DNA of 64,000 nucleotides from a virus. The position numbers and the translations under genes are program-made. The number at the start of each line of letters is the position of its first letter. Within the stretch, counting starts at the first letter, position 1. The stretch spans positions 1 through 64,000 of IMG/VR virus record IMGVR_UViG_3300042937_000753; one strand, written 5' to 3'. The notes beneath the pieces were generated by a model. That model made no database searches. It worked only from the letters and a program-made list of their open reading frames with translations, and was not told the origin of the DNA. This document shows, one piece after another, positions 1-64,000 of this stretch.

Positions 1-2938
1 TTTTTCAGGTTCTTCTTTAGAAAGTATATTTGCAGATAGCGGGGAAAATCTAGCTAAAGAAGGAAAACATGTAACAACTCCAGCTTATGATAAAACATAT
101 CCTGGATATCAATTATTGGGTCCAGTAATAACGGGTGCAATAAATGCTATCGCAGGAGGTGGTATGGCATTATTATACTTTGTAGAGGGAGCAAATGCAA
201 CGGTAGATGTAATGTATGCTTTGATAAGAAAAAGACAGTATGCACTTGAACTTGTAGGACATGGTGATTATGATTCTTTTGTAGCACCAAATACACAATT
301 TGATAGAAGATTTATTATGGAAGATGGAATATTTGTAACAGATCAGTTACAAGCTTTTCCGGAATATCAAGATCCAGCAAATCCAGGAGTTCAAGTTAAA
401 TATACTATTAATAATATTAAAAGACCTAAGCTAGCTGTAGTAAGAACAAGAAGAAGTAACAATACATTGGATGGTCCTCATTTCTTATTAGATTCAAATG
501 GTCTAAGCATTGATAGATCTTTAATGACTCTAGGACATGCTATCAGGACATTTAACCCATTAGCAATGTTTTCACTTGGAGTATTTGCTCCCGGTAAAGT
601 TAACTGGTCAGAAAAAGGAAAATCAAGAAATTTTATTAATCCTATTGCAAGTCATTATGCTGGTTTAAAATTTAGAATAGAAAATCAGTATGGACAATTA
701 GATACTGTACAACAAGTTGTGATTACACCATGTGAACAAAAAATAAATTTTAAAACATCTGGAGGTGCTAACTCATTAGCTATTACATCTTATGGTACAT
801 CATGTGGTATACCTAATTTTACACAGAAAAAATTATTCTCTCCTGTATTTTTTGGAGGAGATACATATATAAATAGATTTACAGAAAAGAATATAATGCC
901 TTTCTTTTATGAATGGTTATATGATGTTCCAGATAATATTGAGTGGAACTACTTCTTAAATCAAATGATCCCAGAACCTAAGTTTCAAGTAAATAGTCAA
1001 CCCTGGGATATTAGTGATTTTAATTTAAGTAATGTAATTGGCTTGTTTACTCAAGCTGATTATGGAGAAGGTTTACTTCCTAGAAGTTACTATGACTTAG
1101 ATTGTATTGGTTATAATCTTGCAACTAATCTTGTTATTACATATCCAGGAACTTTTTCTGTAAAAAAATCTTATTTTTATTTAGCTGCATGTGGAGCTAG
1201 AGATTTCTTTGTTGAGTCAGAAGTACTTGTAGATTTTAGAGATCCCGGAACATTCCCTTGGCAACAACCTTATAATAAATATAATTATACTGATATAAGA
1301 GCAATGTTTGATGCAGATCCTCAAGTATTAAGTAAAGGAAATTATTATGCTTATGATTATAGTTTGAGTGCATCAAGATTTTTATTTAATCAATATTTTA
1401 CGGCAGGCTTTTTACAAGGTAGTACATATGATCCTGAAGTAGCTGAGTTGTGTTATGTAAGTTATCCAAATAGAATAACCTACTCATTACCTCAACAAGA
1501 GTCAAGTCTTATTGATGCATGGAGAGTATTTCTTCCATTAAATAAAATTGACTTTAAAAGTAAACTTAGTTCAGTTAAGAACTTTGCTAAGACGGGTATG
1601 TTTATCACATTTGAAAATGATAGCCCTTTAATTTTCCAAGGTACTGATACAATACAACTTGATGATAGTGGAACAAAAGTAACTGTAGGAGATGCTGGGT
1701 TATTTCAACAAGCACCACAAAATGTTGTTGTTGCAGAAAAACCATATGAATATGGATCTTCTCAAAACAAGTATGGTGTAGTTTCAACTCCCGCAGGACT
1801 TTTCTATATATCACAAAATCAAGGGAAGATCTTTTCCTACAGAGAAGGATTAAAAGAAATATCTCAAACAGGTATGAAGTGGTGGTTCAGTGAATTTCTA
1901 CCATATAAACTATTAGAAGATTTTCCAAGCTATCCCCATACTGATAATCCAGTAGCTGGTATAGCATGTATGGCTAGTTATGATAATGATAATAGTGTAT
2001 TATTCTTTTCTAAAAAAGACTATAGATTAAGAGAACAATATAAAGGTTTAGTAACATATAGTGAATTTAATGATACATTTTATTTAGTAAATTTATCAGG
2101 TTCAGCAACTAAAATAAAGTTAGGTAATCCAACATACTTTTATGATGCATCTTGGACAATGAGTTATGATCCTAAATTAGAGTTCTGGGTTAGTTTCCAT
2201 GACTGGCATCCTGATTTTTATATTCCTAGTAAAGGAACCTTTCTTACTACTAAGAAAGATGGTATATGGAAACACAGTGCATTTTGTAATGACTACTGTA
2301 ATTTTTATGGTGTACAATATCCTTTTGAAGTTGAACTACCTGTAGTAACATCTCAAATGGTTAACACTATAAAAAGTATTGAATACTATTTAGAATGTTA
2401 CAGAAGGGATAGAGATTTATGTATAGATCAGTTTCATGTACTAGATTATAATTTTGATAGAGCTGTTGTATATAATTCAGAACAAATATCTGGTTATCTT
2501 AATCTTAATCTATATCCTAAAAATGATATTCCATTATCATTACAGTTTCCAAAATTAGCACCTGACTTAGTTAGTTATGATATCTTATATGCTAAAGAAG
2601 AACAAAAGTATAGAATTAATCAGTTCTGGGATATTACTAAAAACCGTGGAGAGTTTCCAATTGGTTCATCTTATCCTCCTGCTCCAGGACCATACTTACC
2701 AAGTCCAGATTCAACGGTTCTTTTAGGAAACTATCAAGATCAAAATATATGGATTACTCAACCTAATGGCTATATAAAAAATATTAATCCCGTTAATGTA
2801 GATTATAATAAACCTGAGTTACAAAGAAAAAAACTTAGAGGATATATTAACTTTATAAATCTTACTAAGACTAATTCAAGAAACACAAACATGATTTTGA
2901 AAATAGTAAATACAAAAACTCAATACTCACCTAGATAA
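1..2938 (+). CDS. Tail stabilisation / muzzle-like structural protein of crAss-like phage (5'-partial)
   Basis: Frame is open from nt 2 with no stop before the TTG at 116, so the gene starts upstream of the window. Beta-rich C-terminal part (FGGDTYINRF, YGSSQNK, WTMSYDP..FWVSFHDWHP, KKLRG) resembles crAss-like tail stabilisation proteins, and it lies just before the cargo genes. Confidence 0.65.
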   Translation, partial: FSGSSLESIFADSGENLAKEGKHVTTPAYDKTYPGYQLLGPVITGAINAIAGGGMALLYFVEGANATVDVMYALIRKRQYALELVGHGDYDSFVAPNTQFDRRFIMEDGIFVTDQLQAFPEYQDPANPGVQVKYTINNIKRPKLAVVRTRRSNNTLDGPHFLLDSNGLSIDRSLMTLGHAIRTFNPLAMFSLGVFAPGKVNWSEKGKSRNFINPIASHYAGLKFRIENQYGQLDTVQQVVITPCEQKINFKTSGGANSLAITSYGTSCGIPNFTQKKLFSPVFFGGDTYINRFTEKNIMPFFYEWLYDVPDNIEWNYFLNQMIPEPKFQVNSQPWDISDFNLSNVIGLFTQADYGEGLLPRSYYDLDCIGYNLATNLVITYPGTFSVKKSYFYLAACGARDFFVESEVLVDFRDPGTFPWQQPYNKYNYTDIRAMFDADPQVLSKGNYYAYDYSLSASRFLFNQYFTAGFLQGSTYDPEVAELCYVSYPNRITYSLPQQESSLIDAWRVFLPLNKIDFKSKLSSVKNFAKTGMFITFENDSPLIFQGTDTIQLDDSGTKVTVGDAGLFQQAPQNVVVAEKPYEYGSSQNKYGVVSTPAGLFYISQNQGKIFSYREGLKEISQTGMKWWFSEFLPYKLLEDFPSYPHTDNPVAGIACMASYDNDNSVLFFSKKDYRLREQYKGLVTYSEFNDTFYLVNLSGSATKIKLGNPTYFYDASWTMSYDPKLEFWVSFHDWHPDFYIPSKGTFLTTKKDGIWKHSAFCNDYCNFYGVQYPFEVELPVVTSQMVNTIKSIEYYLECYRRDRDLCIDQFHVLDYNFDRAVVYNSEQISGYLNLNLYPKNDIPLSLQFPKLAPDLVSYDILYAKEEQKYRINQFWDITKNRGEFPIGSSYPPAPGPYLPSPDSTVLLGNYQDQNIWITQPNGYIKNINPVNVDYNKPELQRKKLRGYINFINLTKTNSRNTNMILKIVNTKTQYSPR

Positions 2939-4893
2939 TGTATAATAAAAAATTATTTTTAGATGCAATAAAGAATTTAAATGAAACTCCTAAAATGAAA
3001 AAAGGAGGTGGAAAAGGATTCTCTAGCAATTTAGGAGCTACTAACAGACTCTTTAAAAAGAATGGACTTTTTAAAAAGGGCCCTTTGTCTAAACCTAATC
3101 CATTATATAAAAAGAAAAACTATAAGAGTAAGACATATGATCCTCAGTCAATGTATTTTGATAATGGTGGAATCAATAAATTAGAAGGTAATCTTATTTC
3201 TAAAGTATTAATGGAAAGAAATAGAGGAGTTGATTTTGTAGATAGAGCTTTTGCATTAGGAGATAATCCAGGAACACCAATGTTTAATCTACCCGATGAT
3301 GAACAGTTTGGTCAAAACATGTCACACAAGATGGCATGGGGTGAAGATGATAATGGTCAAGCTTGGATGTATCCTACAATAATGAATCCTAATAATGAAG
3401 CTATTCAAGTTCCTAATCAATATGCTGATTATATTTCTTCTGAAGGTTATAAAAATGCAACAGGAATGAATCAATATAAAGCAGGTGGTTCTGCACCTTG
3501 TCCTCCTGGACACTACTATAATGGTAAAGAATGTGTTAAAATACCTAAAGGAGCTAAAGTAATTAAAGATCCTAAAGAATATGAAAAAAGAAAAGCTGCT
3601 TATAATGATAGTTTAGATTTGTATAAGTTAAACTCAGGCATTAAAAGACGTTTTCCAAAATTACCAGAAATCACTAAAGAAAAGTATGATGAAATAAGTA
3701 AGAAATTTGATGATTTAACAATTTGGGATATTGATAAAGTTGGATACAAAGAAGATAAAAAGTTAAAAATTAATAAACCTCTAGAAAGTTACGTTTATAG
3801 TTATAGAAATGAAGATCAATTGAAAAATCCTACATTTATTAAAAATAACAAAGATCTTTATACTGATTACAGTGATGATCATGATAAATACCAAATAAAA
3901 CTTAAAAATGGGGATATTAAAATACCAGGTATTATTTATAAAGGTAAACCTGATTTTAGTACAGCATATACTATTATTTCACCTGATGGAACATCTCGTT
4001 ATTATCATCTTAACTATGACACAAATAAATTTGAGTTAGGGGATATTTATTCAAATAAAATAAAACCTATTCATCAATCTTATTATGGTTCAGATAAACT
4101 GATAAATAATGGAAGTATATCAAGTACAGGATGGTATGGAAAAAGTAAAAAACCAAATAAAAATGAACTTAAACAATGGTTAAATCATACTTTAGATTTT
4201 GAGTATATGAATACTTATAAAAAACCTGTGCAACCTGTTGTATTAGATAAAGAATATATTAAATCTATAGTAACTCCAGTACCTCCAGGTAAAATACAAG
4301 TAGGAACAAAAGAAATACAAACTTTAAATGAGAAAACAGGAAGAGTAACAACACTTATTGAACCTGTGTATGAGGATGCGCCTATGCCAGAAAGATTACC
4401 GCTATTACCACCAAAACTTATAGATACGTCAAGAGCTGAACTACAAGGAGAGTATCAAGAAGAACCTGAATTAGTCCCTCCTAGTTGGAATCAACATGAA
4501 CCATCAACATATAGACTTCCTGTTAAACCAAAATATCGGGGTAAACTTCAAAATCCATCAAGGTATAATCCTGTTGCAGCTATCACACAATATTTTAGTG
4601 GTTATAAACCATTAGATGAGGAAGAGTATGTAGATGTAGAAGGTAGAATTGTTCCTAAAGGTTTTACTTCATTACAAGACATAGGTGTACAAAGAAGATA
4701 CAATAAAGCTTATGATGAGTATGAAACTAAAAAACAGGAATATGAAGCTAAACAACAGTTTGCAAAAGCTATGGCTGCAGGTCTTAGTTTAAAAAAATAT
4801 GGTGGTGAACCTGATTACCAACTAGGTGATGAGATTGATGAAGATACCATGAATGAGTTAAAAAGATTAGGTTATACATTTGAAGAAATTTAA
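2938..4893 (+). CDS. Putative virion cargo protein with PhixxGG motifs and C-terminal tag (651 aa)
   Basis: ORF coupled by TAATG overlap. Motifs MKKGG, FDNGG, YKAGG, KKYGG; Cys pair CPPGHYYNGKEC; C-terminus EIDEDTMNELKRLGYTFEEI. Confidence 0.6.
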   Translation: MYNKKLFLDAIKNLNETPKMKKGGGKGFSSNLGATNRLFKKNGLFKKGPLSKPNPLYKKKNYKSKTYDPQSMYFDNGGINKLEGNLISKVLMERNRGVDFVDRAFALGDNPGTPMFNLPDDEQFGQNMSHKMAWGEDDNGQAWMYPTIMNPNNEAIQVPNQYADYISSEGYKNATGMNQYKAGGSAPCPPGHYYNGKECVKIPKGAKVIKDPKEYEKRKAAYNDSLDLYKLNSGIKRRFPKLPEITKEKYDEISKKFDDLTIWDIDKVGYKEDKKLKINKPLESYVYSYRNEDQLKNPTFIKNNKDLYTDYSDDHDKYQIKLKNGDIKIPGIIYKGKPDFSTAYTIISPDGTSRYYHLNYDTNKFELGDIYSNKIKPIHQSYYGSDKLINNGSISSTGWYGKSKKPNKNELKQWLNHTLDFEYMNTYKKPVQPVVLDKEYIKSIVTPVPPGKIQVGTKEIQTLNEKTGRVTTLIEPVYEDAPMPERLPLLPPKLIDTSRAELQGEYQEEPELVPPSWNQHEPSTYRLPVKPKYRGKLQNPSRYNPVAAITQYFSGYKPLDEEEYVDVEGRIVPKGFTSLQDIGVQRRYNKAYDEYETKKQEYEAKQQFAKAMAAGLSLKKYGGEPDYQLGDEIDEDTMNELKRLGYTFEEI

Positions 4894-4895
4894 AT

Positions 4896-7800
4896 ATGAA
4901 AAAGTATATTATAACTAGCATTCCTCAAAATAAAAAACTAAACACTTATGCTAGAGGTGGTGAACCCGGAGATAAATATTTCAAGTATCAGAATACTCAG
5001 TACAAAAAAGATCCTCAAGGTAACTGGTATAAATGGAATGGTAAGAGTTGGAGTGCAGCTGGTTATGGTGACAGTGCTTATGATTTAGATCAACACATTA
5101 GTCTTCAAGACTGGGAACAAGCTGGAAGATTCCAAGCAGATGATGCTAACTGGTCAAATGATAAACCAAAAGCAACTACATCTAATTATGAAACTGAAAG
5201 AAACAAAGTTCTAAATAGTCCTTTAGCAACTACACAACAAAAAATTAAAGCAACACAGGCTCCCTTAAAGAGTAATGTTGACTTGAATAAAAAGCTTGTA
5301 GAACAAAAACAGCAAGAAGATTATTTAGCTGAGCAAAATAAGCTGAGAGAACTTCAAGAAGAACAGAGAAGAAAAGAAGAGGAAGAAGCAAGATTGTTAA
5401 ATCCTAATTTTTATAATTCAGAAACCTTGCCTGCTGTTGCTAGGCAATCCGGAGCTCTTCTTACTGAGAAAGAAGAGGATGACTTTGAAGCTCATAAGAA
5501 AGACTTAGGTCAAAAATATGAATACCTTGCAAAGGATCAGTTAGACAATAATTATGTTCGTTATAAAAGTGAATATAAAAATAATGCAAAAGCTACATTT
5601 CAAAATTTAGAGTGGGATCAAGCAGATAAACTAGCAACATTAGCAACTCAATATAATACTAATGTATCTGATGCAGACATTAGAGAACAGTTTCCAAAGG
5701 CCACTGACAAAGAGTTATCTCAATATAAAGACTTTATCAATAGTTCAAGTCGTGACCTAACTGATCAACTTCTTGGTTATGCTCATTCAGTAGATTTAAC
5801 TAAAGCTTTAAAAAAAACACATTGGAATAGCGGTCCTAATAATGATCAAGTAAAAGCTCTGGATCCAAATGATCCTAATCACATTGAGTTGTCTGGTAGA
5901 ATGCCAGGAACAGTAGGAGAATGGGGAACTAGAATAGCTGATGTTATTGCTAATCCACTTGATGCTATTCATTATGGTATGAGTCCAACAGAGGAGATGC
6001 CAATGAATATGTATGAGTATGAGAAAGCAAAACAACAAATTGGTTTTGAAGATGGTGCAGATTTAAATGCAGTTAATTCAGGTTTAGATTTTGCTTCATG
6101 GTTTCATCCAGTAGGTATGTATGCTCAAGGTATGAAAATGATTCAACCTACTGGTGAATCACTAGTTAAATTTGCACAAGATCCAAGTTGGGGTGGAGCT
6201 GGTAATGCAGCTTTAAATATTGGTATGAATGCATTAGCATTTTATGGCGCAAAAAGCCCTTTTAAATTTCTTGCAGAAAATTCTGCAGAATTAATGGCAG
6301 CACAAAAAGCTGAAATGTATGACTTTGGTTCAAAACTTAATAAATTTAACCGTGAAACTTATACAGGGCCTCAATATTATTCAGAGCAACCTTTACAAAA
6401 GTTTCTTCCTTTAGGACCTTCTAACGCACCTATTAGCGGAACAGTTCTTAAGCCAGGTCCAAACTTATTACCAACAATAAGTCAACCACATGTTGTAACT
6501 GAATCTCCCTTAACTACAATGACACCCGCTGTAGAAAAAAGAGGAACAACTCCTTTATTAGATACAAACATTTCATTGTACAGGCAACAACCTAAAGGAT
6601 ATACTAATAACTATACAGGCCCAGATGATCCAGGATTAATTGAGCATGAAGGATGGGGTAAAATAGGAGATCCAGATTATCAAGCACCTGCAATATTTCC
6701 ATATAGTACAGTTGGTAAGTGGTGGGATTCCAATGCAAGTAGAATGGCAGATACTGGTGTATCTCCAAATACTCAGATAAATTTAGCTAATAATCCACAG
6801 CAAGAGGTTGAAATTTTAAAAGTAGATATACCTTTTTCAGAAGCTTCTAAATTTGCAGCATCTAAAAATCCAGAAGCAGCTCCTTGGGCAAAACAAGATA
6901 CAGAATATATATTACCGGACAAATATAAAGAAGCAGCAGAGTCAACTCCCTTTTTAAATAAACCAGCTTCTTCTATAGATGATGTTGCAATTAATTTAGA
7001 ATCTCAAATAGCAAATTTAAAACAACAAGAAGTTTTAAATGAAGAATCTAGAAAAGTATTATGGGCGGACTATAAGGCAGGTAAGATAACAGGAGAAGAA
7101 TATAATGTTGGTGCAAAAAAATTGAACCCAAACGGGTTTGATAATCCAAGATATGAACTTGAAAAACAATTAAGAGAACATAAAGTTAAACAAGATATTA
7201 GTAATACTCCACAACAAAATATATTACAATCTGAAGAACAATTAGGTAAAAATATATCTGATGGCGGTACAAATAATAAGGGTGTATTTGAATTAGGAGA
7301 TAATTATGTAGCTAGACTAAGTGCGCATGGATATGATGATGCAAGTAGATTAGTCACTTATGCTGATAAAATTAAATCACCAAGAACAGGAAAAACATTA
7401 CAAGTTAAAGAAATAGATGGTAAAGTATATCAAGTTCAAAATAAAGTAACAGGTACTCCTATAACACAGTTATCTGAAACTGAATTACAAAATGTTCCAA
7501 AAAAACACATTGATAATTTTTGGAAAGATAAAGCTGAGTTAGATGGTTTAGGTTTATCCATAGATATAAGTGGTGGTAAATCTAATATATTTTATGATCC
7601 TAAAAAAGGATTTCAAATTATTGATTTAGGTATTGGAGAAAGTTCAGCTAATGAAGTAATTGCTGAAACTTATAAAGGACTTAAATTACCAAGTTCTGTA
7701 AAACCAGTTAAATCTAAATATAATATATCAGGGGCAACGGATCCTGTAACAGGTGATGCAAAAAAACAATTTCTTAAAGATTTACAAGAAGATGGTGATT

Positions 7801-10800
7801 ACAATTTATTTAAAGAGAATGCTAAAATAAAAGATCCTCAAACGGGAGCTTGGCAATCAAGTTTTGGTGTACCTAATGTTCAAGATGATTTTTTTAAAGG
7901 TCAAGGTTTATCTGAAGAAAATTCACTGAGTGGTATATCAGGAGCAACCGATCCTATAACAGGTGATGTAATAAACTTTTCTAAAGATGACAATCAAATT
8001 GTAAGTGATATTATAAATGATGTTAGAGAAAGAAAGATAGGTTTATGGCAAACACCTGAAGGACAAAGCAGATTACAAAAGATGATTGACAATACACCAT
8101 CTTTAAAAGGCCAAACTCCAGAATCAATGATTGAAGGTGTTGCTTCAATGACCAATTTAAATAATATATATGCTAGTAAATTAACAGCTAAAGAAAGTAT
8201 AGAATTACAAATGCTTAAGGTAGATTCATTACATGACCAAGGCTTAATTACAGATACAGATTACTTTAATCAGTCAGCAGCTCTTGATGAGGAACTTAAA
8301 ACTGTTGAATTAAGTATAGCTGAATCTGAAGAAACGTTGAATAAAAATTATGGTTTTTATTCAGCAGAATCAAACACTATGGGGATTCAACCAGGAGCTT
8401 GGAAGAATGAAGATATTGCTAAAATTGGTTCACATGAATTTGGTCATATTCTAGGTTCGTTTGGTAGAGAAGGAAAAGTAGGAACAACTTATTTAGATGA
8501 TAAGTTAAAAACATTAAAGTTATTACCTGATTCAGCAGAGCAACTAAAAATAGAATTTCCAAATGAAGCTGGTTCTAAATTATATACCACAGCCTATAAT
8601 GTAATGGGTGAGGGTAGAGATAACTATCAATCAAAAACTAAAAAGTATTTTGAGGAAGGTTCCGGTGGAACAGAAAGAGTTCCTATGGTTTCAGAAGTAA
8701 GAGAAGACATGCTAGATAAAGGAATTATTAAATCAGAATATGATAAGATAACTCCAAAAATGTTAAAGGATCATTATAAAGATTACAAAAAAACAAGAGG
8801 TGAAAAGTATCCTTTAAGAATATATGATGTAATTAAAAATGACTCTGAGAACTTCAACATTATGAGTGAGGTTCTTAATGCTCTTCCTATGATTTCTGTA
8901 GCTGCAACAGTATATGATCAGCTGGATGGTAATGATGATAATTCTGTAACTGAAGCAAGTATGCTTGGTCTTATTGGACTTATTGGAAAAAAACCTGGTA
9001 CATTTAAAATGCCTAAGAGACTTCAAGGTATAGTAAATGACTTTAAAAAGTATGGTAATGGTGCTTTGACTGGATTAAGAGAGTTGGATGTAAGATATAT
9101 TAAAAAAGAAACACAAAAACTTTTGGATGAATTTGCCAAAACAGATGTTGACTTAGGATATATATATGGTAAACCAGGTCTTTATCAGGAACAAGGAAAA
9201 TTAGAAGGTCTTATTAATACTAGAAATGATAAGTTTAAAAACTTTTTTAGAGACAGAGAACTTGTAGTTCAAGGTCTTGATCCGAAAAGTTCTTTAGCAA
9301 AGTATCTTTTTCCAGAAGCAGAAGCACGGGTAAAATTAAAACAATTTGATGTAGATCAGTATAACAAAGCAGCAGATGTGTTTAAAGTAACACCAGAAGG
9401 ATTAGAATCAAATAAACCTTCTGTGTTTGAAGGAGTAACAACTACCGGTGAAAAAACAATAACAGACTTAAGTACAGGTGAAAAAGTAAAAGCTGAAGTA
9501 AAACTCCCGGGTGCTAGAGAAGAATATAAAGTTGTTGATGGAGATCTTGTAAAAACAGATACTAGTATAAATACTCCAATTATTTCTACAGAGTATGTAA
9601 CAGCTTTAAAAAACTCAAGGAATGATGTTGAAACTAAAATACCAGGAGCAAAAGTATTTGGGTCTAGTGTTCTTGTTACTGAAGCTGGTATGCCACATAT
9701 CACAGGAGATATTGATGTATTAATTTCTCAGTCTGATTATAATAAAAATGTAAAAAACAATTTTCCTTTTGTACAAGATTATGGTCCTGCAAAACAACAT
9801 TCTGTATATAAAGACTATGGTCAAGAAGGAGTTTTAGACTTTAATATAATTCACGAAGATGCTAATGGAAAAGTAATACCATATTACAATCCTGATATAC
9901 CTGACAAGACTCCAACAGAAATAGAATTATTTAGACAGTTTTATCCTGATAAATTTCAAGAAGCTTCTGCTAAAGCAGCTACTACAGGAAAACCTTTAGA
10001 GATAAATATGTCATCAAAAGAATTTATGGCAGGTATTGATCCTCAAGTAAAAACTGTAATTGATTCATATGAAACATCACCATTCAATAAATGGGGATTA
10101 TATAATGCTAATAAAGAAAAACATATCTTAAGACCTGATGTTTTAATTGCTTATGGAAAGCCTGAAGTAGTAGCTAAAGGACAAGAAGCTTATATTAAAT
10201 CAATTGTTGGTCATAAAGGTAATTTAGGACATCAGTTTTCAGAACAAGCTTTGAGTGATGTAAATAAAAATGTTGAGGCTTTAGTAGCTATGAATTTTAA
10301 AGGTGATAATGTATTACAAGTAGCCCAAGATCCAAAAAGAATGCAATTAGCAATAAATGACTACTATATAAATAACACAGTATTCTCTAGAGAGATAAGT
10401 GAATATAGTTTACCAGGTCGTAAATATAAAGAGGATATTATAAAAACAGCTTTAACAGAATGGTTCCCAGGTAAAGGAGCAAGTTATAACGGTATTGGAT
10501 TAAACACTGTACAAAAAGGAAATCCAAATCATATTATGGCAACTGATAACCCAATTATTGGGCATAGGCAAATAGGTTTAAAATTGGATACAAATGATCC
10601 TGTATCTTATGTTAATTCAATTGTAAGAGGTACAAGTGGTAATTATGTTTTTACACCTGAAGAATTTAAATTTATTGAAGAGCTTGCTGATAAGTATATA
10701 CCAGAAGTACGTTCCCAAATGCCATCAAATTTTAAAGCAAGAGATATTTTAAATTTACAACCTAACCTGCCATTTACAAATAAACCTAAAGAATTCTTAG

Positions 10801-11777
10801 ATGAACTTTCACAAAAAACAGGTATTAGAGCAATTAGAAAAGATGAAGACTACGGAGGTTATGGGATTGCTAATGCCTCATATGCATCTCTATTAGGAAA
10901 GTTTGATGAAACTGTAGATGCTATGATGTATTCATTAAAAAAATATCATGCTTCTCCTAAAACAGCAAATGAAAGAAAAAAAGCCTTTGATAAACAAGAA
11001 TCAAAACAAAGTACTGCTGAACGACCACCTAAAATAGAAACAGTTAAAGACTTTAAAAAGTTATATGGTGTTTTAAATGGTGGACTTGCTAGTGCTGAAG
11101 CAAGACTTGTTAATTATACAGATCAACTTGCAGCATTAAATTCTTATAAAGATAATTTGATTAGCAAAATGAGTGATAAAAATAGTATTTATTTAAAAGA
11201 AGTAAATACTAAAATAGAGACTGTAACAAAAAGAAGAAAAGAGATTGTAGAACAAAAAGAGTATTTAGATAAAAAACTAACTAAGGCAAGAGATTTATAT
11301 AAGGGATTAGGTTATGGTGTTTTAGCTATAGCAGGAGTGGGTGTAGGTGTAGCCGGATTAAATTATGCTGAAACAATAACTAAACGTCAGAAGGATAAGA
11401 TAAAAGAAGCCATAAAAAGAAATGAAGAACTAAAAAACAGAGGTATAAAGCCTGAGTTTTTACATGAATATTTACCTGATGTGGTTACAGATTACATAAG
11501 AAAAAACCCTTCGGCAAAACATTGGCCAACAGGTGAAAAAATAGAAGTAACTTCTGATAGTAATATAGTAAGGCCAATGTCAACTACATTGAAAAAAGGA
11601 AATGTAGTATGGGATATGAAATACCGAGACATGGATACTAAATTAAAAACATATCAAAAGAATCTATTAAAACTAAATAAAAAGAGTTTAGGTGGTGAAA
11701 ATGAAATGGAACTTGAGTTAACTCAAAAAGAAATAGATGATTTAGTTTCTAGAGGCTATGTAGTTATTCAGAAATAA
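4896..11777 (+). CDS. Polyvalent virion-associated effector protein (2293 aa): ART-like, protein kinase-like, zincin, nucleotidyltransferase domains, TM segment
   Basis: LYR..GKWW..ILKVDIP..EYILP (ART-like); DISGGKSNIFY..IIDLG (kinase-like); HEFGH (HExxH); VFGSS..GDIDVLI (Pol-beta NTase); hydrophobic GLGYGVLAIAGVGVGVAGL; no Cys seen. Confidence 0.65.
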   Translation: MKKYIITSIPQNKKLNTYARGGEPGDKYFKYQNTQYKKDPQGNWYKWNGKSWSAAGYGDSAYDLDQHISLQDWEQAGRFQADDANWSNDKPKATTSNYETERNKVLNSPLATTQQKIKATQAPLKSNVDLNKKLVEQKQQEDYLAEQNKLRELQEEQRRKEEEEARLLNPNFYNSETLPAVARQSGALLTEKEEDDFEAHKKDLGQKYEYLAKDQLDNNYVRYKSEYKNNAKATFQNLEWDQADKLATLATQYNTNVSDADIREQFPKATDKELSQYKDFINSSSRDLTDQLLGYAHSVDLTKALKKTHWNSGPNNDQVKALDPNDPNHIELSGRMPGTVGEWGTRIADVIANPLDAIHYGMSPTEEMPMNMYEYEKAKQQIGFEDGADLNAVNSGLDFASWFHPVGMYAQGMKMIQPTGESLVKFAQDPSWGGAGNAALNIGMNALAFYGAKSPFKFLAENSAELMAAQKAEMYDFGSKLNKFNRETYTGPQYYSEQPLQKFLPLGPSNAPISGTVLKPGPNLLPTISQPHVVTESPLTTMTPAVEKRGTTPLLDTNISLYRQQPKGYTNNYTGPDDPGLIEHEGWGKIGDPDYQAPAIFPYSTVGKWWDSNASRMADTGVSPNTQINLANNPQQEVEILKVDIPFSEASKFAASKNPEAAPWAKQDTEYILPDKYKEAAESTPFLNKPASSIDDVAINLESQIANLKQQEVLNEESRKVLWADYKAGKITGEEYNVGAKKLNPNGFDNPRYELEKQLREHKVKQDISNTPQQNILQSEEQLGKNISDGGTNNKGVFELGDNYVARLSAHGYDDASRLVTYADKIKSPRTGKTLQVKEIDGKVYQVQNKVTGTPITQLSETELQNVPKKHIDNFWKDKAELDGLGLSIDISGGKSNIFYDPKKGFQIIDLGIGESSANEVIAETYKGLKLPSSVKPVKSKYNISGATDPVTGDAKKQFLKDLQEDGDYNLFKENAKIKDPQTGAWQSSFGVPNVQDDFFKGQGLSEENSLSGISGATDPITGDVINFSKDDNQIVSDIINDVRERKIGLWQTPEGQSRLQKMIDNTPSLKGQTPESMIEGVASMTNLNNIYASKLTAKESIELQMLKVDSLHDQGLITDTDYFNQSAALDEELKTVELSIAESEETLNKNYGFYSAESNTMGIQPGAWKNEDIAKIGSHEFGHILGSFGREGKVGTTYLDDKLKTLKLLPDSAEQLKIEFPNEAGSKLYTTAYNVMGEGRDNYQSKTKKYFEEGSGGTERVPMVSEVREDMLDKGIIKSEYDKITPKMLKDHYKDYKKTRGEKYPLRIYDVIKNDSENFNIMSEVLNALPMISVAATVYDQLDGNDDNSVTEASMLGLIGLIGKKPGTFKMPKRLQGIVNDFKKYGNGALTGLRELDVRYIKKETQKLLDEFAKTDVDLGYIYGKPGLYQEQGKLEGLINTRNDKFKNFFRDRELVVQGLDPKSSLAKYLFPEAEARVKLKQFDVDQYNKAADVFKVTPEGLESNKPSVFEGVTTTGEKTITDLSTGEKVKAEVKLPGAREEYKVVDGDLVKTDTSINTPIISTEYVTALKNSRNDVETKIPGAKVFGSSVLVTEAGMPHITGDIDVLISQSDYNKNVKNNFPFVQDYGPAKQHSVYKDYGQEGVLDFNIIHEDANGKVIPYYNPDIPDKTPTEIELFRQFYPDKFQEASAKAATTGKPLEINMSSKEFMAGIDPQVKTVIDSYETSPFNKWGLYNANKEKHILRPDVLIAYGKPEVVAKGQEAYIKSIVGHKGNLGHQFSEQALSDVNKNVEALVAMNFKGDNVLQVAQDPKRMQLAINDYYINNTVFSREISEYSLPGRKYKEDIIKTALTEWFPGKGASYNGIGLNTVQKGNPNHIMATDNPIIGHRQIGLKLDTNDPVSYVNSIVRGTSGNYVFTPEEFKFIEELADKYIPEVRSQMPSNFKARDILNLQPNLPFTNKPKEFLDELSQKTGIRAIRKDEDYGGYGIANASYASLLGKFDETVDAMMYSLKKYHASPKTANERKKAFDKQESKQSTAERPPKIETVKDFKKLYGVLNGGLASAEARLVNYTDQLAALNSYKDNLISKMSDKNSIYLKEVNTKIETVTKRRKEIVEQKEYLDKKLTKARDLYKGLGYGVLAIAGVGVGVAGLNYAETITKRQKDKIKEAIKRNEELKNRGIKPEFLHEYLPDVVTDYIRKNPSAKHWPTGEKIEVTSDSNIVRPMSTTLKKGNVVWDMKYRDMDTKLKTYQKNLLKLNKKSLGGENEMELELTQKEIDDLVSRGYVVIQK

Positions 11778-11820
11778 ACTTATTATGTTTATCCATTAAA
11801 CTAAAAATTAGTATATTAAT
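11774..11820 (+). promoter_or_regulatory. Intergenic palindromic element TAAAC-N7-GTTTA followed by TAAACTAAAAATT (putative operator/late promoter)
   Basis: ATAAACTTATTATGTTTAT at 11774-11792; near-identical architecture at 18022-18060. Confidence 0.5.
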
Positions 11821-11836
11821 ATATAGAACATGTTTT

Positions 11837-14800
11837 ATGAAAAAAATAAAAGTAAGAATATACAAAGATCCAAATGGTCAAGGAGAGTATGTAAACAAAA
11901 CTGCTAACTTTTTGAAAAAGGCTCGTAGTGGAATGCAAGTTGATAGTCTTGAACTAGAAGAAGAAATATTAAATCAACTAGCTATTACACAAGATGTTGA
12001 TGTAATTGCAAGTAAGCTAGAGGATGATTATGGACTAGATTATTTTGAAGCATTAGATCAAATTGAAAATGTAGTTGGTGGTCTTTATAGACAAGATGTA
12101 ACTGCAACAAAAAATGAAATACTAGATCAAGATCCAAATGTTGATCAACCAGAAGTTATTAAACCAAAATTATATAATACCGATGAACCATGGGTATCAG
12201 ATGATAATAGTGGTTGGGATGATTTTGGTGAAGAAACAGAAGATGCTGAAGGTACATCAGAATATGATGATTTAGCACAAGAAGATGAACAAGCATTATC
12301 TTTACAAAAAAAAGGAGGAACCGTGAGTAAAAAGAAATTTGTTAAAACAGTTGTAAGAGGTCTTAGAAAAGCTGCAGAAGGAATGCAACAAGAGCAATCT
12401 AGTGAAGCATCTCCTATGGATATTCCAATAGGTGGTAGAGCAAGTCATATAGCTAGTTTTAGAAGAGGTTTAAAAGATTTAGGTAATGAGTTTTATGCTA
12501 AGAAAATTTATGATGAAACTCAAAAATTAAAAAATGAAACAGAACAGTTACCAACTGTACAACCAGGAATGATGAGAGCACAATACGGAATGCAAATGGA
12601 AAAAGATCCTGAAGATTATTCACATCATCTTTTAGCTTTAGCAGAAGCTAATTCAAATATATTTGATGAACCTATGAATCAAATACACGGAGCAGGTTTT
12701 GAAAACATTCCTGAAGCTAGAAGAGGTAGAGAACAAAGACAAGCTGATAGACAACAAAAAAATATGTCTAAAGATTGGAATAATGCATTTGGAGATATGG
12801 CTGCGGGATATTTTGGTGTACCAGGGATGCCTAATTATTTACAAGTAGTTAATCCACAAATGGTTAATCCACAAGCTAATGTAACTTCTCAAAATCAAGG
12901 AAACCCAACAGGTCCATTTATAGATGTTAACTATAAAAAAGGTCCTTGGTGGTCAGGTAAAAGAGAATGGTCTGCTAAAGGAATTCCTGCAGAAATGTTA
13001 ATGGGTGCTGGAAGAGGTAATGGTGTTATGCCAGGTCATGGTTATATGCCTAGCAATTCATGGTCAAATAGTTCATCATGGAACACACAAAGAAATTTTC
13101 CTGGTGAAATCATAAGAAGTAAATCTAGAACTATTAATGCTGCGGCAGATCCTGCAAAGAATAGTCGTACAAGTTCTACAACAACTACAAGTAATAGTTC
13201 AAGCAGTAACATATCAACTGTTTTAAATAATAATTCTGAAGAAAATAACACTGCACAGAATCTAGAAGAAAATGAGTATGAGAGAAGTTTTATGGATAAA
13301 ACATTGGATCCAGAAAACAAAATGCATGGTACTCAGTTTTCTTTTATGAATGTTCAAGATCCGGAAGAGTTAAGACAAGGAAACTTTGATAACTATTATT
13401 TTACAGATCCTAAAACAGGTGTGACTTATATGTCTAATAATTTTGGTACTGAGATGGATGCTGGAAAAGAATCATGGAATCCGGTTACATTACCTCCAGA
13501 GCAAATGGAAAGATTAGGACATCCAATTCAACATTGGGATTCAGATCCTAATAATCCAGATGGAGCTCCTATATATAATCCTGAAAAAAGCAGATTCATA
13601 AAACCAAATAATTGGTTACAATATGAGTATGATCAAAATAAAGAGATGGGTCAACCTTTTGATGAAGATAAATATTATCAAACTAATTATCCTCAAGAAT
13701 ATAACCAACTCATTAAAGCATATGGTGGGCCGGTGAGTAATCCACAGATGGATGCCAATGGTAATCTACAAAGATTTGTTTACGGAGGTAATGATATGGG
13801 TGTATCACCAATTGTAGCATATGATAATAATGATATTAACTCTAAAGACATAGATGATCCATTCATGTTTAGAAAAGGTGGTTTATATAAGTATGAAGGA
13901 GAAGAGAATAGTCAAGTTGATTATACTGTTACAAATCCTCCTGCGGCTACTCCACCAAACCAGTATCAGACTCCTGCATTTAATAGATACAATTCTAATG
14001 CAACATCTCAAAGTAACTTTGCTGCATTTAATGAAATGAAAAAGAGAGGTTTAGTAACAGGTAATTATAATCCTGCTCAATCATATGATATGAGTAATAC
14101 TGGTACAACTACAAAAACATCTGGTAGTTCTGGTATAAAAGCAAATTCACCAGCTCCAGGTTGGACATGGGAAGAATGGAATGCGTTACCAGAATCAGCA
14201 AGAACTAAGATTGGTCAAAATTTACAAGGACAAAATACCCAAAATCAAGGTACTACAACTCAAGGTGGTTATCCTACAGCACCTTCAATAAAACAACAGT
14301 TGTTAGATAAGTTTTCTCCATTTAAGAGAAATCAACAAACTGGAAAATTTTATGACTTTATGTGGGCATCTCAACAAGGTGCTCCAACTACTGCAGATGG
14401 TAAACCATATCAAGTACCAGGTGGAACACAACCTGGTCAAGGACAACCTGGTACTGGACAACCAGGGCAAGGACAAGGTGCACCAGGACAACCAAATAAA
14501 GCAGGTTATTACTATGACTATAAGCTTGAAAAAGGGCCTTGGTGGAAAGGAAATAAACAAAGTATGTCTATGACTGGTAAATGGATAGACCCTAACAATC
14601 CTAATGCAGGTACCTCAGCAAATACAGGACAATTTAATAATGGTCAAGGACCTACAGTTAATGCTGGTAATACTAATCAACCTACTACAAATACAGGTGT
14701 TCAACCTGATGGTACTAGATTTGTAAAAGGTATGTCAATTGGTGATAATCAAATGATAAAAACCAATACAGATGTTAAGGGTAATAATATGGGTATTGAT

Positions 14801-15544
14801 AATAAAGGTAGACTTGTAAGTTCTGGAGCTCCGGGACGTACAACAGCACCTGCTACAACTCCACCAGAAGTTGTAGAAGAATATCCTGGATTACCATTTG
14901 AATATGGTGGTTACATGGCTTATGGTGGTAATGTTCCAGAGTTTCAACTTGCTGGTCAGTTTAGTGGAAGTGGTCCTTTTGATCCTAATAATAATGTAAA
15001 TACTATTAATAATGTAAATACTAATGATTGTAGTGAAGAAGATACAAAAGATCCAAACAGTCCTTGTTATGTTCCTGCTTTTGCTAGACCTGGTGCAACT
15101 CTACAAGAAATGATGGGTACAAATACAAATACAAATACTGAGCAACCTAAAGATTTTACAGTAAATTATGAACTTAATAAAGCAAGAACTCTTGATTTAG
15201 GAAACGTAGGTAATATTGGAATGGCTGCAGCAAGAATAGGAACAGGTGCTGGTAATATGGCAGACACTATGTATAATGAAAATTATCTTAATTCAAGAAC
15301 AGATAGTGGTAATAGAGAATCTGTAAACTACAATGAAACACATGGTGGATATCTAGAGGATGGAAGAATTGGTGCTAAACAACAAGGTAGAGGAGCAAAA
15401 GGATTTAACAGTGTTGTTGGTACAGGTGCCTTTAGTAAATTGGGTGGTCAATTAAAATATGCAAAAGGTGGTGTATATGATCTTACAGAAGAAGAAGTAG
15501 GTAAAATACTTGCTGCTGGTGGTCAAATCAAATTTATAAAATAA
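11837..15544 (+). CDS. Low-complexity virion cargo protein with about 13 PhixxG(G/M) motifs, N- and C-terminal tags (1235 aa)
   Basis: ARSGM, QKKGG, AAEGM, AQYGM, AYGG (x2), FVYGG, FRKGG, FEYGG, SKLGG, YAKGG; G/Q/P/N/T-rich; duplicated KGPWW element. Confidence 0.6.
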   Translation: MKKIKVRIYKDPNGQGEYVNKTANFLKKARSGMQVDSLELEEEILNQLAITQDVDVIASKLEDDYGLDYFEALDQIENVVGGLYRQDVTATKNEILDQDPNVDQPEVIKPKLYNTDEPWVSDDNSGWDDFGEETEDAEGTSEYDDLAQEDEQALSLQKKGGTVSKKKFVKTVVRGLRKAAEGMQQEQSSEASPMDIPIGGRASHIASFRRGLKDLGNEFYAKKIYDETQKLKNETEQLPTVQPGMMRAQYGMQMEKDPEDYSHHLLALAEANSNIFDEPMNQIHGAGFENIPEARRGREQRQADRQQKNMSKDWNNAFGDMAAGYFGVPGMPNYLQVVNPQMVNPQANVTSQNQGNPTGPFIDVNYKKGPWWSGKREWSAKGIPAEMLMGAGRGNGVMPGHGYMPSNSWSNSSSWNTQRNFPGEIIRSKSRTINAAADPAKNSRTSSTTTTSNSSSSNISTVLNNNSEENNTAQNLEENEYERSFMDKTLDPENKMHGTQFSFMNVQDPEELRQGNFDNYYFTDPKTGVTYMSNNFGTEMDAGKESWNPVTLPPEQMERLGHPIQHWDSDPNNPDGAPIYNPEKSRFIKPNNWLQYEYDQNKEMGQPFDEDKYYQTNYPQEYNQLIKAYGGPVSNPQMDANGNLQRFVYGGNDMGVSPIVAYDNNDINSKDIDDPFMFRKGGLYKYEGEENSQVDYTVTNPPAATPPNQYQTPAFNRYNSNATSQSNFAAFNEMKKRGLVTGNYNPAQSYDMSNTGTTTKTSGSSGIKANSPAPGWTWEEWNALPESARTKIGQNLQGQNTQNQGTTTQGGYPTAPSIKQQLLDKFSPFKRNQQTGKFYDFMWASQQGAPTTADGKPYQVPGGTQPGQGQPGTGQPGQGQGAPGQPNKAGYYYDYKLEKGPWWKGNKQSMSMTGKWIDPNNPNAGTSANTGQFNNGQGPTVNAGNTNQPTTNTGVQPDGTRFVKGMSIGDNQMIKTNTDVKGNNMGIDNKGRLVSSGAPGRTTAPATTPPEVVEEYPGLPFEYGGYMAYGGNVPEFQLAGQFSGSGPFDPNNNVNTINNVNTNDCSEEDTKDPNSPCYVPAFARPGATLQEMMGTNTNTNTEQPKDFTVNYELNKARTLDLGNVGNIGMAAARIGTGAGNMADTMYNENYLNSRTDSGNRESVNYNETHGGYLEDGRIGAKQQGRGAKGFNSVVGTGAFSKLGGQLKYAKGGVYDLTEEEVGKILAAGGQIKFIK
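14428..14495 (+). repeat. Coding tandem repeat encoding QPGQG-QPGTG-QPGQG-QGAPG-QP
   Basis: Degenerate 15-nt units such as acaacctggtcaagg / acaacctggtactgg / acaaccagggcaagg. Confidence 0.7.
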
Positions 15545-15547
15545 GAC

Positions 15548-18022
15548 ATGAGAGTTCAAATAACAAAGTTACCTATTGATAAAGCTGCTTATGGAAAGCA
15601 GGTACAAGGATCATTGTCTTTAAGTCCAGGAGCTTTTGGTGGTGGTGATTATAAAGCATCAAGTGATAAATCTTATCGTGGTGTTAGAGGTTCAGTGGAT
15701 GAAGTTCCTAGAGAAGAAGCTAACTTAGAGGCTGAAGGTGGAGAAACTGCTTTTGGTCCTATAACAGGACAGTCAATACCTGATCATTTAAAGATTAAAG
15801 GTAAAAGACATACTGAAGGTGGTGTACCTTTGAATCTTCCAGATGACACTTTTATTTTTAGTGACACAGCTTCACTAAGAATAAATGATCCATCTGTATT
15901 AGCAATGTTTAATAAGACACCTAAGAAAGGTGGTTATACTCCTGCAGAAATTGCAAAGCCCTATAACATCAATAAATATAAATCAATCTTATTAGATCCT
16001 GATACAAGTAGGTTAGAAAGAGATACTGCTACTATCATGATTAAGAATTATATTATGAAGTTAGGTTCACTTGCATTAGTTCAAGAATCTATGAAAGGAT
16101 TTCCACAAGGTATTCCAGAAATGGCTAAGCCATATATGGAAGCTAATGGAATTGCTGAAGAGGACTTAATGCCAGAGTTAAAAGAACAAGCTGATGCATT
16201 AGAGCAAGCAATGAGTTCTGGTCAACCTACAGGAATGCAACAAGGACAAAATCCAATGGCTGCTCAAGAGATGCAACAAATGGATCCTGAGCAAGCTATG
16301 CAGGCAGACCAAGCAATGATGAATCAAGGACAAGGTCAACCATCTTATCCACAACAAATGCCTAGTGGAGCTCCTGTAGCTTCACCAGAAATGATGCAAC
16401 AAATGGCTGGTCAAGGTTCTATGCCTCCACCAGACATGATGCAAGAACAAGGTATGATGCAATATGGCGGAATGCCCTATGCTGCTTATGGTATGGAAAT
16501 GGGAGGTTATGACTTTCCATATGATCCAAATCAAATGGCTATGGGTGGTATGCCTAAGTTTTCTGGTCCTGGAAATAGTCAAGTTAATGGTGGCCCTGGC
16601 GGGCCTGGTGGTCCAACAGTTACAGTAAATAATATTGCTGCTACTAGAACAAATGCTGCCCCAACTGAACAAGGATGGACTCAGGGTACACCTGTTGGTG
16701 CAACTGGTCAAAATGCACAAGGTTGGTCTAGAACAACAAGAGGTCAAGGAGAGGCTGTAACATATCATACTGGCAGCGGAGGAGGAACTGAAAGAGGGGT
16801 TGCTCAAGGAATCTGTTCTAAAATTAATAAATCAGGTAATATTGAAGAAGCAATTAGAGAGGCTTTTCCTGCTTATCTAAAAGGTAAAAGACAAGGTGAT
16901 CCAGGTTATGAAGAAGTAATGGCAGCAGCTGTTGCTAAATTATCTGCTAATCCTCTATATAAAGATTGTATTACTGCGGCTAATGCAAAATTTGTAAAGA
17001 AAACAGCAGTTTTTATGGATGAAACAGAGCCTGAAAAAAAATGTCCATGTGAAGATGAAAATGGAAATGTAATTGAAGGCATGTTTGCTAGTCAAGATGA
17101 GAATGGAAACTGTCTTGAAGAAACTTGTGGTAGTGAAACTGAAACTCTTATGTGTAAATGTGTTGATCCAGTAACAGGTGCTGAAAAAGAATTCCCTATT
17201 GAAAATGAAGAGCAATGTGTTTGTCAAGATGGTAGCCGTGGTCAAGCTGTTGCAGGAGGAATTGATTCTCCACATCTAAGTAAAAGATCTAGAATGGATA
17301 TTGCAAGAAATGCATCAATGAAAACTGGTGTAGCAAGAGACAATGTTGTTTTGCCAGGAAGAGCTCAAATAGAAGGTGCTTATGAAGAATATCAAACTAA
17401 AGTTGATACAGCTCAATCTGCAGTAAATGCAATGCAGAATGCTGTAATGAATGGTATGGCTGGATCAACAGCTTCTAAACAAGTTCAAATGAAAGATCTA
17501 CTTGGTAAGTCTTTAAGAGCTTCTATAGATGCAGTAGCTGGTGTACAATCTAGAAACGTGGATAGACAAAGAGAAACTAATGTTCAAAAGGCTAATATTG
17601 ATAATGCTAATATAAGTGCTAGAACTCTTGGAATATCAGCGGCTTTAAGCAGTCAAAAAGATTCTAGAAATCAAGAAACTGTTAATGAAAATAGAAGACT
17701 CTTTAATACAATGGGTGCTGGAATAGCAGGAGCAGATAGAATGGCTCAATTGCAACAAGTAAACAAAGGATCTAATCAATTCAATGCTGATTATGAGAAT
17801 GAGTTTGTTTATAATACGGGTGTACAAAAACCATTTACTGGTGCTGGTAGCGCATCTCTTGAAGATAGAACAAATTATTATTTAGGTAAAACTGGAGACT
17901 ATGACAAAGCATTTGAAATGGCATATAAAGAAGGAAGGCTTAATAAGACAAGACTTGGTGGTCAAAGATTAGCCAATGGGGGTTATGTTTTAGCTAGCAA
18001 TGTATATCCTTTTATATTATAA
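15548..18022 (+). CDS. Virion cargo protein with EAEGGE/HTEGGV motif, M/Q-rich segment and Cys-rich region (824 aa)
   Basis: ANLEAEGGET..GKRHTEGGV resembles a motif in crAss-like virion proteins; AAYGK, MQYGG, AAYGM, MAMGG, TRLGG, LANGG; CPC/CKC/CVC repeats. Confidence 0.6.
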   Translation: MRVQITKLPIDKAAYGKQVQGSLSLSPGAFGGGDYKASSDKSYRGVRGSVDEVPREEANLEAEGGETAFGPITGQSIPDHLKIKGKRHTEGGVPLNLPDDTFIFSDTASLRINDPSVLAMFNKTPKKGGYTPAEIAKPYNINKYKSILLDPDTSRLERDTATIMIKNYIMKLGSLALVQESMKGFPQGIPEMAKPYMEANGIAEEDLMPELKEQADALEQAMSSGQPTGMQQGQNPMAAQEMQQMDPEQAMQADQAMMNQGQGQPSYPQQMPSGAPVASPEMMQQMAGQGSMPPPDMMQEQGMMQYGGMPYAAYGMEMGGYDFPYDPNQMAMGGMPKFSGPGNSQVNGGPGGPGGPTVTVNNIAATRTNAAPTEQGWTQGTPVGATGQNAQGWSRTTRGQGEAVTYHTGSGGGTERGVAQGICSKINKSGNIEEAIREAFPAYLKGKRQGDPGYEEVMAAAVAKLSANPLYKDCITAANAKFVKKTAVFMDETEPEKKCPCEDENGNVIEGMFASQDENGNCLEETCGSETETLMCKCVDPVTGAEKEFPIENEEQCVCQDGSRGQAVAGGIDSPHLSKRSRMDIARNASMKTGVARDNVVLPGRAQIEGAYEEYQTKVDTAQSAVNAMQNAVMNGMAGSTASKQVQMKDLLGKSLRASIDAVAGVQSRNVDRQRETNVQKANIDNANISARTLGISAALSSQKDSRNQETVNENRRLFNTMGAGIAGADRMAQLQQVNKGSNQFNADYENEFVYNTGVQKPFTGAGSASLEDRTNYYLGKTGDYDKAFEMAYKEGRLNKTRLGGQRLANGGYVLASNVYPFIL

Positions 18023-18060
18023 TAAACTTAATAGGTTTAATAAACTTAAAAAATTTTAAT
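18022..18060 (+). promoter_or_regulatory. Second copy of TAAAC-N7-GTTTA / TAAACT element upstream of ejection-protein operon
   Basis: ATAAACTTAATAGGTTTAATAAACTTAAAAAATT in a 58-nt intergenic gap. Confidence 0.5.
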
Positions 18061-18080
18061 AGTTTTATAACAAAAATATT

Positions 18081-21000
18081 ATGGCACAATATCCACAAGG
18101 TGTTACCGATTTTATTCCTGATTATCAACCCACTCAACCAGATTTTAATTTTCTTTCAAATGTCATTCAACTGAAACAATCACAATATGATCAGAATTGG
18201 AGTAAGTTAAATAACATGTATGGGCAATTATTAAATGCTCCATTAACTCATGATGAAAGTGTCAAAAAAAGAGATAATACATTTAAAAGAATAGACTTTG
18301 ATTTAAAAAGAGTTACTGGTATGGACTTATCTTTAGAACAAAATGTCCAACAAGCTACACAATTGTTTAGACCATTTTATGAGGATTCAAATCTAATGAA
18401 AGATATGGCCTTTACAAAAAATGTTGGTTTTGAAAGATCATTGGGTGAAGGTAAAAGAATTTCTACTGATGAAAAAATTAATGGAGAATATTGGAAGGGT
18501 GGCATTGATGCCATTGATTATAGAGTACAAGAATTTAAAGCAACTCCTTATGAGCAATTGACAGGTTTTGGAGATGTTAAATATACTCCATATGTCAATG
18601 TAGAAAAAATGGCTCAGGAATTAGCATTAAAAATGAAGATAGATGTTAAATCAGTAACCCCACAAGGAGACTGGATGGTTACTCAAAAAAATGGTCAGCA
18701 AATTATTCAACCTCTACAGAGTTTGTTCTTTAATGCATATGGAAAGGATCCAAAGGTTAGAGACTTCTATTCAACATTAGCATATCTTGAAAGAAAGAAT
18801 ACTGTAACACGTGATAAAGATAAGCCTGAGTTTGGTGGTAATGCTGAGTTAGCTGAGAAAGATTATCTCAATAGAACATTGAAGGTAATGAAGAATCAGA
18901 CAACACTAAATAAAACTGCTTTAGTTAGTGAAAAGAATACTAATGATAAAATGATTAAAAAATTAGAGAAGTCACTGGCTGATGGAACTGATATTGAAAC
19001 TACACAAGGTGCTTTAGATAGTTATATGCAAGCTAATGAAGATATACTTTCAATGCTTAAGCAAAATGAAGATGATCTAAAAATGTTAGATGGAAATTTA
19101 AATAGTACACTTACATCACAAGGAGGAAGTAAACTATCTACAGATAACATAGAAGAATTAAGAGGTAAAGTAGATGCTGCTACAGGATCAAACTTATTAC
19201 AAGCAGATTTAAATAAAGCTGTTATGGATTATATAGGTCTTCATAGTGAAGTATCTTATGATCCAAATCCATTTGCTGTACAAAGACAAAAGTATCAATA
19301 TGATTCTTCATTGATTGGTCAAAGAGCATCTGCACAAAAAGATGTAGCCTTATTTAAGTATAACTTAGATATGGATAAGTTGCAATATAAAGCTAAAGCA
19401 GATTCTGGAATGTATTCAGTTGATCCAAAAAATGGAAAACTTGAAATAAAACCTGAGTTAGCTAATGTTGAAGCAATAGTAGATCTTATGGCTAAAACAA
19501 GTGGTATTGATCCTAAAGAAATAAGACAAAATATTACAGACTTATTTAAAGGAGAAGCTAACTCAGCTAAAACAGCTATGGCAAGTTTAATGAATGAGTT
19601 ACAAGCAGAAGGCACACTTTCTAATAGTGAGTTATTATACATTATGCAAGACGAAGCCTACAGTGGTTTTAATATGAAACCAATGTTGAAATGGCTTAAA
19701 GACAATGGAAGTAAATCAAAAGATACTAAACTTGACCCTAAGATGGGTGCTATGCTAATGGAAGAAGGTATGTATACAACATCCCTTGAAAAAGAAATGA
19801 TGGGTAATGAGTCTGGTTTTGAAGAAGGTCAGGCAAAACTTCAATCAATGGCTAAAGGTTCATTAGAAGATGTTTCTCCTGAAGCAGTAACAAGAATGAC
19901 TAAAAGATTACTTACTGTAATTGATAAGAAGAAAGATGATGTAGCTATAAGAGAAAATAGCAATGTAAAAAAACTTGTAACTATGAGTCATTCACTTGAT
20001 GACTATGCTGGTTTTAGAAGAACAGAAATAAAAGCAAAAGAAAAGTGGGCCCAAGAAGTAGCAGGTAGAATGAAGGGAGAAGGTTTTGAATATCCAGATG
20101 CAATGTTTGATGATGAATTAAATTTTGTAGCAGATGAAAAAGCTTTCTTAGCTAATGTTGCAAAAAAACATCCTAATGATATTCAGTTAGCTAATGGCAT
20201 GTCTTGGGGAGGTTTTTGGAATACAGTAAACTCGGGCGCATTAGCTGGAGGTCTTGCTGGTTTTGCGGGTGGTCCATTTGCTGGAATTACTGTTCCTGCT
20301 GGATCGGCAATGGGAGGTGCATCAGGAGCTTTTGCTTATACAACTACTGGTCTTTTAAACATGGGTTATAATGCTTTATTTGGAGATGGTTCTGCTAGTA
20401 GTACACAATTAAAAAATGCAAATACATCTAGCTTTGGTAATCCTTATACGGTAAGTGAAGAGTTTGAAGCAATGAAAGAAGCATATGATACATATGTTTT
20501 AGATAGTAAATTGACATCTGAGATACCAGGATTAGAACAAATAATTGGTAGTGATGGTACAGGTAAATATACAAAGGCGGGTTCTGGTATTACTGTTGAT
20601 CCCGGTATACTTTCACCTACATACCAACATTTTTTAGAGATTAAAAAAGTTTTAAGAAACTTAGATATAGGAGCTGATGATGGTAATACATATGTTTCAT
20701 TTGCTGGTGTTAATGCAACGGCTGATGAAATTGATAAAAAATTTCAAAATGGTGATGATGGTGGAATAGTAGTTGGTAATGAAGCATGGGCTGCAATATG
20801 GGCGGACTTAAATCCAAGAACTGGTAAAAAAGATTCTGGTTTAGGAAGGTTTATAGTTGGTGTATCACCATTAGCCGGTGAAGATGCAACTAAAGCTGCT
20901 ATACAATTTAGACTTCCTGCAGACTATTTAAAGAAATTTAAACCAGATGCTGATGGTAAAGGTATTATGGACATTGATGCTTATAATGAAATGTTAAAAA

Positions 21001-21389
21001 ATGGTATTACTATAGTTACTGATGCAAGAAATTTATCAGGTTTATCTATGTATAGAAATTCATTTAAGACACCTGAACAATTAAGAATTGAAAAAGCAGG
21101 TGGTGAGGGAGTTACATATACTGACCCAACACTTCCGGGTATTGAATTAAATTATAAAATGAATCCTGTTGATCAATCTAAAATTATTGTAACAACAAGT
21201 TATGATCAATATATGGGGCCTGGAGTTGAAAGACAAAGAATTAATTTGGTGACATCCCTTTCTAATCAGGGTGCTAACTTAAAAACCAATAGAGAAAATT
21301 TCTTTGTGGGAGATCCATCAAGCGGAGATATTGATGGTCCAAAAATTCAAAAAATGCAAAATCAGTCAAGAAAACAATATGGAAACTAG
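18081..21389 (+). CDS. Ejection/cargo protein with glycine-zipper membrane segment (1102 aa)
   Basis: Helical coiled-coil composition; GALAGGLAGFAGGPFAGITVPAGSAMGGASGAFAY; no Cys; position directly before the giant virion genes as in crAss-like phages. Confidence 0.6.
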   Translation: MAQYPQGVTDFIPDYQPTQPDFNFLSNVIQLKQSQYDQNWSKLNNMYGQLLNAPLTHDESVKKRDNTFKRIDFDLKRVTGMDLSLEQNVQQATQLFRPFYEDSNLMKDMAFTKNVGFERSLGEGKRISTDEKINGEYWKGGIDAIDYRVQEFKATPYEQLTGFGDVKYTPYVNVEKMAQELALKMKIDVKSVTPQGDWMVTQKNGQQIIQPLQSLFFNAYGKDPKVRDFYSTLAYLERKNTVTRDKDKPEFGGNAELAEKDYLNRTLKVMKNQTTLNKTALVSEKNTNDKMIKKLEKSLADGTDIETTQGALDSYMQANEDILSMLKQNEDDLKMLDGNLNSTLTSQGGSKLSTDNIEELRGKVDAATGSNLLQADLNKAVMDYIGLHSEVSYDPNPFAVQRQKYQYDSSLIGQRASAQKDVALFKYNLDMDKLQYKAKADSGMYSVDPKNGKLEIKPELANVEAIVDLMAKTSGIDPKEIRQNITDLFKGEANSAKTAMASLMNELQAEGTLSNSELLYIMQDEAYSGFNMKPMLKWLKDNGSKSKDTKLDPKMGAMLMEEGMYTTSLEKEMMGNESGFEEGQAKLQSMAKGSLEDVSPEAVTRMTKRLLTVIDKKKDDVAIRENSNVKKLVTMSHSLDDYAGFRRTEIKAKEKWAQEVAGRMKGEGFEYPDAMFDDELNFVADEKAFLANVAKKHPNDIQLANGMSWGGFWNTVNSGALAGGLAGFAGGPFAGITVPAGSAMGGASGAFAYTTTGLLNMGYNALFGDGSASSTQLKNANTSSFGNPYTVSEEFEAMKEAYDTYVLDSKLTSEIPGLEQIIGSDGTGKYTKAGSGITVDPGILSPTYQHFLEIKKVLRNLDIGADDGNTYVSFAGVNATADEIDKKFQNGDDGGIVVGNEAWAAIWADLNPRTGKKDSGLGRFIVGVSPLAGEDATKAAIQFRLPADYLKKFKPDADGKGIMDIDAYNEMLKNGITIVTDARNLSGLSMYRNSFKTPEQLRIEKAGGEGVTYTDPTLPGIELNYKMNPVDQSKIIVTTSYDQYMGPGVERQRINLVTSLSNQGANLKTNRENFFVGDPSSGDIDGPKIQKMQNQSRKQYGN

Positions 21390-24300
21390 TTCAGAAAATT
21401 TGCAATCAACATTAGACACTAGTGGAAATAAAGTACCTGTTATAACTAATTTAGGATTAGCTGATGGTACATCAAATCCACTACAAGTTAAACAAATAAA
21501 TGCTTCTGTATCACCACAGTCTTCACCATTTGTAAAACCTCAAAGAAATCCTCCAACATTTGATCCAAAAGCTCAGATAGCTGCCATGCAAGAATGGCAT
21601 GATTCAACTGTAAATTCACAGCAGGATAATAATGAATGGTCAAAAGTGTCTTCATATGATTCAGGGCCAAGTGGTACTTTTTATGATAGATATGCAGATT
21701 TACAAGACTATGGTAAAGTTGAATTTCATCCTACAAGAAATAATGAAGCTATACTAAATAGAAACACTTCATTTGCGGGTGACTTATATAGAACTACTAC
21801 TCAAGCATTGCTTCCAATGATATGGAATGGTGTTAAAAGTACCTTTGCTAGTACGGCTAAAATCTTTAATGAAGGAGATTTTTTTGGTGCAGATCAAAGA
21901 CTTGCTAGAGATTATGCTAGAATTACTGCAAAGAATTCTTCTTCTAAAGATAACTTGGGTTCTTTTGTAAATAATCTAACATTGAATCTTGGTTATACCA
22001 TAGGTATAATGGGAACAGCTTTATTTGAAAACTGGGCAGGTGCTGCTGTTGGAGGTCTTACTGGTGCTAAAGCAATTAGTACAAAATCTGCTAATTTATT
22101 ATTTAAAGAATATCAGGCTGGTAAAGCTATTGATGGTTTAGGTTCATATACTCAAATGCTTGATGAACTTAAAGACATTAATGTTGTAAGACAACAATGG
22201 GAAAAAGCAAATGGTATTGGTAAAGCACAAAAGTTTATGCAATCGGCTCCTGTTAGAGCACTTAATCCATTAAGTAATTTAACTGATAATGCATATTCTA
22301 TATTAAATTCTACAGATGATTTTACTGGTTACATGAAATCAGGTAGACAATTTATGAATACCGCAGGAGCTGCTTATAGAGATTTTAGAAATATAAATTT
22401 AGCAGTAGCTGAAGCAAGGCTAGAATCCGGAATGGTTTATAATACTATGTTTGATGATCTATATAGAGAACATCAAATTAAATTTGGTAAGAATCCAGAT
22501 GAAAAAGAATTACAAGATATAATAACACAATCTAGACAAGCCGCATATGAGACTTCATTTATGAATGCAGGCTTGATATATGCTACAAATAAAATAAGTT
22601 TTGATAATATTCTTAATCCTAGAATTGGTACGCAAGGTTTTCTAAAACAAAGAATGTTAGATTGGAAAACTATTGGTGGAGGGAGATTTGGTGAACTAGG
22701 TACTATTGCATTTGATGTAGCTAAGAATGAATGGAAGTTCGGAGAAAAAGGATTTAAGACTTGGTGGAACGGTTGGAAAACAGATCCATTTCATAAATCA
22801 GTTTGGGGAACAGTTGGTTATTTTAAAAGAAATATCTTTGAAGGGGTTCAAGAATCCTTACAGGAAACAATTTCTTCAGCAAATGAAAAATATTATAAGG
22901 ATAGTTTTTATTCAACACCTGTAAGAAAAAATTTAGTATCTAAAGCTGCTTTTGGAAAAGGAACAACACCGATGTCATATTATGGTGAAGGGGTAAAAGA
23001 ACAATTTAGCAAAGAAGGTCTTGCTACATTTGCTTCGGGTTTTGCAATGGGTTCATTAGCAGGTGGATTAAATTCATCAATGACTTTTTTATATGAAAAG
23101 GCAAATCAAATATTTGATCCAAAAACATATGAGGTTTATAAAACTGAGAAAAGTAAAATAGTTGATGATCTTGTAACACAAATGAATGCCTTTGGAATTG
23201 AGGAGATGATTAATAGCCGTCTCTTTAATGGAGGTACACAAGATATATTAGCTAAAGTTCAGGAATCAGGTAACAAAAAAGAAGTAATGGATGCTGAGTC
23301 AGAAGCATTAGTACAACATTTTTCAATGTTACATGAGTACGGAGTTTTAGATATGTACTTAGATGCTGTTGAAAGTTATTCTAAATATACTGATCCTGAA
23401 TTTAAAGAAGCTTTTCCAAAAGTTGCTGATGGAGATATTAGTAAATATAGAGCTAGAATTCCTGAAGTTGTAAATAAAGCAAGAGCTATTAAGGATAGAC
23501 TTGAAACATATAATAAGATTTATCCTAATCCTATTGATCTTTCTAAAATGAACAAAGATGATGCTGATTATGAAGAAGCTTACATAATGCATCACTCTTG
23601 GAACTGGGGAATAAAATCTGCAGTATTTTATAATGAAGTTTTTGATGATGCTAGAGATAGAATGGTTAAAATAATGAATAAACATTATCAAGAAAGACCA
23701 TTGCAATCAATGACAAAAAGACAATCAGATGTTATACTTCGTCCAGAGCAAATGAGAAATGAAATGGGTCTTTTAAAAAATGAGGCTGATAGTCTTCTTG
23801 CTGTAGGGGATGCTGAATCTAAAAAAGTTGCAAAAGAAAAATTAAAACAGATTGAAGCATATGCAAAATATGTTGAAGCTTATGATGAATTTAGTGAATA
23901 CTATCATAGAGATAGATATTTTAATAGAGCTAAATCAATTGTACAGTCAGAAAAAGCTGAAGGAGAACAAGTTACAGATGAAGAAGTTGATCAATATTTA
24001 GAAGATAGATTTGGGCCAAAAAATGCAGAGACAGAGCAAGAGATTCTTTTAAACTTAGAAAAGCAATATAATAATTTATTAAAATCAATTTCAGGAAAAC
24101 CTGATGATTATCTATTTACAAATAAAGTAGATGAAGGATTTGAACTTGTACTTGATTTCTATAAGTTAAATGATGAGTCTAGAGAAATGGTTGATGTAAT
24201 AAATCTAATGAATGATCCAAAAGGATTCTTAGATGTGTATTACAAAAATGAAAAATGGATGACTGATCTTTGGTTAAAGAGAGGTGACTATTATAGAGAC

Positions 24301-27300
24301 ATTGTAACTCAAGAATTATCTCAAATTGAAGATAATGGTTTGCTTAACTATTTAGCTAACCAGGGTATCTATATGAATGCTAATGACTTCATTCTCTACA
24401 GAGATCAAGACATTCCGCCAAAAGAATTCTATGATGAAAAAAAACAGTTAGTAATTCCTGAAGGAAGTTTAGCATATGATAGATACTATGCAATACTTAA
24501 TAGATACAAAGGTCTTAAAACAATTGAAGGTATGGCTAGAAAACAAGCTATGCAAGCAGAACTAGAAGTTAGAATTGCACAACTTGCTGAAAGAAGAGAT
24601 AAAGAGATTGAAAGATTAGGTACTCAGTTTGAAGAAAACTTAGTAGAAACAACAGGAGAAACAAGAGAAGCTTGGGAGAAAAAAGAACCTGCTACAACTC
24701 AAGGTAGAACACAAGAACAAATTGATGAAGACATAAAAGGTTTAAAAGCTAATTTACAACTTATTGAAGATGCTGAATCAATAGATGAAATATATCAATT
24801 ATATGAAGCCTTTGCTGAGCAAGAATTAATTCCTGAAAACTACTTTGCACTTATTGATGAGGCAATGGTAGCTAATGAAAAAGAAGCTAAAAAATTCTTT
24901 AAATCAACAAAAGATTCTGGAGCTGATGTAGAAACAAGACAGAAAGCAACTCAGCATAAAATTACATTGCCTCAAGTTTTAAAAGATAAGATTGCTGCAG
25001 TTACTTCTGAAGAAGCTGTTACTGAAGTAGATGATACACGTCCTATTGAAAATACAGAAGCATGGAAAGATTATCAGAAACAAGTTAAAACTACAACTGA
25101 AAGATACCAAACTTTAATTGATAAACTTAAAGCAGAAAGAATTGATTCTGAAGAAGAGGTTCCTAGACCACCATCTGCTCCAGCAAAAAGAGATAGTAAA
25201 AAAGATGTAGATTTAAATGCTCCTTGGAATGAACTTCCTGAAGATTTAAAAAATGAATTACAGGAAGCCTTTAATATTTTCTTGACATCTCCTGCACCAG
25301 AAGGATTAGGTAAACCAGCTGATTTACAAAGGATTAATCCTATGCAATATGAAATGTTGCGTAACAATTGGTTAGAACAACAAAAAGGTCTTATTGATGA
25401 TTATAATAATAGAGCTGTAGATGAAAAATCAGCTCAACCCGTAATTAAATATTTGACTCTTAAGAAACCTATTGATAAATATGGTCTTACTCAACTTAGA
25501 GCCATGACTGATGAACTTCAATCCATGTTGGATAGAAATTCTAATTATGATGGTACAGCCTTAACTAATTTGGAAAAGGCTGATATGAAGAATGATGTAA
25601 AAGAACTTCAAAAATATATTGTTTACCGAAGAGCAAACTATATGCCTAAAGATAATACTGAAAGAGTATTTAGAATCTTTGAGGAAATGGTAGTTAACAA
25701 GCAGAATGGAGTCTCAAGAATTCTTGATGCTGCAGGAAACACAACGGGTTATGAATTTCCAGGACAAGATGGTAAACCATTACGGGTTACTAAAGTTACT
25801 GAGGAGATTGAAATTAAAATGACTGGTAAAGAACCATACTTATATGATGGAGTTAAAGAAACATACATAGGTAAAGATGGTAAACCTAGAGGTGGTCAGT
25901 TATTAAATCTATTTAGAGAACTTAAAAATGATGACTCTATAAAGACAGATGCTGATAGACTGAATTTATTTATGTCCAGTCTTGAGACTACATTAAAAGA
26001 TAATAAATTACCTCAGTTAAAAAGTCAAAAGAAAGTTGATGCAATAAGAAAAGCTCTTACAAATAATTTTACAGAACAGACTCTTATTGCTGTAGTTAAA
26101 GATGTTGCTCACAGTGAATCAACTACTGCTGGAAACACTTTAGATACAATGACAAGAGATTCATTTAAAACTAATTCTGATGGAGGGTTTGTTAAACCTG
26201 AAAAACCAGCAAGAATGGCTCAGGATGCATATGATAATTTATTTGGAGATTTTGGAGTAATCACTCAATTACAAGATTCTGTAATAGATGGTAAGTATGA
26301 GATTCTTTCATCTGATGTAATTATTTATGATCCTACTTTACTTGAGTCAGGTCTTGTAGGAGCAATGGACTTAATTGCTTTTGATAAAACTACAGGTGAT
26401 ATTAAGATTATTGATATCAAAACAGGTAAGCCAGAAAACTGGAAAAACTTTGATACTGAAAGTGAGTACAGTAAAAAACTAAACTATAGATTACAGCAGT
26501 CAATTTATAGAGCCTTGTTATTCAACATGACAGGAATATTAGCTAAGAGTATATCAATACTTCCTATTGCTATTACTACTGATATGGAAGGTAACATTCT
26601 TTCTGCAGAATCTGCAGCTAAAGTTGTAAATGGAAATGCTATTAGAGAACTTAAAACTAAAAAGCTTACATTAGAAAATGCATCTAAACCTGATGTAGAT
26701 AAAATTAATACTTTAGAAAAACAGATTAAAGAGCTAGAAAAAGCAACAACAGTTCCTCTTCTACCAGTAGAAGATAGTGTATTAGCTGAGAATGGTATTG
26801 TAATGAAAGCACCAAACCTACCTGAAAACTTAAAACCTGAAGGGGTAGGTGAAAAAGCTTCTGAACCTAACTTAACTGAAGAACAGAAAAAAACAGAAAT
26901 TAAAAGATTAAAATCTGAAATTGCTAAAATAGATAAGAAGTTAGCTGGTCTTAAAGATGGTGGGATCATAAATGTTGGAGACATGGTAACAACATCTCCT
27001 GCTTATGACAAACTAATTAATAAAAGAAAACAGTTTGAAGATAAGTTATCTGAGTTTGAGACTAAAGAAAATAAAGAAAAAGATGAAGATGAAATAAGTG
27101 ATGAAATCAAAGCCATGAAAAAAGGTGTTAAGGAACTTTTCCCTCAACCTGAAACAATCACTTCTGAAATATTTAAAAGTCTTCTTGCTAAAATAAGAAA
27201 TTCTCAAACATTGGCAGACCTTGAAAATGCTTACAATGATGCTATTGTAGAAATTATTGGTGAGTCAGATATTACATTTAATGATATGGTTGAGAATGTT

Positions 27301-27744
27301 TATGAGATTAGAAAATTAGCTTTAAATGTAGATACTTCTCAAGAGGAAAACATTAATAAAGGTGATTATCTTATTAGTAAAAATCCTATCTTTACAGGAT
27401 CCGTAGATGAGATTGTAGTTGTTAAAAAAGTAGCTGATGGTAAGGTTACTATAAAAGAACTTGAGGGTACAAGACAAAAAACTTTTACAATAGCTCAGAT
27501 TGCTGCAGGCTTTAGCAAAACTACAGAAGATGCATTAAAAATTGAACAAGAAGAAACTATGGGCTCTACTCCAGATGAAAAATTAAATTCTACTATATCT
27601 AAAAATAGTCTTGAAGAGTTTTCTAAAAATGCTGATCTTATAGATAAGGCAAAACAAAATATTGGAACATCAAGAAAAGATAGATTAGCTGCATTAAAAA
27701 ATGCATCTAAAGATGATAACATTAATAATTGTAAACCTAAATAA
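21379..27744 (+). CDS. Giant ejection protein with TM segments and PD-(D/E)XK nuclease domain (about 2121 aa)
   Basis: Likely start is ATG 21379 (A-rich context, overlaps upstream stop). GAMDLIAFDK..KIIDIKTG..YRLQQSIY nuclease motif near 26350-26520; hydrophobic segments in the N-terminal third; single Cys four residues from the C-terminus. Confidence 0.7.
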   Translation: METSSENLQSTLDTSGNKVPVITNLGLADGTSNPLQVKQINASVSPQSSPFVKPQRNPPTFDPKAQIAAMQEWHDSTVNSQQDNNEWSKVSSYDSGPSGTFYDRYADLQDYGKVEFHPTRNNEAILNRNTSFAGDLYRTTTQALLPMIWNGVKSTFASTAKIFNEGDFFGADQRLARDYARITAKNSSSKDNLGSFVNNLTLNLGYTIGIMGTALFENWAGAAVGGLTGAKAISTKSANLLFKEYQAGKAIDGLGSYTQMLDELKDINVVRQQWEKANGIGKAQKFMQSAPVRALNPLSNLTDNAYSILNSTDDFTGYMKSGRQFMNTAGAAYRDFRNINLAVAEARLESGMVYNTMFDDLYREHQIKFGKNPDEKELQDIITQSRQAAYETSFMNAGLIYATNKISFDNILNPRIGTQGFLKQRMLDWKTIGGGRFGELGTIAFDVAKNEWKFGEKGFKTWWNGWKTDPFHKSVWGTVGYFKRNIFEGVQESLQETISSANEKYYKDSFYSTPVRKNLVSKAAFGKGTTPMSYYGEGVKEQFSKEGLATFASGFAMGSLAGGLNSSMTFLYEKANQIFDPKTYEVYKTEKSKIVDDLVTQMNAFGIEEMINSRLFNGGTQDILAKVQESGNKKEVMDAESEALVQHFSMLHEYGVLDMYLDAVESYSKYTDPEFKEAFPKVADGDISKYRARIPEVVNKARAIKDRLETYNKIYPNPIDLSKMNKDDADYEEAYIMHHSWNWGIKSAVFYNEVFDDARDRMVKIMNKHYQERPLQSMTKRQSDVILRPEQMRNEMGLLKNEADSLLAVGDAESKKVAKEKLKQIEAYAKYVEAYDEFSEYYHRDRYFNRAKSIVQSEKAEGEQVTDEEVDQYLEDRFGPKNAETEQEILLNLEKQYNNLLKSISGKPDDYLFTNKVDEGFELVLDFYKLNDESREMVDVINLMNDPKGFLDVYYKNEKWMTDLWLKRGDYYRDIVTQELSQIEDNGLLNYLANQGIYMNANDFILYRDQDIPPKEFYDEKKQLVIPEGSLAYDRYYAILNRYKGLKTIEGMARKQAMQAELEVRIAQLAERRDKEIERLGTQFEENLVETTGETREAWEKKEPATTQGRTQEQIDEDIKGLKANLQLIEDAESIDEIYQLYEAFAEQELIPENYFALIDEAMVANEKEAKKFFKSTKDSGADVETRQKATQHKITLPQVLKDKIAAVTSEEAVTEVDDTRPIENTEAWKDYQKQVKTTTERYQTLIDKLKAERIDSEEEVPRPPSAPAKRDSKKDVDLNAPWNELPEDLKNELQEAFNIFLTSPAPEGLGKPADLQRINPMQYEMLRNNWLEQQKGLIDDYNNRAVDEKSAQPVIKYLTLKKPIDKYGLTQLRAMTDELQSMLDRNSNYDGTALTNLEKADMKNDVKELQKYIVYRRANYMPKDNTERVFRIFEEMVVNKQNGVSRILDAAGNTTGYEFPGQDGKPLRVTKVTEEIEIKMTGKEPYLYDGVKETYIGKDGKPRGGQLLNLFRELKNDDSIKTDADRLNLFMSSLETTLKDNKLPQLKSQKKVDAIRKALTNNFTEQTLIAVVKDVAHSESTTAGNTLDTMTRDSFKTNSDGGFVKPEKPARMAQDAYDNLFGDFGVITQLQDSVIDGKYEILSSDVIIYDPTLLESGLVGAMDLIAFDKTTGDIKIIDIKTGKPENWKNFDTESEYSKKLNYRLQQSIYRALLFNMTGILAKSISILPIAITTDMEGNILSAESAAKVVNGNAIRELKTKKLTLENASKPDVDKINTLEKQIKELEKATTVPLLPVEDSVLAENGIVMKAPNLPENLKPEGVGEKASEPNLTEEQKKTEIKRLKSEIAKIDKKLAGLKDGGIINVGDMVTTSPAYDKLINKRKQFEDKLSEFETKENKEKDEDEISDEIKAMKKGVKELFPQPETITSEIFKSLLAKIRNSQTLADLENAYNDAIVEIIGESDITFNDMVENVYEIRKLALNVDTSQEENINKGDYLISKNPIFTGSVDEIVVVKKVADGKVTIKELEGTRQKTFTIAQIAAGFSKTTEDALKIEQEETMGSTPDEKLNSTISKNSLEEFSKNADLIDKAKQNIGTSRKDRLAALKNASKDDNINNCKPK

Positions 27745-27746
27745 AA

Positions 27747-30700
27747 ATGGCTTGTCAACTTTATACAGAAAATGATATAAGTGCATTATACTCTTTAGTG
27801 TATGGTGAGATTATGGATAGAATTCAGGATCCAAAACTTGGTAAGTTTGATAACAAAGCATTAGATAAGTTTATCAAAGATATCTATAAAGAGTTTAAAG
27901 ATGAGCCTAACGGTCTTCTTTATGTGCAGGCTATTCCTGACATGTTGGATATTGTTAAGAATGATCTTCAGATAAAGAAGTATCTTCTAAATGATGCTAA
28001 CTTGGATTTAAATAATGTTGCAAAACTATCTCTTGATTTTGAAGACTTAGATAATGTAATAAAGTTTATAACTCCAAAGACAGTTCAAAAGACTAAGAAA
28101 GAAGTTGACGGTGAAATAAAAAAAGCAAACAAAAATTCTAAGACTGTTGTACAAAATAATAATAACAATGAAATATGGTCTGCTGTAGAAGAAAAGGCTA
28201 AAGTTGATTATCCAGATAAAACAACAGGGAATATTGCCGTGGCAAAAAATCCTGAAGCAATGAGTGAATCAGAGAGAAATCTAATTGATCCACAAAAAGG
28301 GCTTTTCTATAAAGTTATCAAAACTGTTATATGGGCAGCAAGAAGAAGAGGTAAGAGTGATAATGCCATGCTTGGTGATATTCCAGTTATGCTTAAAGCT
28401 CAATCTATAAAAACTTTAGACCCTGCAGATTTGACTGATGATGATATTACTTTCCTTACTAAAAATAAAGGTTATGATATTAATGTTGCTATTGTTTCAG
28501 ATAGTAGTGGTGTCCCAATTAGATTTGATGAAGAAGGTAATGTAGTTGAAGAAGGTGGTAGAATTGTATATCAATATATTAGACCTGTTATAAATAGAGC
28601 AGGTAAATTATATCTTGGTAACAGATCCGGTTTCTTATATAATCTTGTTCCTGCTGAAACTCTTCTTAAAAGACAATTAGCTAATGAAGCTAAGGATGGC
28701 AAACTATATGGTCAAGTTGAAAGAGAAGCTGAGTTAGCTAAAATTAAGAGAAAGCAAATTCAGAAAATGAATGATTTAGCTAAACTTAATGAAACTCTAT
28801 CTCTTCAGGATGAACCAGTAATGCTTCCAATAACTGGTGGTAGTTACGGTATTGTTGAACATAAGTCAGAGTTATTATCTAATACAGATTTTGTCAATGA
28901 TTTAGAAATGATTTATACTCATGACTCAGGTGATCTTGAAGGAATGAGTTACTTTATGACTAATAGAGTAAGTGCTGGTGTAGCTGTAGATAATAGGATT
29001 TATTTACAGAGAATGGATATGCCTAAAGAACTTGCTGCAAATATAGCTAAAGTGTTAACAACTAAAGCATTACTTAATGGAGAAGCTTTAAGTCCACAAG
29101 CAAGACTTGCACATTATGATACTTTTCTTTCTAATAGAACAAAAGGTAATAATATTAAGGTTGAGATTAAACAAGAACTTGGACAGAATGTACTTAAAGT
29201 TACCTTGATGGATCCACTTACTGGTGATGCCAGCGTTGTTGATTTAGAATCAGAAGATGCAGAAAAAATGATTGCTGATCATTTAATGGAATCCAAAAAA
29301 ATTAAAGATAAAGAAGGTAAAGTTGTAGCCGTGTATCCAGCAAATTTAAGTTATATGAAATCTTTTGCTGTTGATGGAGCTATACAAAAAGGTGTAAAAT
29401 ATACTGACTATACTTTTGATATAAGCAAAACAGGAACTCAAGTAATTAAAGAAGTTCAAAAAGATTACTTTGATTTTATTAAACCATTAGCTAAAGTAGA
29501 TTATACTACTGATGGTGCAGCATACTTTGTAGCAATCAATGCTTATTTAGAATTTGCGGTTCCATTTAATTTTGAAACTGCAGAAGAAAACTTAATTGAT
29601 ATTGGTGTTCCTTCTGATGAACTTTTGACATCTAATGATGTAGATAATGGTAATAAGAAAGCAAAACCTGTTAAAGTTGAAATAGAAGAAAAAGATGAAG
29701 AGACAGGTAAAGGTTTTACTATTGAAACTAAGGTAAGTACAATAGCAAACGACAGAGTTTTAGTTGCAAATTTAAATGAGGCTGATGCTGTTTTTGGATT
29801 AGGTACAACCTTTGATACAAAAGATGAAAAGATTTCTAGAGATAGATCTGGTAAAGAAAACAAATGGTATGGAGTAAAGCTTGGTACTAAAGCTAATGCA
29901 CCTAAAAATTTAAAACCTCCAACAGATGCTATTAATCAAATGGTTAATAATCTATCTCAATTAAAAGGCGGAGTTGTAAATATTATAGGTAATGATATTG
30001 CCCAACTAACTAAAGAGGGCTATAGTCAAAAAGATATAGATACTTATGTCTATAATATTTTAAGTGAGGTTGTTAAACAATTTCCTATTACCAAAATCAT
30101 TAGTAATGGTCAGACTGGAGTAGCTGAAGCATCAATTAAAGCAGCTAAAAGACTTGGTATTCCAGTTAAAATTAGAGCTTTTCAAGGTTATCAATTAAGA
30201 AAAGCAGCTCCATATGCAGCAAGTGGTATTAAAACTACTAAAAATACTAGAGCAGACTTCTTAAGTAGATTCTTTAGTAAGTCATCTAAAACATATAAGA
30301 AAGCTGCCGCTAAGGTAGAAGAAACTAAAGAAGATAAAACTACTACTGTACCTAAAACAATTGAGGTTAAAGCAAGAGCTGTAGAAGTAACTAAGACTCC
30401 AGAACAACAAAAGGTATCTGATGCTAAGATAAATAGATTAGCTATTGATGATTTACTAGATGGTTCAGATATGATTCCAGATGTTCCCCTTAATAGAAAG
30501 AAGCGGGTATCTGCAGTTATGGATCAACTTTATGGTAAACAAGGGTGGCAAGAAGTACAAAATTGGTGGAAGTCTTCTCCTTTAAAAAATGTTGTGGATG
30601 TTGAAAGACTAGGTTTAGTATTTAACTCTGATGCTTATGCAACATTTATGTCAGCGGGATCTATGCTTGCTGATGCTGCAGTTAAATTACGTGCACAAGG

Positions 30701-33700
30701 ATTTGCTGCAAGAATTGAATTGTATGGAGATGCTTTACCAGTAACACTTTACCATGAGGCATGGCATGCATTCTCTCAGTTAGCACTTACTAAAGAAGAA
30801 AAAGCAAAACTCTATAATGAAATACGCACTTATGAAAAGTGGAAGAATATGGAGTATATTGACATTGAAGAAGAACTTGCTGAAGAGTTTATTGATTATG
30901 CTGCTAATGGCAAAAAACAAAAAGGTTTTATTCAGACTATATTTGAGAAACTTAAAAAGTTGATTGATTTCTTTTTTGGTAATACAACTAAGAGAGATGT
31001 AACAAGACTTCAGGATATTCCTAATGTAAAAAAATATTATAATCAACTTTACACAGGTAAATTTAAAATAAGTACTGAGAATGCTGAGCATAATTTAATG
31101 CCTGGATTTGAAAGACTTAACAGTGCAAAGAAAACTATCCAGCCTCTAGTAAATACCGCTAAAGATTTTGCAGAGATAACAGATGTTCAATCTAATAAGA
31201 TTGTAGATTTAGTAGACAGCTTAATGGCTAGAACATTCTATCAGTATAACAATAAGTTTAATACTACAGCAGGAGCAGTTAAATTATTGGGTGATGTTAA
31301 TAATAGAGAGAAGCTTTATTATAATTTAGAAAAACAATTAAAAGCTTTATTGGCTGCACAGCTAGAAAGAACTAGAGCTATTACAGTTAAAAATATTGAA
31401 AGTGATAATCCAGATTATGTAACTGAACAAAAAGAAAGTGCCAAGTTAGATTTATTAATGAAAGCAGTAGAAAATTATGGTTCGGTTGCTGAAGCTTTAA
31501 CTAAAAAAACTGATCGTGGTGTTGTAGCATTCCATATGCAAAGATCCAGATTTAATATCTTGAAAGATCTTTATATTGATGATACAGAAGATGCTAGTAT
31601 AGCATTATTCACATCAACTGAAGGTAATTCTATTTCTGCTAAACAGCTAGCAACTGATGATACAATGATGATGTTATCCGGTATCTACAAACTAGAAAGG
31701 GATGAGAACGGAGACTATATAAAAGAAGAAGATGAGTATGGTGTGAAGGCTTACTCTATAGAGACAGATGACTTCGGGTTGCCCGTATTGGAACCAGTAG
31801 ATGTTATGTGGAATAGAGTTGCTAGAACTCTTCAAGGTTCTATGGATTATCAAGATATGCATGATAGAATGACCGAGGCTATTGAGAATTATCCAGAGTT
31901 TATCCAAGTTTTAGAAATGCTACCAAATCCATATACATTTGGACCTGGAGCATACAACAATAAAACTGAGTTTCAGTCAGAGACAAATTTCTGGCAAGAT
32001 CTTAAAAAACCAGTAATACCATATATCCAGTTGAACATTAATAAAACGGTTTTAGAGAAAGCTAAGAAAATTGATGGTAAGTGGATAGCTGAAAAATCAA
32101 AGTATGAATCTAGATTATCTGCAGCAAACTTTGACATTTATAGAATTGTTGCTGATTGGACAACTAACTTTAACATTGCAGATCCTGCAACTAATAGATT
32201 TATCATTAAAGATGGTGTAAACAATTATTTGAATACAACAGAAATAATGAAAGAGTTTAGTCAGAATAAACAATTGATTCCTACAAAAGCTGCTGAGTTT
32301 CTTGCTGCATTAGGTATTCAATTAGACATGACTAGTGCTGATATAAAGTCAATAGTAAATAGTACAAAGAAACCTTTTGCTAGTTCTTACAATATTGATT
32401 ACATTTTTAATAATGTAAGACTTGTTCACTTGGCTGGTAAATCAGATGACATTGGTTTACAAGCTGCCGCAGCTCAATTTAAAAGAGATCCTTTACATTA
32501 CTTAATGAATGGTCTTCCTGAAGCTATAGAGAAAGCTGCTGGTGGAAAAGCAAGTGATGTTAAAACTAAAGTAAGAGCTCTTGCTGAATTACAAAACAGA
32601 TTCTCAGATGGTTATTCAAATTATGCTGTATTAACACCAGAGAAAAATAAAGTTTGGGAGCAATTTTTAGATAATACTGTTACTAGAATTATTACTTCAC
32701 TTAATAGAGCTGAAAACTGGCAACAGTTAACTACTGAAGATGCTGATCCTAATGGTAGATTCCAACACATGAGATGGTTAAGTGAAGCAAACAATCCTGC
32801 TTCAGAGTTCTCTGTAATATTAAAATCTATGTTTGATCTTGATCCAATGTCAGATACCTATGGTGAAAAGATTCCAGGTGCTAGTATTGTTCTTGAAAAT
32901 ATTGGAGGTACTCAAATTATCAATAGAGAAACAAATGAATCTTTAGGAACTTCAACAGCTAATACAGATGTTACAAGTAAGTTTCTACAAGAATTACATA
33001 CAATGTTACAGTCAGGAGTTCAGGAATTTATGAGACATGCATCTAAGCAGACTGCAATGAACCTTAGAGCTAAGAAAGTAAATACATATAGTGGTAAAGA
33101 ATCTTCCAATCTTTATGTAGATATAATGGCATTTAGTCCTGCAAATACCGCAGGTAATAATAACTTGGGTGAATCTCAAGGGTTTAATATAATGCTTGGA
33201 TATATTGCTGCTGAGGCGGGAAGAATTTTTAGATTTAAATCTAATGAAGAGTATTTTAAAAACTTCTCTGCATATAATAGAGATGTAGTAAGAAAGGATA
33301 ATGATGAAACTGTAAAAGCCGGTGAGGCCTTTACTGCATTTGATGATATCTTAACTGATACAGTACAAGGTGAATTGTATGACATTATTAATAAAGCTAT
33401 AGAAGATAAATTATCTTTTGATGAATTTAATTTACGTGACATTGTCAATGATAATCCAGCACTTAGAGTTAAAATAAAAAATAATGTAATTGAATATTTT
33501 AATAAACTATCTCAAGCAAATTATGCAAGATTAGAAAGTGCAAGATTTGTAGACCCAAGCTTGTATGAAATGGTTTCTACTGATGAGTTTAGTAAAGATC
33601 AAGTAGATAAAATGCTTATTAAAGCCTATACTTATAACTCTTGGATTCATAATTTTGAAACAACCATTCTAGCTTATGGAGATGCGGTACAGTACAACCA

Positions 33701-36700
33701 TGATAAAGAAGAGTTTCATAAGAGAAATGCTGGTTTAGGTTCTGGAGGTAAAAGTTTTAGATCCGATATGAGAGCAAGGATGTATATAAACAGTCCTATG
33801 TTTGAAAGATTATATGCTGATAAAGAAGGTTATAAACTTAATGCATACAACGGAACTTTAACAACAGCTATTATTAAAGAACTTACTATTGATAAGTCTG
33901 TATATAAAGATGAATACTATGATGAGCATGTAAAAGAATATACGGCTAGATATATTAAGGCTGGTAAACCTAAAGCTGAAGCTGAAAGACTTGCTAAAGA
34001 CTTGGCTGATACTGTATTAGCAGATTATTCTAATATGAAAATTGCTGATGGTCAAGGATGGTTAAATTTTGAAGCATACAGAATGCTTAAAAACCTTGAA
34101 AGTTCTTGGTCAGCACAACAAGAAGACTTATATAAAAAGGTAATTGCAGGAGAAATATTAAATGCTTCTGATATAAAAGAGTTCTTTCCTCCTTATAAAT
34201 TACAGTATTTTGGACCTATTAAAACTAAAGGTCTTCCAATGACATCCTTTCATAAGTTTTCATTAGCTCCTTTAATCCCAACAGTCCATACTGCAAATAT
34301 GCAACTTGGTCAAATACATGATATGATGCTTAATCAAAATGTTGATTATGTATTGATGGAAACTGGTGAGAAAATTGGACACCTTGGAAACGGTGATGAG
34401 ATACTTGATAAAAATGGTAATGTAGATGCCTCAGTAAACTTTACTAAAAATGTAATCTATGCTGAGTTCTTAAAAAATCAAACTGAAGTTAACTCTAAGT
34501 TTAAAGGTAAGTCTATATTCTCTACTCAGTTAAGAAAATTAATTCTTGAAGGTTTATATGAACAAGGAGAAGTTAGTAAAGATGTAAAACATCTAGTAGA
34601 TAACTATGTAAACAGAGTAGGTGAGTATACTGAACTACTTAAGAATGAATTGATTGACCAACTTGGGTTTGCAGAAAATGAGAATGGTGAGTTTGTTCCT
34701 GTAAACAAAGACAGTATTGCAAAACTTGCATTAATGATCAGAGAAAATCTTACAAGAGATGATGTATATAGTGATAAACTAATTGACATTATTGATGTAA
34801 CTGAGGAAGGAGATTTAAGATTTGACTTATCTCTACATCCGGAGGCTGTGAAGATTGAAAAACTTTTGTTGTCATTGATTAATAAAAGAATCATAAAACA
34901 AAAAGTTAAAGGAGAACCTCTAGTACAAAAGTCTTCAGGTTTCTATGATGGATTAATTGAATTTTCAGTTGATCTTGATAAGATGAATCCGGAAGCAAGA
35001 GATGCTGCAGTTAAAAAATACATGGGGTCTAACTTTTTACCTACATATCATAAAGGTACAGATGGTACAACAACAGCAATGAAAGTTGCTATCTCACTTC
35101 AGGGAGATTATGAAAACCTTCTTAACCTAGAATATAAAGGAGAACCTATCTCTACTTTAGATAGACTAAATGAAGCTATCAAAGATGATGAATGGTTAGA
35201 TGCTGATAATGAAGCTAACAGAAAAGCAACAACAAAAGATCCTATATATGATATAGCTTTTTCTGAATTAAAAAGTACAAAAGGAGACACTAAACTTTTT
35301 ATTTTAGAATCTGATCTTACTTCAGAAATTAAAGCTAATCTTATACTAGATGATAAAAATGGAAAACGAGTTAAAGGAAGTACTTATCAAGGAATTAAAA
35401 TATTAGGAGACTATTATTCACATAAAACTTTAAAGTCTTCAGATGGTGATGCATTAGATATAATTGTTGTTAAATCTAAAGAAGATGCTCAAAAACAATA
35501 TGATGCTTATATAAAAGGTGGAGCAAAACAATTTACAGGAATTGGAAATGTTATTTTTTCTAATATAGATACATCAGTTAAGAGTACTAATAGACAAGCA
35601 ATAACTCTTGTAGGGGTTAGGATTCCGGTTCAGGGTCTAAACTCTATGGAGTTTATGGAAGTATATCACTTCTTACCACCTCAAGCTGGAAACATAATTA
35701 TTCCACCTGCTGAGATAGTTGCTAAATCAGGAGCTGACTTTGATATTGATAAGTTATCAATCTTTATGAATAATATTGATGGAGATGGTAATGTTAGAAT
35801 GCCAATGTTTGACAATGCTAAAGATTTCTATGAAGCTATTAAAGATCCATCTAAATATGAGATGAGTAAAGAACAAATGTATAGCTTACAAAAATCTGGT
35901 CTTGAGAATCAATTAATTAATGATATTAGAAGTATTCTTGAGTTACCACAAAACTATGTGTCACTTACAACTCCAAATGGAACTTACTTAGTTAAACCTA
36001 CGGCAGATATGTTATCTGAATATGTATCAGATTATAATCCTTTTCAAAGTTTAATGTCTGATAAAAATAAACTAAGTGCTCCAGATAAAAATGGAAAACA
36101 AAAATCAGTAATCAGTCCTACTAGAATATTTGAAGCAGGTTATAACTTATATAAACATGAATCAAATGTGGTTGGTAAGAAGACATTAGGGCTTGGTGCA
36201 ATTGAAAATACCTTTAATGTAATATTTAATTCATTAGGTGCTTCAATGCCTGCAGTATATAGACATTCTGATGAAGAAGTAGATAGAGTTTCATTCTTAG
36301 GTTTGAGACATAACACAATGAAAAAAGATGGTCAAGATGTTATTTCTCTTTCTCATCAATTTGATACAGATGGTAATAATAAAGTAGCAGATATTATCAA
36401 CCAGTTAATAAACGGTTGGGTGGATGTTGAGAAGGATGCATGGGTATTCTTTGTACAAGGTAATTATGAAGTTGCTCCCACATTACTTTACTTATTAAAG
36501 GCAGGTGTACCATTTAAAGAAGCAGTATATTTTGTTTCTCAACCTCTTGTAAGAGAGTATGTTAAAGAGAGAAGGCTTGCAAATAGTACATTTGCTGAAC
36601 CTTTAAGAAAAGATCCCGGCTTCCAAGGAGTTAACTTTAAAGCAGCAAGTAATATAATTGCTAAATACTTTAAAAACTTTATTCCTGATGAGCAGTCAAG

Positions 36701-38900
36701 ATATATGGTTGGTCAAGAAATGTATGATAACTATTTAAAGTCAAGAAAAAGAGATCATTTTAGTGAGCAAGAAATGCTTGCTTTAATTAAAAAAGCAAAA
36801 ACAAATCCTGAAGTTGGGGCAAGTGATTTATCTAGAACAATGTTCTTACATTATCTCACAATTGAAAAACAAATTCAAGGACTTACTGCATTAAAAATGG
36901 CATCTAATCCAGATACAGCTACTATGACAGATGTAGGGCAGGCAATTCAAGCTGAATCTGACATGGAAGCATTAGCAGAAGAAACTAAGATTGATCAAAA
37001 TCTTAGATTAGCAATGTTAAATGACTCTGTTATTAGTTCTTTCTTTAATACTAAATTGGTACGTGGATTAGCAAAACCATTATTTAAATTTAGATATGAT
37101 GATGATATTCAAGAATATATTCAAAGCTATATGTCTGATTTTAGAAATAGTGGTATTCTTAAATCAAATTTTGGAAGAAACTATAGAGACAGATTCCCTG
37201 TTGTATTTAGAAATGATGTATTAAGTTATTTATTCCAGAATGCATTAAGAAAATACAATCTTGGTAAAGAATATAGTTCTTATGCTATGACAGATTCAAT
37301 AGGATTAACTCCTGCTGCTGGTCTTAAATTTGGTGCACAAGTGATTGAAAAGGATGGAGTTCCAACTATGGTGGTAGATAGAGTTCAAATTGAAAAAGAA
37401 TTCTTTGACAAAGCTTATTTACAAGGTAGTGAAGCTCAGAATAGTTATGAGTCTCGTAGTTTATACCCACTTCAACCAGGACATTTTGGTAATAATTCAT
37501 CTTCTAATAAGGCAGAATATATCCGCTTTGTAATTGAGAGAGAATATTTAAGACATGTAATGCCTATAACTGAAGTTATTAAGACTAAAGAATTCCAAAT
37601 GGAATTAGAAAATATTAATAAAACTAGTATTGAAACTAATGAGATTAAAAATAAAAGATATGCTTATGAAAAAATCATAGCAACTAGAGCTTTGGACAAT
37701 ACATTAAATCCTTATAATCTATTTAATGATCAAAATAATGCCTATGCAGTTAGATTGGACAGAATTAAAACAGAATATAAAAATGATTTTGTAAAAGATT
37801 ATCCTGTTTTAGCTAGAATGGTTACTGAAAGTACTACAGATAGGTCAATGTACAGTCTTTATATTGATGACAAAGACATGACAACATTTAAATCAAACAT
37901 GTATAGTAGAAATTTAGAAGAGCTGAGTAATAGAAATGTGGAAAAAGTATCTGACAAAGCAGAAAATGATAGAATAAGTGACTTCTTTTCTAAGATGACT
38001 TATGTTGCAATGATGCAGGCTGGTACAAACAAAAGCAAATATAATTTCTTAAGTTTAACAGACTTTGATAAATTCATTGATATAATGAATGATGAAACTG
38101 CTAAATTTCTTACATCACCGCTTAAACTCAAAATGCTTATTGACTTTAAAAATAAGTTTGAGCAAGAGAATAGTCAGGCAAATAGAACAAGAAGTAGATT
38201 TAAAAATTATCTTACGGCATTGGATGTAGAAAAATCAATTGCTACCCAAAATCTAATTGGAGAAACAGAAGAGGATGCAGTTACTGGTGACATGATTACA
38301 TCAGCAGAAAATTTAGTAGAAAGAAAAAATCTAATCCCTACTATTAATCCTAATGTGTTTGTATTTAATGATCTTTCTGGAACTGACAAAGCATATAAAT
38401 TTATTGTAGAAAATAATCCTGACATCACTTTTGTATATCAATTTAGTCTTGGTCAAAAACAAGCTATTGATAAAATGACTGAAGCTCAGTTCAACAATAA
38501 AAAAATGAAAGGTAACATACAAATTAGAAAGTATGCTAATAGTTCTTCTGTGGGTATAATTACTGGTCAAGATAGTGTTGCTGATGCATTCTCTAAATTA
38601 GATCCAAAACTATACTCAAAAAGAAAAGCGGACATAGAAAAAGCTATTGCTGAAATTAGTCAAGTAGTTGCAAATGGAGGTAAAATTGCATTCTCTATAA
38701 ATGGATATGGAGATCCTACTATGATGCCTCAAGAATTATTTGTATATTTAAGCAGAAGGCTTTTTGAAGAGTTTCAGTATTTAAATCCTGGTTCTGAATT
38801 TACTAATGAAGTAAGTAAAGTGGTTGCAAAATACCAACCAGTTACTGATGCCGAAATATTAGCTAAATTTGACGGAGAAAATAACCCATTAAAATGTTAA
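27747..38900 (+). CDS. Virion-packaged double-psi-beta-barrel RNA polymerase polyprotein (3717 aa) with SLOG-like, zincin and C-terminal accessory domains
   Basis: Catalytic motif GADFDIDK (35730-35753), VRIPVQG, ADGQ, HKRN, HKFS, STQLRK as in crAss-like/phi14:2 gp66-type vRNAP; HEAWH zincin (30753-30767); KIISNGQTGV SLOG-like motif. Confidence 0.9.
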   Translation: MACQLYTENDISALYSLVYGEIMDRIQDPKLGKFDNKALDKFIKDIYKEFKDEPNGLLYVQAIPDMLDIVKNDLQIKKYLLNDANLDLNNVAKLSLDFEDLDNVIKFITPKTVQKTKKEVDGEIKKANKNSKTVVQNNNNNEIWSAVEEKAKVDYPDKTTGNIAVAKNPEAMSESERNLIDPQKGLFYKVIKTVIWAARRRGKSDNAMLGDIPVMLKAQSIKTLDPADLTDDDITFLTKNKGYDINVAIVSDSSGVPIRFDEEGNVVEEGGRIVYQYIRPVINRAGKLYLGNRSGFLYNLVPAETLLKRQLANEAKDGKLYGQVEREAELAKIKRKQIQKMNDLAKLNETLSLQDEPVMLPITGGSYGIVEHKSELLSNTDFVNDLEMIYTHDSGDLEGMSYFMTNRVSAGVAVDNRIYLQRMDMPKELAANIAKVLTTKALLNGEALSPQARLAHYDTFLSNRTKGNNIKVEIKQELGQNVLKVTLMDPLTGDASVVDLESEDAEKMIADHLMESKKIKDKEGKVVAVYPANLSYMKSFAVDGAIQKGVKYTDYTFDISKTGTQVIKEVQKDYFDFIKPLAKVDYTTDGAAYFVAINAYLEFAVPFNFETAEENLIDIGVPSDELLTSNDVDNGNKKAKPVKVEIEEKDEETGKGFTIETKVSTIANDRVLVANLNEADAVFGLGTTFDTKDEKISRDRSGKENKWYGVKLGTKANAPKNLKPPTDAINQMVNNLSQLKGGVVNIIGNDIAQLTKEGYSQKDIDTYVYNILSEVVKQFPITKIISNGQTGVAEASIKAAKRLGIPVKIRAFQGYQLRKAAPYAASGIKTTKNTRADFLSRFFSKSSKTYKKAAAKVEETKEDKTTTVPKTIEVKARAVEVTKTPEQQKVSDAKINRLAIDDLLDGSDMIPDVPLNRKKRVSAVMDQLYGKQGWQEVQNWWKSSPLKNVVDVERLGLVFNSDAYATFMSAGSMLADAAVKLRAQGFAARIELYGDALPVTLYHEAWHAFSQLALTKEEKAKLYNEIRTYEKWKNMEYIDIEEELAEEFIDYAANGKKQKGFIQTIFEKLKKLIDFFFGNTTKRDVTRLQDIPNVKKYYNQLYTGKFKISTENAEHNLMPGFERLNSAKKTIQPLVNTAKDFAEITDVQSNKIVDLVDSLMARTFYQYNNKFNTTAGAVKLLGDVNNREKLYYNLEKQLKALLAAQLERTRAITVKNIESDNPDYVTEQKESAKLDLLMKAVENYGSVAEALTKKTDRGVVAFHMQRSRFNILKDLYIDDTEDASIALFTSTEGNSISAKQLATDDTMMMLSGIYKLERDENGDYIKEEDEYGVKAYSIETDDFGLPVLEPVDVMWNRVARTLQGSMDYQDMHDRMTEAIENYPEFIQVLEMLPNPYTFGPGAYNNKTEFQSETNFWQDLKKPVIPYIQLNINKTVLEKAKKIDGKWIAEKSKYESRLSAANFDIYRIVADWTTNFNIADPATNRFIIKDGVNNYLNTTEIMKEFSQNKQLIPTKAAEFLAALGIQLDMTSADIKSIVNSTKKPFASSYNIDYIFNNVRLVHLAGKSDDIGLQAAAAQFKRDPLHYLMNGLPEAIEKAAGGKASDVKTKVRALAELQNRFSDGYSNYAVLTPEKNKVWEQFLDNTVTRIITSLNRAENWQQLTTEDADPNGRFQHMRWLSEANNPASEFSVILKSMFDLDPMSDTYGEKIPGASIVLENIGGTQIINRETNESLGTSTANTDVTSKFLQELHTMLQSGVQEFMRHASKQTAMNLRAKKVNTYSGKESSNLYVDIMAFSPANTAGNNNLGESQGFNIMLGYIAAEAGRIFRFKSNEEYFKNFSAYNRDVVRKDNDETVKAGEAFTAFDDILTDTVQGELYDIINKAIEDKLSFDEFNLRDIVNDNPALRVKIKNNVIEYFNKLSQANYARLESARFVDPSLYEMVSTDEFSKDQVDKMLIKAYTYNSWIHNFETTILAYGDAVQYNHDKEEFHKRNAGLGSGGKSFRSDMRARMYINSPMFERLYADKEGYKLNAYNGTLTTAIIKELTIDKSVYKDEYYDEHVKEYTARYIKAGKPKAEAERLAKDLADTVLADYSNMKIADGQGWLNFEAYRMLKNLESSWSAQQEDLYKKVIAGEILNASDIKEFFPPYKLQYFGPIKTKGLPMTSFHKFSLAPLIPTVHTANMQLGQIHDMMLNQNVDYVLMETGEKIGHLGNGDEILDKNGNVDASVNFTKNVIYAEFLKNQTEVNSKFKGKSIFSTQLRKLILEGLYEQGEVSKDVKHLVDNYVNRVGEYTELLKNELIDQLGFAENENGEFVPVNKDSIAKLALMIRENLTRDDVYSDKLIDIIDVTEEGDLRFDLSLHPEAVKIEKLLLSLINKRIIKQKVKGEPLVQKSSGFYDGLIEFSVDLDKMNPEARDAAVKKYMGSNFLPTYHKGTDGTTTAMKVAISLQGDYENLLNLEYKGEPISTLDRLNEAIKDDEWLDADNEANRKATTKDPIYDIAFSELKSTKGDTKLFILESDLTSEIKANLILDDKNGKRVKGSTYQGIKILGDYYSHKTLKSSDGDALDIIVVKSKEDAQKQYDAYIKGGAKQFTGIGNVIFSNIDTSVKSTNRQAITLVGVRIPVQGLNSMEFMEVYHFLPPQAGNIIIPPAEIVAKSGADFDIDKLSIFMNNIDGDGNVRMPMFDNAKDFYEAIKDPSKYEMSKEQMYSLQKSGLENQLINDIRSILELPQNYVSLTTPNGTYLVKPTADMLSEYVSDYNPFQSLMSDKNKLSAPDKNGKQKSVISPTRIFEAGYNLYKHESNVVGKKTLGLGAIENTFNVIFNSLGASMPAVYRHSDEEVDRVSFLGLRHNTMKKDGQDVISLSHQFDTDGNNKVADIINQLINGWVDVEKDAWVFFVQGNYEVAPTLLYLLKAGVPFKEAVYFVSQPLVREYVKERRLANSTFAEPLRKDPGFQGVNFKAASNIIAKYFKNFIPDEQSRYMVGQEMYDNYLKSRKRDHFSEQEMLALIKKAKTNPEVGASDLSRTMFLHYLTIEKQIQGLTALKMASNPDTATMTDVGQAIQAESDMEALAEETKIDQNLRLAMLNDSVISSFFNTKLVRGLAKPLFKFRYDDDIQEYIQSYMSDFRNSGILKSNFGRNYRDRFPVVFRNDVLSYLFQNALRKYNLGKEYSSYAMTDSIGLTPAAGLKFGAQVIEKDGVPTMVVDRVQIEKEFFDKAYLQGSEAQNSYESRSLYPLQPGHFGNNSSSNKAEYIRFVIEREYLRHVMPITEVIKTKEFQMELENINKTSIETNEIKNKRYAYEKIIATRALDNTLNPYNLFNDQNNAYAVRLDRIKTEYKNDFVKDYPVLARMVTESTTDRSMYSLYIDDKDMTTFKSNMYSRNLEELSNRNVEKVSDKAENDRISDFFSKMTYVAMMQAGTNKSKYNFLSLTDFDKFIDIMNDETAKFLTSPLKLKMLIDFKNKFEQENSQANRTRSRFKNYLTALDVEKSIATQNLIGETEEDAVTGDMITSAENLVERKNLIPTINPNVFVFNDLSGTDKAYKFIVENNPDITFVYQFSLGQKQAIDKMTEAQFNNKKMKGNIQIRKYANSSSVGIITGQDSVADAFSKLDPKLYSKRKADIEKAIAEISQVVANGGKIAFSINGYGDPTMMPQELFVYLSRRLFEEFQYLNPGSEFTNEVSKVVAKYQPVTDAEILAKFDGENNPLKC

Positions 38901-38903
38901 AAG

Positions 38904-41900
38904 ATGTTTTGTGAATCTAAATCTACAGTATTAAAAGATCTTAAGGAAAAAGGAATACTTGGTGAATACAATGATGTACTTAATACAATTGAGTTTGAAA
39001 AATTTAATAAAGAATTTACCAGATTCATTGAGTTAAAATATAATCTAAACACTGGAGGTGAGCTTGCCTTTAGCACATATGAAACACAAACACGTTTTCC
39101 ATATAGTTCTAGATACTATAGAGATGATATACAAACAACCATATATGCTCAAACTAATGAACCATTGTTTGAAGCTCTTGATGAGGAAAGGATAAAAGCT
39201 GATATCAAAAATGAAGTAAAAGACCGTGATGTTTTAAATGAACCTGAAGCTGAATATCCAGAAGATGATTTAATGAACCCAATGTTCATGAGAGAGCCTT
39301 CTTATCTTCAACATAGATTTAACAGTGAAACTAAAAAAGCAATGTTATCTTTTATAGAAGGTCTCAATATTAAAGTTGTAGATGGTCTTGATGAAATTAT
39401 CCCTAGTAGCAGAAGAACATGGATAGATAAAAATGGTAATATGCAAACTAGAGAGGATCCTTTAGCTGCATTTGATCTTCTACAAAAGTTTTTGGCTTTG
39501 AAAGAAAATATATCTGATAAAAATGTTTCTATGCAGACAGCCAATATTATTTATAGTTTTCTTGGTAAAAAATCTAAATTAGGTATTGAACTTTGGAAAG
39601 GTATAAATAGTTGGAGTAAGTATCAAGAAGTCTATGATAAGTATAATAATAAAAAACTTAGAGGACAAGAAGAACAGGTTGTAGAACAACCTATGCAATA
39701 TGGTGAGAATAGTTTAGCTGAAGATAAAATAAAAGAAGTCTATGAATATGATCCAGCTAGATTTAATGCATGGGCACATAAACAAACTATAATTGAGTTT
39801 CTTTCTAGCATGCTTATTATTGGAATTGACAATAATTATATTGGTAAAAAAAGAACTAATCCTGATATTGCTAAAGAATATTTTGAAAGCCTTGGTTATA
39901 AAGATAAGTATGCAAAAGATTGGATTACCCGTATGTTTAATAGATTCATGAATTGGATTAAAGAACATATATTAAATAATAAAGCAATTACAATTTATAA
40001 AGAAGCTGAGTTGAGAGATACTGTACTTGATATTGTTGATGATGTTTATAAAAAGAACTATATCAAGTTTATTAGAAGTTATTATGAAAACCCTACAACT
40101 GGAAAATTCTTTAATGCTAAGGGTCAGGAGTTTGAACAAAAATTTTATGATGAAAGTCTTAAAAGAGATCCCTTTGCAAAAGAAATAGTTGATAAATTAT
40201 TCAATGCTCCATATGAATATTTTTTAAGTGGCTCATTAGTTCTTAGAAAATACGGTAGAGTTATAAGAGCTTTAAGTGAAGACTTACATGATATTGATGG
40301 TGTAATAAGTCTACAACAATTTGAAAGTGAAAAAAATGCTACTCAGTTTTTAAAATGGATTGAAGAAAGAGGTGTTCCTTTAAGTAGAGAAAGAACTACT
40401 AAAAACTCTAAGCAGTTTATAAAAGAACTGATGCCTTATTTAGAAGGACAATCTTGGTATGAAGATTTGAAAAAACAATTTCCTACTTGGACTTTTAAAG
40501 CTGCTTTCATTGGAAAAGATCATAAGAAAGGTGAATCAGTTACTATTTCTGGATATGTTGAACATCCTACAGAAACAGTTCTAGTTCAGAATGCAGATGG
40601 AAGTGCTGCTACAGATTTCTTTAATGCTGAAGATAATGGTAAAACTCTTCCTAAGAGATATGTACTTGATTTCTTTTTGAGAACACAAGAGGGTAATTAC
40701 CCAGAGGTGTTTGATCATTATTATAAAGACTGGAAACAAATCTTTGAAGCTAAGATCAACATGGGCCGTGGAAAAGACTTGGCTGATTTAATATATTTTC
40801 AACCATTTAGAGAAGATAAATACAAGTATACTAATAAAGGTTTTAGATACTTTACATTTGCTGATGATGTAATTACAAATATGCCTGACATAACTGAATT
40901 TAAAGTTGATGAGCAAGCTATAAAAAATCAAAGATCTAAAGAAGCAGCTAATGCATTAGGTCAAAAAATTGCACAAGCTTTAGGAGTACAATATATGTAC
41001 ATAACAGATGCTCAAGCAAAACAGATTCTGGAGTCTAGAAAAAAAACATACAATGGTGAACCAGCTTTTTTCTTTGGAGGAACAGTTTATATTGTTGGTG
41101 ATAATGTAAACTTTGACACTGTACTCCATGAATTATCACATCCTTTATTAAGAGCAATTTTTAAAGAAAATCCAAAACTCTTTAATAACTTGTATGAAGC
41201 ATTAAAAGCTACTACAGAAGGGGATATAATAATCCAGCATGTTAAAGATAATTATCCAGAGCTTAAAGAAGAAAGCCCTCTATTTAAAGAGGAAGCTCTT
41301 GCTTATGCACTACAAAGAAAAGCAGCAAATAAAGTAACTAATCAAATTGAGTCATTAGGTTTTGAAGGATTTATTGGAAAGTTACTTGATGCATTAAGAA
41401 ATATGCTTAAAAAAATCTTTGGATCTAAAACTAGAGTATCTGAGATTGATGTAAATACCTCAATTGATAAGCTTGCAGATATGCTCTTAGAAGATTCATT
41501 TGAATATGAAACTGATTTTGTTACCAATGATGATCTTGTTGCATATGCCAGGGAGATAAAAGAAATGGCTGAAAAGCTTACTAAAGATGTCAAAGCTGAA
41601 AAAATACAAGAGGGTATCAATGAAATGTATGCTACCACTCAATTAATATATGAGAAAGCTATAAACTTTAGAACTAGATCTCCGCAGTATCAAAGAATGT
41701 TAAAAGAAGCATTGTTTGTAAAAGGAGAAACAAATGAATTACTTCCTAAAATTAAAAGAATTTTGTTTGGATATCAGACAGTGTCGGGTCAAGAAAAATT
41801 TACTATTGATGATGCTATCAAAAATGCAGTAGAAGCAGAAAGAATGAGAAATGAAGATCTTATTAATAGAGCCCGCAGTTTTGTAAACACAGTTGGAATT

Positions 41901-44900
41901 GTAAATAATATTGCTAAAAATATCTATCAAGATCTTGATGCTATGGATAGAAGCAATTCATTTAATTCTAGAGATGCTATAGCCTTATTATTCTTATATA
42001 GAAGTTCAATTAGATCATACAATGATATGTTTAATTCATTTGATGAAATGATTGCTAATGAAGAAGGTTTTGATATAAATCAGACTAATGATATTATTGA
42101 CCTTATTAATGAGGCTAAGAATAACTTAATGAGATCTGATAAAAAAATCCGTGACATATATAAAGCAAACAGTGTTGATTTCTATGTAGAGATAACAGGT
42201 TATATGAATGATTTCTTAAAGGAAGAGCTTGGTAAGAACTTAAGAAATGCATTAACAGATAAGCTTTCTGAAAAAGAAATAGATGACTTGTACAATATTG
42301 CAATTACTCAAAAATTAGATGACCAAACTGCTGAAGAATTATATACCAATCTAGAAAAGAAAGGTGTTGAATCTAAATATATCAAAAAATTTATTGATGA
42401 TTATAATGCATTCTTGGTTAATCAAGATAAAATTACTGATGGTTTGTCAGGTAAACTAAGAGATGTAAGTTGGTTTAATAGATTCTTTGAGTCATATACA
42501 TCTAGTAATGATCCTATAGTAGGTGGATTAGCTATTTTTATCAATGATCAAAAAACAGAAGCTTCTCAAAGGGCCCTGGATAAGTCATATAAATTTAGAA
42601 AAGAACTTGAACCTCTCTTACAAAAAGTAGGTTATACAACTTTAAAAACCAGACAGTTAACTGATATGTTAATGTTTAAGGATAAACTATTATATATAGA
42701 TCCTAAAACAAAAAAACCTATTGAAAAAGAAGTATTTACATTCTTAAATGAGTTTGGTAATGGTTGGAGATATAAACAAGATTTGCTTGAATATCAAGTT
42801 GATGAAGCTTTAGCATCAGAAGATGATGATAAAATTAGAACTGCTACTAATGCATTAAAACAGTTTAAAAAAGATTACATGTGGGATGATTACATTCCAG
42901 AATTTTATGAAAAAGATGCTGTCTTTGAAAAATATGGTGAACTTGGTAAAATGGCATGGCTTTCTAGGAAGATGGCTCTTGACAAGTTTAATAATGAATC
43001 CAATGAGATTAGTGATGAGCTTGAAAGATTTCAAAAATATTCTACTCTTCAAGAGTTATGGAGAGAATATCAAATGCTTTCTTCATTAAAATATGCAGAC
43101 GGAACTAGTAAAGTAGATGACCCTGCTACTGGTGTTTATGATTTGTCAATTGCAAAAATACTTCTTGAACATAAAGAATCTACTAAAGATTACTATGAAT
43201 TTGCTCCAAGACCTGGTTCATTACAAACATCATTTAATCAGTTTTTAAGTTTAGCTGAGTCAAATGGTGAAGATTTAGTTAAGGCTAAAGATGAATGGAT
43301 CAAACAAAACATTAGAATTGCATATACTCAAGAGTTTTATGATTCTAGAAAAGAATTAACAGCTAAACTTAAACAAATTCAAGACAAGGTAAATTCTGTT
43401 ATTGGTTCTGAGTTTGATATTAGTAATGCATACAATGAGATTTATAATTTAATGTTTGCATATAAAGATCAACAAGGGCAACCAATTCCATCTGAATTAG
43501 GCGTAGATAAAATGAAGATGATTAAAGAACTTAATCAAAAAATCATTAACTATAAAGCTGCTTTTGATACTAAAACTGGTTTATCAAATGAAGATGCTGA
43601 AGAACTTGAGCTATATATTGCAATCAATAAGAAAAATCCTGAAAGGTTAACTCCAGAGCAAAAACTAAGATATAGAGAGTTGTTAATGCAACAAACTAAA
43701 ACAGGTTTGTCTCTTGCTGAAGTTGCTACTATGCAAAGTGTTTATGCTGAATTATCTTCTCTTACACAAAAAGTTTCTACTGAATACTATGTAGATTCAA
43801 TAAATGAACATTTACAAAGATTGAATGTAGCCACACTTACTGTAGATCAAGTAGACAATTTTATTAATAGTGATGAGATGAAAAATCTTCTTGCTAGTGA
43901 CGGTAAATTTGTAGATTGGTTTGTAACTAACCATGTATCTAGAAAAGTAAAAAATAGAAAAACCCGTAAAATGGAGCTTAAATATGAAAGATCCATGGCA
44001 AACTCTATTTCTATTCCTAAGAATGAAAAGTATTATGAAAAAACCACCCTCTTTAATGAGTTAACTGGTAAAGATGAAACATTCCGTGGTCTACCAAATG
44101 CAAGACACTCTACATATAAAGTAAAAGATAAATACAGAACAGGTTATGATCCTACTACAGGAGAAGTAAAACTAGAAGTGGGAGTTCATATTGATAATAA
44201 AGGACAACCCTTACCAAGAGCTTTTAAAGTAGGAGATAAGAACAGTGCTCTTAATGATGATTTCATCAATAAAGATTACATGAGATTAAAGGAACAACCA
44301 AACAGTCCTAGATTTCAGTTACTTGAATTAATGAAGAAAGCACACCTATCATTCCAAGAAGATAAATCTAATAAGTCTAAGCTTTATTTAGACATGCCTA
44401 GATATGTTCTTAGAGATAATTTATCTAGATTACAAGCTGGTAAATTTGGTGAAAGATACAATCAGATTAAAAAAGGTATAACTCAGTCATTAAAAGATAG
44501 CTTTGGACAAGCCGTTGATGAGAATGAACTTGAGCATAACTATGAGAGAGATAATAATCTTGAAGAATATAGAATGGTTAATACTGATTTAAATTCTGAA
44601 GAAGTTTCTTATATTCCTGTTTCTGGTATGTATAATCTTGAGACAGATAATACTGATCCAGATGTTATTCGTGGAATGTTCAAATACTTACTTTCTCTTG
44701 AGACTCAAAGTAAACTTCATGAAACATTACCTCTTGTTAATTCAATCTTGGAAACATTAGCAGATCCTGCTAATGCACCTAAGACTCCAAATACCTATAG
44801 TAAAACCATTAAGAAAATAAAAGGTAAACTTCAGCATACTGTAAAACCAGGAGCAAGTAATAATAGACTTGGTCAAGTAAGATCTCTTATTGAAAGAGAA

Positions 44901-46481
44901 TACCATGGTAAACAATTCAGCGGGGAAGGAAGCTCTATCTATTTAGATAAATTCATGGGTCAATTACAAAAACTTTCTGCAAGAGCTTCATTAGCTGTTA
45001 ATATTTCTTCGGATTTAAAAAATAGATACGGTCAGATTGTACAGAACATGCTTGAATCTGCTGGAGGTGAGTTTATTACACCAAAAGATTTAGCTCAAGC
45101 TAGACTATGGGCTGCAACAACAATGATAGAATGGACATCAAAAAGTGTTTACACTAAAGGAGTACCTGCATTATCATCTCAAATCATAGAGATGTTTGAC
45201 TCAGCATTTAAATTCAAAGATGACTTTGGTAGATCTGTTTCTAGAAACATGGGTAAAGATATGATGAATGGTGAGTGGATGTATAACATCAGAAAGAATC
45301 TGGAGATGGAGGCTGCCTTACAATTATTTGGGGCATTTCTTAATGGACAAAAAGTAGAACAGAAACTTTCTAATGGTAAAACAATCACTGTTAATTACAA
45401 AGATGCATGGCAAGTTAATAAAGATACTGGTATAGCTGAATTAAAACCCGGTATTGATCCAGCATGGAGTAATAGAACAATTACACATGATTTTCAAAGA
45501 GGTCAAACTTTGGAGGATATAGCAGCAATGTATGGTGTTACTGTAGATGAAATTAAAGAAAGAAATAAAATTGTAAATGTTTTAGAATTTGAAGATAATC
45601 AAGAAATAATTATTGCTAAATCAGAAAAATTCAAACAATTTAGAAATAAATTTCAAGGTGTATCCCATAAATTATATGGTTCATATGATGACTTTGCACA
45701 AGCAGAGGGTAATCTATACTTACCATATAGAATGTTTACTTTCATGAGAAAGTGGTTTGTCCCTATGCTTACAAATAGATGGGGTGCTCGTGTTGAAATT
45801 GAAGATGGTAAATTCTGGTCTCCCAAACTCAATAAAAGATATGATTGGATGACTGGTAAAACTAATCTTGGTTTCTATCTTAATGCCTATATTGGAATGA
45901 AAGAGTTAATTAAGAGTAAAGGAAAGTATTGGTCTTATATGCCTGAAGATCAAAAGAGAGATCTAATGAAAACATTAGCTGAATCATTATTTATTATTAC
46001 ATCAGCTCTCTTAGCTTCAATGTTATTTGGATATGATCCTGATGATAAAGAAAGATTTAAAAAATTAGAAGCTAGATCTGGAGCTCTTGGTACTGATGAT
46101 TTTAAAACTTGGGGTTTCATACAAAATCATATGTTGATCTTATTATTAGGTACACAAATGGAATCTTCAGCTTTTGTTCCGCTTCCAACAATGTTTGGAG
46201 TAAATCTTGGAGCAGATGACTATATTAAAATTGCTACAACTACCACATCTTCATTTGGAAATACCGTAGGGTTATATGCAAAAATGATGGAGGATGTATT
46301 TAAATTAATGACTTTTAATGATAAAGCTTATTATAGTAGAAAAGAAGGTGAATATTGGTGGCAACAAAAGGATGTACCTAAAATATATGGTAGATTACTT
46401 AAATCTGTTGGTATCACTGGTTCAACAGGAGATGTAACTCAATCACTTGAAGGTCTTGAAAATGCAGGTAAACTTAAATAA
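38904..46481 (+). CDS. Giant ejection protein with nucleotidyltransferase, zincin and LysM domains and C-terminal TM segments (2525 aa)
   Basis: YFLSGSL..LHDIDGVI (NTase); VLHELSH..EEALA (zincin); HDFQRGQTLEDIAAMYGVTVDEIKERNKI (LysM); hydrophobic SLFIITSALLASMLFG; single Cys at residue 3. Confidence 0.7.
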   Translation: MFCESKSTVLKDLKEKGILGEYNDVLNTIEFEKFNKEFTRFIELKYNLNTGGELAFSTYETQTRFPYSSRYYRDDIQTTIYAQTNEPLFEALDEERIKADIKNEVKDRDVLNEPEAEYPEDDLMNPMFMREPSYLQHRFNSETKKAMLSFIEGLNIKVVDGLDEIIPSSRRTWIDKNGNMQTREDPLAAFDLLQKFLALKENISDKNVSMQTANIIYSFLGKKSKLGIELWKGINSWSKYQEVYDKYNNKKLRGQEEQVVEQPMQYGENSLAEDKIKEVYEYDPARFNAWAHKQTIIEFLSSMLIIGIDNNYIGKKRTNPDIAKEYFESLGYKDKYAKDWITRMFNRFMNWIKEHILNNKAITIYKEAELRDTVLDIVDDVYKKNYIKFIRSYYENPTTGKFFNAKGQEFEQKFYDESLKRDPFAKEIVDKLFNAPYEYFLSGSLVLRKYGRVIRALSEDLHDIDGVISLQQFESEKNATQFLKWIEERGVPLSRERTTKNSKQFIKELMPYLEGQSWYEDLKKQFPTWTFKAAFIGKDHKKGESVTISGYVEHPTETVLVQNADGSAATDFFNAEDNGKTLPKRYVLDFFLRTQEGNYPEVFDHYYKDWKQIFEAKINMGRGKDLADLIYFQPFREDKYKYTNKGFRYFTFADDVITNMPDITEFKVDEQAIKNQRSKEAANALGQKIAQALGVQYMYITDAQAKQILESRKKTYNGEPAFFFGGTVYIVGDNVNFDTVLHELSHPLLRAIFKENPKLFNNLYEALKATTEGDIIIQHVKDNYPELKEESPLFKEEALAYALQRKAANKVTNQIESLGFEGFIGKLLDALRNMLKKIFGSKTRVSEIDVNTSIDKLADMLLEDSFEYETDFVTNDDLVAYAREIKEMAEKLTKDVKAEKIQEGINEMYATTQLIYEKAINFRTRSPQYQRMLKEALFVKGETNELLPKIKRILFGYQTVSGQEKFTIDDAIKNAVEAERMRNEDLINRARSFVNTVGIVNNIAKNIYQDLDAMDRSNSFNSRDAIALLFLYRSSIRSYNDMFNSFDEMIANEEGFDINQTNDIIDLINEAKNNLMRSDKKIRDIYKANSVDFYVEITGYMNDFLKEELGKNLRNALTDKLSEKEIDDLYNIAITQKLDDQTAEELYTNLEKKGVESKYIKKFIDDYNAFLVNQDKITDGLSGKLRDVSWFNRFFESYTSSNDPIVGGLAIFINDQKTEASQRALDKSYKFRKELEPLLQKVGYTTLKTRQLTDMLMFKDKLLYIDPKTKKPIEKEVFTFLNEFGNGWRYKQDLLEYQVDEALASEDDDKIRTATNALKQFKKDYMWDDYIPEFYEKDAVFEKYGELGKMAWLSRKMALDKFNNESNEISDELERFQKYSTLQELWREYQMLSSLKYADGTSKVDDPATGVYDLSIAKILLEHKESTKDYYEFAPRPGSLQTSFNQFLSLAESNGEDLVKAKDEWIKQNIRIAYTQEFYDSRKELTAKLKQIQDKVNSVIGSEFDISNAYNEIYNLMFAYKDQQGQPIPSELGVDKMKMIKELNQKIINYKAAFDTKTGLSNEDAEELELYIAINKKNPERLTPEQKLRYRELLMQQTKTGLSLAEVATMQSVYAELSSLTQKVSTEYYVDSINEHLQRLNVATLTVDQVDNFINSDEMKNLLASDGKFVDWFVTNHVSRKVKNRKTRKMELKYERSMANSISIPKNEKYYEKTTLFNELTGKDETFRGLPNARHSTYKVKDKYRTGYDPTTGEVKLEVGVHIDNKGQPLPRAFKVGDKNSALNDDFINKDYMRLKEQPNSPRFQLLELMKKAHLSFQEDKSNKSKLYLDMPRYVLRDNLSRLQAGKFGERYNQIKKGITQSLKDSFGQAVDENELEHNYERDNNLEEYRMVNTDLNSEEVSYIPVSGMYNLETDNTDPDVIRGMFKYLLSLETQSKLHETLPLVNSILETLADPANAPKTPNTYSKTIKKIKGKLQHTVKPGASNNRLGQVRSLIEREYHGKQFSGEGSSIYLDKFMGQLQKLSARASLAVNISSDLKNRYGQIVQNMLESAGGEFITPKDLAQARLWAATTMIEWTSKSVYTKGVPALSSQIIEMFDSAFKFKDDFGRSVSRNMGKDMMNGEWMYNIRKNLEMEAALQLFGAFLNGQKVEQKLSNGKTITVNYKDAWQVNKDTGIAELKPGIDPAWSNRTITHDFQRGQTLEDIAAMYGVTVDEIKERNKIVNVLEFEDNQEIIIAKSEKFKQFRNKFQGVSHKLYGSYDDFAQAEGNLYLPYRMFTFMRKWFVPMLTNRWGARVEIEDGKFWSPKLNKRYDWMTGKTNLGFYLNAYIGMKELIKSKGKYWSYMPEDQKRDLMKTLAESLFIITSALLASMLFGYDPDDKERFKKLEARSGALGTDDFKTWGFIQNHMLILLLGTQMESSAFVPLPTMFGVNLGADDYIKIATTTTSSFGNTVGLYAKMMEDVFKLMTFNDKAYYSRKEGEYWWQQKDVPKIYGRLLKSVGITGSTGDVTQSLEGLENAGKLK

Positions 46482-46487
46482 TAAATA

Positions 46488-46631
46488 ATGGCAAAAACAA
46501 CAACAACAATTTCAACAAGAGCTTACTTTAAACCTAAAGTTTCCCGTCCCGGGGTACATGCTAAGACTAAAACTAGTAAGTCCAGAAAATCAAAAAACTA
46601 TAAGAAATCTTATAGAGGACAAGGTAGGTAA
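46488..46631 (+). CDS. Small basic protein (47 aa), missed by ORF track
   Basis: MAKTTTTISTRAYFKPKVSRPGVHAKTKTSKSRKSKNYKKSYRGQGR*; A-rich start 6 nt after the upstream stop; K/R-rich, no acidic residues. Confidence 0.75.
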   Translation: MAKTTTTISTRAYFKPKVSRPGVHAKTKTSKSRKSKNYKKSYRGQGR

Positions 46632-46632
46632 G

Positions 46633-46666
46633 AAAAAAAAAGGGGAGAGCCATTACAGCCCTCCCC
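46633..46666 (-). terminator. Rho-independent terminator at the convergence of the two modules
   Basis: Minus strand GGGGAGGGC-tgtaatg-GCTCTCCCC followed by T9; the loop holds the stop codon of the 118-aa gene. Confidence 0.85.
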
Positions 46667-47009
46667 ATTCTAATTCAAATAACTGCCAAAATAGATCTAG
46701 TGTTTCTTCTTCTACTTTTTCTTTTGGCCAAGTTTCTATATCATCCTGAAAATGATTAGTATCAAATCCAAATACCCACCAATCTTCAGGTGCATTTTCA
46801 CCATTTCCAAAATCTGAATAAGTCAATCCGCCATGAATACTTATTTGTTGAGCTTCATCCTCAAACATATAATAAACTTCATCATAATGTTTTTTATACA
46901 AAATATGGCTAGGTGGTATTGCTACATAACCATTTCCCCAACCTTTTTTCATTACAGGAAATCCATCTCCCCGTTTCCAATGTTTATTTGGAAGTACATA
47001 CCATATCAT
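46653..47009 (-). CDS. Conserved phage hypothetical protein (GYV..HGGLTY..WxxGFD motif)
   Basis: NGYVAIP..IHGGLTYS..WWVFGFDTNH; ATGA overlap with the upstream gene. Confidence 0.65.
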   Translation of the reverse strand: MIWYVLPNKHWKRGDGFPVMKKGWGNGYVAIPPSHILYKKHYDEVYYMFEDEAQQISIHGGLTYSDFGNGENAPEDWWVFGFDTNHFQDDIETWPKEKVEEETLDLFWQLFELEWGGL

Positions 47010-47194
47010 TCTTCATCATCTTCTTCACAACAATCACATTTTTCTGACTCTTGTTGTCCATATTCATTATCAAACCATTCTCTAGCTGTTGCTTTTGTTG
47101 GTCTTTCATAACAACCACAATACATACTCTCAGCTCCTGACATGTATGCTTCAATCAATGCTTTTTTAAATGCTACTGGATGCATCTGTCTCAA
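47006..47194 (-). CDS. Small hypothetical protein, Cys-containing acidic tail
   Basis: 62-aa ORF overlapping both neighbours, in operon orientation. Confidence 0.55.
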   Translation of the reverse strand: MRQMHPVAFKKALIEAYMSGAESMYCGCYERPTKATAREWFDNEYGQQESEKCDCCEEDDEE

Positions 47195-47573
47195 CTTTAA
47201 TAAACTTACTTAACTCTGGTCTGAAGTATCCAGGACCTTTAAGTATCTTTCCATCCTCTCTTAATAAAGGCTTACCATTCTCACCTAATTTACTCATATT
47301 ACTAGCTTGTATTTCATCAAATACATCTTCTATAATATTTTGCATACCATGCTTAAGAATAGTACCACAAAGAATGTATAGCTGATCACCTAAAGCATCT
47401 GCAACTTCTACTATAGATTTATTATAGCATGCCTCTAGATACTCATCATTTTCTTCTTTCATTAGACTATGTCTTAGATCAAATTCTGATGTTGGTATTA
47501 ATGTTGGCCATTTACCATCTTCTTGTCCAAAAGCTTTGTGGAACTTTGCCACTGATTTTAATTGTTTTTCCAT
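47166..47573 (-). CDS. MazG-like / all-alpha NTP pyrophosphohydrolase
   Basis: VAKFHKAFG..LMKEENDEY..EVADALGDQLYILCG..SNMSKL..REDGKILKGP, the DR2231-type NTP-PPase pattern. Confidence 0.85.
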   Translation of the reverse strand: MEKQLKSVAKFHKAFGQEDGKWPTLIPTSEFDLRHSLMKEENDEYLEACYNKSIVEVADALGDQLYILCGTILKHGMQNIIEDVFDEIQASNMSKLGENGKPLLREDGKILKGPGYFRPELSKFIKVETDASSSI

Positions 47574-47584
47574 GTTGTAAATTT

Positions 47585-47614
47585 AAAAAAAAAAGGGATA
47601 GCCGAAGCTACCCC
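47585..47614 (-). terminator. Rho-independent terminator with cUUCGg tetraloop
   Basis: Minus strand GGGGTAGC-TTCG-GCTATCCC followed by T10. Confidence 0.9.
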
Positions 47615-47656
47615 TTATGTGATAAATCAATAAATCCTTATTGGCTAACAAGGATG

Positions 47657-48925
47657 TCAAAAGAAATCTGGAGTAGTATCTACTTCAGATTCCGTGTCAT
47701 TAAAATCTAAATCAAAATCAGATTCTGTACTGTCAGGTTGTTTTTCCACTATTAAATCTAAGCTAGCTTCATCATCATCTTCTGGATCTGGAATAACCGG
47801 AGCTTCAAATGTATTACCTGCAGGATCAGTATAAACTACAGTTTCATCTTGGGGAAAAATGGACGTTGATTTTTCAGGACTAATTTCCCTTTCTATTGGA
47901 GTTAGTATTGAACCTAACACAGCATCATCATCCTCATCTATGTCAAATGGAACTTCCTCAGCTTCATCAAGACTTTCAAGTATTTCTTCCACCTGGTGCA
48001 CAATCTCTAACATTTCAGGGTCTTGTTGCACCACTTGATTATCAGCTAGTTCCGCTTCAGCATATTTAACATCTTCATCCATTTGATCTGCTTCCAAGTC
48101 TGCAATCTGATCTAGTAAACTTAACTGATTAGGATCAACAAACTCTGACTCAGTTACAATTGGTGTTGCAGTATATAACGCAACTGGTGCACTTAAAACG
48201 GGAACTGGTGCACTAAAATTACCAATGGTACCAATAAAATAATGCAACATCCGTTGATCTTCCATCCAAGTTTTAGGATGTGATAACTGTAATGCATTAG
48301 TAACAAAGTTATAGAATGCCCATAAACTATCAGTATTAGCAAATACTTGTTGTGGTTTCTTCATTTGATCTCTAATCATACTAGCTTGCTCCGTAGTAAG
48401 AATCTCATACTCTGCAAACAATACTCCTAGAAGCTGAGACTGTTTTCTTCTATTAAGTGTTATAGTTTCCATTGTAACTTTATCAGAACACAATTGAGTA
48501 TAATACATATAAGCATTTGCAATGTATGTATCAATTGTATCTTTTGTTTCTGTATCTGCAGTTCCAGTATGCTTTCTAACCCATGAACCAACTTCTCCAG
48601 AAATCATAACTGATCCTGTTTGGTTTATGTAAGCACCAACTACACATTTAAACTTTACTTGTTTATTATAACTGTTTGTCCAAGCAAACATCATTGACAA
48701 CTCTGGGTCATTATTAAAGTTTAGTTTATAAATTCCCTGAGCAATTTGTCCGTCAGCAGTACATCTGTACTCCTCTTCTACAATTCCAAACCCTGCAGTA
48801 GCAAGGGCTTGATAAGCATAATCAATAACAAACTGATGGCTAATTACAGTGTAAGTAGCAGCATGGTTTGGTAAAGGAACACTAATTAAAGTGGCCTTTG
48901 TTGTGTTTTGTATTTTCTTTGGCAT
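47657..48925 (-). CDS. DUF932-like protein with long acidic C-terminal tail
   Basis: TYTVISH..NSYNKQ..VRKHTG..SLWAFYNFVT pattern resembles DUF932-type phage proteins; about 170-aa D/E-rich tail ending TPDFF. Confidence 0.5.
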   Translation of the reverse strand: MPKKIQNTTKATLISVPLPNHAATYTVISHQFVIDYAYQALATAGFGIVEEEYRCTADGQIAQGIYKLNFNNDPELSMMFAWTNSYNKQVKFKCVVGAYINQTGSVMISGEVGSWVRKHTGTADTETKDTIDTYIANAYMYYTQLCSDKVTMETITLNRRKQSQLLGVLFAEYEILTTEQASMIRDQMKKPQQVFANTDSLWAFYNFVTNALQLSHPKTWMEDQRMLHYFIGTIGNFSAPVPVLSAPVALYTATPIVTESEFVDPNQLSLLDQIADLEADQMDEDVKYAEAELADNQVVQQDPEMLEIVHQVEEILESLDEAEEVPFDIDEDDDAVLGSILTPIEREISPEKSTSIFPQDETVVYTDPAGNTFEAPVIPDPEDDDEASLDLIVEKQPDSTESDFDLDFNDTESEVDTTPDFF

Positions 48926-50911
48926 TTAAAATAAACTTAATTGGTTTACTCTTGGATCAAAGTTTTCTATTTCTTTGTTTACTTTGTCCAAATAGTAATC
49001 ATAGTTAATATTATATTGTTCAATGGATTTTTCTTCATGGTCAATATACAATGTCTGCATCCATTTACCTGCTTCAATTTGTATTTCTCTATTATCTGAC
49101 CTATGTGTTTTTATAATTTTGGAGCCTTCTTTAGACATAAAATAACGGAGTGTATGCTGTAATTTTTCAGTTTTATACTCACCCTTTACTACTTTATGTT
49201 CTATAAACTTCCAATCACCTTTTATCTTTACTCCACCACAAAAATCAAATATGTTATTATTTGATGTAATTGTAATCCAAGGTTCAATCCCATGTACAAA
49301 ATAATAAAACAATGTTTTGGATACAACTAGAAAGCTTTTGTTTTTATGAAGAGCTAAATTATGAAATTCAAACCTGCCTTTACACTTTGTATTGGCATAA
49401 TAGAACTTACCATTTTCTTCTTTAAAAAGATCATGTGGATATTCTTTCTTTAATTTTTCATACACATCTTTATTTACATCAGCATATTCAGAAACTGCTA
49501 TGTAGTTATTAACGTCACCAATAATAATCTTTTGGTAGGTTCCGTGTTCCAGTTGCAAGCTTGTAAGCTTTTCCCATTCAGCACATATTTCCATATACTG
49601 ATCTACATACTTCCTAGGAATAAGTGTTTCAAGACCATCTGTATTTTGCATTAGTGGAATTGCTCCGGGAATCTTTTCACAAATCATCTCATACAATATA
49701 CTAAGGCTAAGCTGACCATTGATTGTAATCTGCATACCAAACTGAGGATCATACAAAAAACTATTTTCATCTATACTCAAACCAAATGTTGAATTTAAAA
49801 TGATCTTATATACATAATTCTTTGGATCTTTCTTAGGTATCTTCTTTCTTTCTTCAAAGAACCATTCATACAGATTGCAAAAATCTTTTTTAGGTAAATG
49901 AGCTGGAGACCAACCATTTCTAATAGCAAGATTAGGATAATAACTAACAACATCTGATGTCATTATTACCATATCCTCGTTAGATGTATAAACACCACTT
50001 TCTTTAGCACCATGAATACCACCTAATCCATAATCAGTTTTGATACCTTTATATTGTACAGAATATTTAAAACCTCCTTTGGTTTCCCCAGGATATATAA
50101 CTACTTCATTGAACTTATTTAAAAGTCTTTGAAAAGTAGCAGTTTCAAACTTGATATAAGGAAGAATTATCTCTGATACATTTATTTGATTTCTTTTAGT
50201 TCTCATTTGTCTGAGTTCCCATTTCTTAATTCCAGTTTGCTTACTTAAAAAGTGTAAGAATAACTCTTTAGAAATTCTAGGCTCAGATGCTGAGAATAAA
50301 TCAATATCATATTCTTCTGTTAAAGTTTTTCTTAAATCAATCTGACTTTTACTCAGATACATAATTTGTTTAGTAGACTTAACATCATTAATACAATATT
50401 TTATAATTTCTGGAATCTGCTCTTTTGCAATATTTGTAGAATGGTGTATAGGCATATCAATGATATTCCTCCAATCCATACTAAATTGTATCCACTTAAG
50501 ACTAGATCTTTTAGCTGGGTTATCCCAGTGATTTAATTTAAATACATCTATCTGTCTAATACTTAATTGCTTAGGAGAAAATTCAGAAAATTCATTTCTA
50601 TTTTGACCATTAATAATATCTTGAGCTTTTCCATATAAAAATTCAGCTATAGTTTCACCATTCTGAATTAACAAATGCTCATGATTTCTTATAATATGCT
50701 CAGTAATTTGACTGTCAAAGCTTAGACCATTAAAACTAATGTGCCACTCATTTGCATCACGGTTCTTCTTTAGAAAGTTAACTAAGTCTTCTATGTCATT
50801 TTTAGATTCATGACAGACAAAAACTTCTTGATGTTCAGATTTTACATCTTCAAAAACTGCTATAAAACAGTTTGATAAAGTTTCATAATCCATTACCCAA
50901 TGTGTTCTCAT
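48926..50911 (-). CDS. polB: Family B DNA polymerase (crAss-like) with 3'-5' exonuclease domain
   Basis: ExoI DYET, ExoII FNGLSFD, ExoIII YCINDV; polymerase motifs SDVVSYYP, YKIILNSTFG, QNTDG; C-terminal QLSLF. Confidence 0.92.
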   Translation of the reverse strand: MRTHWVMDYETLSNCFIAVFEDVKSEHQEVFVCHESKNDIEDLVNFLKKNRDANEWHISFNGLSFDSQITEHIIRNHEHLLIQNGETIAEFLYGKAQDIINGQNRNEFSEFSPKQLSIRQIDVFKLNHWDNPAKRSSLKWIQFSMDWRNIIDMPIHHSTNIAKEQIPEIIKYCINDVKSTKQIMYLSKSQIDLRKTLTEEYDIDLFSASEPRISKELFLHFLSKQTGIKKWELRQMRTKRNQINVSEIILPYIKFETATFQRLLNKFNEVVIYPGETKGGFKYSVQYKGIKTDYGLGGIHGAKESGVYTSNEDMVIMTSDVVSYYPNLAIRNGWSPAHLPKKDFCNLYEWFFEERKKIPKKDPKNYVYKIILNSTFGLSIDENSFLYDPQFGMQITINGQLSLSILYEMICEKIPGAIPLMQNTDGLETLIPRKYVDQYMEICAEWEKLTSLQLEHGTYQKIIIGDVNNYIAVSEYADVNKDVYEKLKKEYPHDLFKEENGKFYYANTKCKGRFEFHNLALHKNKSFLVVSKTLFYYFVHGIEPWITITSNNNIFDFCGGVKIKGDWKFIEHKVVKGEYKTEKLQHTLRYFMSKEGSKIIKTHRSDNREIQIEAGKWMQTLYIDHEEKSIEQYNINYDYYLDKVNKEIENFDPRVNQLSLF

Positions 50912-50953
50912 AGGCTATATGTTCAGTTCAGCTGTTCCCCCTTTTAAGTTTAT

Positions 50954-50989
50954 AAAAAAAAGGAAGGTTACTATACTTCACCTTCCTTT
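50954..50989 (-). terminator. Rho-independent terminator upstream of polB
   Basis: Minus strand AAAGGAAGGT-N11-ACCTTCC followed by a T-run. Confidence 0.7.
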
Positions 50990-51036
50990 CCCCTTCTAAA
51001 TCATGTCATCCATTATCCATGGCGGGCACAACAATA

Positions 51037-51396
51037 TTACGCTTCTTCTGGAGAAGCTATCATAAACTTCTTATAATCAAATTTAGAATTAATACTCATT
51101 AGTTTAATCAACTCTTCAATTGCAGTATGATCCTCTACATAGAATTCTTGAAATACTTCAATTTTATGTCTTTCTTGCTTCAGGCCTTTGGTTCCAGTTA
51201 CTGGTTGACCATAATCATCAAGTTTAGGTAACATATGTAAAGAAGTTTTCGTGATTTTGGAAATAACCACCAACACTTTGGTTTCTGGGTCCATTATACA
51301 TTCTACATAGGGACATGATTCTGTAATTGGAATCATTCTAAAGGTTTGCTTTTCTTGCCATGTGGCTTGAACAAGCATCATTGATTTTTCACTCAT
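51037..51396 (-). CDS. Hypothetical protein (119 aa)
   Basis: ORF in operon orientation with A-rich start. Confidence 0.65.
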   Translation of the reverse strand: MSEKSMMLVQATWQEKQTFRMIPITESCPYVECIMDPETKVLVVISKITKTSLHMLPKLDDYGQPVTGTKGLKQERHKIEVFQEFYVEDHTAIEELIKLMSINSKFDYKKFMIASPEEA

Positions 51397-51412
51397 AATT
51401 GTTGGTTTTTAA

Positions 51413-51420
51413 CAAAGTTA
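51413..51420 (-). promoter_or_regulatory. Bacteroidota-type sigma-A -7 element TAACTTTG
   Basis: Exact match to TAnnTTTG in a 24-nt intergenic gap, 16 nt upstream of the ATG at 51396; only a weak TTTA at the -33 position. Confidence 0.5.
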
Positions 51421-51984
51421 TTAAATTATTTTTATGTTTTCTAAATCTGCTACCTCTATTAGTAAATTTTCTTTTTCTAAATTAGGTTTATCACAGAGTT
51501 CACCAACAGACTTGAGCATTGCTATGTCTACTCCAAGAATTTTTGCATATGTTTCATAATGTTTTTCAGGAAACAAATAACTCTCTACATAGGCATAGTT
51601 GCCACTTTTTTTATCAAAGAAATCTAAAATCTTGCGCTTTGTATTTAGTTCCATTTGACTATATTTTCCATTCATAAAGTGTACCCAATCAGTACTTAAA
51701 TCAGAAAAATTAAATGTTACAACTAGAGTTTCATCATCTACTTTAACAAGATCAATCAATCTATTATGTTTAAGAATTATGTTTTTCTCAAACTGTAGAT
51801 ATTCTTGATCTGTCCTGCAATGATAAACACATACTAGTTTCATATCCTCAGAGTGTACAGTTTTATTCCAACAAACATAAGTTTCTTTTGGAACAACACT
51901 TGTACCCCTTTTTATGCCCAAGAGCGGATAAATAAATATCTTGGACTTTTGGAAATATTTCCTATAAAGCGCATCAATTACCAT
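51421..51984 (-). CDS. Hypothetical protein (187 aa), typical neighbour of the crAss-like nuclease gene
   Basis: KSKIFIYPLLG..GKYS..VGELCDKP; tight operon packing. Confidence 0.6.
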   Translation of the reverse strand: MVIDALYRKYFQKSKIFIYPLLGIKRGTSVVPKETYVCWNKTVHSEDMKLVCVYHCRTDQEYLQFEKNIILKHNRLIDLVKVDDETLVVTFNFSDLSTDWVHFMNGKYSQMELNTKRKILDFFDKKSGNYAYVESYLFPEKHYETYAKILGVDIAMLKSVGELCDKPNLEKENLLIEVADLENIKII

Positions 51985-51988
51985 AATT

Positions 51989-53008
51989 TTACAATTTTAC
52001 ATTACCAACTGCTAAGTCATATGGTAGATCATATTTTTTATTCTCATAATGCCATTGAGCAATATCAAGAATTTTTCTAAAATCTTTTTTCCATAGTGAC
52101 ATAGATTCACTTGACACCTGGAATGGGTAAACTAAATTGTATTTGTCAATTACAATGAAAGTTACTTGAATATTCCATTGATGCTTGTCTGGTACATCAT
52201 TCAAAAACTTTTCTGCAGCTAGTACAAGATAGATAACAGCTTGTATCCAATACTTGTAGTATTCAACAGCTTCAGGAAAATCCTGAATTGATTTACCAGT
52301 TGTTTTTAAATCATTAACAAAGATTGTTTTAGATTCTTTGTCAACAACAACATTGTCAAGAAACCCGTGAAGTCCAAAAGGTAATTTATCATGATCTATT
52401 TTAATGTACAACTCATTAAAAACATCAATGTGATCATCTTCCTCAGTTTTGTCTAGCTGTAATAAAGCTCTTATATCTTTATTACTTTTCAGTATTTCAA
52501 CCTGTGCTTTGCAGCCGCTCAAAGTAGGTTCATCTACTACTGATCTGTCTAAACTATTTTTAAGGAATTCAAAATACTCTTTGTTCTCTTCAGTGAGAAT
52601 CTTGTCTAATCTTTGAGCATCTGTTTTAAGATTCTGATAAAGATTTGTTGTAAGTAGTTGTGTGAGTATATCTGTTGAGTAATCCTCCAAAAGTAATGAA
52701 TTATTTCCAATACTACAATGTATACGGAAAATAGTATCAATAATTTTTCTTTGACTGTCTGTAGGAAGTTTACCGGGTAAACTTATAAACTTTTTATCAT
52801 AGTTATCTGGTTCAAACAAGAGACAATGCAGGACACTCCCTCCTACGAGGTGAGCATCCTTACTATCTTCTCTTTGGTTGAGCACATAATGATTGTAGAA
52901 TAGTCCAGGTGAATAAAGTAATTTATTTAATCCACTATAACTGAAATAAAATTTGTTCTTATAGAACTTTTCTAGTTCATCAGAACCATTCAAAATTGTC
53001 TGTATCAT
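51989..53008 (-). CDS. PD-(D/E)XK exonuclease (RecE/ExoVIII-like)
   Basis: FSYSGL..GSVLHCLL..GFLDNVVVD..VNDLKTT..YWIQAVIY. Confidence 0.85.
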   Translation of the reverse strand: MIQTILNGSDELEKFYKNKFYFSYSGLNKLLYSPGLFYNHYVLNQREDSKDAHLVGGSVLHCLLFEPDNYDKKFISLPGKLPTDSQRKIIDTIFRIHCSIGNNSLLLEDYSTDILTQLLTTNLYQNLKTDAQRLDKILTEENKEYFEFLKNSLDRSVVDEPTLSGCKAQVEILKSNKDIRALLQLDKTEEDDHIDVFNELYIKIDHDKLPFGLHGFLDNVVVDKESKTIFVNDLKTTGKSIQDFPEAVEYYKYWIQAVIYLVLAAEKFLNDVPDKHQWNIQVTFIVIDKYNLVYPFQVSSESMSLWKKDFRKILDIAQWHYENKKYDLPYDLAVGNVKL

Positions 53009-54320
53009 TTGTTTGTGTTATTTGATGGTTATTTGATTCTTCTAATTCTTTATTTAACTCAGATTCGGAAACCGGATTTGATGCTTCTAATGCTATTAAC
53101 TCTGACTTGAGTTCATTTCTCTCTATTCTAGTAAATGAATCTTCTATGTCTTCATCAGTTATTTCAATGTCATTAGCAACCCCCGCAACCCCTGACGTGC
53201 TAGAAATAAGGACCTCTAAATCATCAAGGTTTTCTGGTACTTCAGCTTCAATAACAGCTTCAGGAATAAAATCTGGAAAGGTTTCATGAACATAGTTAGT
53301 ATTAAGAAGTTTTGCTGCTTCTTCATTAAGAGTTACACTTTTTACTTCAAAGTATTTAGTGCCTCCTTGATCAGCAATTTCTTGACCATAATGCTTCATG
53401 ATAGCATCTACTTTTTCTAGATCAAAAACATCTTTTGCAATAAGAGATTCCACTATATCATCAATATTAGTGCCCATATAACTCTTATCTTTATTTAGAA
53501 AACTAATTAAAGATTTAAAATTCACATGGTTTCTAGTACGGCAGTTACTCATGTGACCAGAATATTTCTCAAATAGCATTTCAATATAAAGCAAACTATC
53601 TATATAATTACAATTAGCCATAATTTCCATTGCAAGAATATGATTATCCTGATCTGAGCTATTAAACATGTCACTGATCTGTAAGAACATAGTATTATCT
53701 ATAGTAGCTGCATCATCTCCATTGATATGTTTAAGTAACTTACTCTCATTAAAAAGATCAAGTGACATAAGTCCTGGAAATAGATCTTTATGCTCTTCAT
53801 CAACAGTATAATAAACATTAGATGATCTTAGTATATCTCCTGCAATTTTATCAAGTATATCTAAAGTACTATTTCTCAATGTAGATGCAGAACTATACTC
53901 AACAACTACAATAGGTTCTGTGTAAAACTCTAAAGCTTGTCTTAAGTTTTCTCTATAATGATCATCCATTATACCCTCGGAATTATCAACTATATCTCTT
54001 AAAACCTGAGTATCTAAATCATAATACCAATGATTATTTACTAACTTGTCTTTAGTATTCTTACCACAAAATACATGAGTAGCTTCATTAATATCTCTAA
54101 CAGTTTTAATACCGTGTTGTAAAGTTAAATCTTTCAATTTTACTCTTGGGATATTTACACCAGGAAGAAAATAAAGCTTATCTCCTTTTGTAGGAGTATA
54201 ATCTTTATCATTAACTGGTAAAAAACTCTCTCTTTCATCAGCACAAAATAAAGGTTCAACCTTCATTATTAGCTCATTTTCATTTACATCCACATCATGA
54301 ATAAACAAGTATGTTTTCAT
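52980..54320 (-). CDS. Hypothetical protein (446 aa), possible BRCT-like N-terminal segment, acidic tail
   Basis: KLYFLPG..LTLQHGIKTVRDINEATHVFC weakly resembles BRCT; directly downstream of the MoxR/VWA pair. Confidence 0.55.
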   Translation of the reverse strand: MKTYLFIHDVDVNENELIMKVEPLFCADERESFLPVNDKDYTPTKGDKLYFLPGVNIPRVKLKDLTLQHGIKTVRDINEATHVFCGKNTKDKLVNNHWYYDLDTQVLRDIVDNSEGIMDDHYRENLRQALEFYTEPIVVVEYSSASTLRNSTLDILDKIAGDILRSSNVYYTVDEEHKDLFPGLMSLDLFNESKLLKHINGDDAATIDNTMFLQISDMFNSSDQDNHILAMEIMANCNYIDSLLYIEMLFEKYSGHMSNCRTRNHVNFKSLISFLNKDKSYMGTNIDDIVESLIAKDVFDLEKVDAIMKHYGQEIADQGGTKYFEVKSVTLNEEAAKLLNTNYVHETFPDFIPEAVIEAEVPENLDDLEVLISSTSGVAGVANDIEITDEDIEDSFTRIERNELKSELIALEASNPVSESELNKELEESNNHQITQTNDTDNFEWF

Positions 54321-54332
54321 TTTTTAAAGTTT

Positions 54333-54357
54333 AAAAAAGGGAGTTTTACCTCCCTTT
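54333..54357 (-). terminator. Terminator hairpin downstream of the MoxR ATPase gene
   Basis: Minus strand AAAGGGAG-gtaaaa-CTCCC followed by T6; a second weaker hairpin lies at 54390-54408. Confidence 0.65.
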
Positions 54358-54416
54358 ATGTTTGTTTTTAATTAAAATAGTGTAAAAATAAAAGGGGAAA
54401 ACCCTTTATGTTTCAT

Positions 54417-55586
54417 TTACTTGACAGCCATCTTCACCACCTCTTGATTCATCATTAGTTGTGAGAATTTAACTTTGTTTCCATTAACAATCTCTTTGAC
54501 CATATAATATCTTAAGTCATTGGTAAATGCATCACAGTCTGTAGTAAGCTTGGCAATTCTATCAATCATTGGTTTACCTACAGAACCTTTATCAGCAACA
54601 GTAAGAGAATAATTTATTATTCTTGTTGCAATAATACTTGAAATATCTGCACGGAACTCGTTATCTTTTCCTACTGCATTAGTAAGAGAGTTCATGACAT
54701 ACTGCTCATCTTTAGTTAGGATGTCCGCAGGACTAATAATTCTGTCAAGTTTGTTATTAATAAACATAGTAAACATTGAACTAAAATCAGGACCTACTGA
54801 ACCCTCACCAATCATTTGTATCATAGGTAAGTTATCTTCAAATTTAGGAATAGAACTAATAGCATTAAAAAATGTAGTAATAGCTCTAGGATTAATTCTT
54901 TGAGTTACCAATTCCGGGTGCATCAACATAAAGTTAATACATCTGCCATCTATTCCTGATTTCTCTGCCCACTTAGCCCATACATCAGAATCATACTTTA
55001 ACTCTACAGAGATAAATCTAGTCTTCTGAGCAACATCTAAAGAAGTTACATTGTAATCACCATTGTCCGGATTAGTAGTCAAGATAACATGCCAGTTCTT
55101 TGGTAATTTCCAAGAAACATATTCTTGTCTATCCAAGATCTCCATCGTAGCTTGCATGAATCTTTGATCAGCTCTAGTATAGTCATCTAAGATTAAGAAA
55201 CCACCTTCTCCTTTACCCTGAATCCATTCAGGAGCAGCATGTGACATTCTTTTTCCAACAACTTTATAACCTTTTGCACTTGCTGCAGGTATCTGAGATT
55301 CATTAATCCAAGTAGATTTACCCTCTGCATTCTGGATCTGAAATTCTTTAACAGGAAAACCAACCAAGTCACCTAATTCTTCTAACTGAGATAAATTAAG
55401 TTTTACAACTTCCATAGCCATCTCTTTACCTAATTGCATTAATGCTGAAGTCTTACCAAGACCAGCATCACCTTCTATATTAATTGCTACAGGAACTTTA
55501 CCGTCCTTTTGAATGTGTTGGTTATTACCAACCATATGCTTAATAAAATTCTTTAACTCTTCAACATTTAATTGTACTTGACTCAT
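54417..55586 (-). CDS. MoxR-like AAA+ ATPase
   Basis: Walker A GDAGLGKT, Walker B LILDDYTR, sensor TTNP, AQKTRF; adjacent to the VWA gene. Confidence 0.88.
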   Translation of the reverse strand: MSQVQLNVEELKNFIKHMVGNNQHIQKDGKVPVAINIEGDAGLGKTSALMQLGKEMAMEVVKLNLSQLEELGDLVGFPVKEFQIQNAEGKSTWINESQIPAASAKGYKVVGKRMSHAAPEWIQGKGEGGFLILDDYTRADQRFMQATMEILDRQEYVSWKLPKNWHVILTTNPDNGDYNVTSLDVAQKTRFISVELKYDSDVWAKWAEKSGIDGRCINFMLMHPELVTQRINPRAITTFFNAISSIPKFEDNLPMIQMIGEGSVGPDFSSMFTMFINNKLDRIISPADILTKDEQYVMNSLTNAVGKDNEFRADISSIIATRIINYSLTVADKGSVGKPMIDRIAKLTTDCDAFTNDLRYYMVKEIVNGNKVKFSQLMMNQEVVKMAVK

Positions 55587-55598
55587 AATTTTTCTTTT

Positions 55599-56906
55599 TT
55601 ATAGTTCTAATTTAATCACTTTTCCTGGTAAACTTTCATTCATATAAGATTGTTCTGACAAAACCCATAGAACATTTCCTCTAGGTTTTACATCTGCTCT
55701 ACATTCACCATCTGTAAAATACACCAGGCTTGTATATTTATTTAGGTTTACATTAAAATACTCTAGGACGGGATCAAATTCAGTCCCACCTCTACCTTGT
55801 ATTGCCATTTCAAATTTACCTTTATAAGGTTCAATTGATCTGATACTTGTATCACATTGTATAACGGTAATATCAACACCACATTTAAAAATATGATGCA
55901 TCTCTCCCATAAATTCTCTAAGTTCGTTATCACTTACAGATCCAGAAGTATCAATAGCCAACAACATGTGTTGTCTCATCTTTACTTTAAGACCAGGATT
56001 AGCATCAAATCTCTTGTTTTCCTTCCTTCTAATTTTCTTAGTGAATACTTTAGTACTTATACCAGTAAATCTTCTAATGTATCCTCTCCAATCAAATTTA
56101 GGTTTAACAATTTCTTCAATAATAATAACTCCATCAATTTCTCCAGGAACAGTGCCTCTTTTCTTAACAGTTTGCTCTTTAGCATCTGAAAGTACTTTTT
56201 GTAATTGTCTATCAATTAACTTTTGCTCTGCTTCAGTAAGATCTTCAAACTCATCCCATGTACCGTGATCAGGAATATTACCAGATTCTATATTATCTAG
56301 TAATTCATCCATTGCATCACATCCACAAGTTCCATTCTCCTGTTTTTCCTGTTTTGCTTCTCTAAGCTTATCATAGTAATATCTACAACCAGCTCTAGTA
56401 TCAAGATTCATCTCATCATAATCTTCAATCATGATACCTCTAGACGGAAGTTTACTTGCAATAACTTGCAATTCTTCCTGAGTAGCATTATTTTCCTTAG
56501 CACTCTTTAATTCAGATACTATACTTGCTTTAAGAGTATCAAACTCTTCTTTAGTATAATCTCCACCTGGAAGCCAAGAATTATCAATATACTGATTAAT
56601 TTCCATATCCATTGCAACATTAGCAAGTTTTCTATCAGAAAACTTAAAAAATGTGGTTAAGTGACCAAAAGCAATGTGTAATAATTCATGCTTTAACAAA
56701 CCAAGTTTGTTTAATTCAGATAAACTTTCCCAAAATGTAGGATTAATTGCAAGTTGGTAATTAATACCATTCTTACTTACTCCTGCAGTAGGAACACGTT
56801 TACCGTCCCAAACTTTGTTTAGCATAAGAAGAAAGAATCCATAATAGGGCTCTTTCAACATAAGCTCTTTTGCAATTTTGCTAAGACTTTCTTGTTTGTC
56901 CATCAA
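55599..56906 (-). CDS. Metallopeptidase-VWA domain protein (DUF2201-like)
   Basis: LKHELLH (HExxH)..NVAMDMEIN; MIDAS motif IDTSGS; GRGGTEF; YFTDG. Confidence 0.88.
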   Translation of the reverse strand: MMDKQESLSKIAKELMLKEPYYGFFLLMLNKVWDGKRVPTAGVSKNGINYQLAINPTFWESLSELNKLGLLKHELLHIAFGHLTTFFKFSDRKLANVAMDMEINQYIDNSWLPGGDYTKEEFDTLKASIVSELKSAKENNATQEELQVIASKLPSRGIMIEDYDEMNLDTRAGCRYYYDKLREAKQEKQENGTCGCDAMDELLDNIESGNIPDHGTWDEFEDLTEAEQKLIDRQLQKVLSDAKEQTVKKRGTVPGEIDGVIIIEEIVKPKFDWRGYIRRFTGISTKVFTKKIRRKENKRFDANPGLKVKMRQHMLLAIDTSGSVSDNELREFMGEMHHIFKCGVDITVIQCDTSIRSIEPYKGKFEMAIQGRGGTEFDPVLEYFNVNLNKYTSLVYFTDGECRADVKPRGNVLWVLSEQSYMNESLPGKVIKLEL

Positions 56907-57298
56907 TCTTTTAATTTAATTTGTATTTCAAATTTGTCTGTAGGATAGCCAATAGATTCTAACATCCTTGACATATCCCTAATAAAGAATTCCATAAATA
57001 GCTCAACCGAAGCTTTAGAACCTTTGTTTTGTGTAATCCAACACAGAGTTTTAGGACTTGTAAGAGGAGTTTTGTCTGTAATATCTAACAACTTAGTTGC
57101 TATCTTCTTACAATTTAACATCCAGTTTTCCATAGTGTGTCCACCAAACTTATAGAGAACTAATAGTTCTCCTACATACTTTTTAAAATCAACATTCTTT
57201 AAAGTCTCAAATGCTATGATGTGATTATCTGCATCTTCAGATTTCAACATCATAATTAGATTTCTTGTTTCTTCTTTGTCAAAAATCATTTTTGCCAT
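56903..57298 (-). CDS. Hypothetical protein (131 aa)
   Basis: Overlap-coupled ORF; MLKSEDADNHIIAFE resembles MFNSSDQDNHILAME in the 446-aa protein. Confidence 0.65.
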   Translation of the reverse strand: MAKMIFDKEETRNLIMMLKSEDADNHIIAFETLKNVDFKKYVGELLVLYKFGGHTMENWMLNCKKIATKLLDITDKTPLTSPKTLCWITQNKGSKASVELFMEFFIRDMSRMLESIGYPTDKFEIQIKLKD

Positions 57299-57489
57299 TA
57301 TACTTCAGTTTTTAAGTATTCATCATCTAAACAATCTAATTCCATTAAGGAATTGTTTAAATCTATCATAGTCATGTATGCAGGATTATTTAACCTAGCA
57401 TTATCCATATCATAATTAGCCTCTAACAGCTCTATAGCTTCATTAACTAAAGCTTCTACTTTTTCTTTAATTTGTTCTACTCTATCCAT
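57298..57489 (-). CDS. Hypothetical protein (63 aa)
   Basis: TAATG-coupled on both sides. Confidence 0.6.
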   Translation of the reverse strand: MDRVEQIKEKVEALVNEAIELLEANYDMDNARLNNPAYMTMIDLNNSLMELDCLDDEYLKTEV

Positions 57490-57920
57490 TACTTTTCTGT
57501 TTTAGATTCAACTATTTTAATTAACTTTTCTAGACAAGCAAGTTCTGCTTCTTCGTAAGAATTATAAGGACTTGTTCCACCTGTTTTCCAAGTATAATAG
57601 CCCCAAAAATCAGCACCTGCTACATTTTTATAGACATAATTATGTAACCCATACTTCTCTCTAAACCATCTAAATGCTTGTGAGAATGTTGCTGCTAAAA
57701 TAACATCATCTTCAATTGTCCAGCAGTTAGGTTGATCTGACTCAGTATCATTAAAGATTATATCTTCACCTTCAAAATTTAATTTAATAGTTGGATATAT
57801 TAATGTCCTTAAATCATCATCATTTACTGGATTTGTATTATAACCAGCAAAACAAGATTCATCAAATCCAAGTTCTTTTAAAGCTAATGCTTCTGTATAA
57901 GGTATAAATTCTTTTTCCAT
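57489..57920 (-). CDS. Hypothetical phage protein (143 aa)
   Basis: EFIPYTEALALKELGFDE..QAFRWFREKYG..SYEEAE; overlap-coupled. Confidence 0.65.
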   Translation of the reverse strand: MEKEFIPYTEALALKELGFDESCFAGYNTNPVNDDDLRTLIYPTIKLNFEGEDIIFNDTESDQPNCWTIEDDVILAATFSQAFRWFREKYGLHNYVYKNVAGADFWGYYTWKTGGTSPYNSYEEAELACLEKLIKIVESKTEK

Positions 57921-58267
57921 CAGTCTTCAATTTTTAAAGTTTTAATTGCCCATTTCTCAGGCTTACCACTTGCAATCATATCCACCCATTCCTTTGCTGT
58001 TGGAATGTAATTGTTGCAGTCTTCTTTGATATGCTGTTCAGCAACATATCTAGTGTATACAGTTTTACCAGCAGAGTTAAGAAAAGATACACCAAAAACT
58101 TTTTCACATTCAAAGATACCTTCACTATGGTGACGGAACATTCTATGCATGCTATGACCTATCCATGATTTTGTAGCATCAAACCACTCATGAATATGAT
58201 GATAATTTTCAGGTATTCCTCCAAACTTTTTAGCTGATGATTTTGAATGTTGATAAGGATGTGCCAT
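57920..58267 (-). CDS. DUF6915-like protein
   Basis: MAHPYQHSKSSAKKFGG..IHEWFD..HRMFRHHSEG..AEQHIKED; His-rich. Confidence 0.65.
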   Translation of the reverse strand: MAHPYQHSKSSAKKFGGIPENYHHIHEWFDATKSWIGHSMHRMFRHHSEGIFECEKVFGVSFLNSAGKTVYTRYVAEQHIKEDCNNYIPTAKEWVDMIASGKPEKWAIKTLKIED

Positions 58268-58434
58268 TACATTTTGTATGTTATATGATCAATAATCTCA
58301 TGTTTTGCTTCAGCATAACCTAAACCATAAGAATCTTCATATAAAATTTCTACTTTTTCAAGTATTTCTCTTTTTAATTCATCTGTTAATGTTTGAGTCT
58401 CTAAGTCCTCTAACCAATCTTGAAAATCTTCCAT
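58267..58434 (-). CDS. Small acidic hypothetical protein (55 aa), missed by ORF track
   Basis: MEDFQDWLEDLETQTLTDELKREILEKVEILYEDSYGLGYAEAKHEIIDHITYKM*; TAATG overlaps at both ends fill the gap exactly. Confidence 0.75.
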   Translation of the reverse strand: MEDFQDWLEDLETQTLTDELKREILEKVEILYEDSYGLGYAEAKHEIIDHITYKM

Positions 58435-58619
58435 TATTTCTTTTTTAAATATTCAATAACTCTTTCCCAGTAACTTTTAGCTTTCATTCTTCCATCTCTA
58501 AATGGTGCTAAGGCATGTGTTGCTTTAGCTGTATTTAAAGCTTCTTCTTTAGCTTTTTCAGTTCCATGTAGAACACGTGCATAATTATACAGTTCATCAG
58601 CTTTTTTTTCTTCAGTCAT
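58434..58619 (-). CDS. Hypothetical protein (61 aa)
   Basis: Overlap-coupled small ORF. Confidence 0.6.
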   Translation of the reverse strand: MTEEKKADELYNYARVLHGTEKAKEEALNTAKATHALAPFRDGRMKAKSYWERVIEYLKKK

Positions 58620-59019
58620 TTTCTGCTTTTTCTAGTAAACTACCATCATGAAAATAATCTTCTGTCTCAGTAACTCTTACATGATTATTAACAAAATATT
58701 TTCCTGAAGGAATACATATACATAAATCTCCAAAGCCACCTTCATTATTCCACCAGTCTTCTATATCATTAAGAATAGTTTCTTGTGCAAATTCTTCAAT
58801 TAAAGAATAAGCACTTGAATCCAACTCTGCTAAATTTGAATCATTTTCCCAATCATCTATATTATCATTTACATCTCCTGGAGTATCACACTTTTCTGTT
58901 GTATATCCAATCCATTCTATGGCACCGGAGTCTCCTCCACCATCATATTTTACTTTAATACCTGTAATACCAAGGTCAGCCAACTTAAATAGAAGGCCTG
59001 TCATTTCATTTTCTGTCAT
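58612..59019 (-). CDS. DUF6878-like protein
   Basis: LGITGIKVKYDGGGDSGAIE..DWWNNEGGFG pattern. Confidence 0.6.
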   Translation of the reverse strand: MTENEMTGLLFKLADLGITGIKVKYDGGGDSGAIEWIGYTTEKCDTPGDVNDNIDDWENDSNLAELDSSAYSLIEEFAQETILNDIEDWWNNEGGFGDLCICIPSGKYFVNNHVRVTETEDYFHDGSLLEKAEND

Positions 59020-59207
59020 ACTTTTGCTTTTTGAATAAAATATTTTGCTACTTCAGGAATGTGTTTCTTGTAGTAAGGCTGTTCAGACTTACACCATTGT
59101 TTCACTTCATCCTTTGTATTAAACTTTTGGTACGGAAATGTTATTTCCAACTCTTTGATAAAATCATTTACAGTCCAACCTTCCCAGATGTGTCTGTCAT
59201 TACTCAT
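59016..59207 (-). CDS. Hypothetical protein (63 aa)
   Basis: HIWEGWTVNDFI..SEQPYYKK; coupled to neighbours. Confidence 0.6.
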   Translation of the reverse strand: MSNDRHIWEGWTVNDFIKELEITFPYQKFNTKDEVKQWCKSEQPYYKKHIPEVAKYFIQKAKV

Positions 59208-59208
59208 A

Positions 59209-59634
59209 TTATTTTATTTTAAAGAATCTTCCAAGTATGTTTCCATTTAAGAATTCTTCTTTCTCAAGAACTTCTCTTGTGAATTGATACTTAGTTTCAT
59301 AATATGTAAGTTCCATTTTGGAAAAACATATTTTAACCATAAATCTTTTAATCTTTAAACCAGCTTTATGAGCTTCTTTAAGAGTTATATTACTGCTATA
59401 GTAATTTTCATAACTAGGTTTTGTCACGGTGCTGTACTTTTTAGTTCTTTTATCAGTTATGTTTTCTAAAGCTTTTTTACCAAACTTCTTTTTAGTTACT
59501 GAGTAAAAGTTCTTCTTGCCCACATATCTTACAGACTTTCCATCAATAATAACTTCCATCTCATACACAAAGCCTATAGCTCCTTCTGGAATCATGCTAT
59601 CATTAAAAGGTCTTCCTTCATATAACCAACTCAT
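59209..59634 (-). CDS. GIY-YIG-like endonuclease
   Basis: GFVY..YVGKK..YYSS..YYETKYQ..FLNGNI. Confidence 0.7.
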   Translation of the reverse strand: MSWLYEGRPFNDSMIPEGAIGFVYEMEVIIDGKSVRYVGKKNFYSVTKKKFGKKALENITDKRTKKYSTVTKPSYENYYSSNITLKEAHKAGLKIKRFMVKICFSKMELTYYETKYQFTREVLEKEEFLNGNILGRFFKIK

Positions 59635-60611
59635 AATGCTTGTTTTAATAGTGGAATCAATACACTTCTTACAGCATCAATACCATGAACTTTTACTGAA
59701 TCAGATATATCTTTCTCCATAGGAAGATTAATTGTAATTACTCCAAACATTTTCTGATATTTTTGAGCAGCTTTCTGTCCTGCCTCATCATTATCAAATA
59801 ACACAAAAACACTTTTATAGTGCTTAATTACATTAACCATGTAATTTGTAGGAATCATTGAATTCTCACTGTCTGGAGAAATAGACTCGGCATCTGTAAG
59901 TTTTAATTTATTAAATGCCATCAAATCTTTCAAAGAAGATGTAATAACAAGAAACTTTTTATCACCTCTGAGTTGTTCACTACCTTGGATATAATCCCGG
60001 ACTTTTATGAATTTACTATCCTTTACTTTAGGTTGATAAATCTTATACAAAGTTCCATCCTTTTTAAAGTAACCATAAATATAGTTTGCACTAATATTCA
60101 TCTTTGTAGTAATACCTAAGTTATCTTCTTTGGTCATTGTATAAAATCCTAAAGGAGCTACATTATAGTGCTCTAACATTTTTGATCCAATTCCAAAAGC
60201 TGTCCAATAGTTTTGATCTAGGTTATTCCAGTGTCTTATTTCATAATCAGATACACTAAACTTACTATGAGCTTTTAATTCAATCACTGGTGCCGGTTCA
60301 TGAGTTTTAATATACTCACAGTAGTCATCAATAATTTTAAATGAAGCTCTAGCTCTACTTGGTAAATTAAATAGTGTTTGCACAAGATTTAATGCATCAC
60401 CACCATTACCTGTAGAAAAGTCTTTAAACTTATAGGTATTATTGTTATCCATATAAATATACATGGATGCTGTCTTTTCTCTACTATTGAAAATAGATTT
60501 AATTTTTACACTTTGACCAGATAGTTTTTCTGCTATCTGTAAATAAAATTCAAAGACCCACTCTTTAGGTATGTCTTCTAATTTTGCAATTAGATTTTTA
60601 GTAGAAATCAT
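59631..60611 (-). CDS. DNA primase (TOPRIM, crAss-like)
   Basis: FKDFSTGNGGD N-terminal domain; KIYQP; VITSSLKD; LFDNDEAG; EKDISD. Confidence 0.85.
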   Translation of the reverse strand: MISTKNLIAKLEDIPKEWVFEFYLQIAEKLSGQSVKIKSIFNSREKTASMYIYMDNNNTYKFKDFSTGNGGDALNLVQTLFNLPSRARASFKIIDDYCEYIKTHEPAPVIELKAHSKFSVSDYEIRHWNNLDQNYWTAFGIGSKMLEHYNVAPLGFYTMTKEDNLGITTKMNISANYIYGYFKKDGTLYKIYQPKVKDSKFIKVRDYIQGSEQLRGDKKFLVITSSLKDLMAFNKLKLTDAESISPDSENSMIPTNYMVNVIKHYKSVFVLFDNDEAGQKAAQKYQKMFGVITINLPMEKDISDSVKVHGIDAVRSVLIPLLKQAL

Positions 60612-60622
60612 AAGAATAAAAT

Positions 60623-60649
60623 AAAAAAGGGGGAAACTGATTTCCCCCT
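60623..60649 (-). terminator. Rho-independent terminator after the SSB-like gene
   Basis: Minus strand AGGGGGAAA-tcag-TTTCCCCCT followed by a T-run. Confidence 0.85.
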
Positions 60650-60664
60650 ATTAATTATTAATAA

Positions 60665-61351
60665 TTAATCTAGACTGAAATCAGAAGAAGTAGCAGTTGG
60701 TGTTGTGAAATCATCATCTCCACCAAAATTATTTACATCTCTTACTTCCAACTTTTTAAGATGTTTGCTTTCATCATAAGGAATTATTTTTCCTCCTTCA
60801 ATTTCACCATAAGCATATTTTCTATTTTCTGCCTTTGGAAGCCACATATCATAAGTTGTATAACCACTTTTGTTTAGATATTCTTTACCCGCAACACAAA
60901 ACTCAAGATATAGATCTTTAATTGGTGCTGTAGCATTAAATGCATCAACAAAAGTTTCAATAGTATCATGTTTACCATCTTGTCCAACAAACCAATCATT
61001 AATCCCTAGAGTTTTAGATAAACTCTGTAAAAAGATTAAAACTGATCTGTCTCTTTGAATTTTAATGCCGGATTTTGTTTCTCCATCTGCATAAGCATAT
61101 TGACTTGCTTTCACTCTACCAATTTGACCTTCAAAACGGCCTTTGCTTTCATCATCCTTGTCAAGCATAAAACCTTCAAAACCTTCAATAGGTGCGGTTT
61201 CTACATGTAGAATTAAATGTTTAGCTCCATCAATGAATCTAAAATCTTCTAGATCAATACTGTTAATTTTTAAAACATGATTACCTGGAGCAATTGTTTT
61301 TGCTAATGATGAGCCACCACCTGAGCCCAAATCTGTTGTACTTAAAGCCAT
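60665..61351 (-). CDS. Putative single-stranded DNA-binding protein
   Basis: Beta-rich body, acidic C-terminal tail (GGDDDF..SDFSLD), located between the AAA ATPase and primase genes. Confidence 0.5.
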   Translation of the reverse strand: MALSTTDLGSGGGSSLAKTIAPGNHVLKINSIDLEDFRFIDGAKHLILHVETAPIEGFEGFMLDKDDESKGRFEGQIGRVKASQYAYADGETKSGIKIQRDRSVLIFLQSLSKTLGINDWFVGQDGKHDTIETFVDAFNATAPIKDLYLEFCVAGKEYLNKSGYTTYDMWLPKAENRKYAYGEIEGGKIIPYDESKHLKKLEVRDVNNFGGDDDFTTPTATSSDFSLD

Positions 61352-61373
61352 AATTTACTTTTTTTATTTATTA

Positions 61374-61481
61374 TTACATTAGTATTGATACCAAATATCC
61401 TATTACTATAACGGATATTATAACTGAAATTACTTGTAATGTTGAATCAACACCATCTGGTTTCTTTTCTTCTTGTTTCAT
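61374..61481 (-). CDS. Small single-pass membrane protein (35 aa), missed by ORF track
   Basis: MKQEEKKPDGVDSTLQVISVIISVIVIGYLVSILM*; A-rich start, fills the intergenic gap. Confidence 0.65.
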   Translation of the reverse strand: MKQEEKKPDGVDSTLQVISVIISVIVIGYLVSILM

Positions 61482-61499
61482 TTTTTTGTTTTTAAATTG

Positions 61500-62222
61500 T
61501 TATACATAAATCTTATCCCAGTGAAACTCAAGTTCACCTTTGTCATTCATTTCAGAAACTACTATTTCTTCATTTCTTAAGTGTTCAGGTCTTGCACCGC
61601 AAGTTACTTCTTCACTAGTCTTAAAACTTAAAATAGTTTTATTTCCTTTTCTATACATGTAACCAATAGCATCTGCATTAGCACAAATCAAAGATTTGAT
61701 TTTACCAGTTAAATCTATATTAGCAGACATAACCATCTCACCCTTATCATCAACTACCTTGTCCTTAATGTGACCAGATAAAATAATGTGGGGAGCTAAG
61801 GTATCAATAAAATCTAAAACTTGAAAGAATGCTTCTCTAATATATAAATATCCTGCACCATTTGGTAAAGTAACTACAGTATCACCATCAAAGTTTTTAC
61901 CCATAGAAGTTTTTCTATAAAGTTTTACAGCTAAAGGCATTATCATAGTTTCTAAAGCAGTTACAGTATCTATAGTAATATACTTATAGGGCTTACCTGC
62001 TTCAATAATTGAATTACCGGTATCAATTAATTCTTTAAAAGTATTAGCTTTAATTTTAAGAGCTTCTACATAATCAGAACCATTTTCTAGATCAATAATT
62101 AAATTATTTTCTAGTCCAGCATAAGCAGTTGTTTTACCAGTTTTAGGTTTAGAATAAACAAGTAATCTTTTTGGATTAACTTGAGTTGCTTTTACTTTAT
62201 TTGTTGGAAGTACTATACTCAT
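61500..62222 (-). CDS. AAA_24 / Sak4-like ATPase (single-strand annealing recombinase family)
   Basis: YSKPKTGKTT, IIDLENGS, ITIDTVT, GAGY, ILSGH, ADAIGY. Confidence 0.8.
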   Translation of the reverse strand: MSIVLPTNKVKATQVNPKRLLVYSKPKTGKTTAYAGLENNLIIDLENGSDYVEALKIKANTFKELIDTGNSIIEAGKPYKYITIDTVTALETMIMPLAVKLYRKTSMGKNFDGDTVVTLPNGAGYLYIREAFFQVLDFIDTLAPHIILSGHIKDKVVDDKGEMVMSANIDLTGKIKSLICANADAIGYMYRKGNKTILSFKTSEEVTCGARPEHLRNEEIVVSEMNDKGELEFHWDKIYV

Positions 62223-62890
62223 ATTTCACTTTTTGATTTTCTAATTAAATCATTTAACCATGTTTTATCACTGACAGGTGTTACAAGCATAATAGCAGCA
62301 AAATCTTTAAGAGAAATATTTGCTAATGTTGTTGTAGTACTTTCTGCTACAACTTTGTCAATGTCAAAATCAGATCCTGCTAAATCTAATGTAGTTTCTT
62401 TCTTAGGAAACTCTTCTTCAAAATCAGGAAAAGGAGCTAAAGACTTTTGAAGTTTTGGTAAACCATCCTGAGCTTTTTTAGCTTCTTCTTTTCTCTTCTC
62501 ATAAAGAGAATAAGAAATTTCACTACCATCTGGTTGAATCATTATTAATTCACTAGATGAAATAATATAAACAGAATAACCAGGTCTTTCTCTTAATTCA
62601 TACTCTTCCGCATAGAATGGATTTGCTTTGAATTTAAACAAAGGTCTATCCTCTAGCATTGGACTATAATCCTTCTCTGCTCCTGCATCATCTCTAATTA
62701 CATCAATAAACTCCATATAAAGGTCTTCACCTTTCTTAAGCTCACTTTCATAAAGTTGAATGTTTCTTCCAAAACGGCCTTTCTCATAAAATGCCATTTT
62801 CAATGTAAAGCTTGGACTTGCCAACTTTAACTTTTTAAAAGTTTCTGCATGGTGTGCAAAATACTCTCTTTCTTTTTGTTTTCTATCCAT
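62219..62890 (-). CDS. Hypothetical protein (223 aa)
   Basis: ATGA overlap; C-terminal ISLKDFAAIM..PVSDKTWLNDLI. Confidence 0.65.
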   Translation of the reverse strand: MDRKQKEREYFAHHAETFKKLKLASPSFTLKMAFYEKGRFGRNIQLYESELKKGEDLYMEFIDVIRDDAGAEKDYSPMLEDRPLFKFKANPFYAEEYELRERPGYSVYIISSSELIMIQPDGSEISYSLYEKRKEEAKKAQDGLPKLQKSLAPFPDFEEEFPKKETTLDLAGSDFDIDKVVAESTTTTLANISLKDFAAIMLVTPVSDKTWLNDLIRKSKSEI

Positions 62891-62901
62891 AATTTAAATT
62901 T

Positions 62902-63933
62902 TTACTTTTTTGTACTTAATGAATTTACTGCTTGTGCTGGAGGATTAACTTCAATTATCCTCATGTTAGTTCTATCTAGCTTAAAAAAGCTCATCTTTGT
63001 AAGGCCATTTCTGGATTTCAAAAAGTGAAAAACAAGAAGATCATCATCATCAATGATATACTTGTCTGGTCCATAATGCCTAATTTTTCTAATAGAAGGT
63101 TTATTGATACCTAATACTACATCAGCATGTTGCAATAAAGCATCTGCCCCAAATAAATCAGAATCTAATACATAGTTTCCATATTCTCCATCTCTTTGTC
63201 TGTCAGGGGAATCTATGTTTCTATTGAGTTGACTTAACACTACAAAGGCTATAGGATAATGTTTTTTCATATAAGTAAGGGCTTCTCCAAGAGCATATAG
63301 CATCTCAAACTTATCTTTTTCTTGTCCTTTAGCTACTTTGAATAGTGCGGAGTGGTCAATAGTAACAAGCATGTTCTTGTATTTTTTAACCATTTTACCA
63401 TTTTTATCTTGTAACATTACTGCCCTCTTTTCCATTTCATTATGGATAGTAGCACACATTACATCAACTGTACATGGGTCATAAATAACTTCAACAATAT
63501 CTCTGTCTTTAGAGTTTTTATAAAGTTCAACACACTTATCAAATACTGCTTCATCTAAAGGTTCTGCCTTACTCATTAAAGAATTATAATCATACCCTGT
63601 ATTCAAACTCAGCTTTCTGATACCATTGGTTTCATCAAGCATTTCAAACTGAAACTTTAGCACTGTAAATTCATGGTCTTTATTAAGCTTGATGATATCA
63701 TCAATCAATTGTTCCATAAATAAAGTTTTACCAGTTCCCGGTCTAGCACCTACTACAGTGATAGTTCTCCATTCTAACCCATCACAAAATGCATCATTAA
63801 ATTTAGGCCAAGCACTTTTTAATGATTTCAATAGTCCTTTTCTTCTAGCATCTATCTTGTAGATTGCTTTTTTGAGAGCTTCTCTCTCACTGACTGGAAC
63901 CAGAGGTGCTGCTCCATTAAATAAATTTGCCAT
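62902..63933 (-). CDS. dnaB: DnaB-like (SF4) replicative helicase
   Basis: GARPGTGKT, FQFEM, VTIDH, LSQLNR, DLFGADALLQHAD, LKSRNG; lacks the cellular DnaB N-terminal domain. Confidence 0.92.
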   Translation of the reverse strand: MANLFNGAAPLVPVSEREALKKAIYKIDARRKGLLKSLKSAWPKFNDAFCDGLEWRTITVVGARPGTGKTLFMEQLIDDIIKLNKDHEFTVLKFQFEMLDETNGIRKLSLNTGYDYNSLMSKAEPLDEAVFDKCVELYKNSKDRDIVEVIYDPCTVDVMCATIHNEMEKRAVMLQDKNGKMVKKYKNMLVTIDHSALFKVAKGQEKDKFEMLYALGEALTYMKKHYPIAFVVLSQLNRNIDSPDRQRDGEYGNYVLDSDLFGADALLQHADVVLGINKPSIRKIRHYGPDKYIIDDDDLLVFHFLKSRNGLTKMSFFKLDRTNMRIIEVNPPAQAVNSLSTKK

Positions 63934-63934
63934 T

Positions 63935-64000
63935 TTATGATTTTTTAATTATTTCTACTTTTGCTAGGTTATACATTTCATGAAATAAAGTAATTATCAA
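63935..64000 (-). CDS. 3' end of an upstream gene (partial)
   Basis: Open frame LIITLFHEMYNLAKVEIIKKS* ending 1 nt before the helicase start. Confidence 0.5.
   Translation of the reverse strand: MIITLFHEMYNLAKVEIIKKS

Follow-up and report, generated by a model that had tools for sequence, protein, structure and literature searches.

The window analysed here, the whole 64,000-nt stretch of DNA, comes from a crAss-like phage with a genome of 87,482 nt, which gives 82,999 aa in six-frame translation. The window opens on a block of putative cargo genes that begins with the 3' part of a muzzle gene (crAss_MUZ); the muzzle gene lies directly upstream of the cargo genes, and giant ORFs follow downstream at 21304-46481. 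An earlier reading made from the letters alone (the sequence-only reading) had described four ORFs after the muzzle gene, and all four were recovered with the same positions and lengths. They are designated A, A', B and C, and the block is laid out as follows:

2..2938, + strand: muzzle protein gene, 3' part, running off the window start (Pfam crAss_MUZ, E 7.3e-16; PHROG virion structural protein)
2938..4893, + strand: cargo gene A, 651 aa; "MYNKK" head, no N-strand, module at its end; no Pfam or PHROG match
4896..11777, + strand: cargo gene A', 2293 aa; N-strand and C-terminal module
11778..11836, + strand: spacer before gene B, 59 nt (57-60 nt at the same junction in most relatives)
11837..15544, + strand: cargo gene B, 1235 aa; N-strand and C-terminal module
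15548..18022, + strand: cargo gene C, 824 aa; N-strand, no module; conserved GG..YPFIL tail
18081..21389, + strand: gene D, 1102 aa; strongly conserved N-terminus

Pairwise BLASTP among the four cargo proteins gives no match at E<0.1, in agreement with their earlier description as otherwise unrelated, and searches against Pfam-A and PHROGs (E<=0.01) return 0 families for any of them. The A' protein contains an HExxH motif, and its residues 1129-1342 resemble the unsplit gene A product of a relative (L015, E 1.5e-13). AF2 predicts a confident domain at residues ~45-220 of the gene C protein, for which a Foldseek search of the PDB gives no match at E<=0.001. Among 50,697 phage records, no relative was found by megablast of the region or by tblastn of P0004 and of gene C from locus L037, and tblastn with gene C proteins found no cultured relative. 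The sole match of P0006 to the phage records is a DarB-like segment in unrelated phages, and comparison of P0001 with viral contigs confirmed no relative. The relatives discussed below are metagenome loci, 80 of which were taken in from at least 337 flagged.

Proteins A, A' and B each end in a small module of 26-30 aa, in which a GG pair leads into a short extended segment and an acidic helix, and a glycine then precedes a second extended segment, here called beta2. The three terminal copies are:

4798..4890, + strand: module of A, a divergent subtype ending LGYTFEEI, with GG before it (subtype profile E 5e-14)
11688..11774, + strand: module of A', GG...ELTQKEIDDLVSRGYVVIQK (profile without window seeds, E 2.4e-6)
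15464..15541, + strand: module of B, KGG-VYDLTEEEVGKILAAGGQIKFIK (profile E 1.9e-8), with K at the covarying column

The 20-aa C-terminal strings first reported for these proteins are present letter for letter in all three, with the correction that the string of the 1235-aa protein ends one residue (K) before the C-terminus. The strand-helix-strand structure proposed for them did not hold up in prediction; AF2 of the module alone, run on one internal copy, assigns a helix and no sheet (mean pLDDT 68). A profile built from 35 tails of relatives only, when searched against the six-frame genome, matches the B end (1.9e-8) and the A' end (2.4e-6) and nothing else, the next best genome match standing at 0.28 and the best match on reversed sequences at 3.9. 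A second profile, built from 20 non-window tails of the divergent subtype, has the A end as its sole genome match (5e-14; next best 0.91). Since profiles drawn from relatives only match just these three C-termini in the genome, their resemblance is more than chance.

The second element, the N-strand, is a basic N-terminal segment with alternating hydrophobic and charged residues, found on proteins A', B and C:

4896..4925, + strand: N-strand of A', MKKYIITSIP; head type N1
11837..11872, + strand: N-strand of B, MKKIKVRIYKDP; head type N2
15548..15574, + strand: N-strand of C, MRVQITKLP; Q at the covarying centre

All three carry a V-x-I or Y-x-I pattern, which is present in relatives too, and the three N-terminal strings reported earlier are likewise found letter for letter. 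The topology described with them, in which the first protein has only a C-tag and the last only an N-tag, is borne out, as A lacks an N-strand and C gives no match to the module profile. A regular expression composed after inspection of the data matches three times across all six window frames, each time at one of these N-termini; its core is frequent in random frames (714 matches per 814,762 six-frame residues) and is specific by position only. In the AF2 model of protein C, residues 1-42 lie outside the confident domain and have no secondary structure (pLDDT 38-47). Because these residues are unstructured and C has no module of its own, the partner of its N-strand would have to be another protein.

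With tags this short, and an N-strand pattern that is weak alone, one could take the view that the window's three C-terminal and three N-terminal ends resemble each other by chance. That view is already refuted and retains virtually no probability: the relatives' profiles match these ends only, the elements recur in 126 sources, and the module profile finds 1360 representative clusters.

Gene junctions of relatives were examined wherever two + strand ORFs, each at least 150 aa long, follow one another in the 126 sources, which gave 354 unique junctions; the module and N-strand regular expressions used were composed after data inspection. By this measure 136 junctions carry both tags, 198 neither, 12 an N-strand only and 8 a module only; inspection by eye of the 20 one-tag junctions revealed 11 regex misses and one frameshift. 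Tail and head subtypes, as assigned by regular expression, pair as T1-N1 (9), T2-N2 (62) and T3-N3 (74), with 0 cross-type pairs, and head type N1 follows tail type T1 in 9/9 cases. The sequence-only reading named as a check whether C-tag genes are consistently followed by N-tag genes in phage genomes. The two elements do go together across relatives, with exceptions. The N-strand of B follows a protein without a terminal module at seven unique junctions (L018, L107, L040, L085, L057, L070 and L074), one junction in L074 has a module and a next head without the strand pattern, and one clade (L029/L032, L114, L116/L117 and L125) has gene B split over two genes, and the joint so formed carries no tags.

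Gene order is conserved throughout, with tail and head types inherited together, and type matching is therefore not independent of synteny. The same conservation would suit an explanation in which the two elements do not interact at all. The module would then be a break-tolerant connector between domains, the N-strand would be the product of an AT-rich genome with lysine-rich starts, in which translation initiation or the stability of the N-terminus is under constraint, and their co-occurrence would follow from gene order. The frequency of the N-strand core in random frames, the abundance of MKK-type starts in the genome and the shuffling of shared domains between A and A' proteins all fit such an account. 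What it handles poorly is that three junction classes retain V-x-I and its basic centre despite unrelated protein bodies, that the N-strand is missing from every fused or unsplit homologue, and that the two elements are lost together and covary in charge, as described below. We consider it quite unlikely.

The module is not confined to protein ends. With 1360 representative clusters and no counterpart in Pfam or PHROG, it is a large unannotated family, a widespread repeat of 26-30 aa; 8/10 module-rich representatives have no Pfam match. The first 45 loci contain 28 distinct internal copies, and 235 internal copies occur in 149/150 representative proteins, where they are repeated and flanked by GG on both sides. 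Neither the ORFs of the 126 sources nor the 150 representatives contain an internal module with an N-strand in the 25 aa after it. The original notion of a terminal tag thus gives way to that of a repeated mini-module, common inside proteins without a following partner strand. Since the internal copies have no partner strand, the module must serve some function of its own.

This pattern lends weight to a reading in which modules and N-strands are independent assembly or processing signals. Each would bind a shared procapsid partner (scaffold, portal or tail barrel) or mark protease cuts in polyprotein-like cargo, and the two would coincide with gene boundaries because both separate functional units. 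The GG-flanked internal repeats and the seven junctions at which B has an N-strand without a module upstream are compatible with this reading. A precedent exists in the T4 capsid targeting sequence, a single N-terminal peptide common to diverse internal proteins, which targets the scaffolding core and suffices to load them into the head (PMC3012670). The phage elements resemble it as short conserved terminal peptides on otherwise diverse injected proteins, and differ in being paired C- and N-terminal elements of three matching subtypes, with a first protein that has no N-strand. Gene A in this way speaks against the strand as a signal common to all cargo, and the signals reading leaves unexplained why an N-strand never follows an internal module. 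For processing in particular, the HExxH motif of the 2293-aa protein is suggestive, but the protease families C48, C5, S78, ClpP and S77 were each found in 0/5 records, four of which are at least 90% complete; the C5 and S77 searches are uninformative, their controls having matched nowhere, and a protease outside these families may be present. On balance we regard independent signals as somewhat unlikely.

Natural fusions bear on each of these accounts. B and C are encoded as a single protein in five loci representing three distinct sequences (L016; L018/L019; L107/L109), and neither module nor N-strand is present at the joint. In these module-less fusions, a GG-plus-proline segment joins the domains directly, as independent signals would also allow. 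In an unsplit gene A (L013), beta2 runs straight into a SIPSL...GG segment, and in L002 this segment comes after the A' N-strand, with 16/30 residues identical to those of L013. Since fused and unsplit homologues have no N-strand, the strand is confined to the split state. Two other explanations were rejected. For stop-codon read-through, the B-C gaps are 1-10 nt and not consistently in frame; for split inteins, the elements are far too short and have no conserved catalytic residues.

Module and strand also change together. In a clade of 11 rows, beta2 and the N-strand V-x-I pattern are both lost in nine, and two rows that retain both are nested inside the clade with support 100/98, a placement that rests on tree branch support. 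No row has one element alone, save L057, which is a frameshift artefact. At least two concerted losses or gains of module and strand were observed. This joint loss of beta2 and strand is left unexplained by independent signals.

Charge covaries across the junction as well. Column 4 after the module glycine was compared with the N-strand centre in 146 parsed unique junctions, giving 128 acid-base pairs, seven K-Q, seven neutral-base, three acid-neutral and one K-R, the last (L089) being the one like-charge pair. Q at the strand centre occurs opposite K only (7/7), so that an E-to-K change in the module accompanies an R-to-Q change in the strand, again a coupling for which independent signals offer no explanation. 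The change is found in two junction classes: six of the K-Q pairs are at B-C in the window's clade, where a polytomy at the base of the tree leaves the count of independent K/Q events unfixed, and one (L066) is at A-A'. In the window itself, K in the B module faces Q in the C N-strand. Module and N-strand lie within ~50 nt of each other on the DNA, close enough for a single recombination patch to carry both along; the arguments from concerted change and from covariation are weaker for it.

As best explanation we propose donor-strand-like docking between consecutive cargo proteins, to which we give about an even chance on the sequence patterns above. Under this proposal, the four genes after the muzzle gene would encode virion cargo (ejection) proteins, and the N-strand of protein n+1 would pair with beta2 in the module that ends protein n, with hydrophobic residues on one side and the central acid-base pair on the other. 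The cargo proteins would be held non-covalently, head to tail, in gene order, and the resulting chain may set the order of cargo packing and that of the later threading out through the tail. Such a docking pair had been suggested at the outset. The elements themselves, their co-occurrence, their absence from fusions, their concerted change and their charge covariation are all observed and, together with the disordered N-strand, speak for it; the internal modules, the helix-only prediction, the one-tag junctions, the tag-less joint and the K-R pair speak against it. Complex prediction paired residues 1-120 of protein C (A3) with the 60 C-terminal residues of B (A2), at 22 rows each picked from 32 unique pairs after the degenerate clade and near-duplicates were left out; its scores, 0.10 and 0.11, favour neither side.

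A comparable mechanism is donor-strand complementation in chaperone-usher pili, in which an N-terminal extension of subunit n+1 completes the beta structure of subunit n to form a linear head-to-tail chain. Pilus subunits are incomplete Ig folds of ~150 aa. The phage N-strands share the alternating hydrophobic residues of such a system, whereas the candidate acceptor is a module of 26-30 aa rather than an incomplete Ig-like fold; the phage chain also has no chaperone or usher, and its members are unrelated and fixed in gene order.

A second parallel is offered by the SLiM/beta-hairpin docking of NRPS and PKS-NRPS systems, in which one polypeptide carries a short disordered terminal peptide and the next has a small element at the end that faces it (PMC9113145). 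In a solved pair the peptide lies as a strand against beta2, with salt bridges on one side and hydrophobic contacts on the other; charged residues are ubiquitous at these positions, and docking pairs, which determine the order of subunits, have served to divide a single protein into several (PMC9113145). Similarly, the phage tags include an amphipathic strand and a conserved acid-base position pair, they are present only when the proteins are separate, and the disordered terminal peptide has its counterpart in residues 1-42 of C (pLDDT 38-47). The differences are substantial. The polarity is reversed, with the short strand N-terminal and the larger element C-terminal in the phage; the folded alpha-beta-beta-alpha-alpha N-terminal domain is replaced by an element of 26-30 aa for which AF2 predicts one helix; and the candidate phage pair belongs to cargo rather than biosynthetic enzymes, with no sequence relation (no Pfam match).

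Cargo proteins have been characterised in crAss001, where the virion contains the products of the genes that follow the muzzle gene (PMC10172136). There, gp45 is proposed to be ejected N-terminus first, gp45 and gp46 are proposed to be stored partly unfolded in the tail and capsid, and the authors regard packing and contacts among the cargo proteins as likely to control the order of ejection (PMC10172136). The crAss001 cargo genes lie between the muzzle gene, which they directly follow, and the genes for the virion RNA polymerase (PMC10172136), and the cargo genes of the window likewise follow the muzzle gene. In contrast, no module-bearing genes separate the muzzle gene from gp45 in crAss001. 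The available text on this phage describes no terminal docking elements (PMC10172136). Gene C shows no similarity to gp45 (hhalign of alignment A1, probability 0.1), and gene D shows none to gp46 (best BLASTP E 0.59). No description of such tags was found in the article texts searched.

If docking is correct, it would bear on how megadaltons of cargo protein are loaded and ordered in crassviruses: gene boundaries would carry a docking rule readable from sequence, and cargo order would be predictable from the genome. It would also explain how effector domains (VanY, SET and DarB-like segments) are swapped without loss of delivery, and connectors of this kind, small and orthogonal, could serve to load foreign proteins into phage particles. 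A more far-reaching version, which we think unlikely, is that the module and N-strand form a portable "split-here" connector, and that such connectors string all cargo from muzzle to capsid into one thread in which gene order equals packing order and ejection order. New effector genes would join this thread by insertion with cognate ends, and proteins with "MYNKK" heads, namely that of gene A and that of a small gene, B2, of one clade, would act as chain starters. At the other end of the block, gene D may be a candidate for a further link in the chain.

The window spans the first 64,000 nt of a crAss-like phage genome that consists of one contig (87,482 nt), and it represents the late-gene end of that genome. 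Four consecutive cargo genes (A, A', B and C) follow the muzzle gene, and gene D is followed by three giant ORFs among the window ORF calls.

2-2938, + strand: muzzle protein, C-terminal part (Pfam crAss_MUZ, E 7.3e-16)
2938-4893, + strand: gene A, 651 aa (ORF call)
4896-11777, + strand: gene A', 2293 aa (ORF call)
11837-15544, + strand: gene B, 1235 aa (ORF call)
15548-18022, + strand: gene C, 824 aa (ORF call)
15680-16210, + strand: conserved domain of protein C, residues about 45-220 (AF2)
18081-21389, + strand: gene D (ORF downstream of C)

The cargo proteins carry two terminal elements: a C-terminal module of 26-30 aa (GG, an extended segment, an acidic helix, a glycine and a second extended segment, beta2) and, on the next protein, an N-strand, which is basic with alternating hydrophobic residues (V-x-I type). 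Every terminal string quoted in the sequence-only reading is found in the window proteins, and its three C-terminal tags are all present, the 1235-aa protein having one extra lysine after the tag. The chain-end topology also holds, as A lacks an N-strand and C lacks a module; any partner of the N-strand of C must therefore be another protein. The proteins are otherwise unrelated, as proposed: no pair among A, A', B and C matches at BLASTP E<0.1, and none of the four has a match in Pfam or PHROGs. Run on all six reading frames of the complete genome, a profile of 35 tails seeded from relatives alone picks out the end of B at 1.9e-8, that of A' at 2.4e-6 and no other site, the next match lying at 0.28 and the best on reversed sequences at 3.9. 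The tail of A is a divergent subtype, matched at 5e-14 by a profile of 20 non-window tails that finds nothing else in the genome better than 0.91. Because relatives-only profiles match only these C-terminal ends, the tag pattern in the window is not due to chance.

Related loci were gathered through the well-conserved N-terminal domain of gene C, giving 45 loci from viral contigs and the best 80 of 337 confirmed metagenome candidates; gene C was not found in cultured phages within a 50,697-record phage collection. The relatives keep the block of muzzle, A, sometimes A', B, C and D, and the tags likewise. If a junction is taken as the boundary where one + strand ORF of 150 aa or more succeeds another, the 126 sources supply 354 unique cases. 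Scored with regular expressions written after the data had been seen, 136 carry both tags, 198 neither, 12 the N-strand only and 8 the module only. By eye, the 20 mismatches comprise 11 regex misses, one frameshift (module in the next frame) and eight real exceptions. In seven of them (L018, L107, L040, L085, L057, L070 and L074), the protein upstream of the N-strand of B has no terminal module, which counts against docking; several of these upstream proteins have instead a conserved hydrophobic C-terminus, ..TGAG.AL.D or ..GALLIP.., a possible substitute for the module. In the eighth (L074), a module precedes a head without the strand pattern. In L057, the gene B terminal module (about 9640-9830) is out of frame with the remainder of its gene, indicating a frameshift or assembly error. 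Tails and heads each fall into three subtypes and pair strictly within type (9, 62 and 74 junctions; cross-type pairs, 0), which is not independent evidence because gene order is conserved. Also against docking, gene B is split in one clade into two genes whose joint bears no tags (L029 5289-9987, L114 3125-8441, L116 5457-9987 and L125 25-2833). There, the first gene has a lysine-rich tail without a module, while the second, of about 250 aa, bears a terminal module and starts MY[SN][KR]K like gene A; a 'MYNKK' head may mark a chain-starting protein.

The comparison of split and fused genes is the strongest line of evidence. B and C form one protein in L016, L018/L019 and L107/L109, where G-G leads directly into the proline segment of C and both module and N-strand are absent. 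Gene A is unsplit in L013 at the position that forms the A/A' boundary of L002. The L013 protein has SIPSL...GG...C-P...YWNG..C directly after beta2; in L002, the upstream gene ends in a module and the SIPSL-type segment (16 of 30 residues identical to L013) sits after the N-strand MKKYRIT. Unsplit A and A'-type proteins share further domains. No N-strand occurs within 25 residues after an internal module in any ORF of the 126 sources and 150 representative proteins. Given these fused and unsplit forms and the internal modules without it, the N-strand is confined to true N-termini beside a module-ending gene, the seven junctions without an upstream terminal module excepted.

The two elements also change together. 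A tree of full-length gene C proteins with the first 18 residues removed (86 rows) contains a clade of 11 rows. In nine of these, the B tail stops after the helix (..LAGL..) and the C head lacks the V-x-I pattern. The other two, with complete beta2 and complete N-strand, are nested within it (support 100/98), and this nesting requires at least two events that altered both elements together. No row of this tree has one element without the other, save a frameshift artefact. In 146 parsed unique junctions, a few of them mis-registered by the parser, the module column four residues past the conserved glycine is acidic and the N-strand centre basic in 128; the others, module residue first, are seven K/Q pairs, seven neutral/basic pairs, three acidic/neutral pairs and a single K/R pair (L089). 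Q at the N-strand centre is found exclusively opposite K. The K-Q pair occurs at B-C in the window's own clade (6 unique pairs, not a count of events, the clade's tree being a polytomy at its base), where relatives with E carry R, and it has a second origin at the A-A' junction of L066. The elements lie about 50 nt apart on DNA, and both lines are weakened because a single recombination patch could move the two. That the tags do not interact at all is, in our view, quite improbable.

Judged from these comparisons, head-to-tail docking between consecutive cargo proteins has an even chance of being correct. Each N-strand would lie alongside beta2 in the terminal module of the protein from the preceding gene, with hydrophobic faces packed together and a central salt bridge, yielding a non-covalent chain A-A'-B-C in gene order. 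By analogy with crAss001, whose first cargo protein extends across tail and capsid and is proposed to exit N-terminus first (PMC10172136), A would be nearest the muzzle and first to leave. Among published mechanisms, the nearest to this one is the NRPS SLiM/β-hairpin docking pair (PMC9113145), in which salt bridges hold a short terminal strand to beta2 and which can be used for splitting one enzyme into several. Polarity and fold differ in the phage pair, so the likeness is one of analogy rather than membership. In the literature searched, neither tags of this kind in crassviruses nor phage cargo docked head to tail is described.

The module is not solely the terminal tag first proposed: it stands at C-termini but is also a repeat inside proteins. 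In the first 45 loci, the tail profile also matches inside proteins, at 28 distinct sites; among 1.84 billion proteins, a profile built on 57 unique tails detects 1360 representative clusters at E<=0.001 (231 at <=1e-10). Of the best 150 of these representatives, 120 carry the module no more than 4 residues from the C-end, roughly another 11 finish with the divergent subtype missed by the profile, and 149 have at least one internal copy (235 in total). Nearly all are gene-A-like, and only 3 start with an N-strand. Internal copies have G-G on each side and then a segment S-[VI]-P-x-L...G-G, which also comes after the N-strand in A'-type and C-type proteins. That internal modules lack a partner strand argues against docking; the tags might instead be independent assembly signals or protease-processing signals at G-G-flanked modules. 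We consider this somewhat unlikely. The protease families C48, C5, S78, ClpP and S77 were found in none of five records (the C5 and S77 searches had no working control), though a protease of some further kind may be encoded. The strand-helix-strand fold ascribed to the tag is not borne out: AF2 of an internal module (28 aligned copies) assigns the central helix alone (mean pLDDT 68), so folding of the module by itself cannot be claimed. The module has no Pfam or PHROGs entry. In some gene A variants (L040 367-7092, L085 47-6136, and the proteins P0050, P0095, P0136 and P0143), the usual terminal module is internal and precedes an extra domain of about 700 aa with the conserved ending ..FTGAG[MA][AV]L[VL][DE].

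For residues 1-230 of protein C, AF2 run on 67 aligned sequences confidently models a highly conserved domain at about 45-220 (pLDDT near 90), for which Foldseek has no match in PDB. The first 42 residues are unstructured in the model, which fits a free docking strand. The end of gene C (17957-18019; GG[YF]V......[YF]PF[IL][LI]) is conserved and the start of gene D (18081-18140; MA.Y.QGV.D[FY]IPDYQP...) very conserved. They co-vary between clades, e.g. ..YPFYYYE with MATFTSATFIPQLQ, and the C/D boundary may be a further chain link. Five loci have a gene of about 211-214 aa between C and D (L026 8822-9457, L027 12359-12994, L033 3418-4062, L034 12851-13495 and L035 7332-7976). Its first residues copy the gene D start (MATY.Q), and it contains ..GIYKI.N....K.YIGCA..; we take it to resemble a putative GIY-YIG homing endonuclease.

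Protein A' (4896-11777) has an HExxH motif (..SHEFGHI..), and the cargo may thus include a zinc peptidase. VanY and SET domains occur in relatives of gene A, as does a segment resembling DarB-like antirestriction proteins. Hydrophobic-x-x-G-G motifs are numerous along proteins A to C (2938-18022), border every module and persist at the joint of fused B-C proteins. Spacers are class-specific and keep their length in the window and relatives: -1 to 2 nt before A', 1-10 nt before C, 57-60 nt before B (window 11778-11836) and 55-66 nt before D (window 18023-18080). The long spacers may carry promoters or RNA elements.

Follow-up and report, generated by a model that had tools for sequence, protein, structure and literature searches.

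Three consecutive giant proteins, named A, B and C here, are encoded in the window, the whole 64,000-nucleotide stretch of viral DNA that was analyzed. Translation of their ORFs gives only four Cys in a total of 8,363 residues, and every one of them lies at the two junctions where the proteins face each other. The best reading of this pattern is that the three proteins are probably joined head to tail by inter-chain disulfides (A-S-S-B-S-S-C), forming a thread of ~954 kDa. This reading follows from the conservation of the terminal Cys, their specificity for the junctions and a structural precedent in cyanopodophage A4.

Genes and proteins of the module

The features of the window are as follows.

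18081..21389, + strand: upstream 1102-aa cargo-like protein, Cys-free; a negative control, as its junction with A has no Cys on either side
21379..27744, + strand: protein A (2121 aa, 240 kDa) with a lone Cys, residue 2118, fourth from the end in NNCKPK (then stop)
27730..27732, + strand: codon TGT of A Cys2118, C-terminal half of the A/B junction
27747..38900, + strand: protein B, predicted crAss-like virion RNA polymerase, 3717 aa, 421 kDa; only Cys3 and Cys3717 (final residue)
27753..27755, + strand: codon TGT of B Cys3, N-terminal half of the A/B junction
30753..30767, + strand: HEAWH zincin-type motif of B, residues 1003-1007; H1003, E1004 and H1007 invariant
35736..35750, + strand: DFDID catalytic motif of B, residues 2664-2668; D2664, D2666 and D2668 invariant in 42 sequences
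38895..38897, + strand: codon TGT of B Cys3717, the final residue, inside the conserved tail [ND]P[LF]xC
38904..46481, + strand: protein C, 2525 aa, 293 kDa; Cys3 only
38910..38912, + strand: codon TGT of C Cys3, N-terminal half of the B/C junction
41127-41141, + strand: zincin motif HELSH of C, residues 742-746
45495-45578, + strand: LysM domain of C, residues 2198-2225

The A, B and C genes abut and are only a few bases apart. The original prediction had placed four Cys at these positions and had described the outer ends (the A N-terminus and the C C-terminus) and the upstream 1102-aa protein as Cys-free; the former was confirmed by ORF translation and the junction DNA, the latter by ORF translation. 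The 2293-aa ORF (4896-11777) has zero Cys. The A start at 21379 agrees with the N-termini of its homologues. The alternative longer A starts at 21304 and 21334 would bring one extra Cys, located within the overlap with the upstream gene. Residues 1658-1714 of protein A contain a weak PD-(D/E)XK-like stretch.

Protein B is predicted to be a crAss-like virion RNA polymerase of the phi14:2 gp66 type, as it shows both the DFDxD motif and the relationship to gp66. DFDxD is the motif that the abstract of a preprint names as catalytic. The profile of the B alignment matches PDB 6VR4 (phi14:2 gp66) with an E value of 1.3e-18; a search of PDB with the single B sequence gave zero matches. A tblastn search with B recovered phi14:2 g066 and crAss phage RNAP genes. 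M1, C3 and C3717 of B are invariant in 42 aligned sequences. The phi14:2 gp67-gp66-gp65 and crAss001 gp47-gp50-gp49 sets are orthologous modules with an identical Cys rule, and these modules have been detected in virions by mass spectrometry in both phi14:2 (GenBank notes) and crAss001 (PMC10172136). From this orthology and from their place in the virion gene block, we infer that A, B and C of the window are packed in the virion and ejected.

Cysteine depletion

Elsewhere on the 87.5-kb contig, the ORFs contain 132 Cys in 10,614 aa (1.24%). At this background rate, ~104 Cys would be expected in A+B+C and four are observed (Poisson P(≤4) ~3e-39). The chance of finding one Cys in each of the four facing 8-residue windows is ~1e-10. 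Related loci contain 264 Cys in 530,933 aa, compared with a background of 1.27%. The Cys frequency of A+B+C is thus far below the proteome background, as is the case for Cys-suppressed ejection proteins. In Schitoviridae, the giant virion RNA polymerases and the proteins ejected alongside them (N4 gp50-gp52, DEV gp71-gp73) likewise have almost no Cys, and the available part of that report ties this scarcity to passage through the envelope (PMC11445570). The N4-type polymerase, however, is a single chain with zero Cys and therefore lacks terminal pairs, and it is unrelated in fold and family.

Conservation of the terminal cysteines

Homologues of the three proteins were compared at 37-85% identity (A, n = 52; B and C, n = 120 each, among the matches listed). 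These sets bear out the original prediction of terminal Cys shared by orthologues and of few or no internal Cys. All 52 A homologues have a Cys in the final 8 residues, and 50 of the 52 have no second Cys. Among the matches listed for B, Cys is present in the final 3 residues in 120/120, the N-terminal M[AT]C is present in 115/120 (the remaining five have different, mostly truncated starts) and internal Cys is absent in 118/120. Among those listed for C, 116/120 have the N-terminal Cys, the four exceptions being shorter forms with other starts, and none of the 120 has a C-terminal Cys. An N-terminal Cys was found in one of the 52 A homologues, which is the longer start call of the window's own protein. 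Terminal Cys are placed 0-9 residues from the C-terminal end and at residue 3-7 at the N-terminal end.

Conservation of the terminal 60-70 residues extends well past the Cys itself, which would suit non-covalent docking alone, with the terminal segments docked and the Cys kept for packing or transient thiol chemistry rather than for a stable bond. Co-folding, performed for B 3498-3717 with C 1-160 only and with no contacts given, scored 0.57 compared with 0.26 for the best control. The mark applied was reached by 58/80 solved complexes and 2/110 mismatched pairs, and since scores of ≤0.60 include just 7/80 solved complexes plus both passing mismatches, 0.57 is a weak score. The B/C runs agreed in at least 60% of contacts, with a partner pLDDT of 65-67. 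Co-folding thus weakly supports contact between the B tail and the C head, with the bond itself not modelled, and it counts weakly for the disulfide reading as well. Packing, however, leaves unexplained an invariant, two-sided Cys in proteins that otherwise purge Cys, across families and at 37-85% identity, and Ser, Ala or Val never replaces the terminal Cys in the full-length forms examined. Docking alone is therefore an unlikely explanation.

Junctions in environmental loci

A DNA locus scan returned 77 IMG/VR loci, of which 70 were unique. Cys was present on both sides of 115 of 117 A/B and B/C junctions by the automatic rule, and of 117/117 after inspection. The two exceptions were frameshifted ORFs, whose true N-termini are MACNS and MVNCS. 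In related loci, Cys occurred on either side in 0/41 complete pre-A/A junctions. Together with the GenBank breaks described below (27/27), these counts agree with the enrichment at facing termini that had been proposed. In locus L062, protein A is in two pieces with a break that lacks Cys; this break coincides with the loss of 70 residues and may stem from an assembly error.

The terminal Cys codons in these loci are TGT (212) and TGC (18), and the stop-to-start gap at the junctions ranges from -11 to +1837 nt. With both codons in use, variable gaps and an A gene that can lie on the opposite strand, the terminal Cys is not a DNA-level motif. The genes of the window do abut within a few bases, and Cys codons are somewhat less frequent in AT-rich genomes, as might be expected if the pattern came from chance, composition or a nucleotide-level gene-boundary signal such as translational coupling. 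This explanation is already refuted by the probabilities for depletion and placement, by the codon usage, gaps and strand of A, and by the pre-A/A boundary, which is equally tight.

The terminal Cys could also bond the same protein (A-A, B-B, C-C) or portal or tail proteins, serving as anchors. Sequence alone does not permit the partner to be assigned, and many inter-subunit disulfides are reported for tail and portal-vertex proteins of crAss001 in the available text of PMC10172136. Such partners are nonetheless quite improbable: after inspection, none of the 117 junctions and 27 breaks is one-sided, the outer ends of the series lack Cys, apart from the longer start call for A, and the bond in A4 joins a neighbouring ejection protein (PMC12002296).

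Split, fused and inverted modules

Twenty GenBank crassvirus-type genomes were compared. Seven have A, B and C as separate proteins, ten have A fused to B with C separate, and three have A separate with B fused to C, giving 27 breaks. All 27 breaks are flanked by Cys, two of them after the annotated start was moved to an internal MSC. The pattern is found in the cultured phages phi14:2, crAss001, DAC15, crAss002 and Fpv20. At the fused module junctions of these genomes, the terminal Cys pair is absent. For example, the AB fusion of Fpv20 (4419 aa) has a single Cys, at position 4418. The fusions are real by BLAST. The Cys rule at facing ends is kept throughout the phage order Crassvirales, across families. 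Architecture changes are few (at least four lineages), so the co-variation with fusion and fission represents few independent events; fusion itself deletes the termini, so that loss of both Cys is compatible with any terminus-specific role.

In crAss001, PhiCrAssBcn1, DAC15, IAS, cr128_1 and cr116_1, gene A is encoded on the opposite strand, with its C-terminal Cys kept. What matters is the order of the modules, not that of the genes, since the strand that encodes A varies. The original prediction of a disulfide chain linked in gene order is thus supported in part: its comparative expectations and the A4 precedent favor the chain, but linkage in gene order is not general, as the crAss001-like phages show.

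Comparison with known systems and nature of the proposed link

The closest precedent is the pre-ejectosome of cyanopodophage A4 (Anabaena phage A-4L), for which a cryo-EM structure, in the part of the report available, has a disulfide between gp27 Cys1715 and gp26 Cys5, and gp27 docks into gp26 by its C-terminal helix (PNAS 2025; PMC12002296). In the A4 GenBank record, gp27 (1717 aa) has a lone Cys near its end (NPCQF) and gp26 (1114 aa) has a lone Cys5 (MSKHC). As in the window, consecutive ejection-protein genes carry a lone Cys near the upstream C-terminus and another at the next N-terminus. A4 differs in having two proteins rather than three, in lacking an RNA polymerase and in belonging to the family Saffermanviridae. 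In addition, its authors assign the bond to stabilizing a folded pentameric ring, not an ejection thread (PMC12002296). No homology of gp27 or gp26 to A, B and C was detectable by BLASTP (best E 0.45), so the precedent is an analogy.

A metal bridge, an alternative already named in the original prediction, would have an ion clamp the two ends through coordination by both facing thiolates and by carboxylates close by or the free amino terminus. Such a link would require no oxidant and could form in the reducing cytoplasm. The residues just before the C-terminal Cys are often acidic (e.g., EEDPFKC, DDLEC). Each terminus, however, has a single Cys and lacks both a CxxC pair and a conserved His, and the N-terminal Cys shifts among residues 3-7, unlike a fixed chelate geometry. 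A four-Cys site is excluded, because phages with AB or BC fusions retain only two terminal Cys. The sole solved case with this signature, A4, is a disulfide (PMC12002296). A metal bridge is accordingly improbable.

Two other candidates were rejected. An inter-protein zinc clasp or hook would draw paired Cys (CxxC) or Cys/His ligands from each partner, and does not fit one Cys per terminus without a conserved His. Split inteins or protein trans-splicing would involve Hint/intein families, and Pfam searches found none in A, B or C (E up to 0.01). Moreover, 0-9 residues from the C-terminal end and residue 3-7 are not the positions an intein needs.

In two-chain translocated toxins, a single interchain disulfide holds the chains together while they cross the membrane; its reduction in the target cytosol then releases the active part. 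These toxins and A/B/C would be alike in working if the disulfide reading holds, with no homology between them. The toxin chains are cleavage products of one precursor, and their bond is not head to tail at the extreme termini.

We found no paper in the literature describing the terminal-Cys pattern in Crassvirales. The words 'cysteine' and 'disulfide' each occur zero times in the preprint text, which proposes that the fused forms are cleaved and does not include a linkage of the split forms. 'Cysteine' likewise has zero occurrences in the available text of PMC10172136, where the disulfides are those of tail and portal-vertex proteins.

Proposed mechanism

For crassviruses, we infer the bond itself, its timing, threading as one chain in a fixed order, the order of exit, a 1:1:1 stoichiometry and reductive release. 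A, B and C are three cargo modules, made as one or two polypeptides in some lineages, that are predicted to be packed in the capsid and ejected into the host. At each break in the series, a Cys at most ~10 residues from the C-terminus of the upstream protein would pair as a disulfide with a Cys at residue 3-7 of the downstream protein, with terminal docking segments holding both ends together. The particle would already be assembled and out of the reducing cytoplasm when the bond forms, and the product would be a topologically linear A-B-C thread. As the Cys are at the extreme termini, only short stubs would protrude, and the linked chain could fit the narrow tail channel and pass like a single polypeptide. 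Purging nearly all remaining Cys would prevent incorrect cross-linking. Once delivered, the three proteins would be released as thiol systems of the host cytoplasm reduce their links.

Assembly in a reducing cytoplasm and the anoxic habitat of gut crassviruses were counted against the disulfide reading. Structural disulfides are present in crAss001 virions, at the tail and portal vertex, according to the available text of PMC10172136. More tentatively, and with less than even confidence, the ~1-MDa transcription machinery as a whole may be delivered as a disulfide-stitched thread, in which the disulfide replaces the peptide bond of a polyprotein at each point where the gene has been split in evolution, and host reduction separates the modules and activates the RNA polymerase.

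How crassviruses pack multiple giant proteins, among them a polymerase of >2,000 residues, and inject them via a narrow tail is named as an open question in the available parts of PMC10172136 and PMC13434306. A covalent head-to-tail tether would fix cargo order and stoichiometry, and would account for both the occurrence of the modules in fused and split forms and the extreme purge of Cys. In the more tentative reading, reduction would be the switch for the injected RNA polymerase, and early transcription would be redox-gated. With the signature also in the unrelated A4, terminal Cys pairs would then be a general mark of linked podophage ejection proteins. The idea can be tested directly in the five cultured phages that have the pattern; being readable from sequence, the signature can also point to linked ejection proteins in genomes of uncultured phages.

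Three giant proteins around a putative virion RNA polymerase

The window covers the opening 64 kb of a phage genome of 87.5 kb, recovered as a single contig. In its plus-strand block, a series of very large proteins is encoded. Three consecutive members of this series, here called A, B and C, occupy positions 21379-46481 and by translation have a summed mass of 954 kDa.

21379-27744, + strand, protein A, 2121 aa, 240 kDa
27747-38900, + strand, protein B, 3717 aa, 421 kDa
30753-30767, + strand, zincin-type HExxH motif HEAWH in B, invariant
38904-46481, + strand, protein C, 2525 aa, 293 kDa
41127-41141, + strand, zincin-type HExxH motif HELSH in C

Searches of PHROGs and Pfam gave next to no matches for A, B and C. 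Protein B is predicted from sequence to be a divergent, crAss-like virion RNA polymerase. In tblastn it matched the RNA polymerase genes of crAss phages and g066 of phi14:2, and a profile of 42 B homologues matched the solved gp66 structure (6VR4, E = 1.3e-18); B as a lone sequence found no match in the PDB with phmmer. Residues 2664-2668 of B form the catalytic motif DFDID. Protein C also contains a LysM domain, and the available text of the phi14:2 preprint names a zincin domain for the C orthologue gp65 only. At the B/C boundary (38895-38912) the two genes lie in the same reading frame, separated by just TAA and one sense codon (AAG), so read-through of that stop would fuse B and C.

Cysteines are confined to the facing termini

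The original prediction had placed the only cysteines of A, B and C at the protein ends that face each other in gene order, and translation bore out each of these positions. Protein A has a single cysteine, the fourth residue from its end; in B, residue 3 and the last residue are cysteines; in C, Cys3 is the only one. The recount found no internal cysteine outside the facing termini. The outer ends of the series are free of cysteine, as are the 1102-aa and 2293-aa proteins encoded upstream. Cysteine makes up 1.24% of residues in the remaining ORFs of the contig, and from this background about 104 cysteines would be expected in A, B and C together, compared with four observed (Poisson P about 3e-39). 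The chance that four cysteines fall one into each facing 8-residue window is about 1e-10. For N4-like phages, suppression of cysteine has been reported in the proteins that are ejected (PMC11445570).

Conservation in homologous proteins

As the original prediction had expected, the cysteines at facing termini are kept in orthologues. All 52 A homologues have a cysteine within the final eight residues, and 50 of them have no other; of the remaining two, one is the longer start call of the window itself and the other has a single internal cysteine. Among the best 120 of 172 matches to B (37-82% identity), every protein has a cysteine in its last three residues, within the consensus [ND]P[LF]xC, and 118 lack internal cysteines. 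The start M[AT]C is present in 115 of these 120; the remaining five start elsewhere, four of them being plainly truncated (2166-3102 aa). Among the best 120 of 185 matches to C, Cys3 is found in 113, three have the same MxC after a longer start call, and four, all shorter forms, lack the N-terminal cysteine. One internal cysteine occurs in eight of these 120 C homologues, and none of the 120 has a C-terminal cysteine.

Junctions in IMG/VR loci

Scanning of IMG/VR with the B alignment retrieved 77 loci, of which 70 were unique after seven duplicates were dropped. Single-sequence searches of viral contigs with the C-terminal 399 aa of A and the N-terminal 400 aa of C found no relatives. Junctions were tallied automatically between neighbouring ORFs, limited to those on the matched strand with a length of 700 aa or more. 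This automatic tally gave 159 junctions, with cysteine on both sides in 115, on neither side in 42 and on one side in two. Both one-sided cases are frameshifted ORFs, in loci L038 and L085, and the frame directly after the upstream stop starts with MACNS in L038 and with MVNCS, broken at an A run, in L085. With these two cases explained by frameshifts, the terminal pair, i.e., a cysteine near the end of the upstream protein and another near the start of the next, is present at 117/117 A/B and B/C junctions. The L085 frameshift lies at a ten-A run within the first 60 codons of B (9470-9662) and that of L038 in the N-terminal part of C (20836-21645); each could be genuine or a sequencing error.

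The 42 cysteine-less junctions comprise 41 between A and the cysteine-free protein preceding it, together with one split inside A. The terminal pair was thus found at 0/41 of these neighbouring junctions, and the enrichment is specific to the facing termini, in agreement with the original prediction. In the clade closest to the window, the gene that precedes A runs 11-14 nt into A (21379-21389 in the window). Its encoded end, ..QYG[NK], is conserved, and cysteine never occurs at this boundary. The split inside A belongs to locus L062, in which 1613-aa and 789-aa ORFs meet at an ATGA overlap (7629-7632) without cysteine. About 70 residues are missing from this A compared with a relative of 94% identity, and the break, unless it reflects faulty assembly, is the sole exception to the cysteine rule.

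The N-terminal cysteine is at residue 3 (89 cases), 4 (12), 5 (12), 6 (1) or 7 (1), and the C-terminal one lies 0 (48), 1 (42), 2 (17), 3 (7) or 9 (1) residues from the end. In these loci, 264 cysteines occur among the 530,933 aa of the giant ORFs (0.05%), compared with 1.27% in smaller ORFs on the other strand. A nucleotide-level boundary signal was rejected as the origin of the pattern, since both cysteine codons are used (TGT 212, TGC 18), the stop-to-start gap ranges from -11 to +1837 nt and the strand of gene A varies.

Terminal pairs follow gene fusion and fission

The module was inspected in 20 GenBank genomes, in which it occurs in three architectures. BLAST confirmed that the long proteins contain A-like and B-like, or B-like and C-like, parts.

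Architecture of the module in 20 GenBank genomes
A, B and C separate (7): phi14:2 (g067, Cys1797 of 1797; g066, Cys3 and Cys2179 of 2180; g065, Cys3); crAss001 (gp47, only Cys2339 of 2341; gp50, Cys5, 1334 and 2404 of 2412; gp49, only Cys5); PhiCrAssBcn1, DAC15, IAS, cr128_1, cr116_1
A and B fused, C separate (10): cr1_1, cr4_1, cr130_1, cr131_1, cr108_1, cr118_1, cr53_1, cr10_1, cr7_1 and the cultured Flavobacterium phage Fpv20
A separate, B and C fused (3): crAss002, cr110_1, cr11_1; A ends in Cys, BC fusion starts MSC

In six of the seven genomes with three separate proteins (all but phi14:2), gene A is on the opposite strand and its C-terminal cysteine is kept. The AB fusion proteins have no N-terminal cysteine and carry one 0-10 residues from the end, and the protein that follows has Cys3 or Cys5. 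The cleanest case is Fpv20, whose AB protein of 4419 aa has a lone cysteine at 4418 and is followed by a protein starting MAC. For the BC fusions, MSC is the annotated start in cr11_1 and lies 32 and 14 residues inside the annotated starts of crAss002 gp33 and cr110_1 gp40, respectively. Because the internal MSC matches the cr11_1 start and the order-wide MxC rule, these two annotated starts (L010 15627-15725 and L016 17502-17546) are probably too far upstream. Using the internal MSC for these two phages, 27/27 breaks in the 20 genomes are flanked by cysteine. Internal cysteines are commoner in gut phages, up to 26 or more per protein, and the terminal pairs are retained. The cysteine pattern is genuine and far from random, and it is conserved across Crassvirales.

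A possible disulfide-linked chain

In cyanopodophage A4, the gp27 Cys1715 - gp26 Cys5 signature has been solved as a disulfide (PMC12002296). The GenBank record of A4 shows the same sequence signature as the crassvirus breaks: Cys1715 is the lone cysteine of gp27 (1717 aa) and Cys5 that of gp26 (1114 aa), and the DNA polymerase in the same record has 13. BLASTP of A4 gp26, gp27 and gp28 found no similarity to crass proteins, including A, B and C, and A4 is a precedent for crassvirus cargo by analogy only. It is the only ejection-protein disulfide that we found in the open-access literature and bioRxiv.

The best reading of the crassvirus pattern is a disulfide at every break. The cysteines are extremely terminal (stubs of at most 9 and 6 residues), other cysteines are purged, and the pair is lost on fusion. 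One disulfide per break would join A, B and C into a linear thread. For crassviruses we infer the bond itself, its timing, passage as a single chain, exit order and release by reduction. When the last 220 aa of B were co-folded with the first 160 aa of C, the score was 0.57 against 0.26 for the best control, with no contacts given. In calibration, 58/80 solved complexes and 2/110 mismatched pairs reached the mark; just 7/80 solved complexes, and both passing mismatches, reached it with a score of 0.60 or under. The runs share at least 60% of contacts, with a partner pLDDT of 65-67, and this model lends weak support to docking of the B tail on the C head. Against the thread stand the assembly of particles in a reducing cytoplasm, the anoxic habitat of gut phages, the cysteine-less break in L062 and the small number of independent architecture changes. 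A four-cysteine metal site was rejected because phages with AB or BC fusions have just two terminal cysteines, and a split intein because Pfam detected no Hint/intein family in A, B or C at E up to 0.01. The interpretation of the terminal cysteines as head-to-tail links, as in the original prediction, is partly supported.

According to the phi14:2 preprint, the three proteins are present in virions and form one fused, 'likely cleaved' polyprotein in some phages; cysteine and disulfide are nowhere mentioned in it. The text of the crAss001 atlas (PMC10172136) reports gp47, gp49 and gp50 as virion proteins that were not resolved within the cargo zone of the capsid. It describes disulfides in tail and portal-vertex proteins and is silent on cargo cysteines. 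No description of a terminal cysteine rule in crassvirus cargo was found in the open-access literature and bioRxiv. Head-to-tail linkage of ejection proteins is already known, as solved in A4; new here is a putative chain of three modules, with the virion RNA polymerase in the middle, that co-varies with the fusion and fission of the genes. A 2026 paper on N4 raises the question of how these three proteins of crassviruses correspond to the three parts (NTD, core and CTD) of the N4 polymerase, which is a single chain (PMC13434306).

Interrupted polymerase genes and other features

ORF ends within B of cr108_1, cr131_1 and cr116_1 were rejected as protein breaks and left uncounted, because they mark intervening sequences located exactly within the DFDxD codons of the polymerase gene (...AKAGSD / YDIDK...). 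The terminal cysteine on the first cr116_1 piece is read-through into the insert.

Inserts in the polymerase gene
L003 (cr108_1), 21864-22153
L008 (cr131_1), 21150-21943
L097 (cr116_1), about 20900-21760

The inserts look like self-splicing introns, and two of the three encode an endonuclease-like ORF of 215-242 aa. In the gut Suoliviridae records L006, L007, L008, L014 and L094, late genes contain many in-frame table-11 stops, up to 148 per ORF, and early genes on the other strand contain none; the in-frame stops indicate that these phages recode a stop codon. A small thioredoxin-like gene is annotated in cr108_1 (L003 33106-33375) and cr128_1 (L095 14220-14465).
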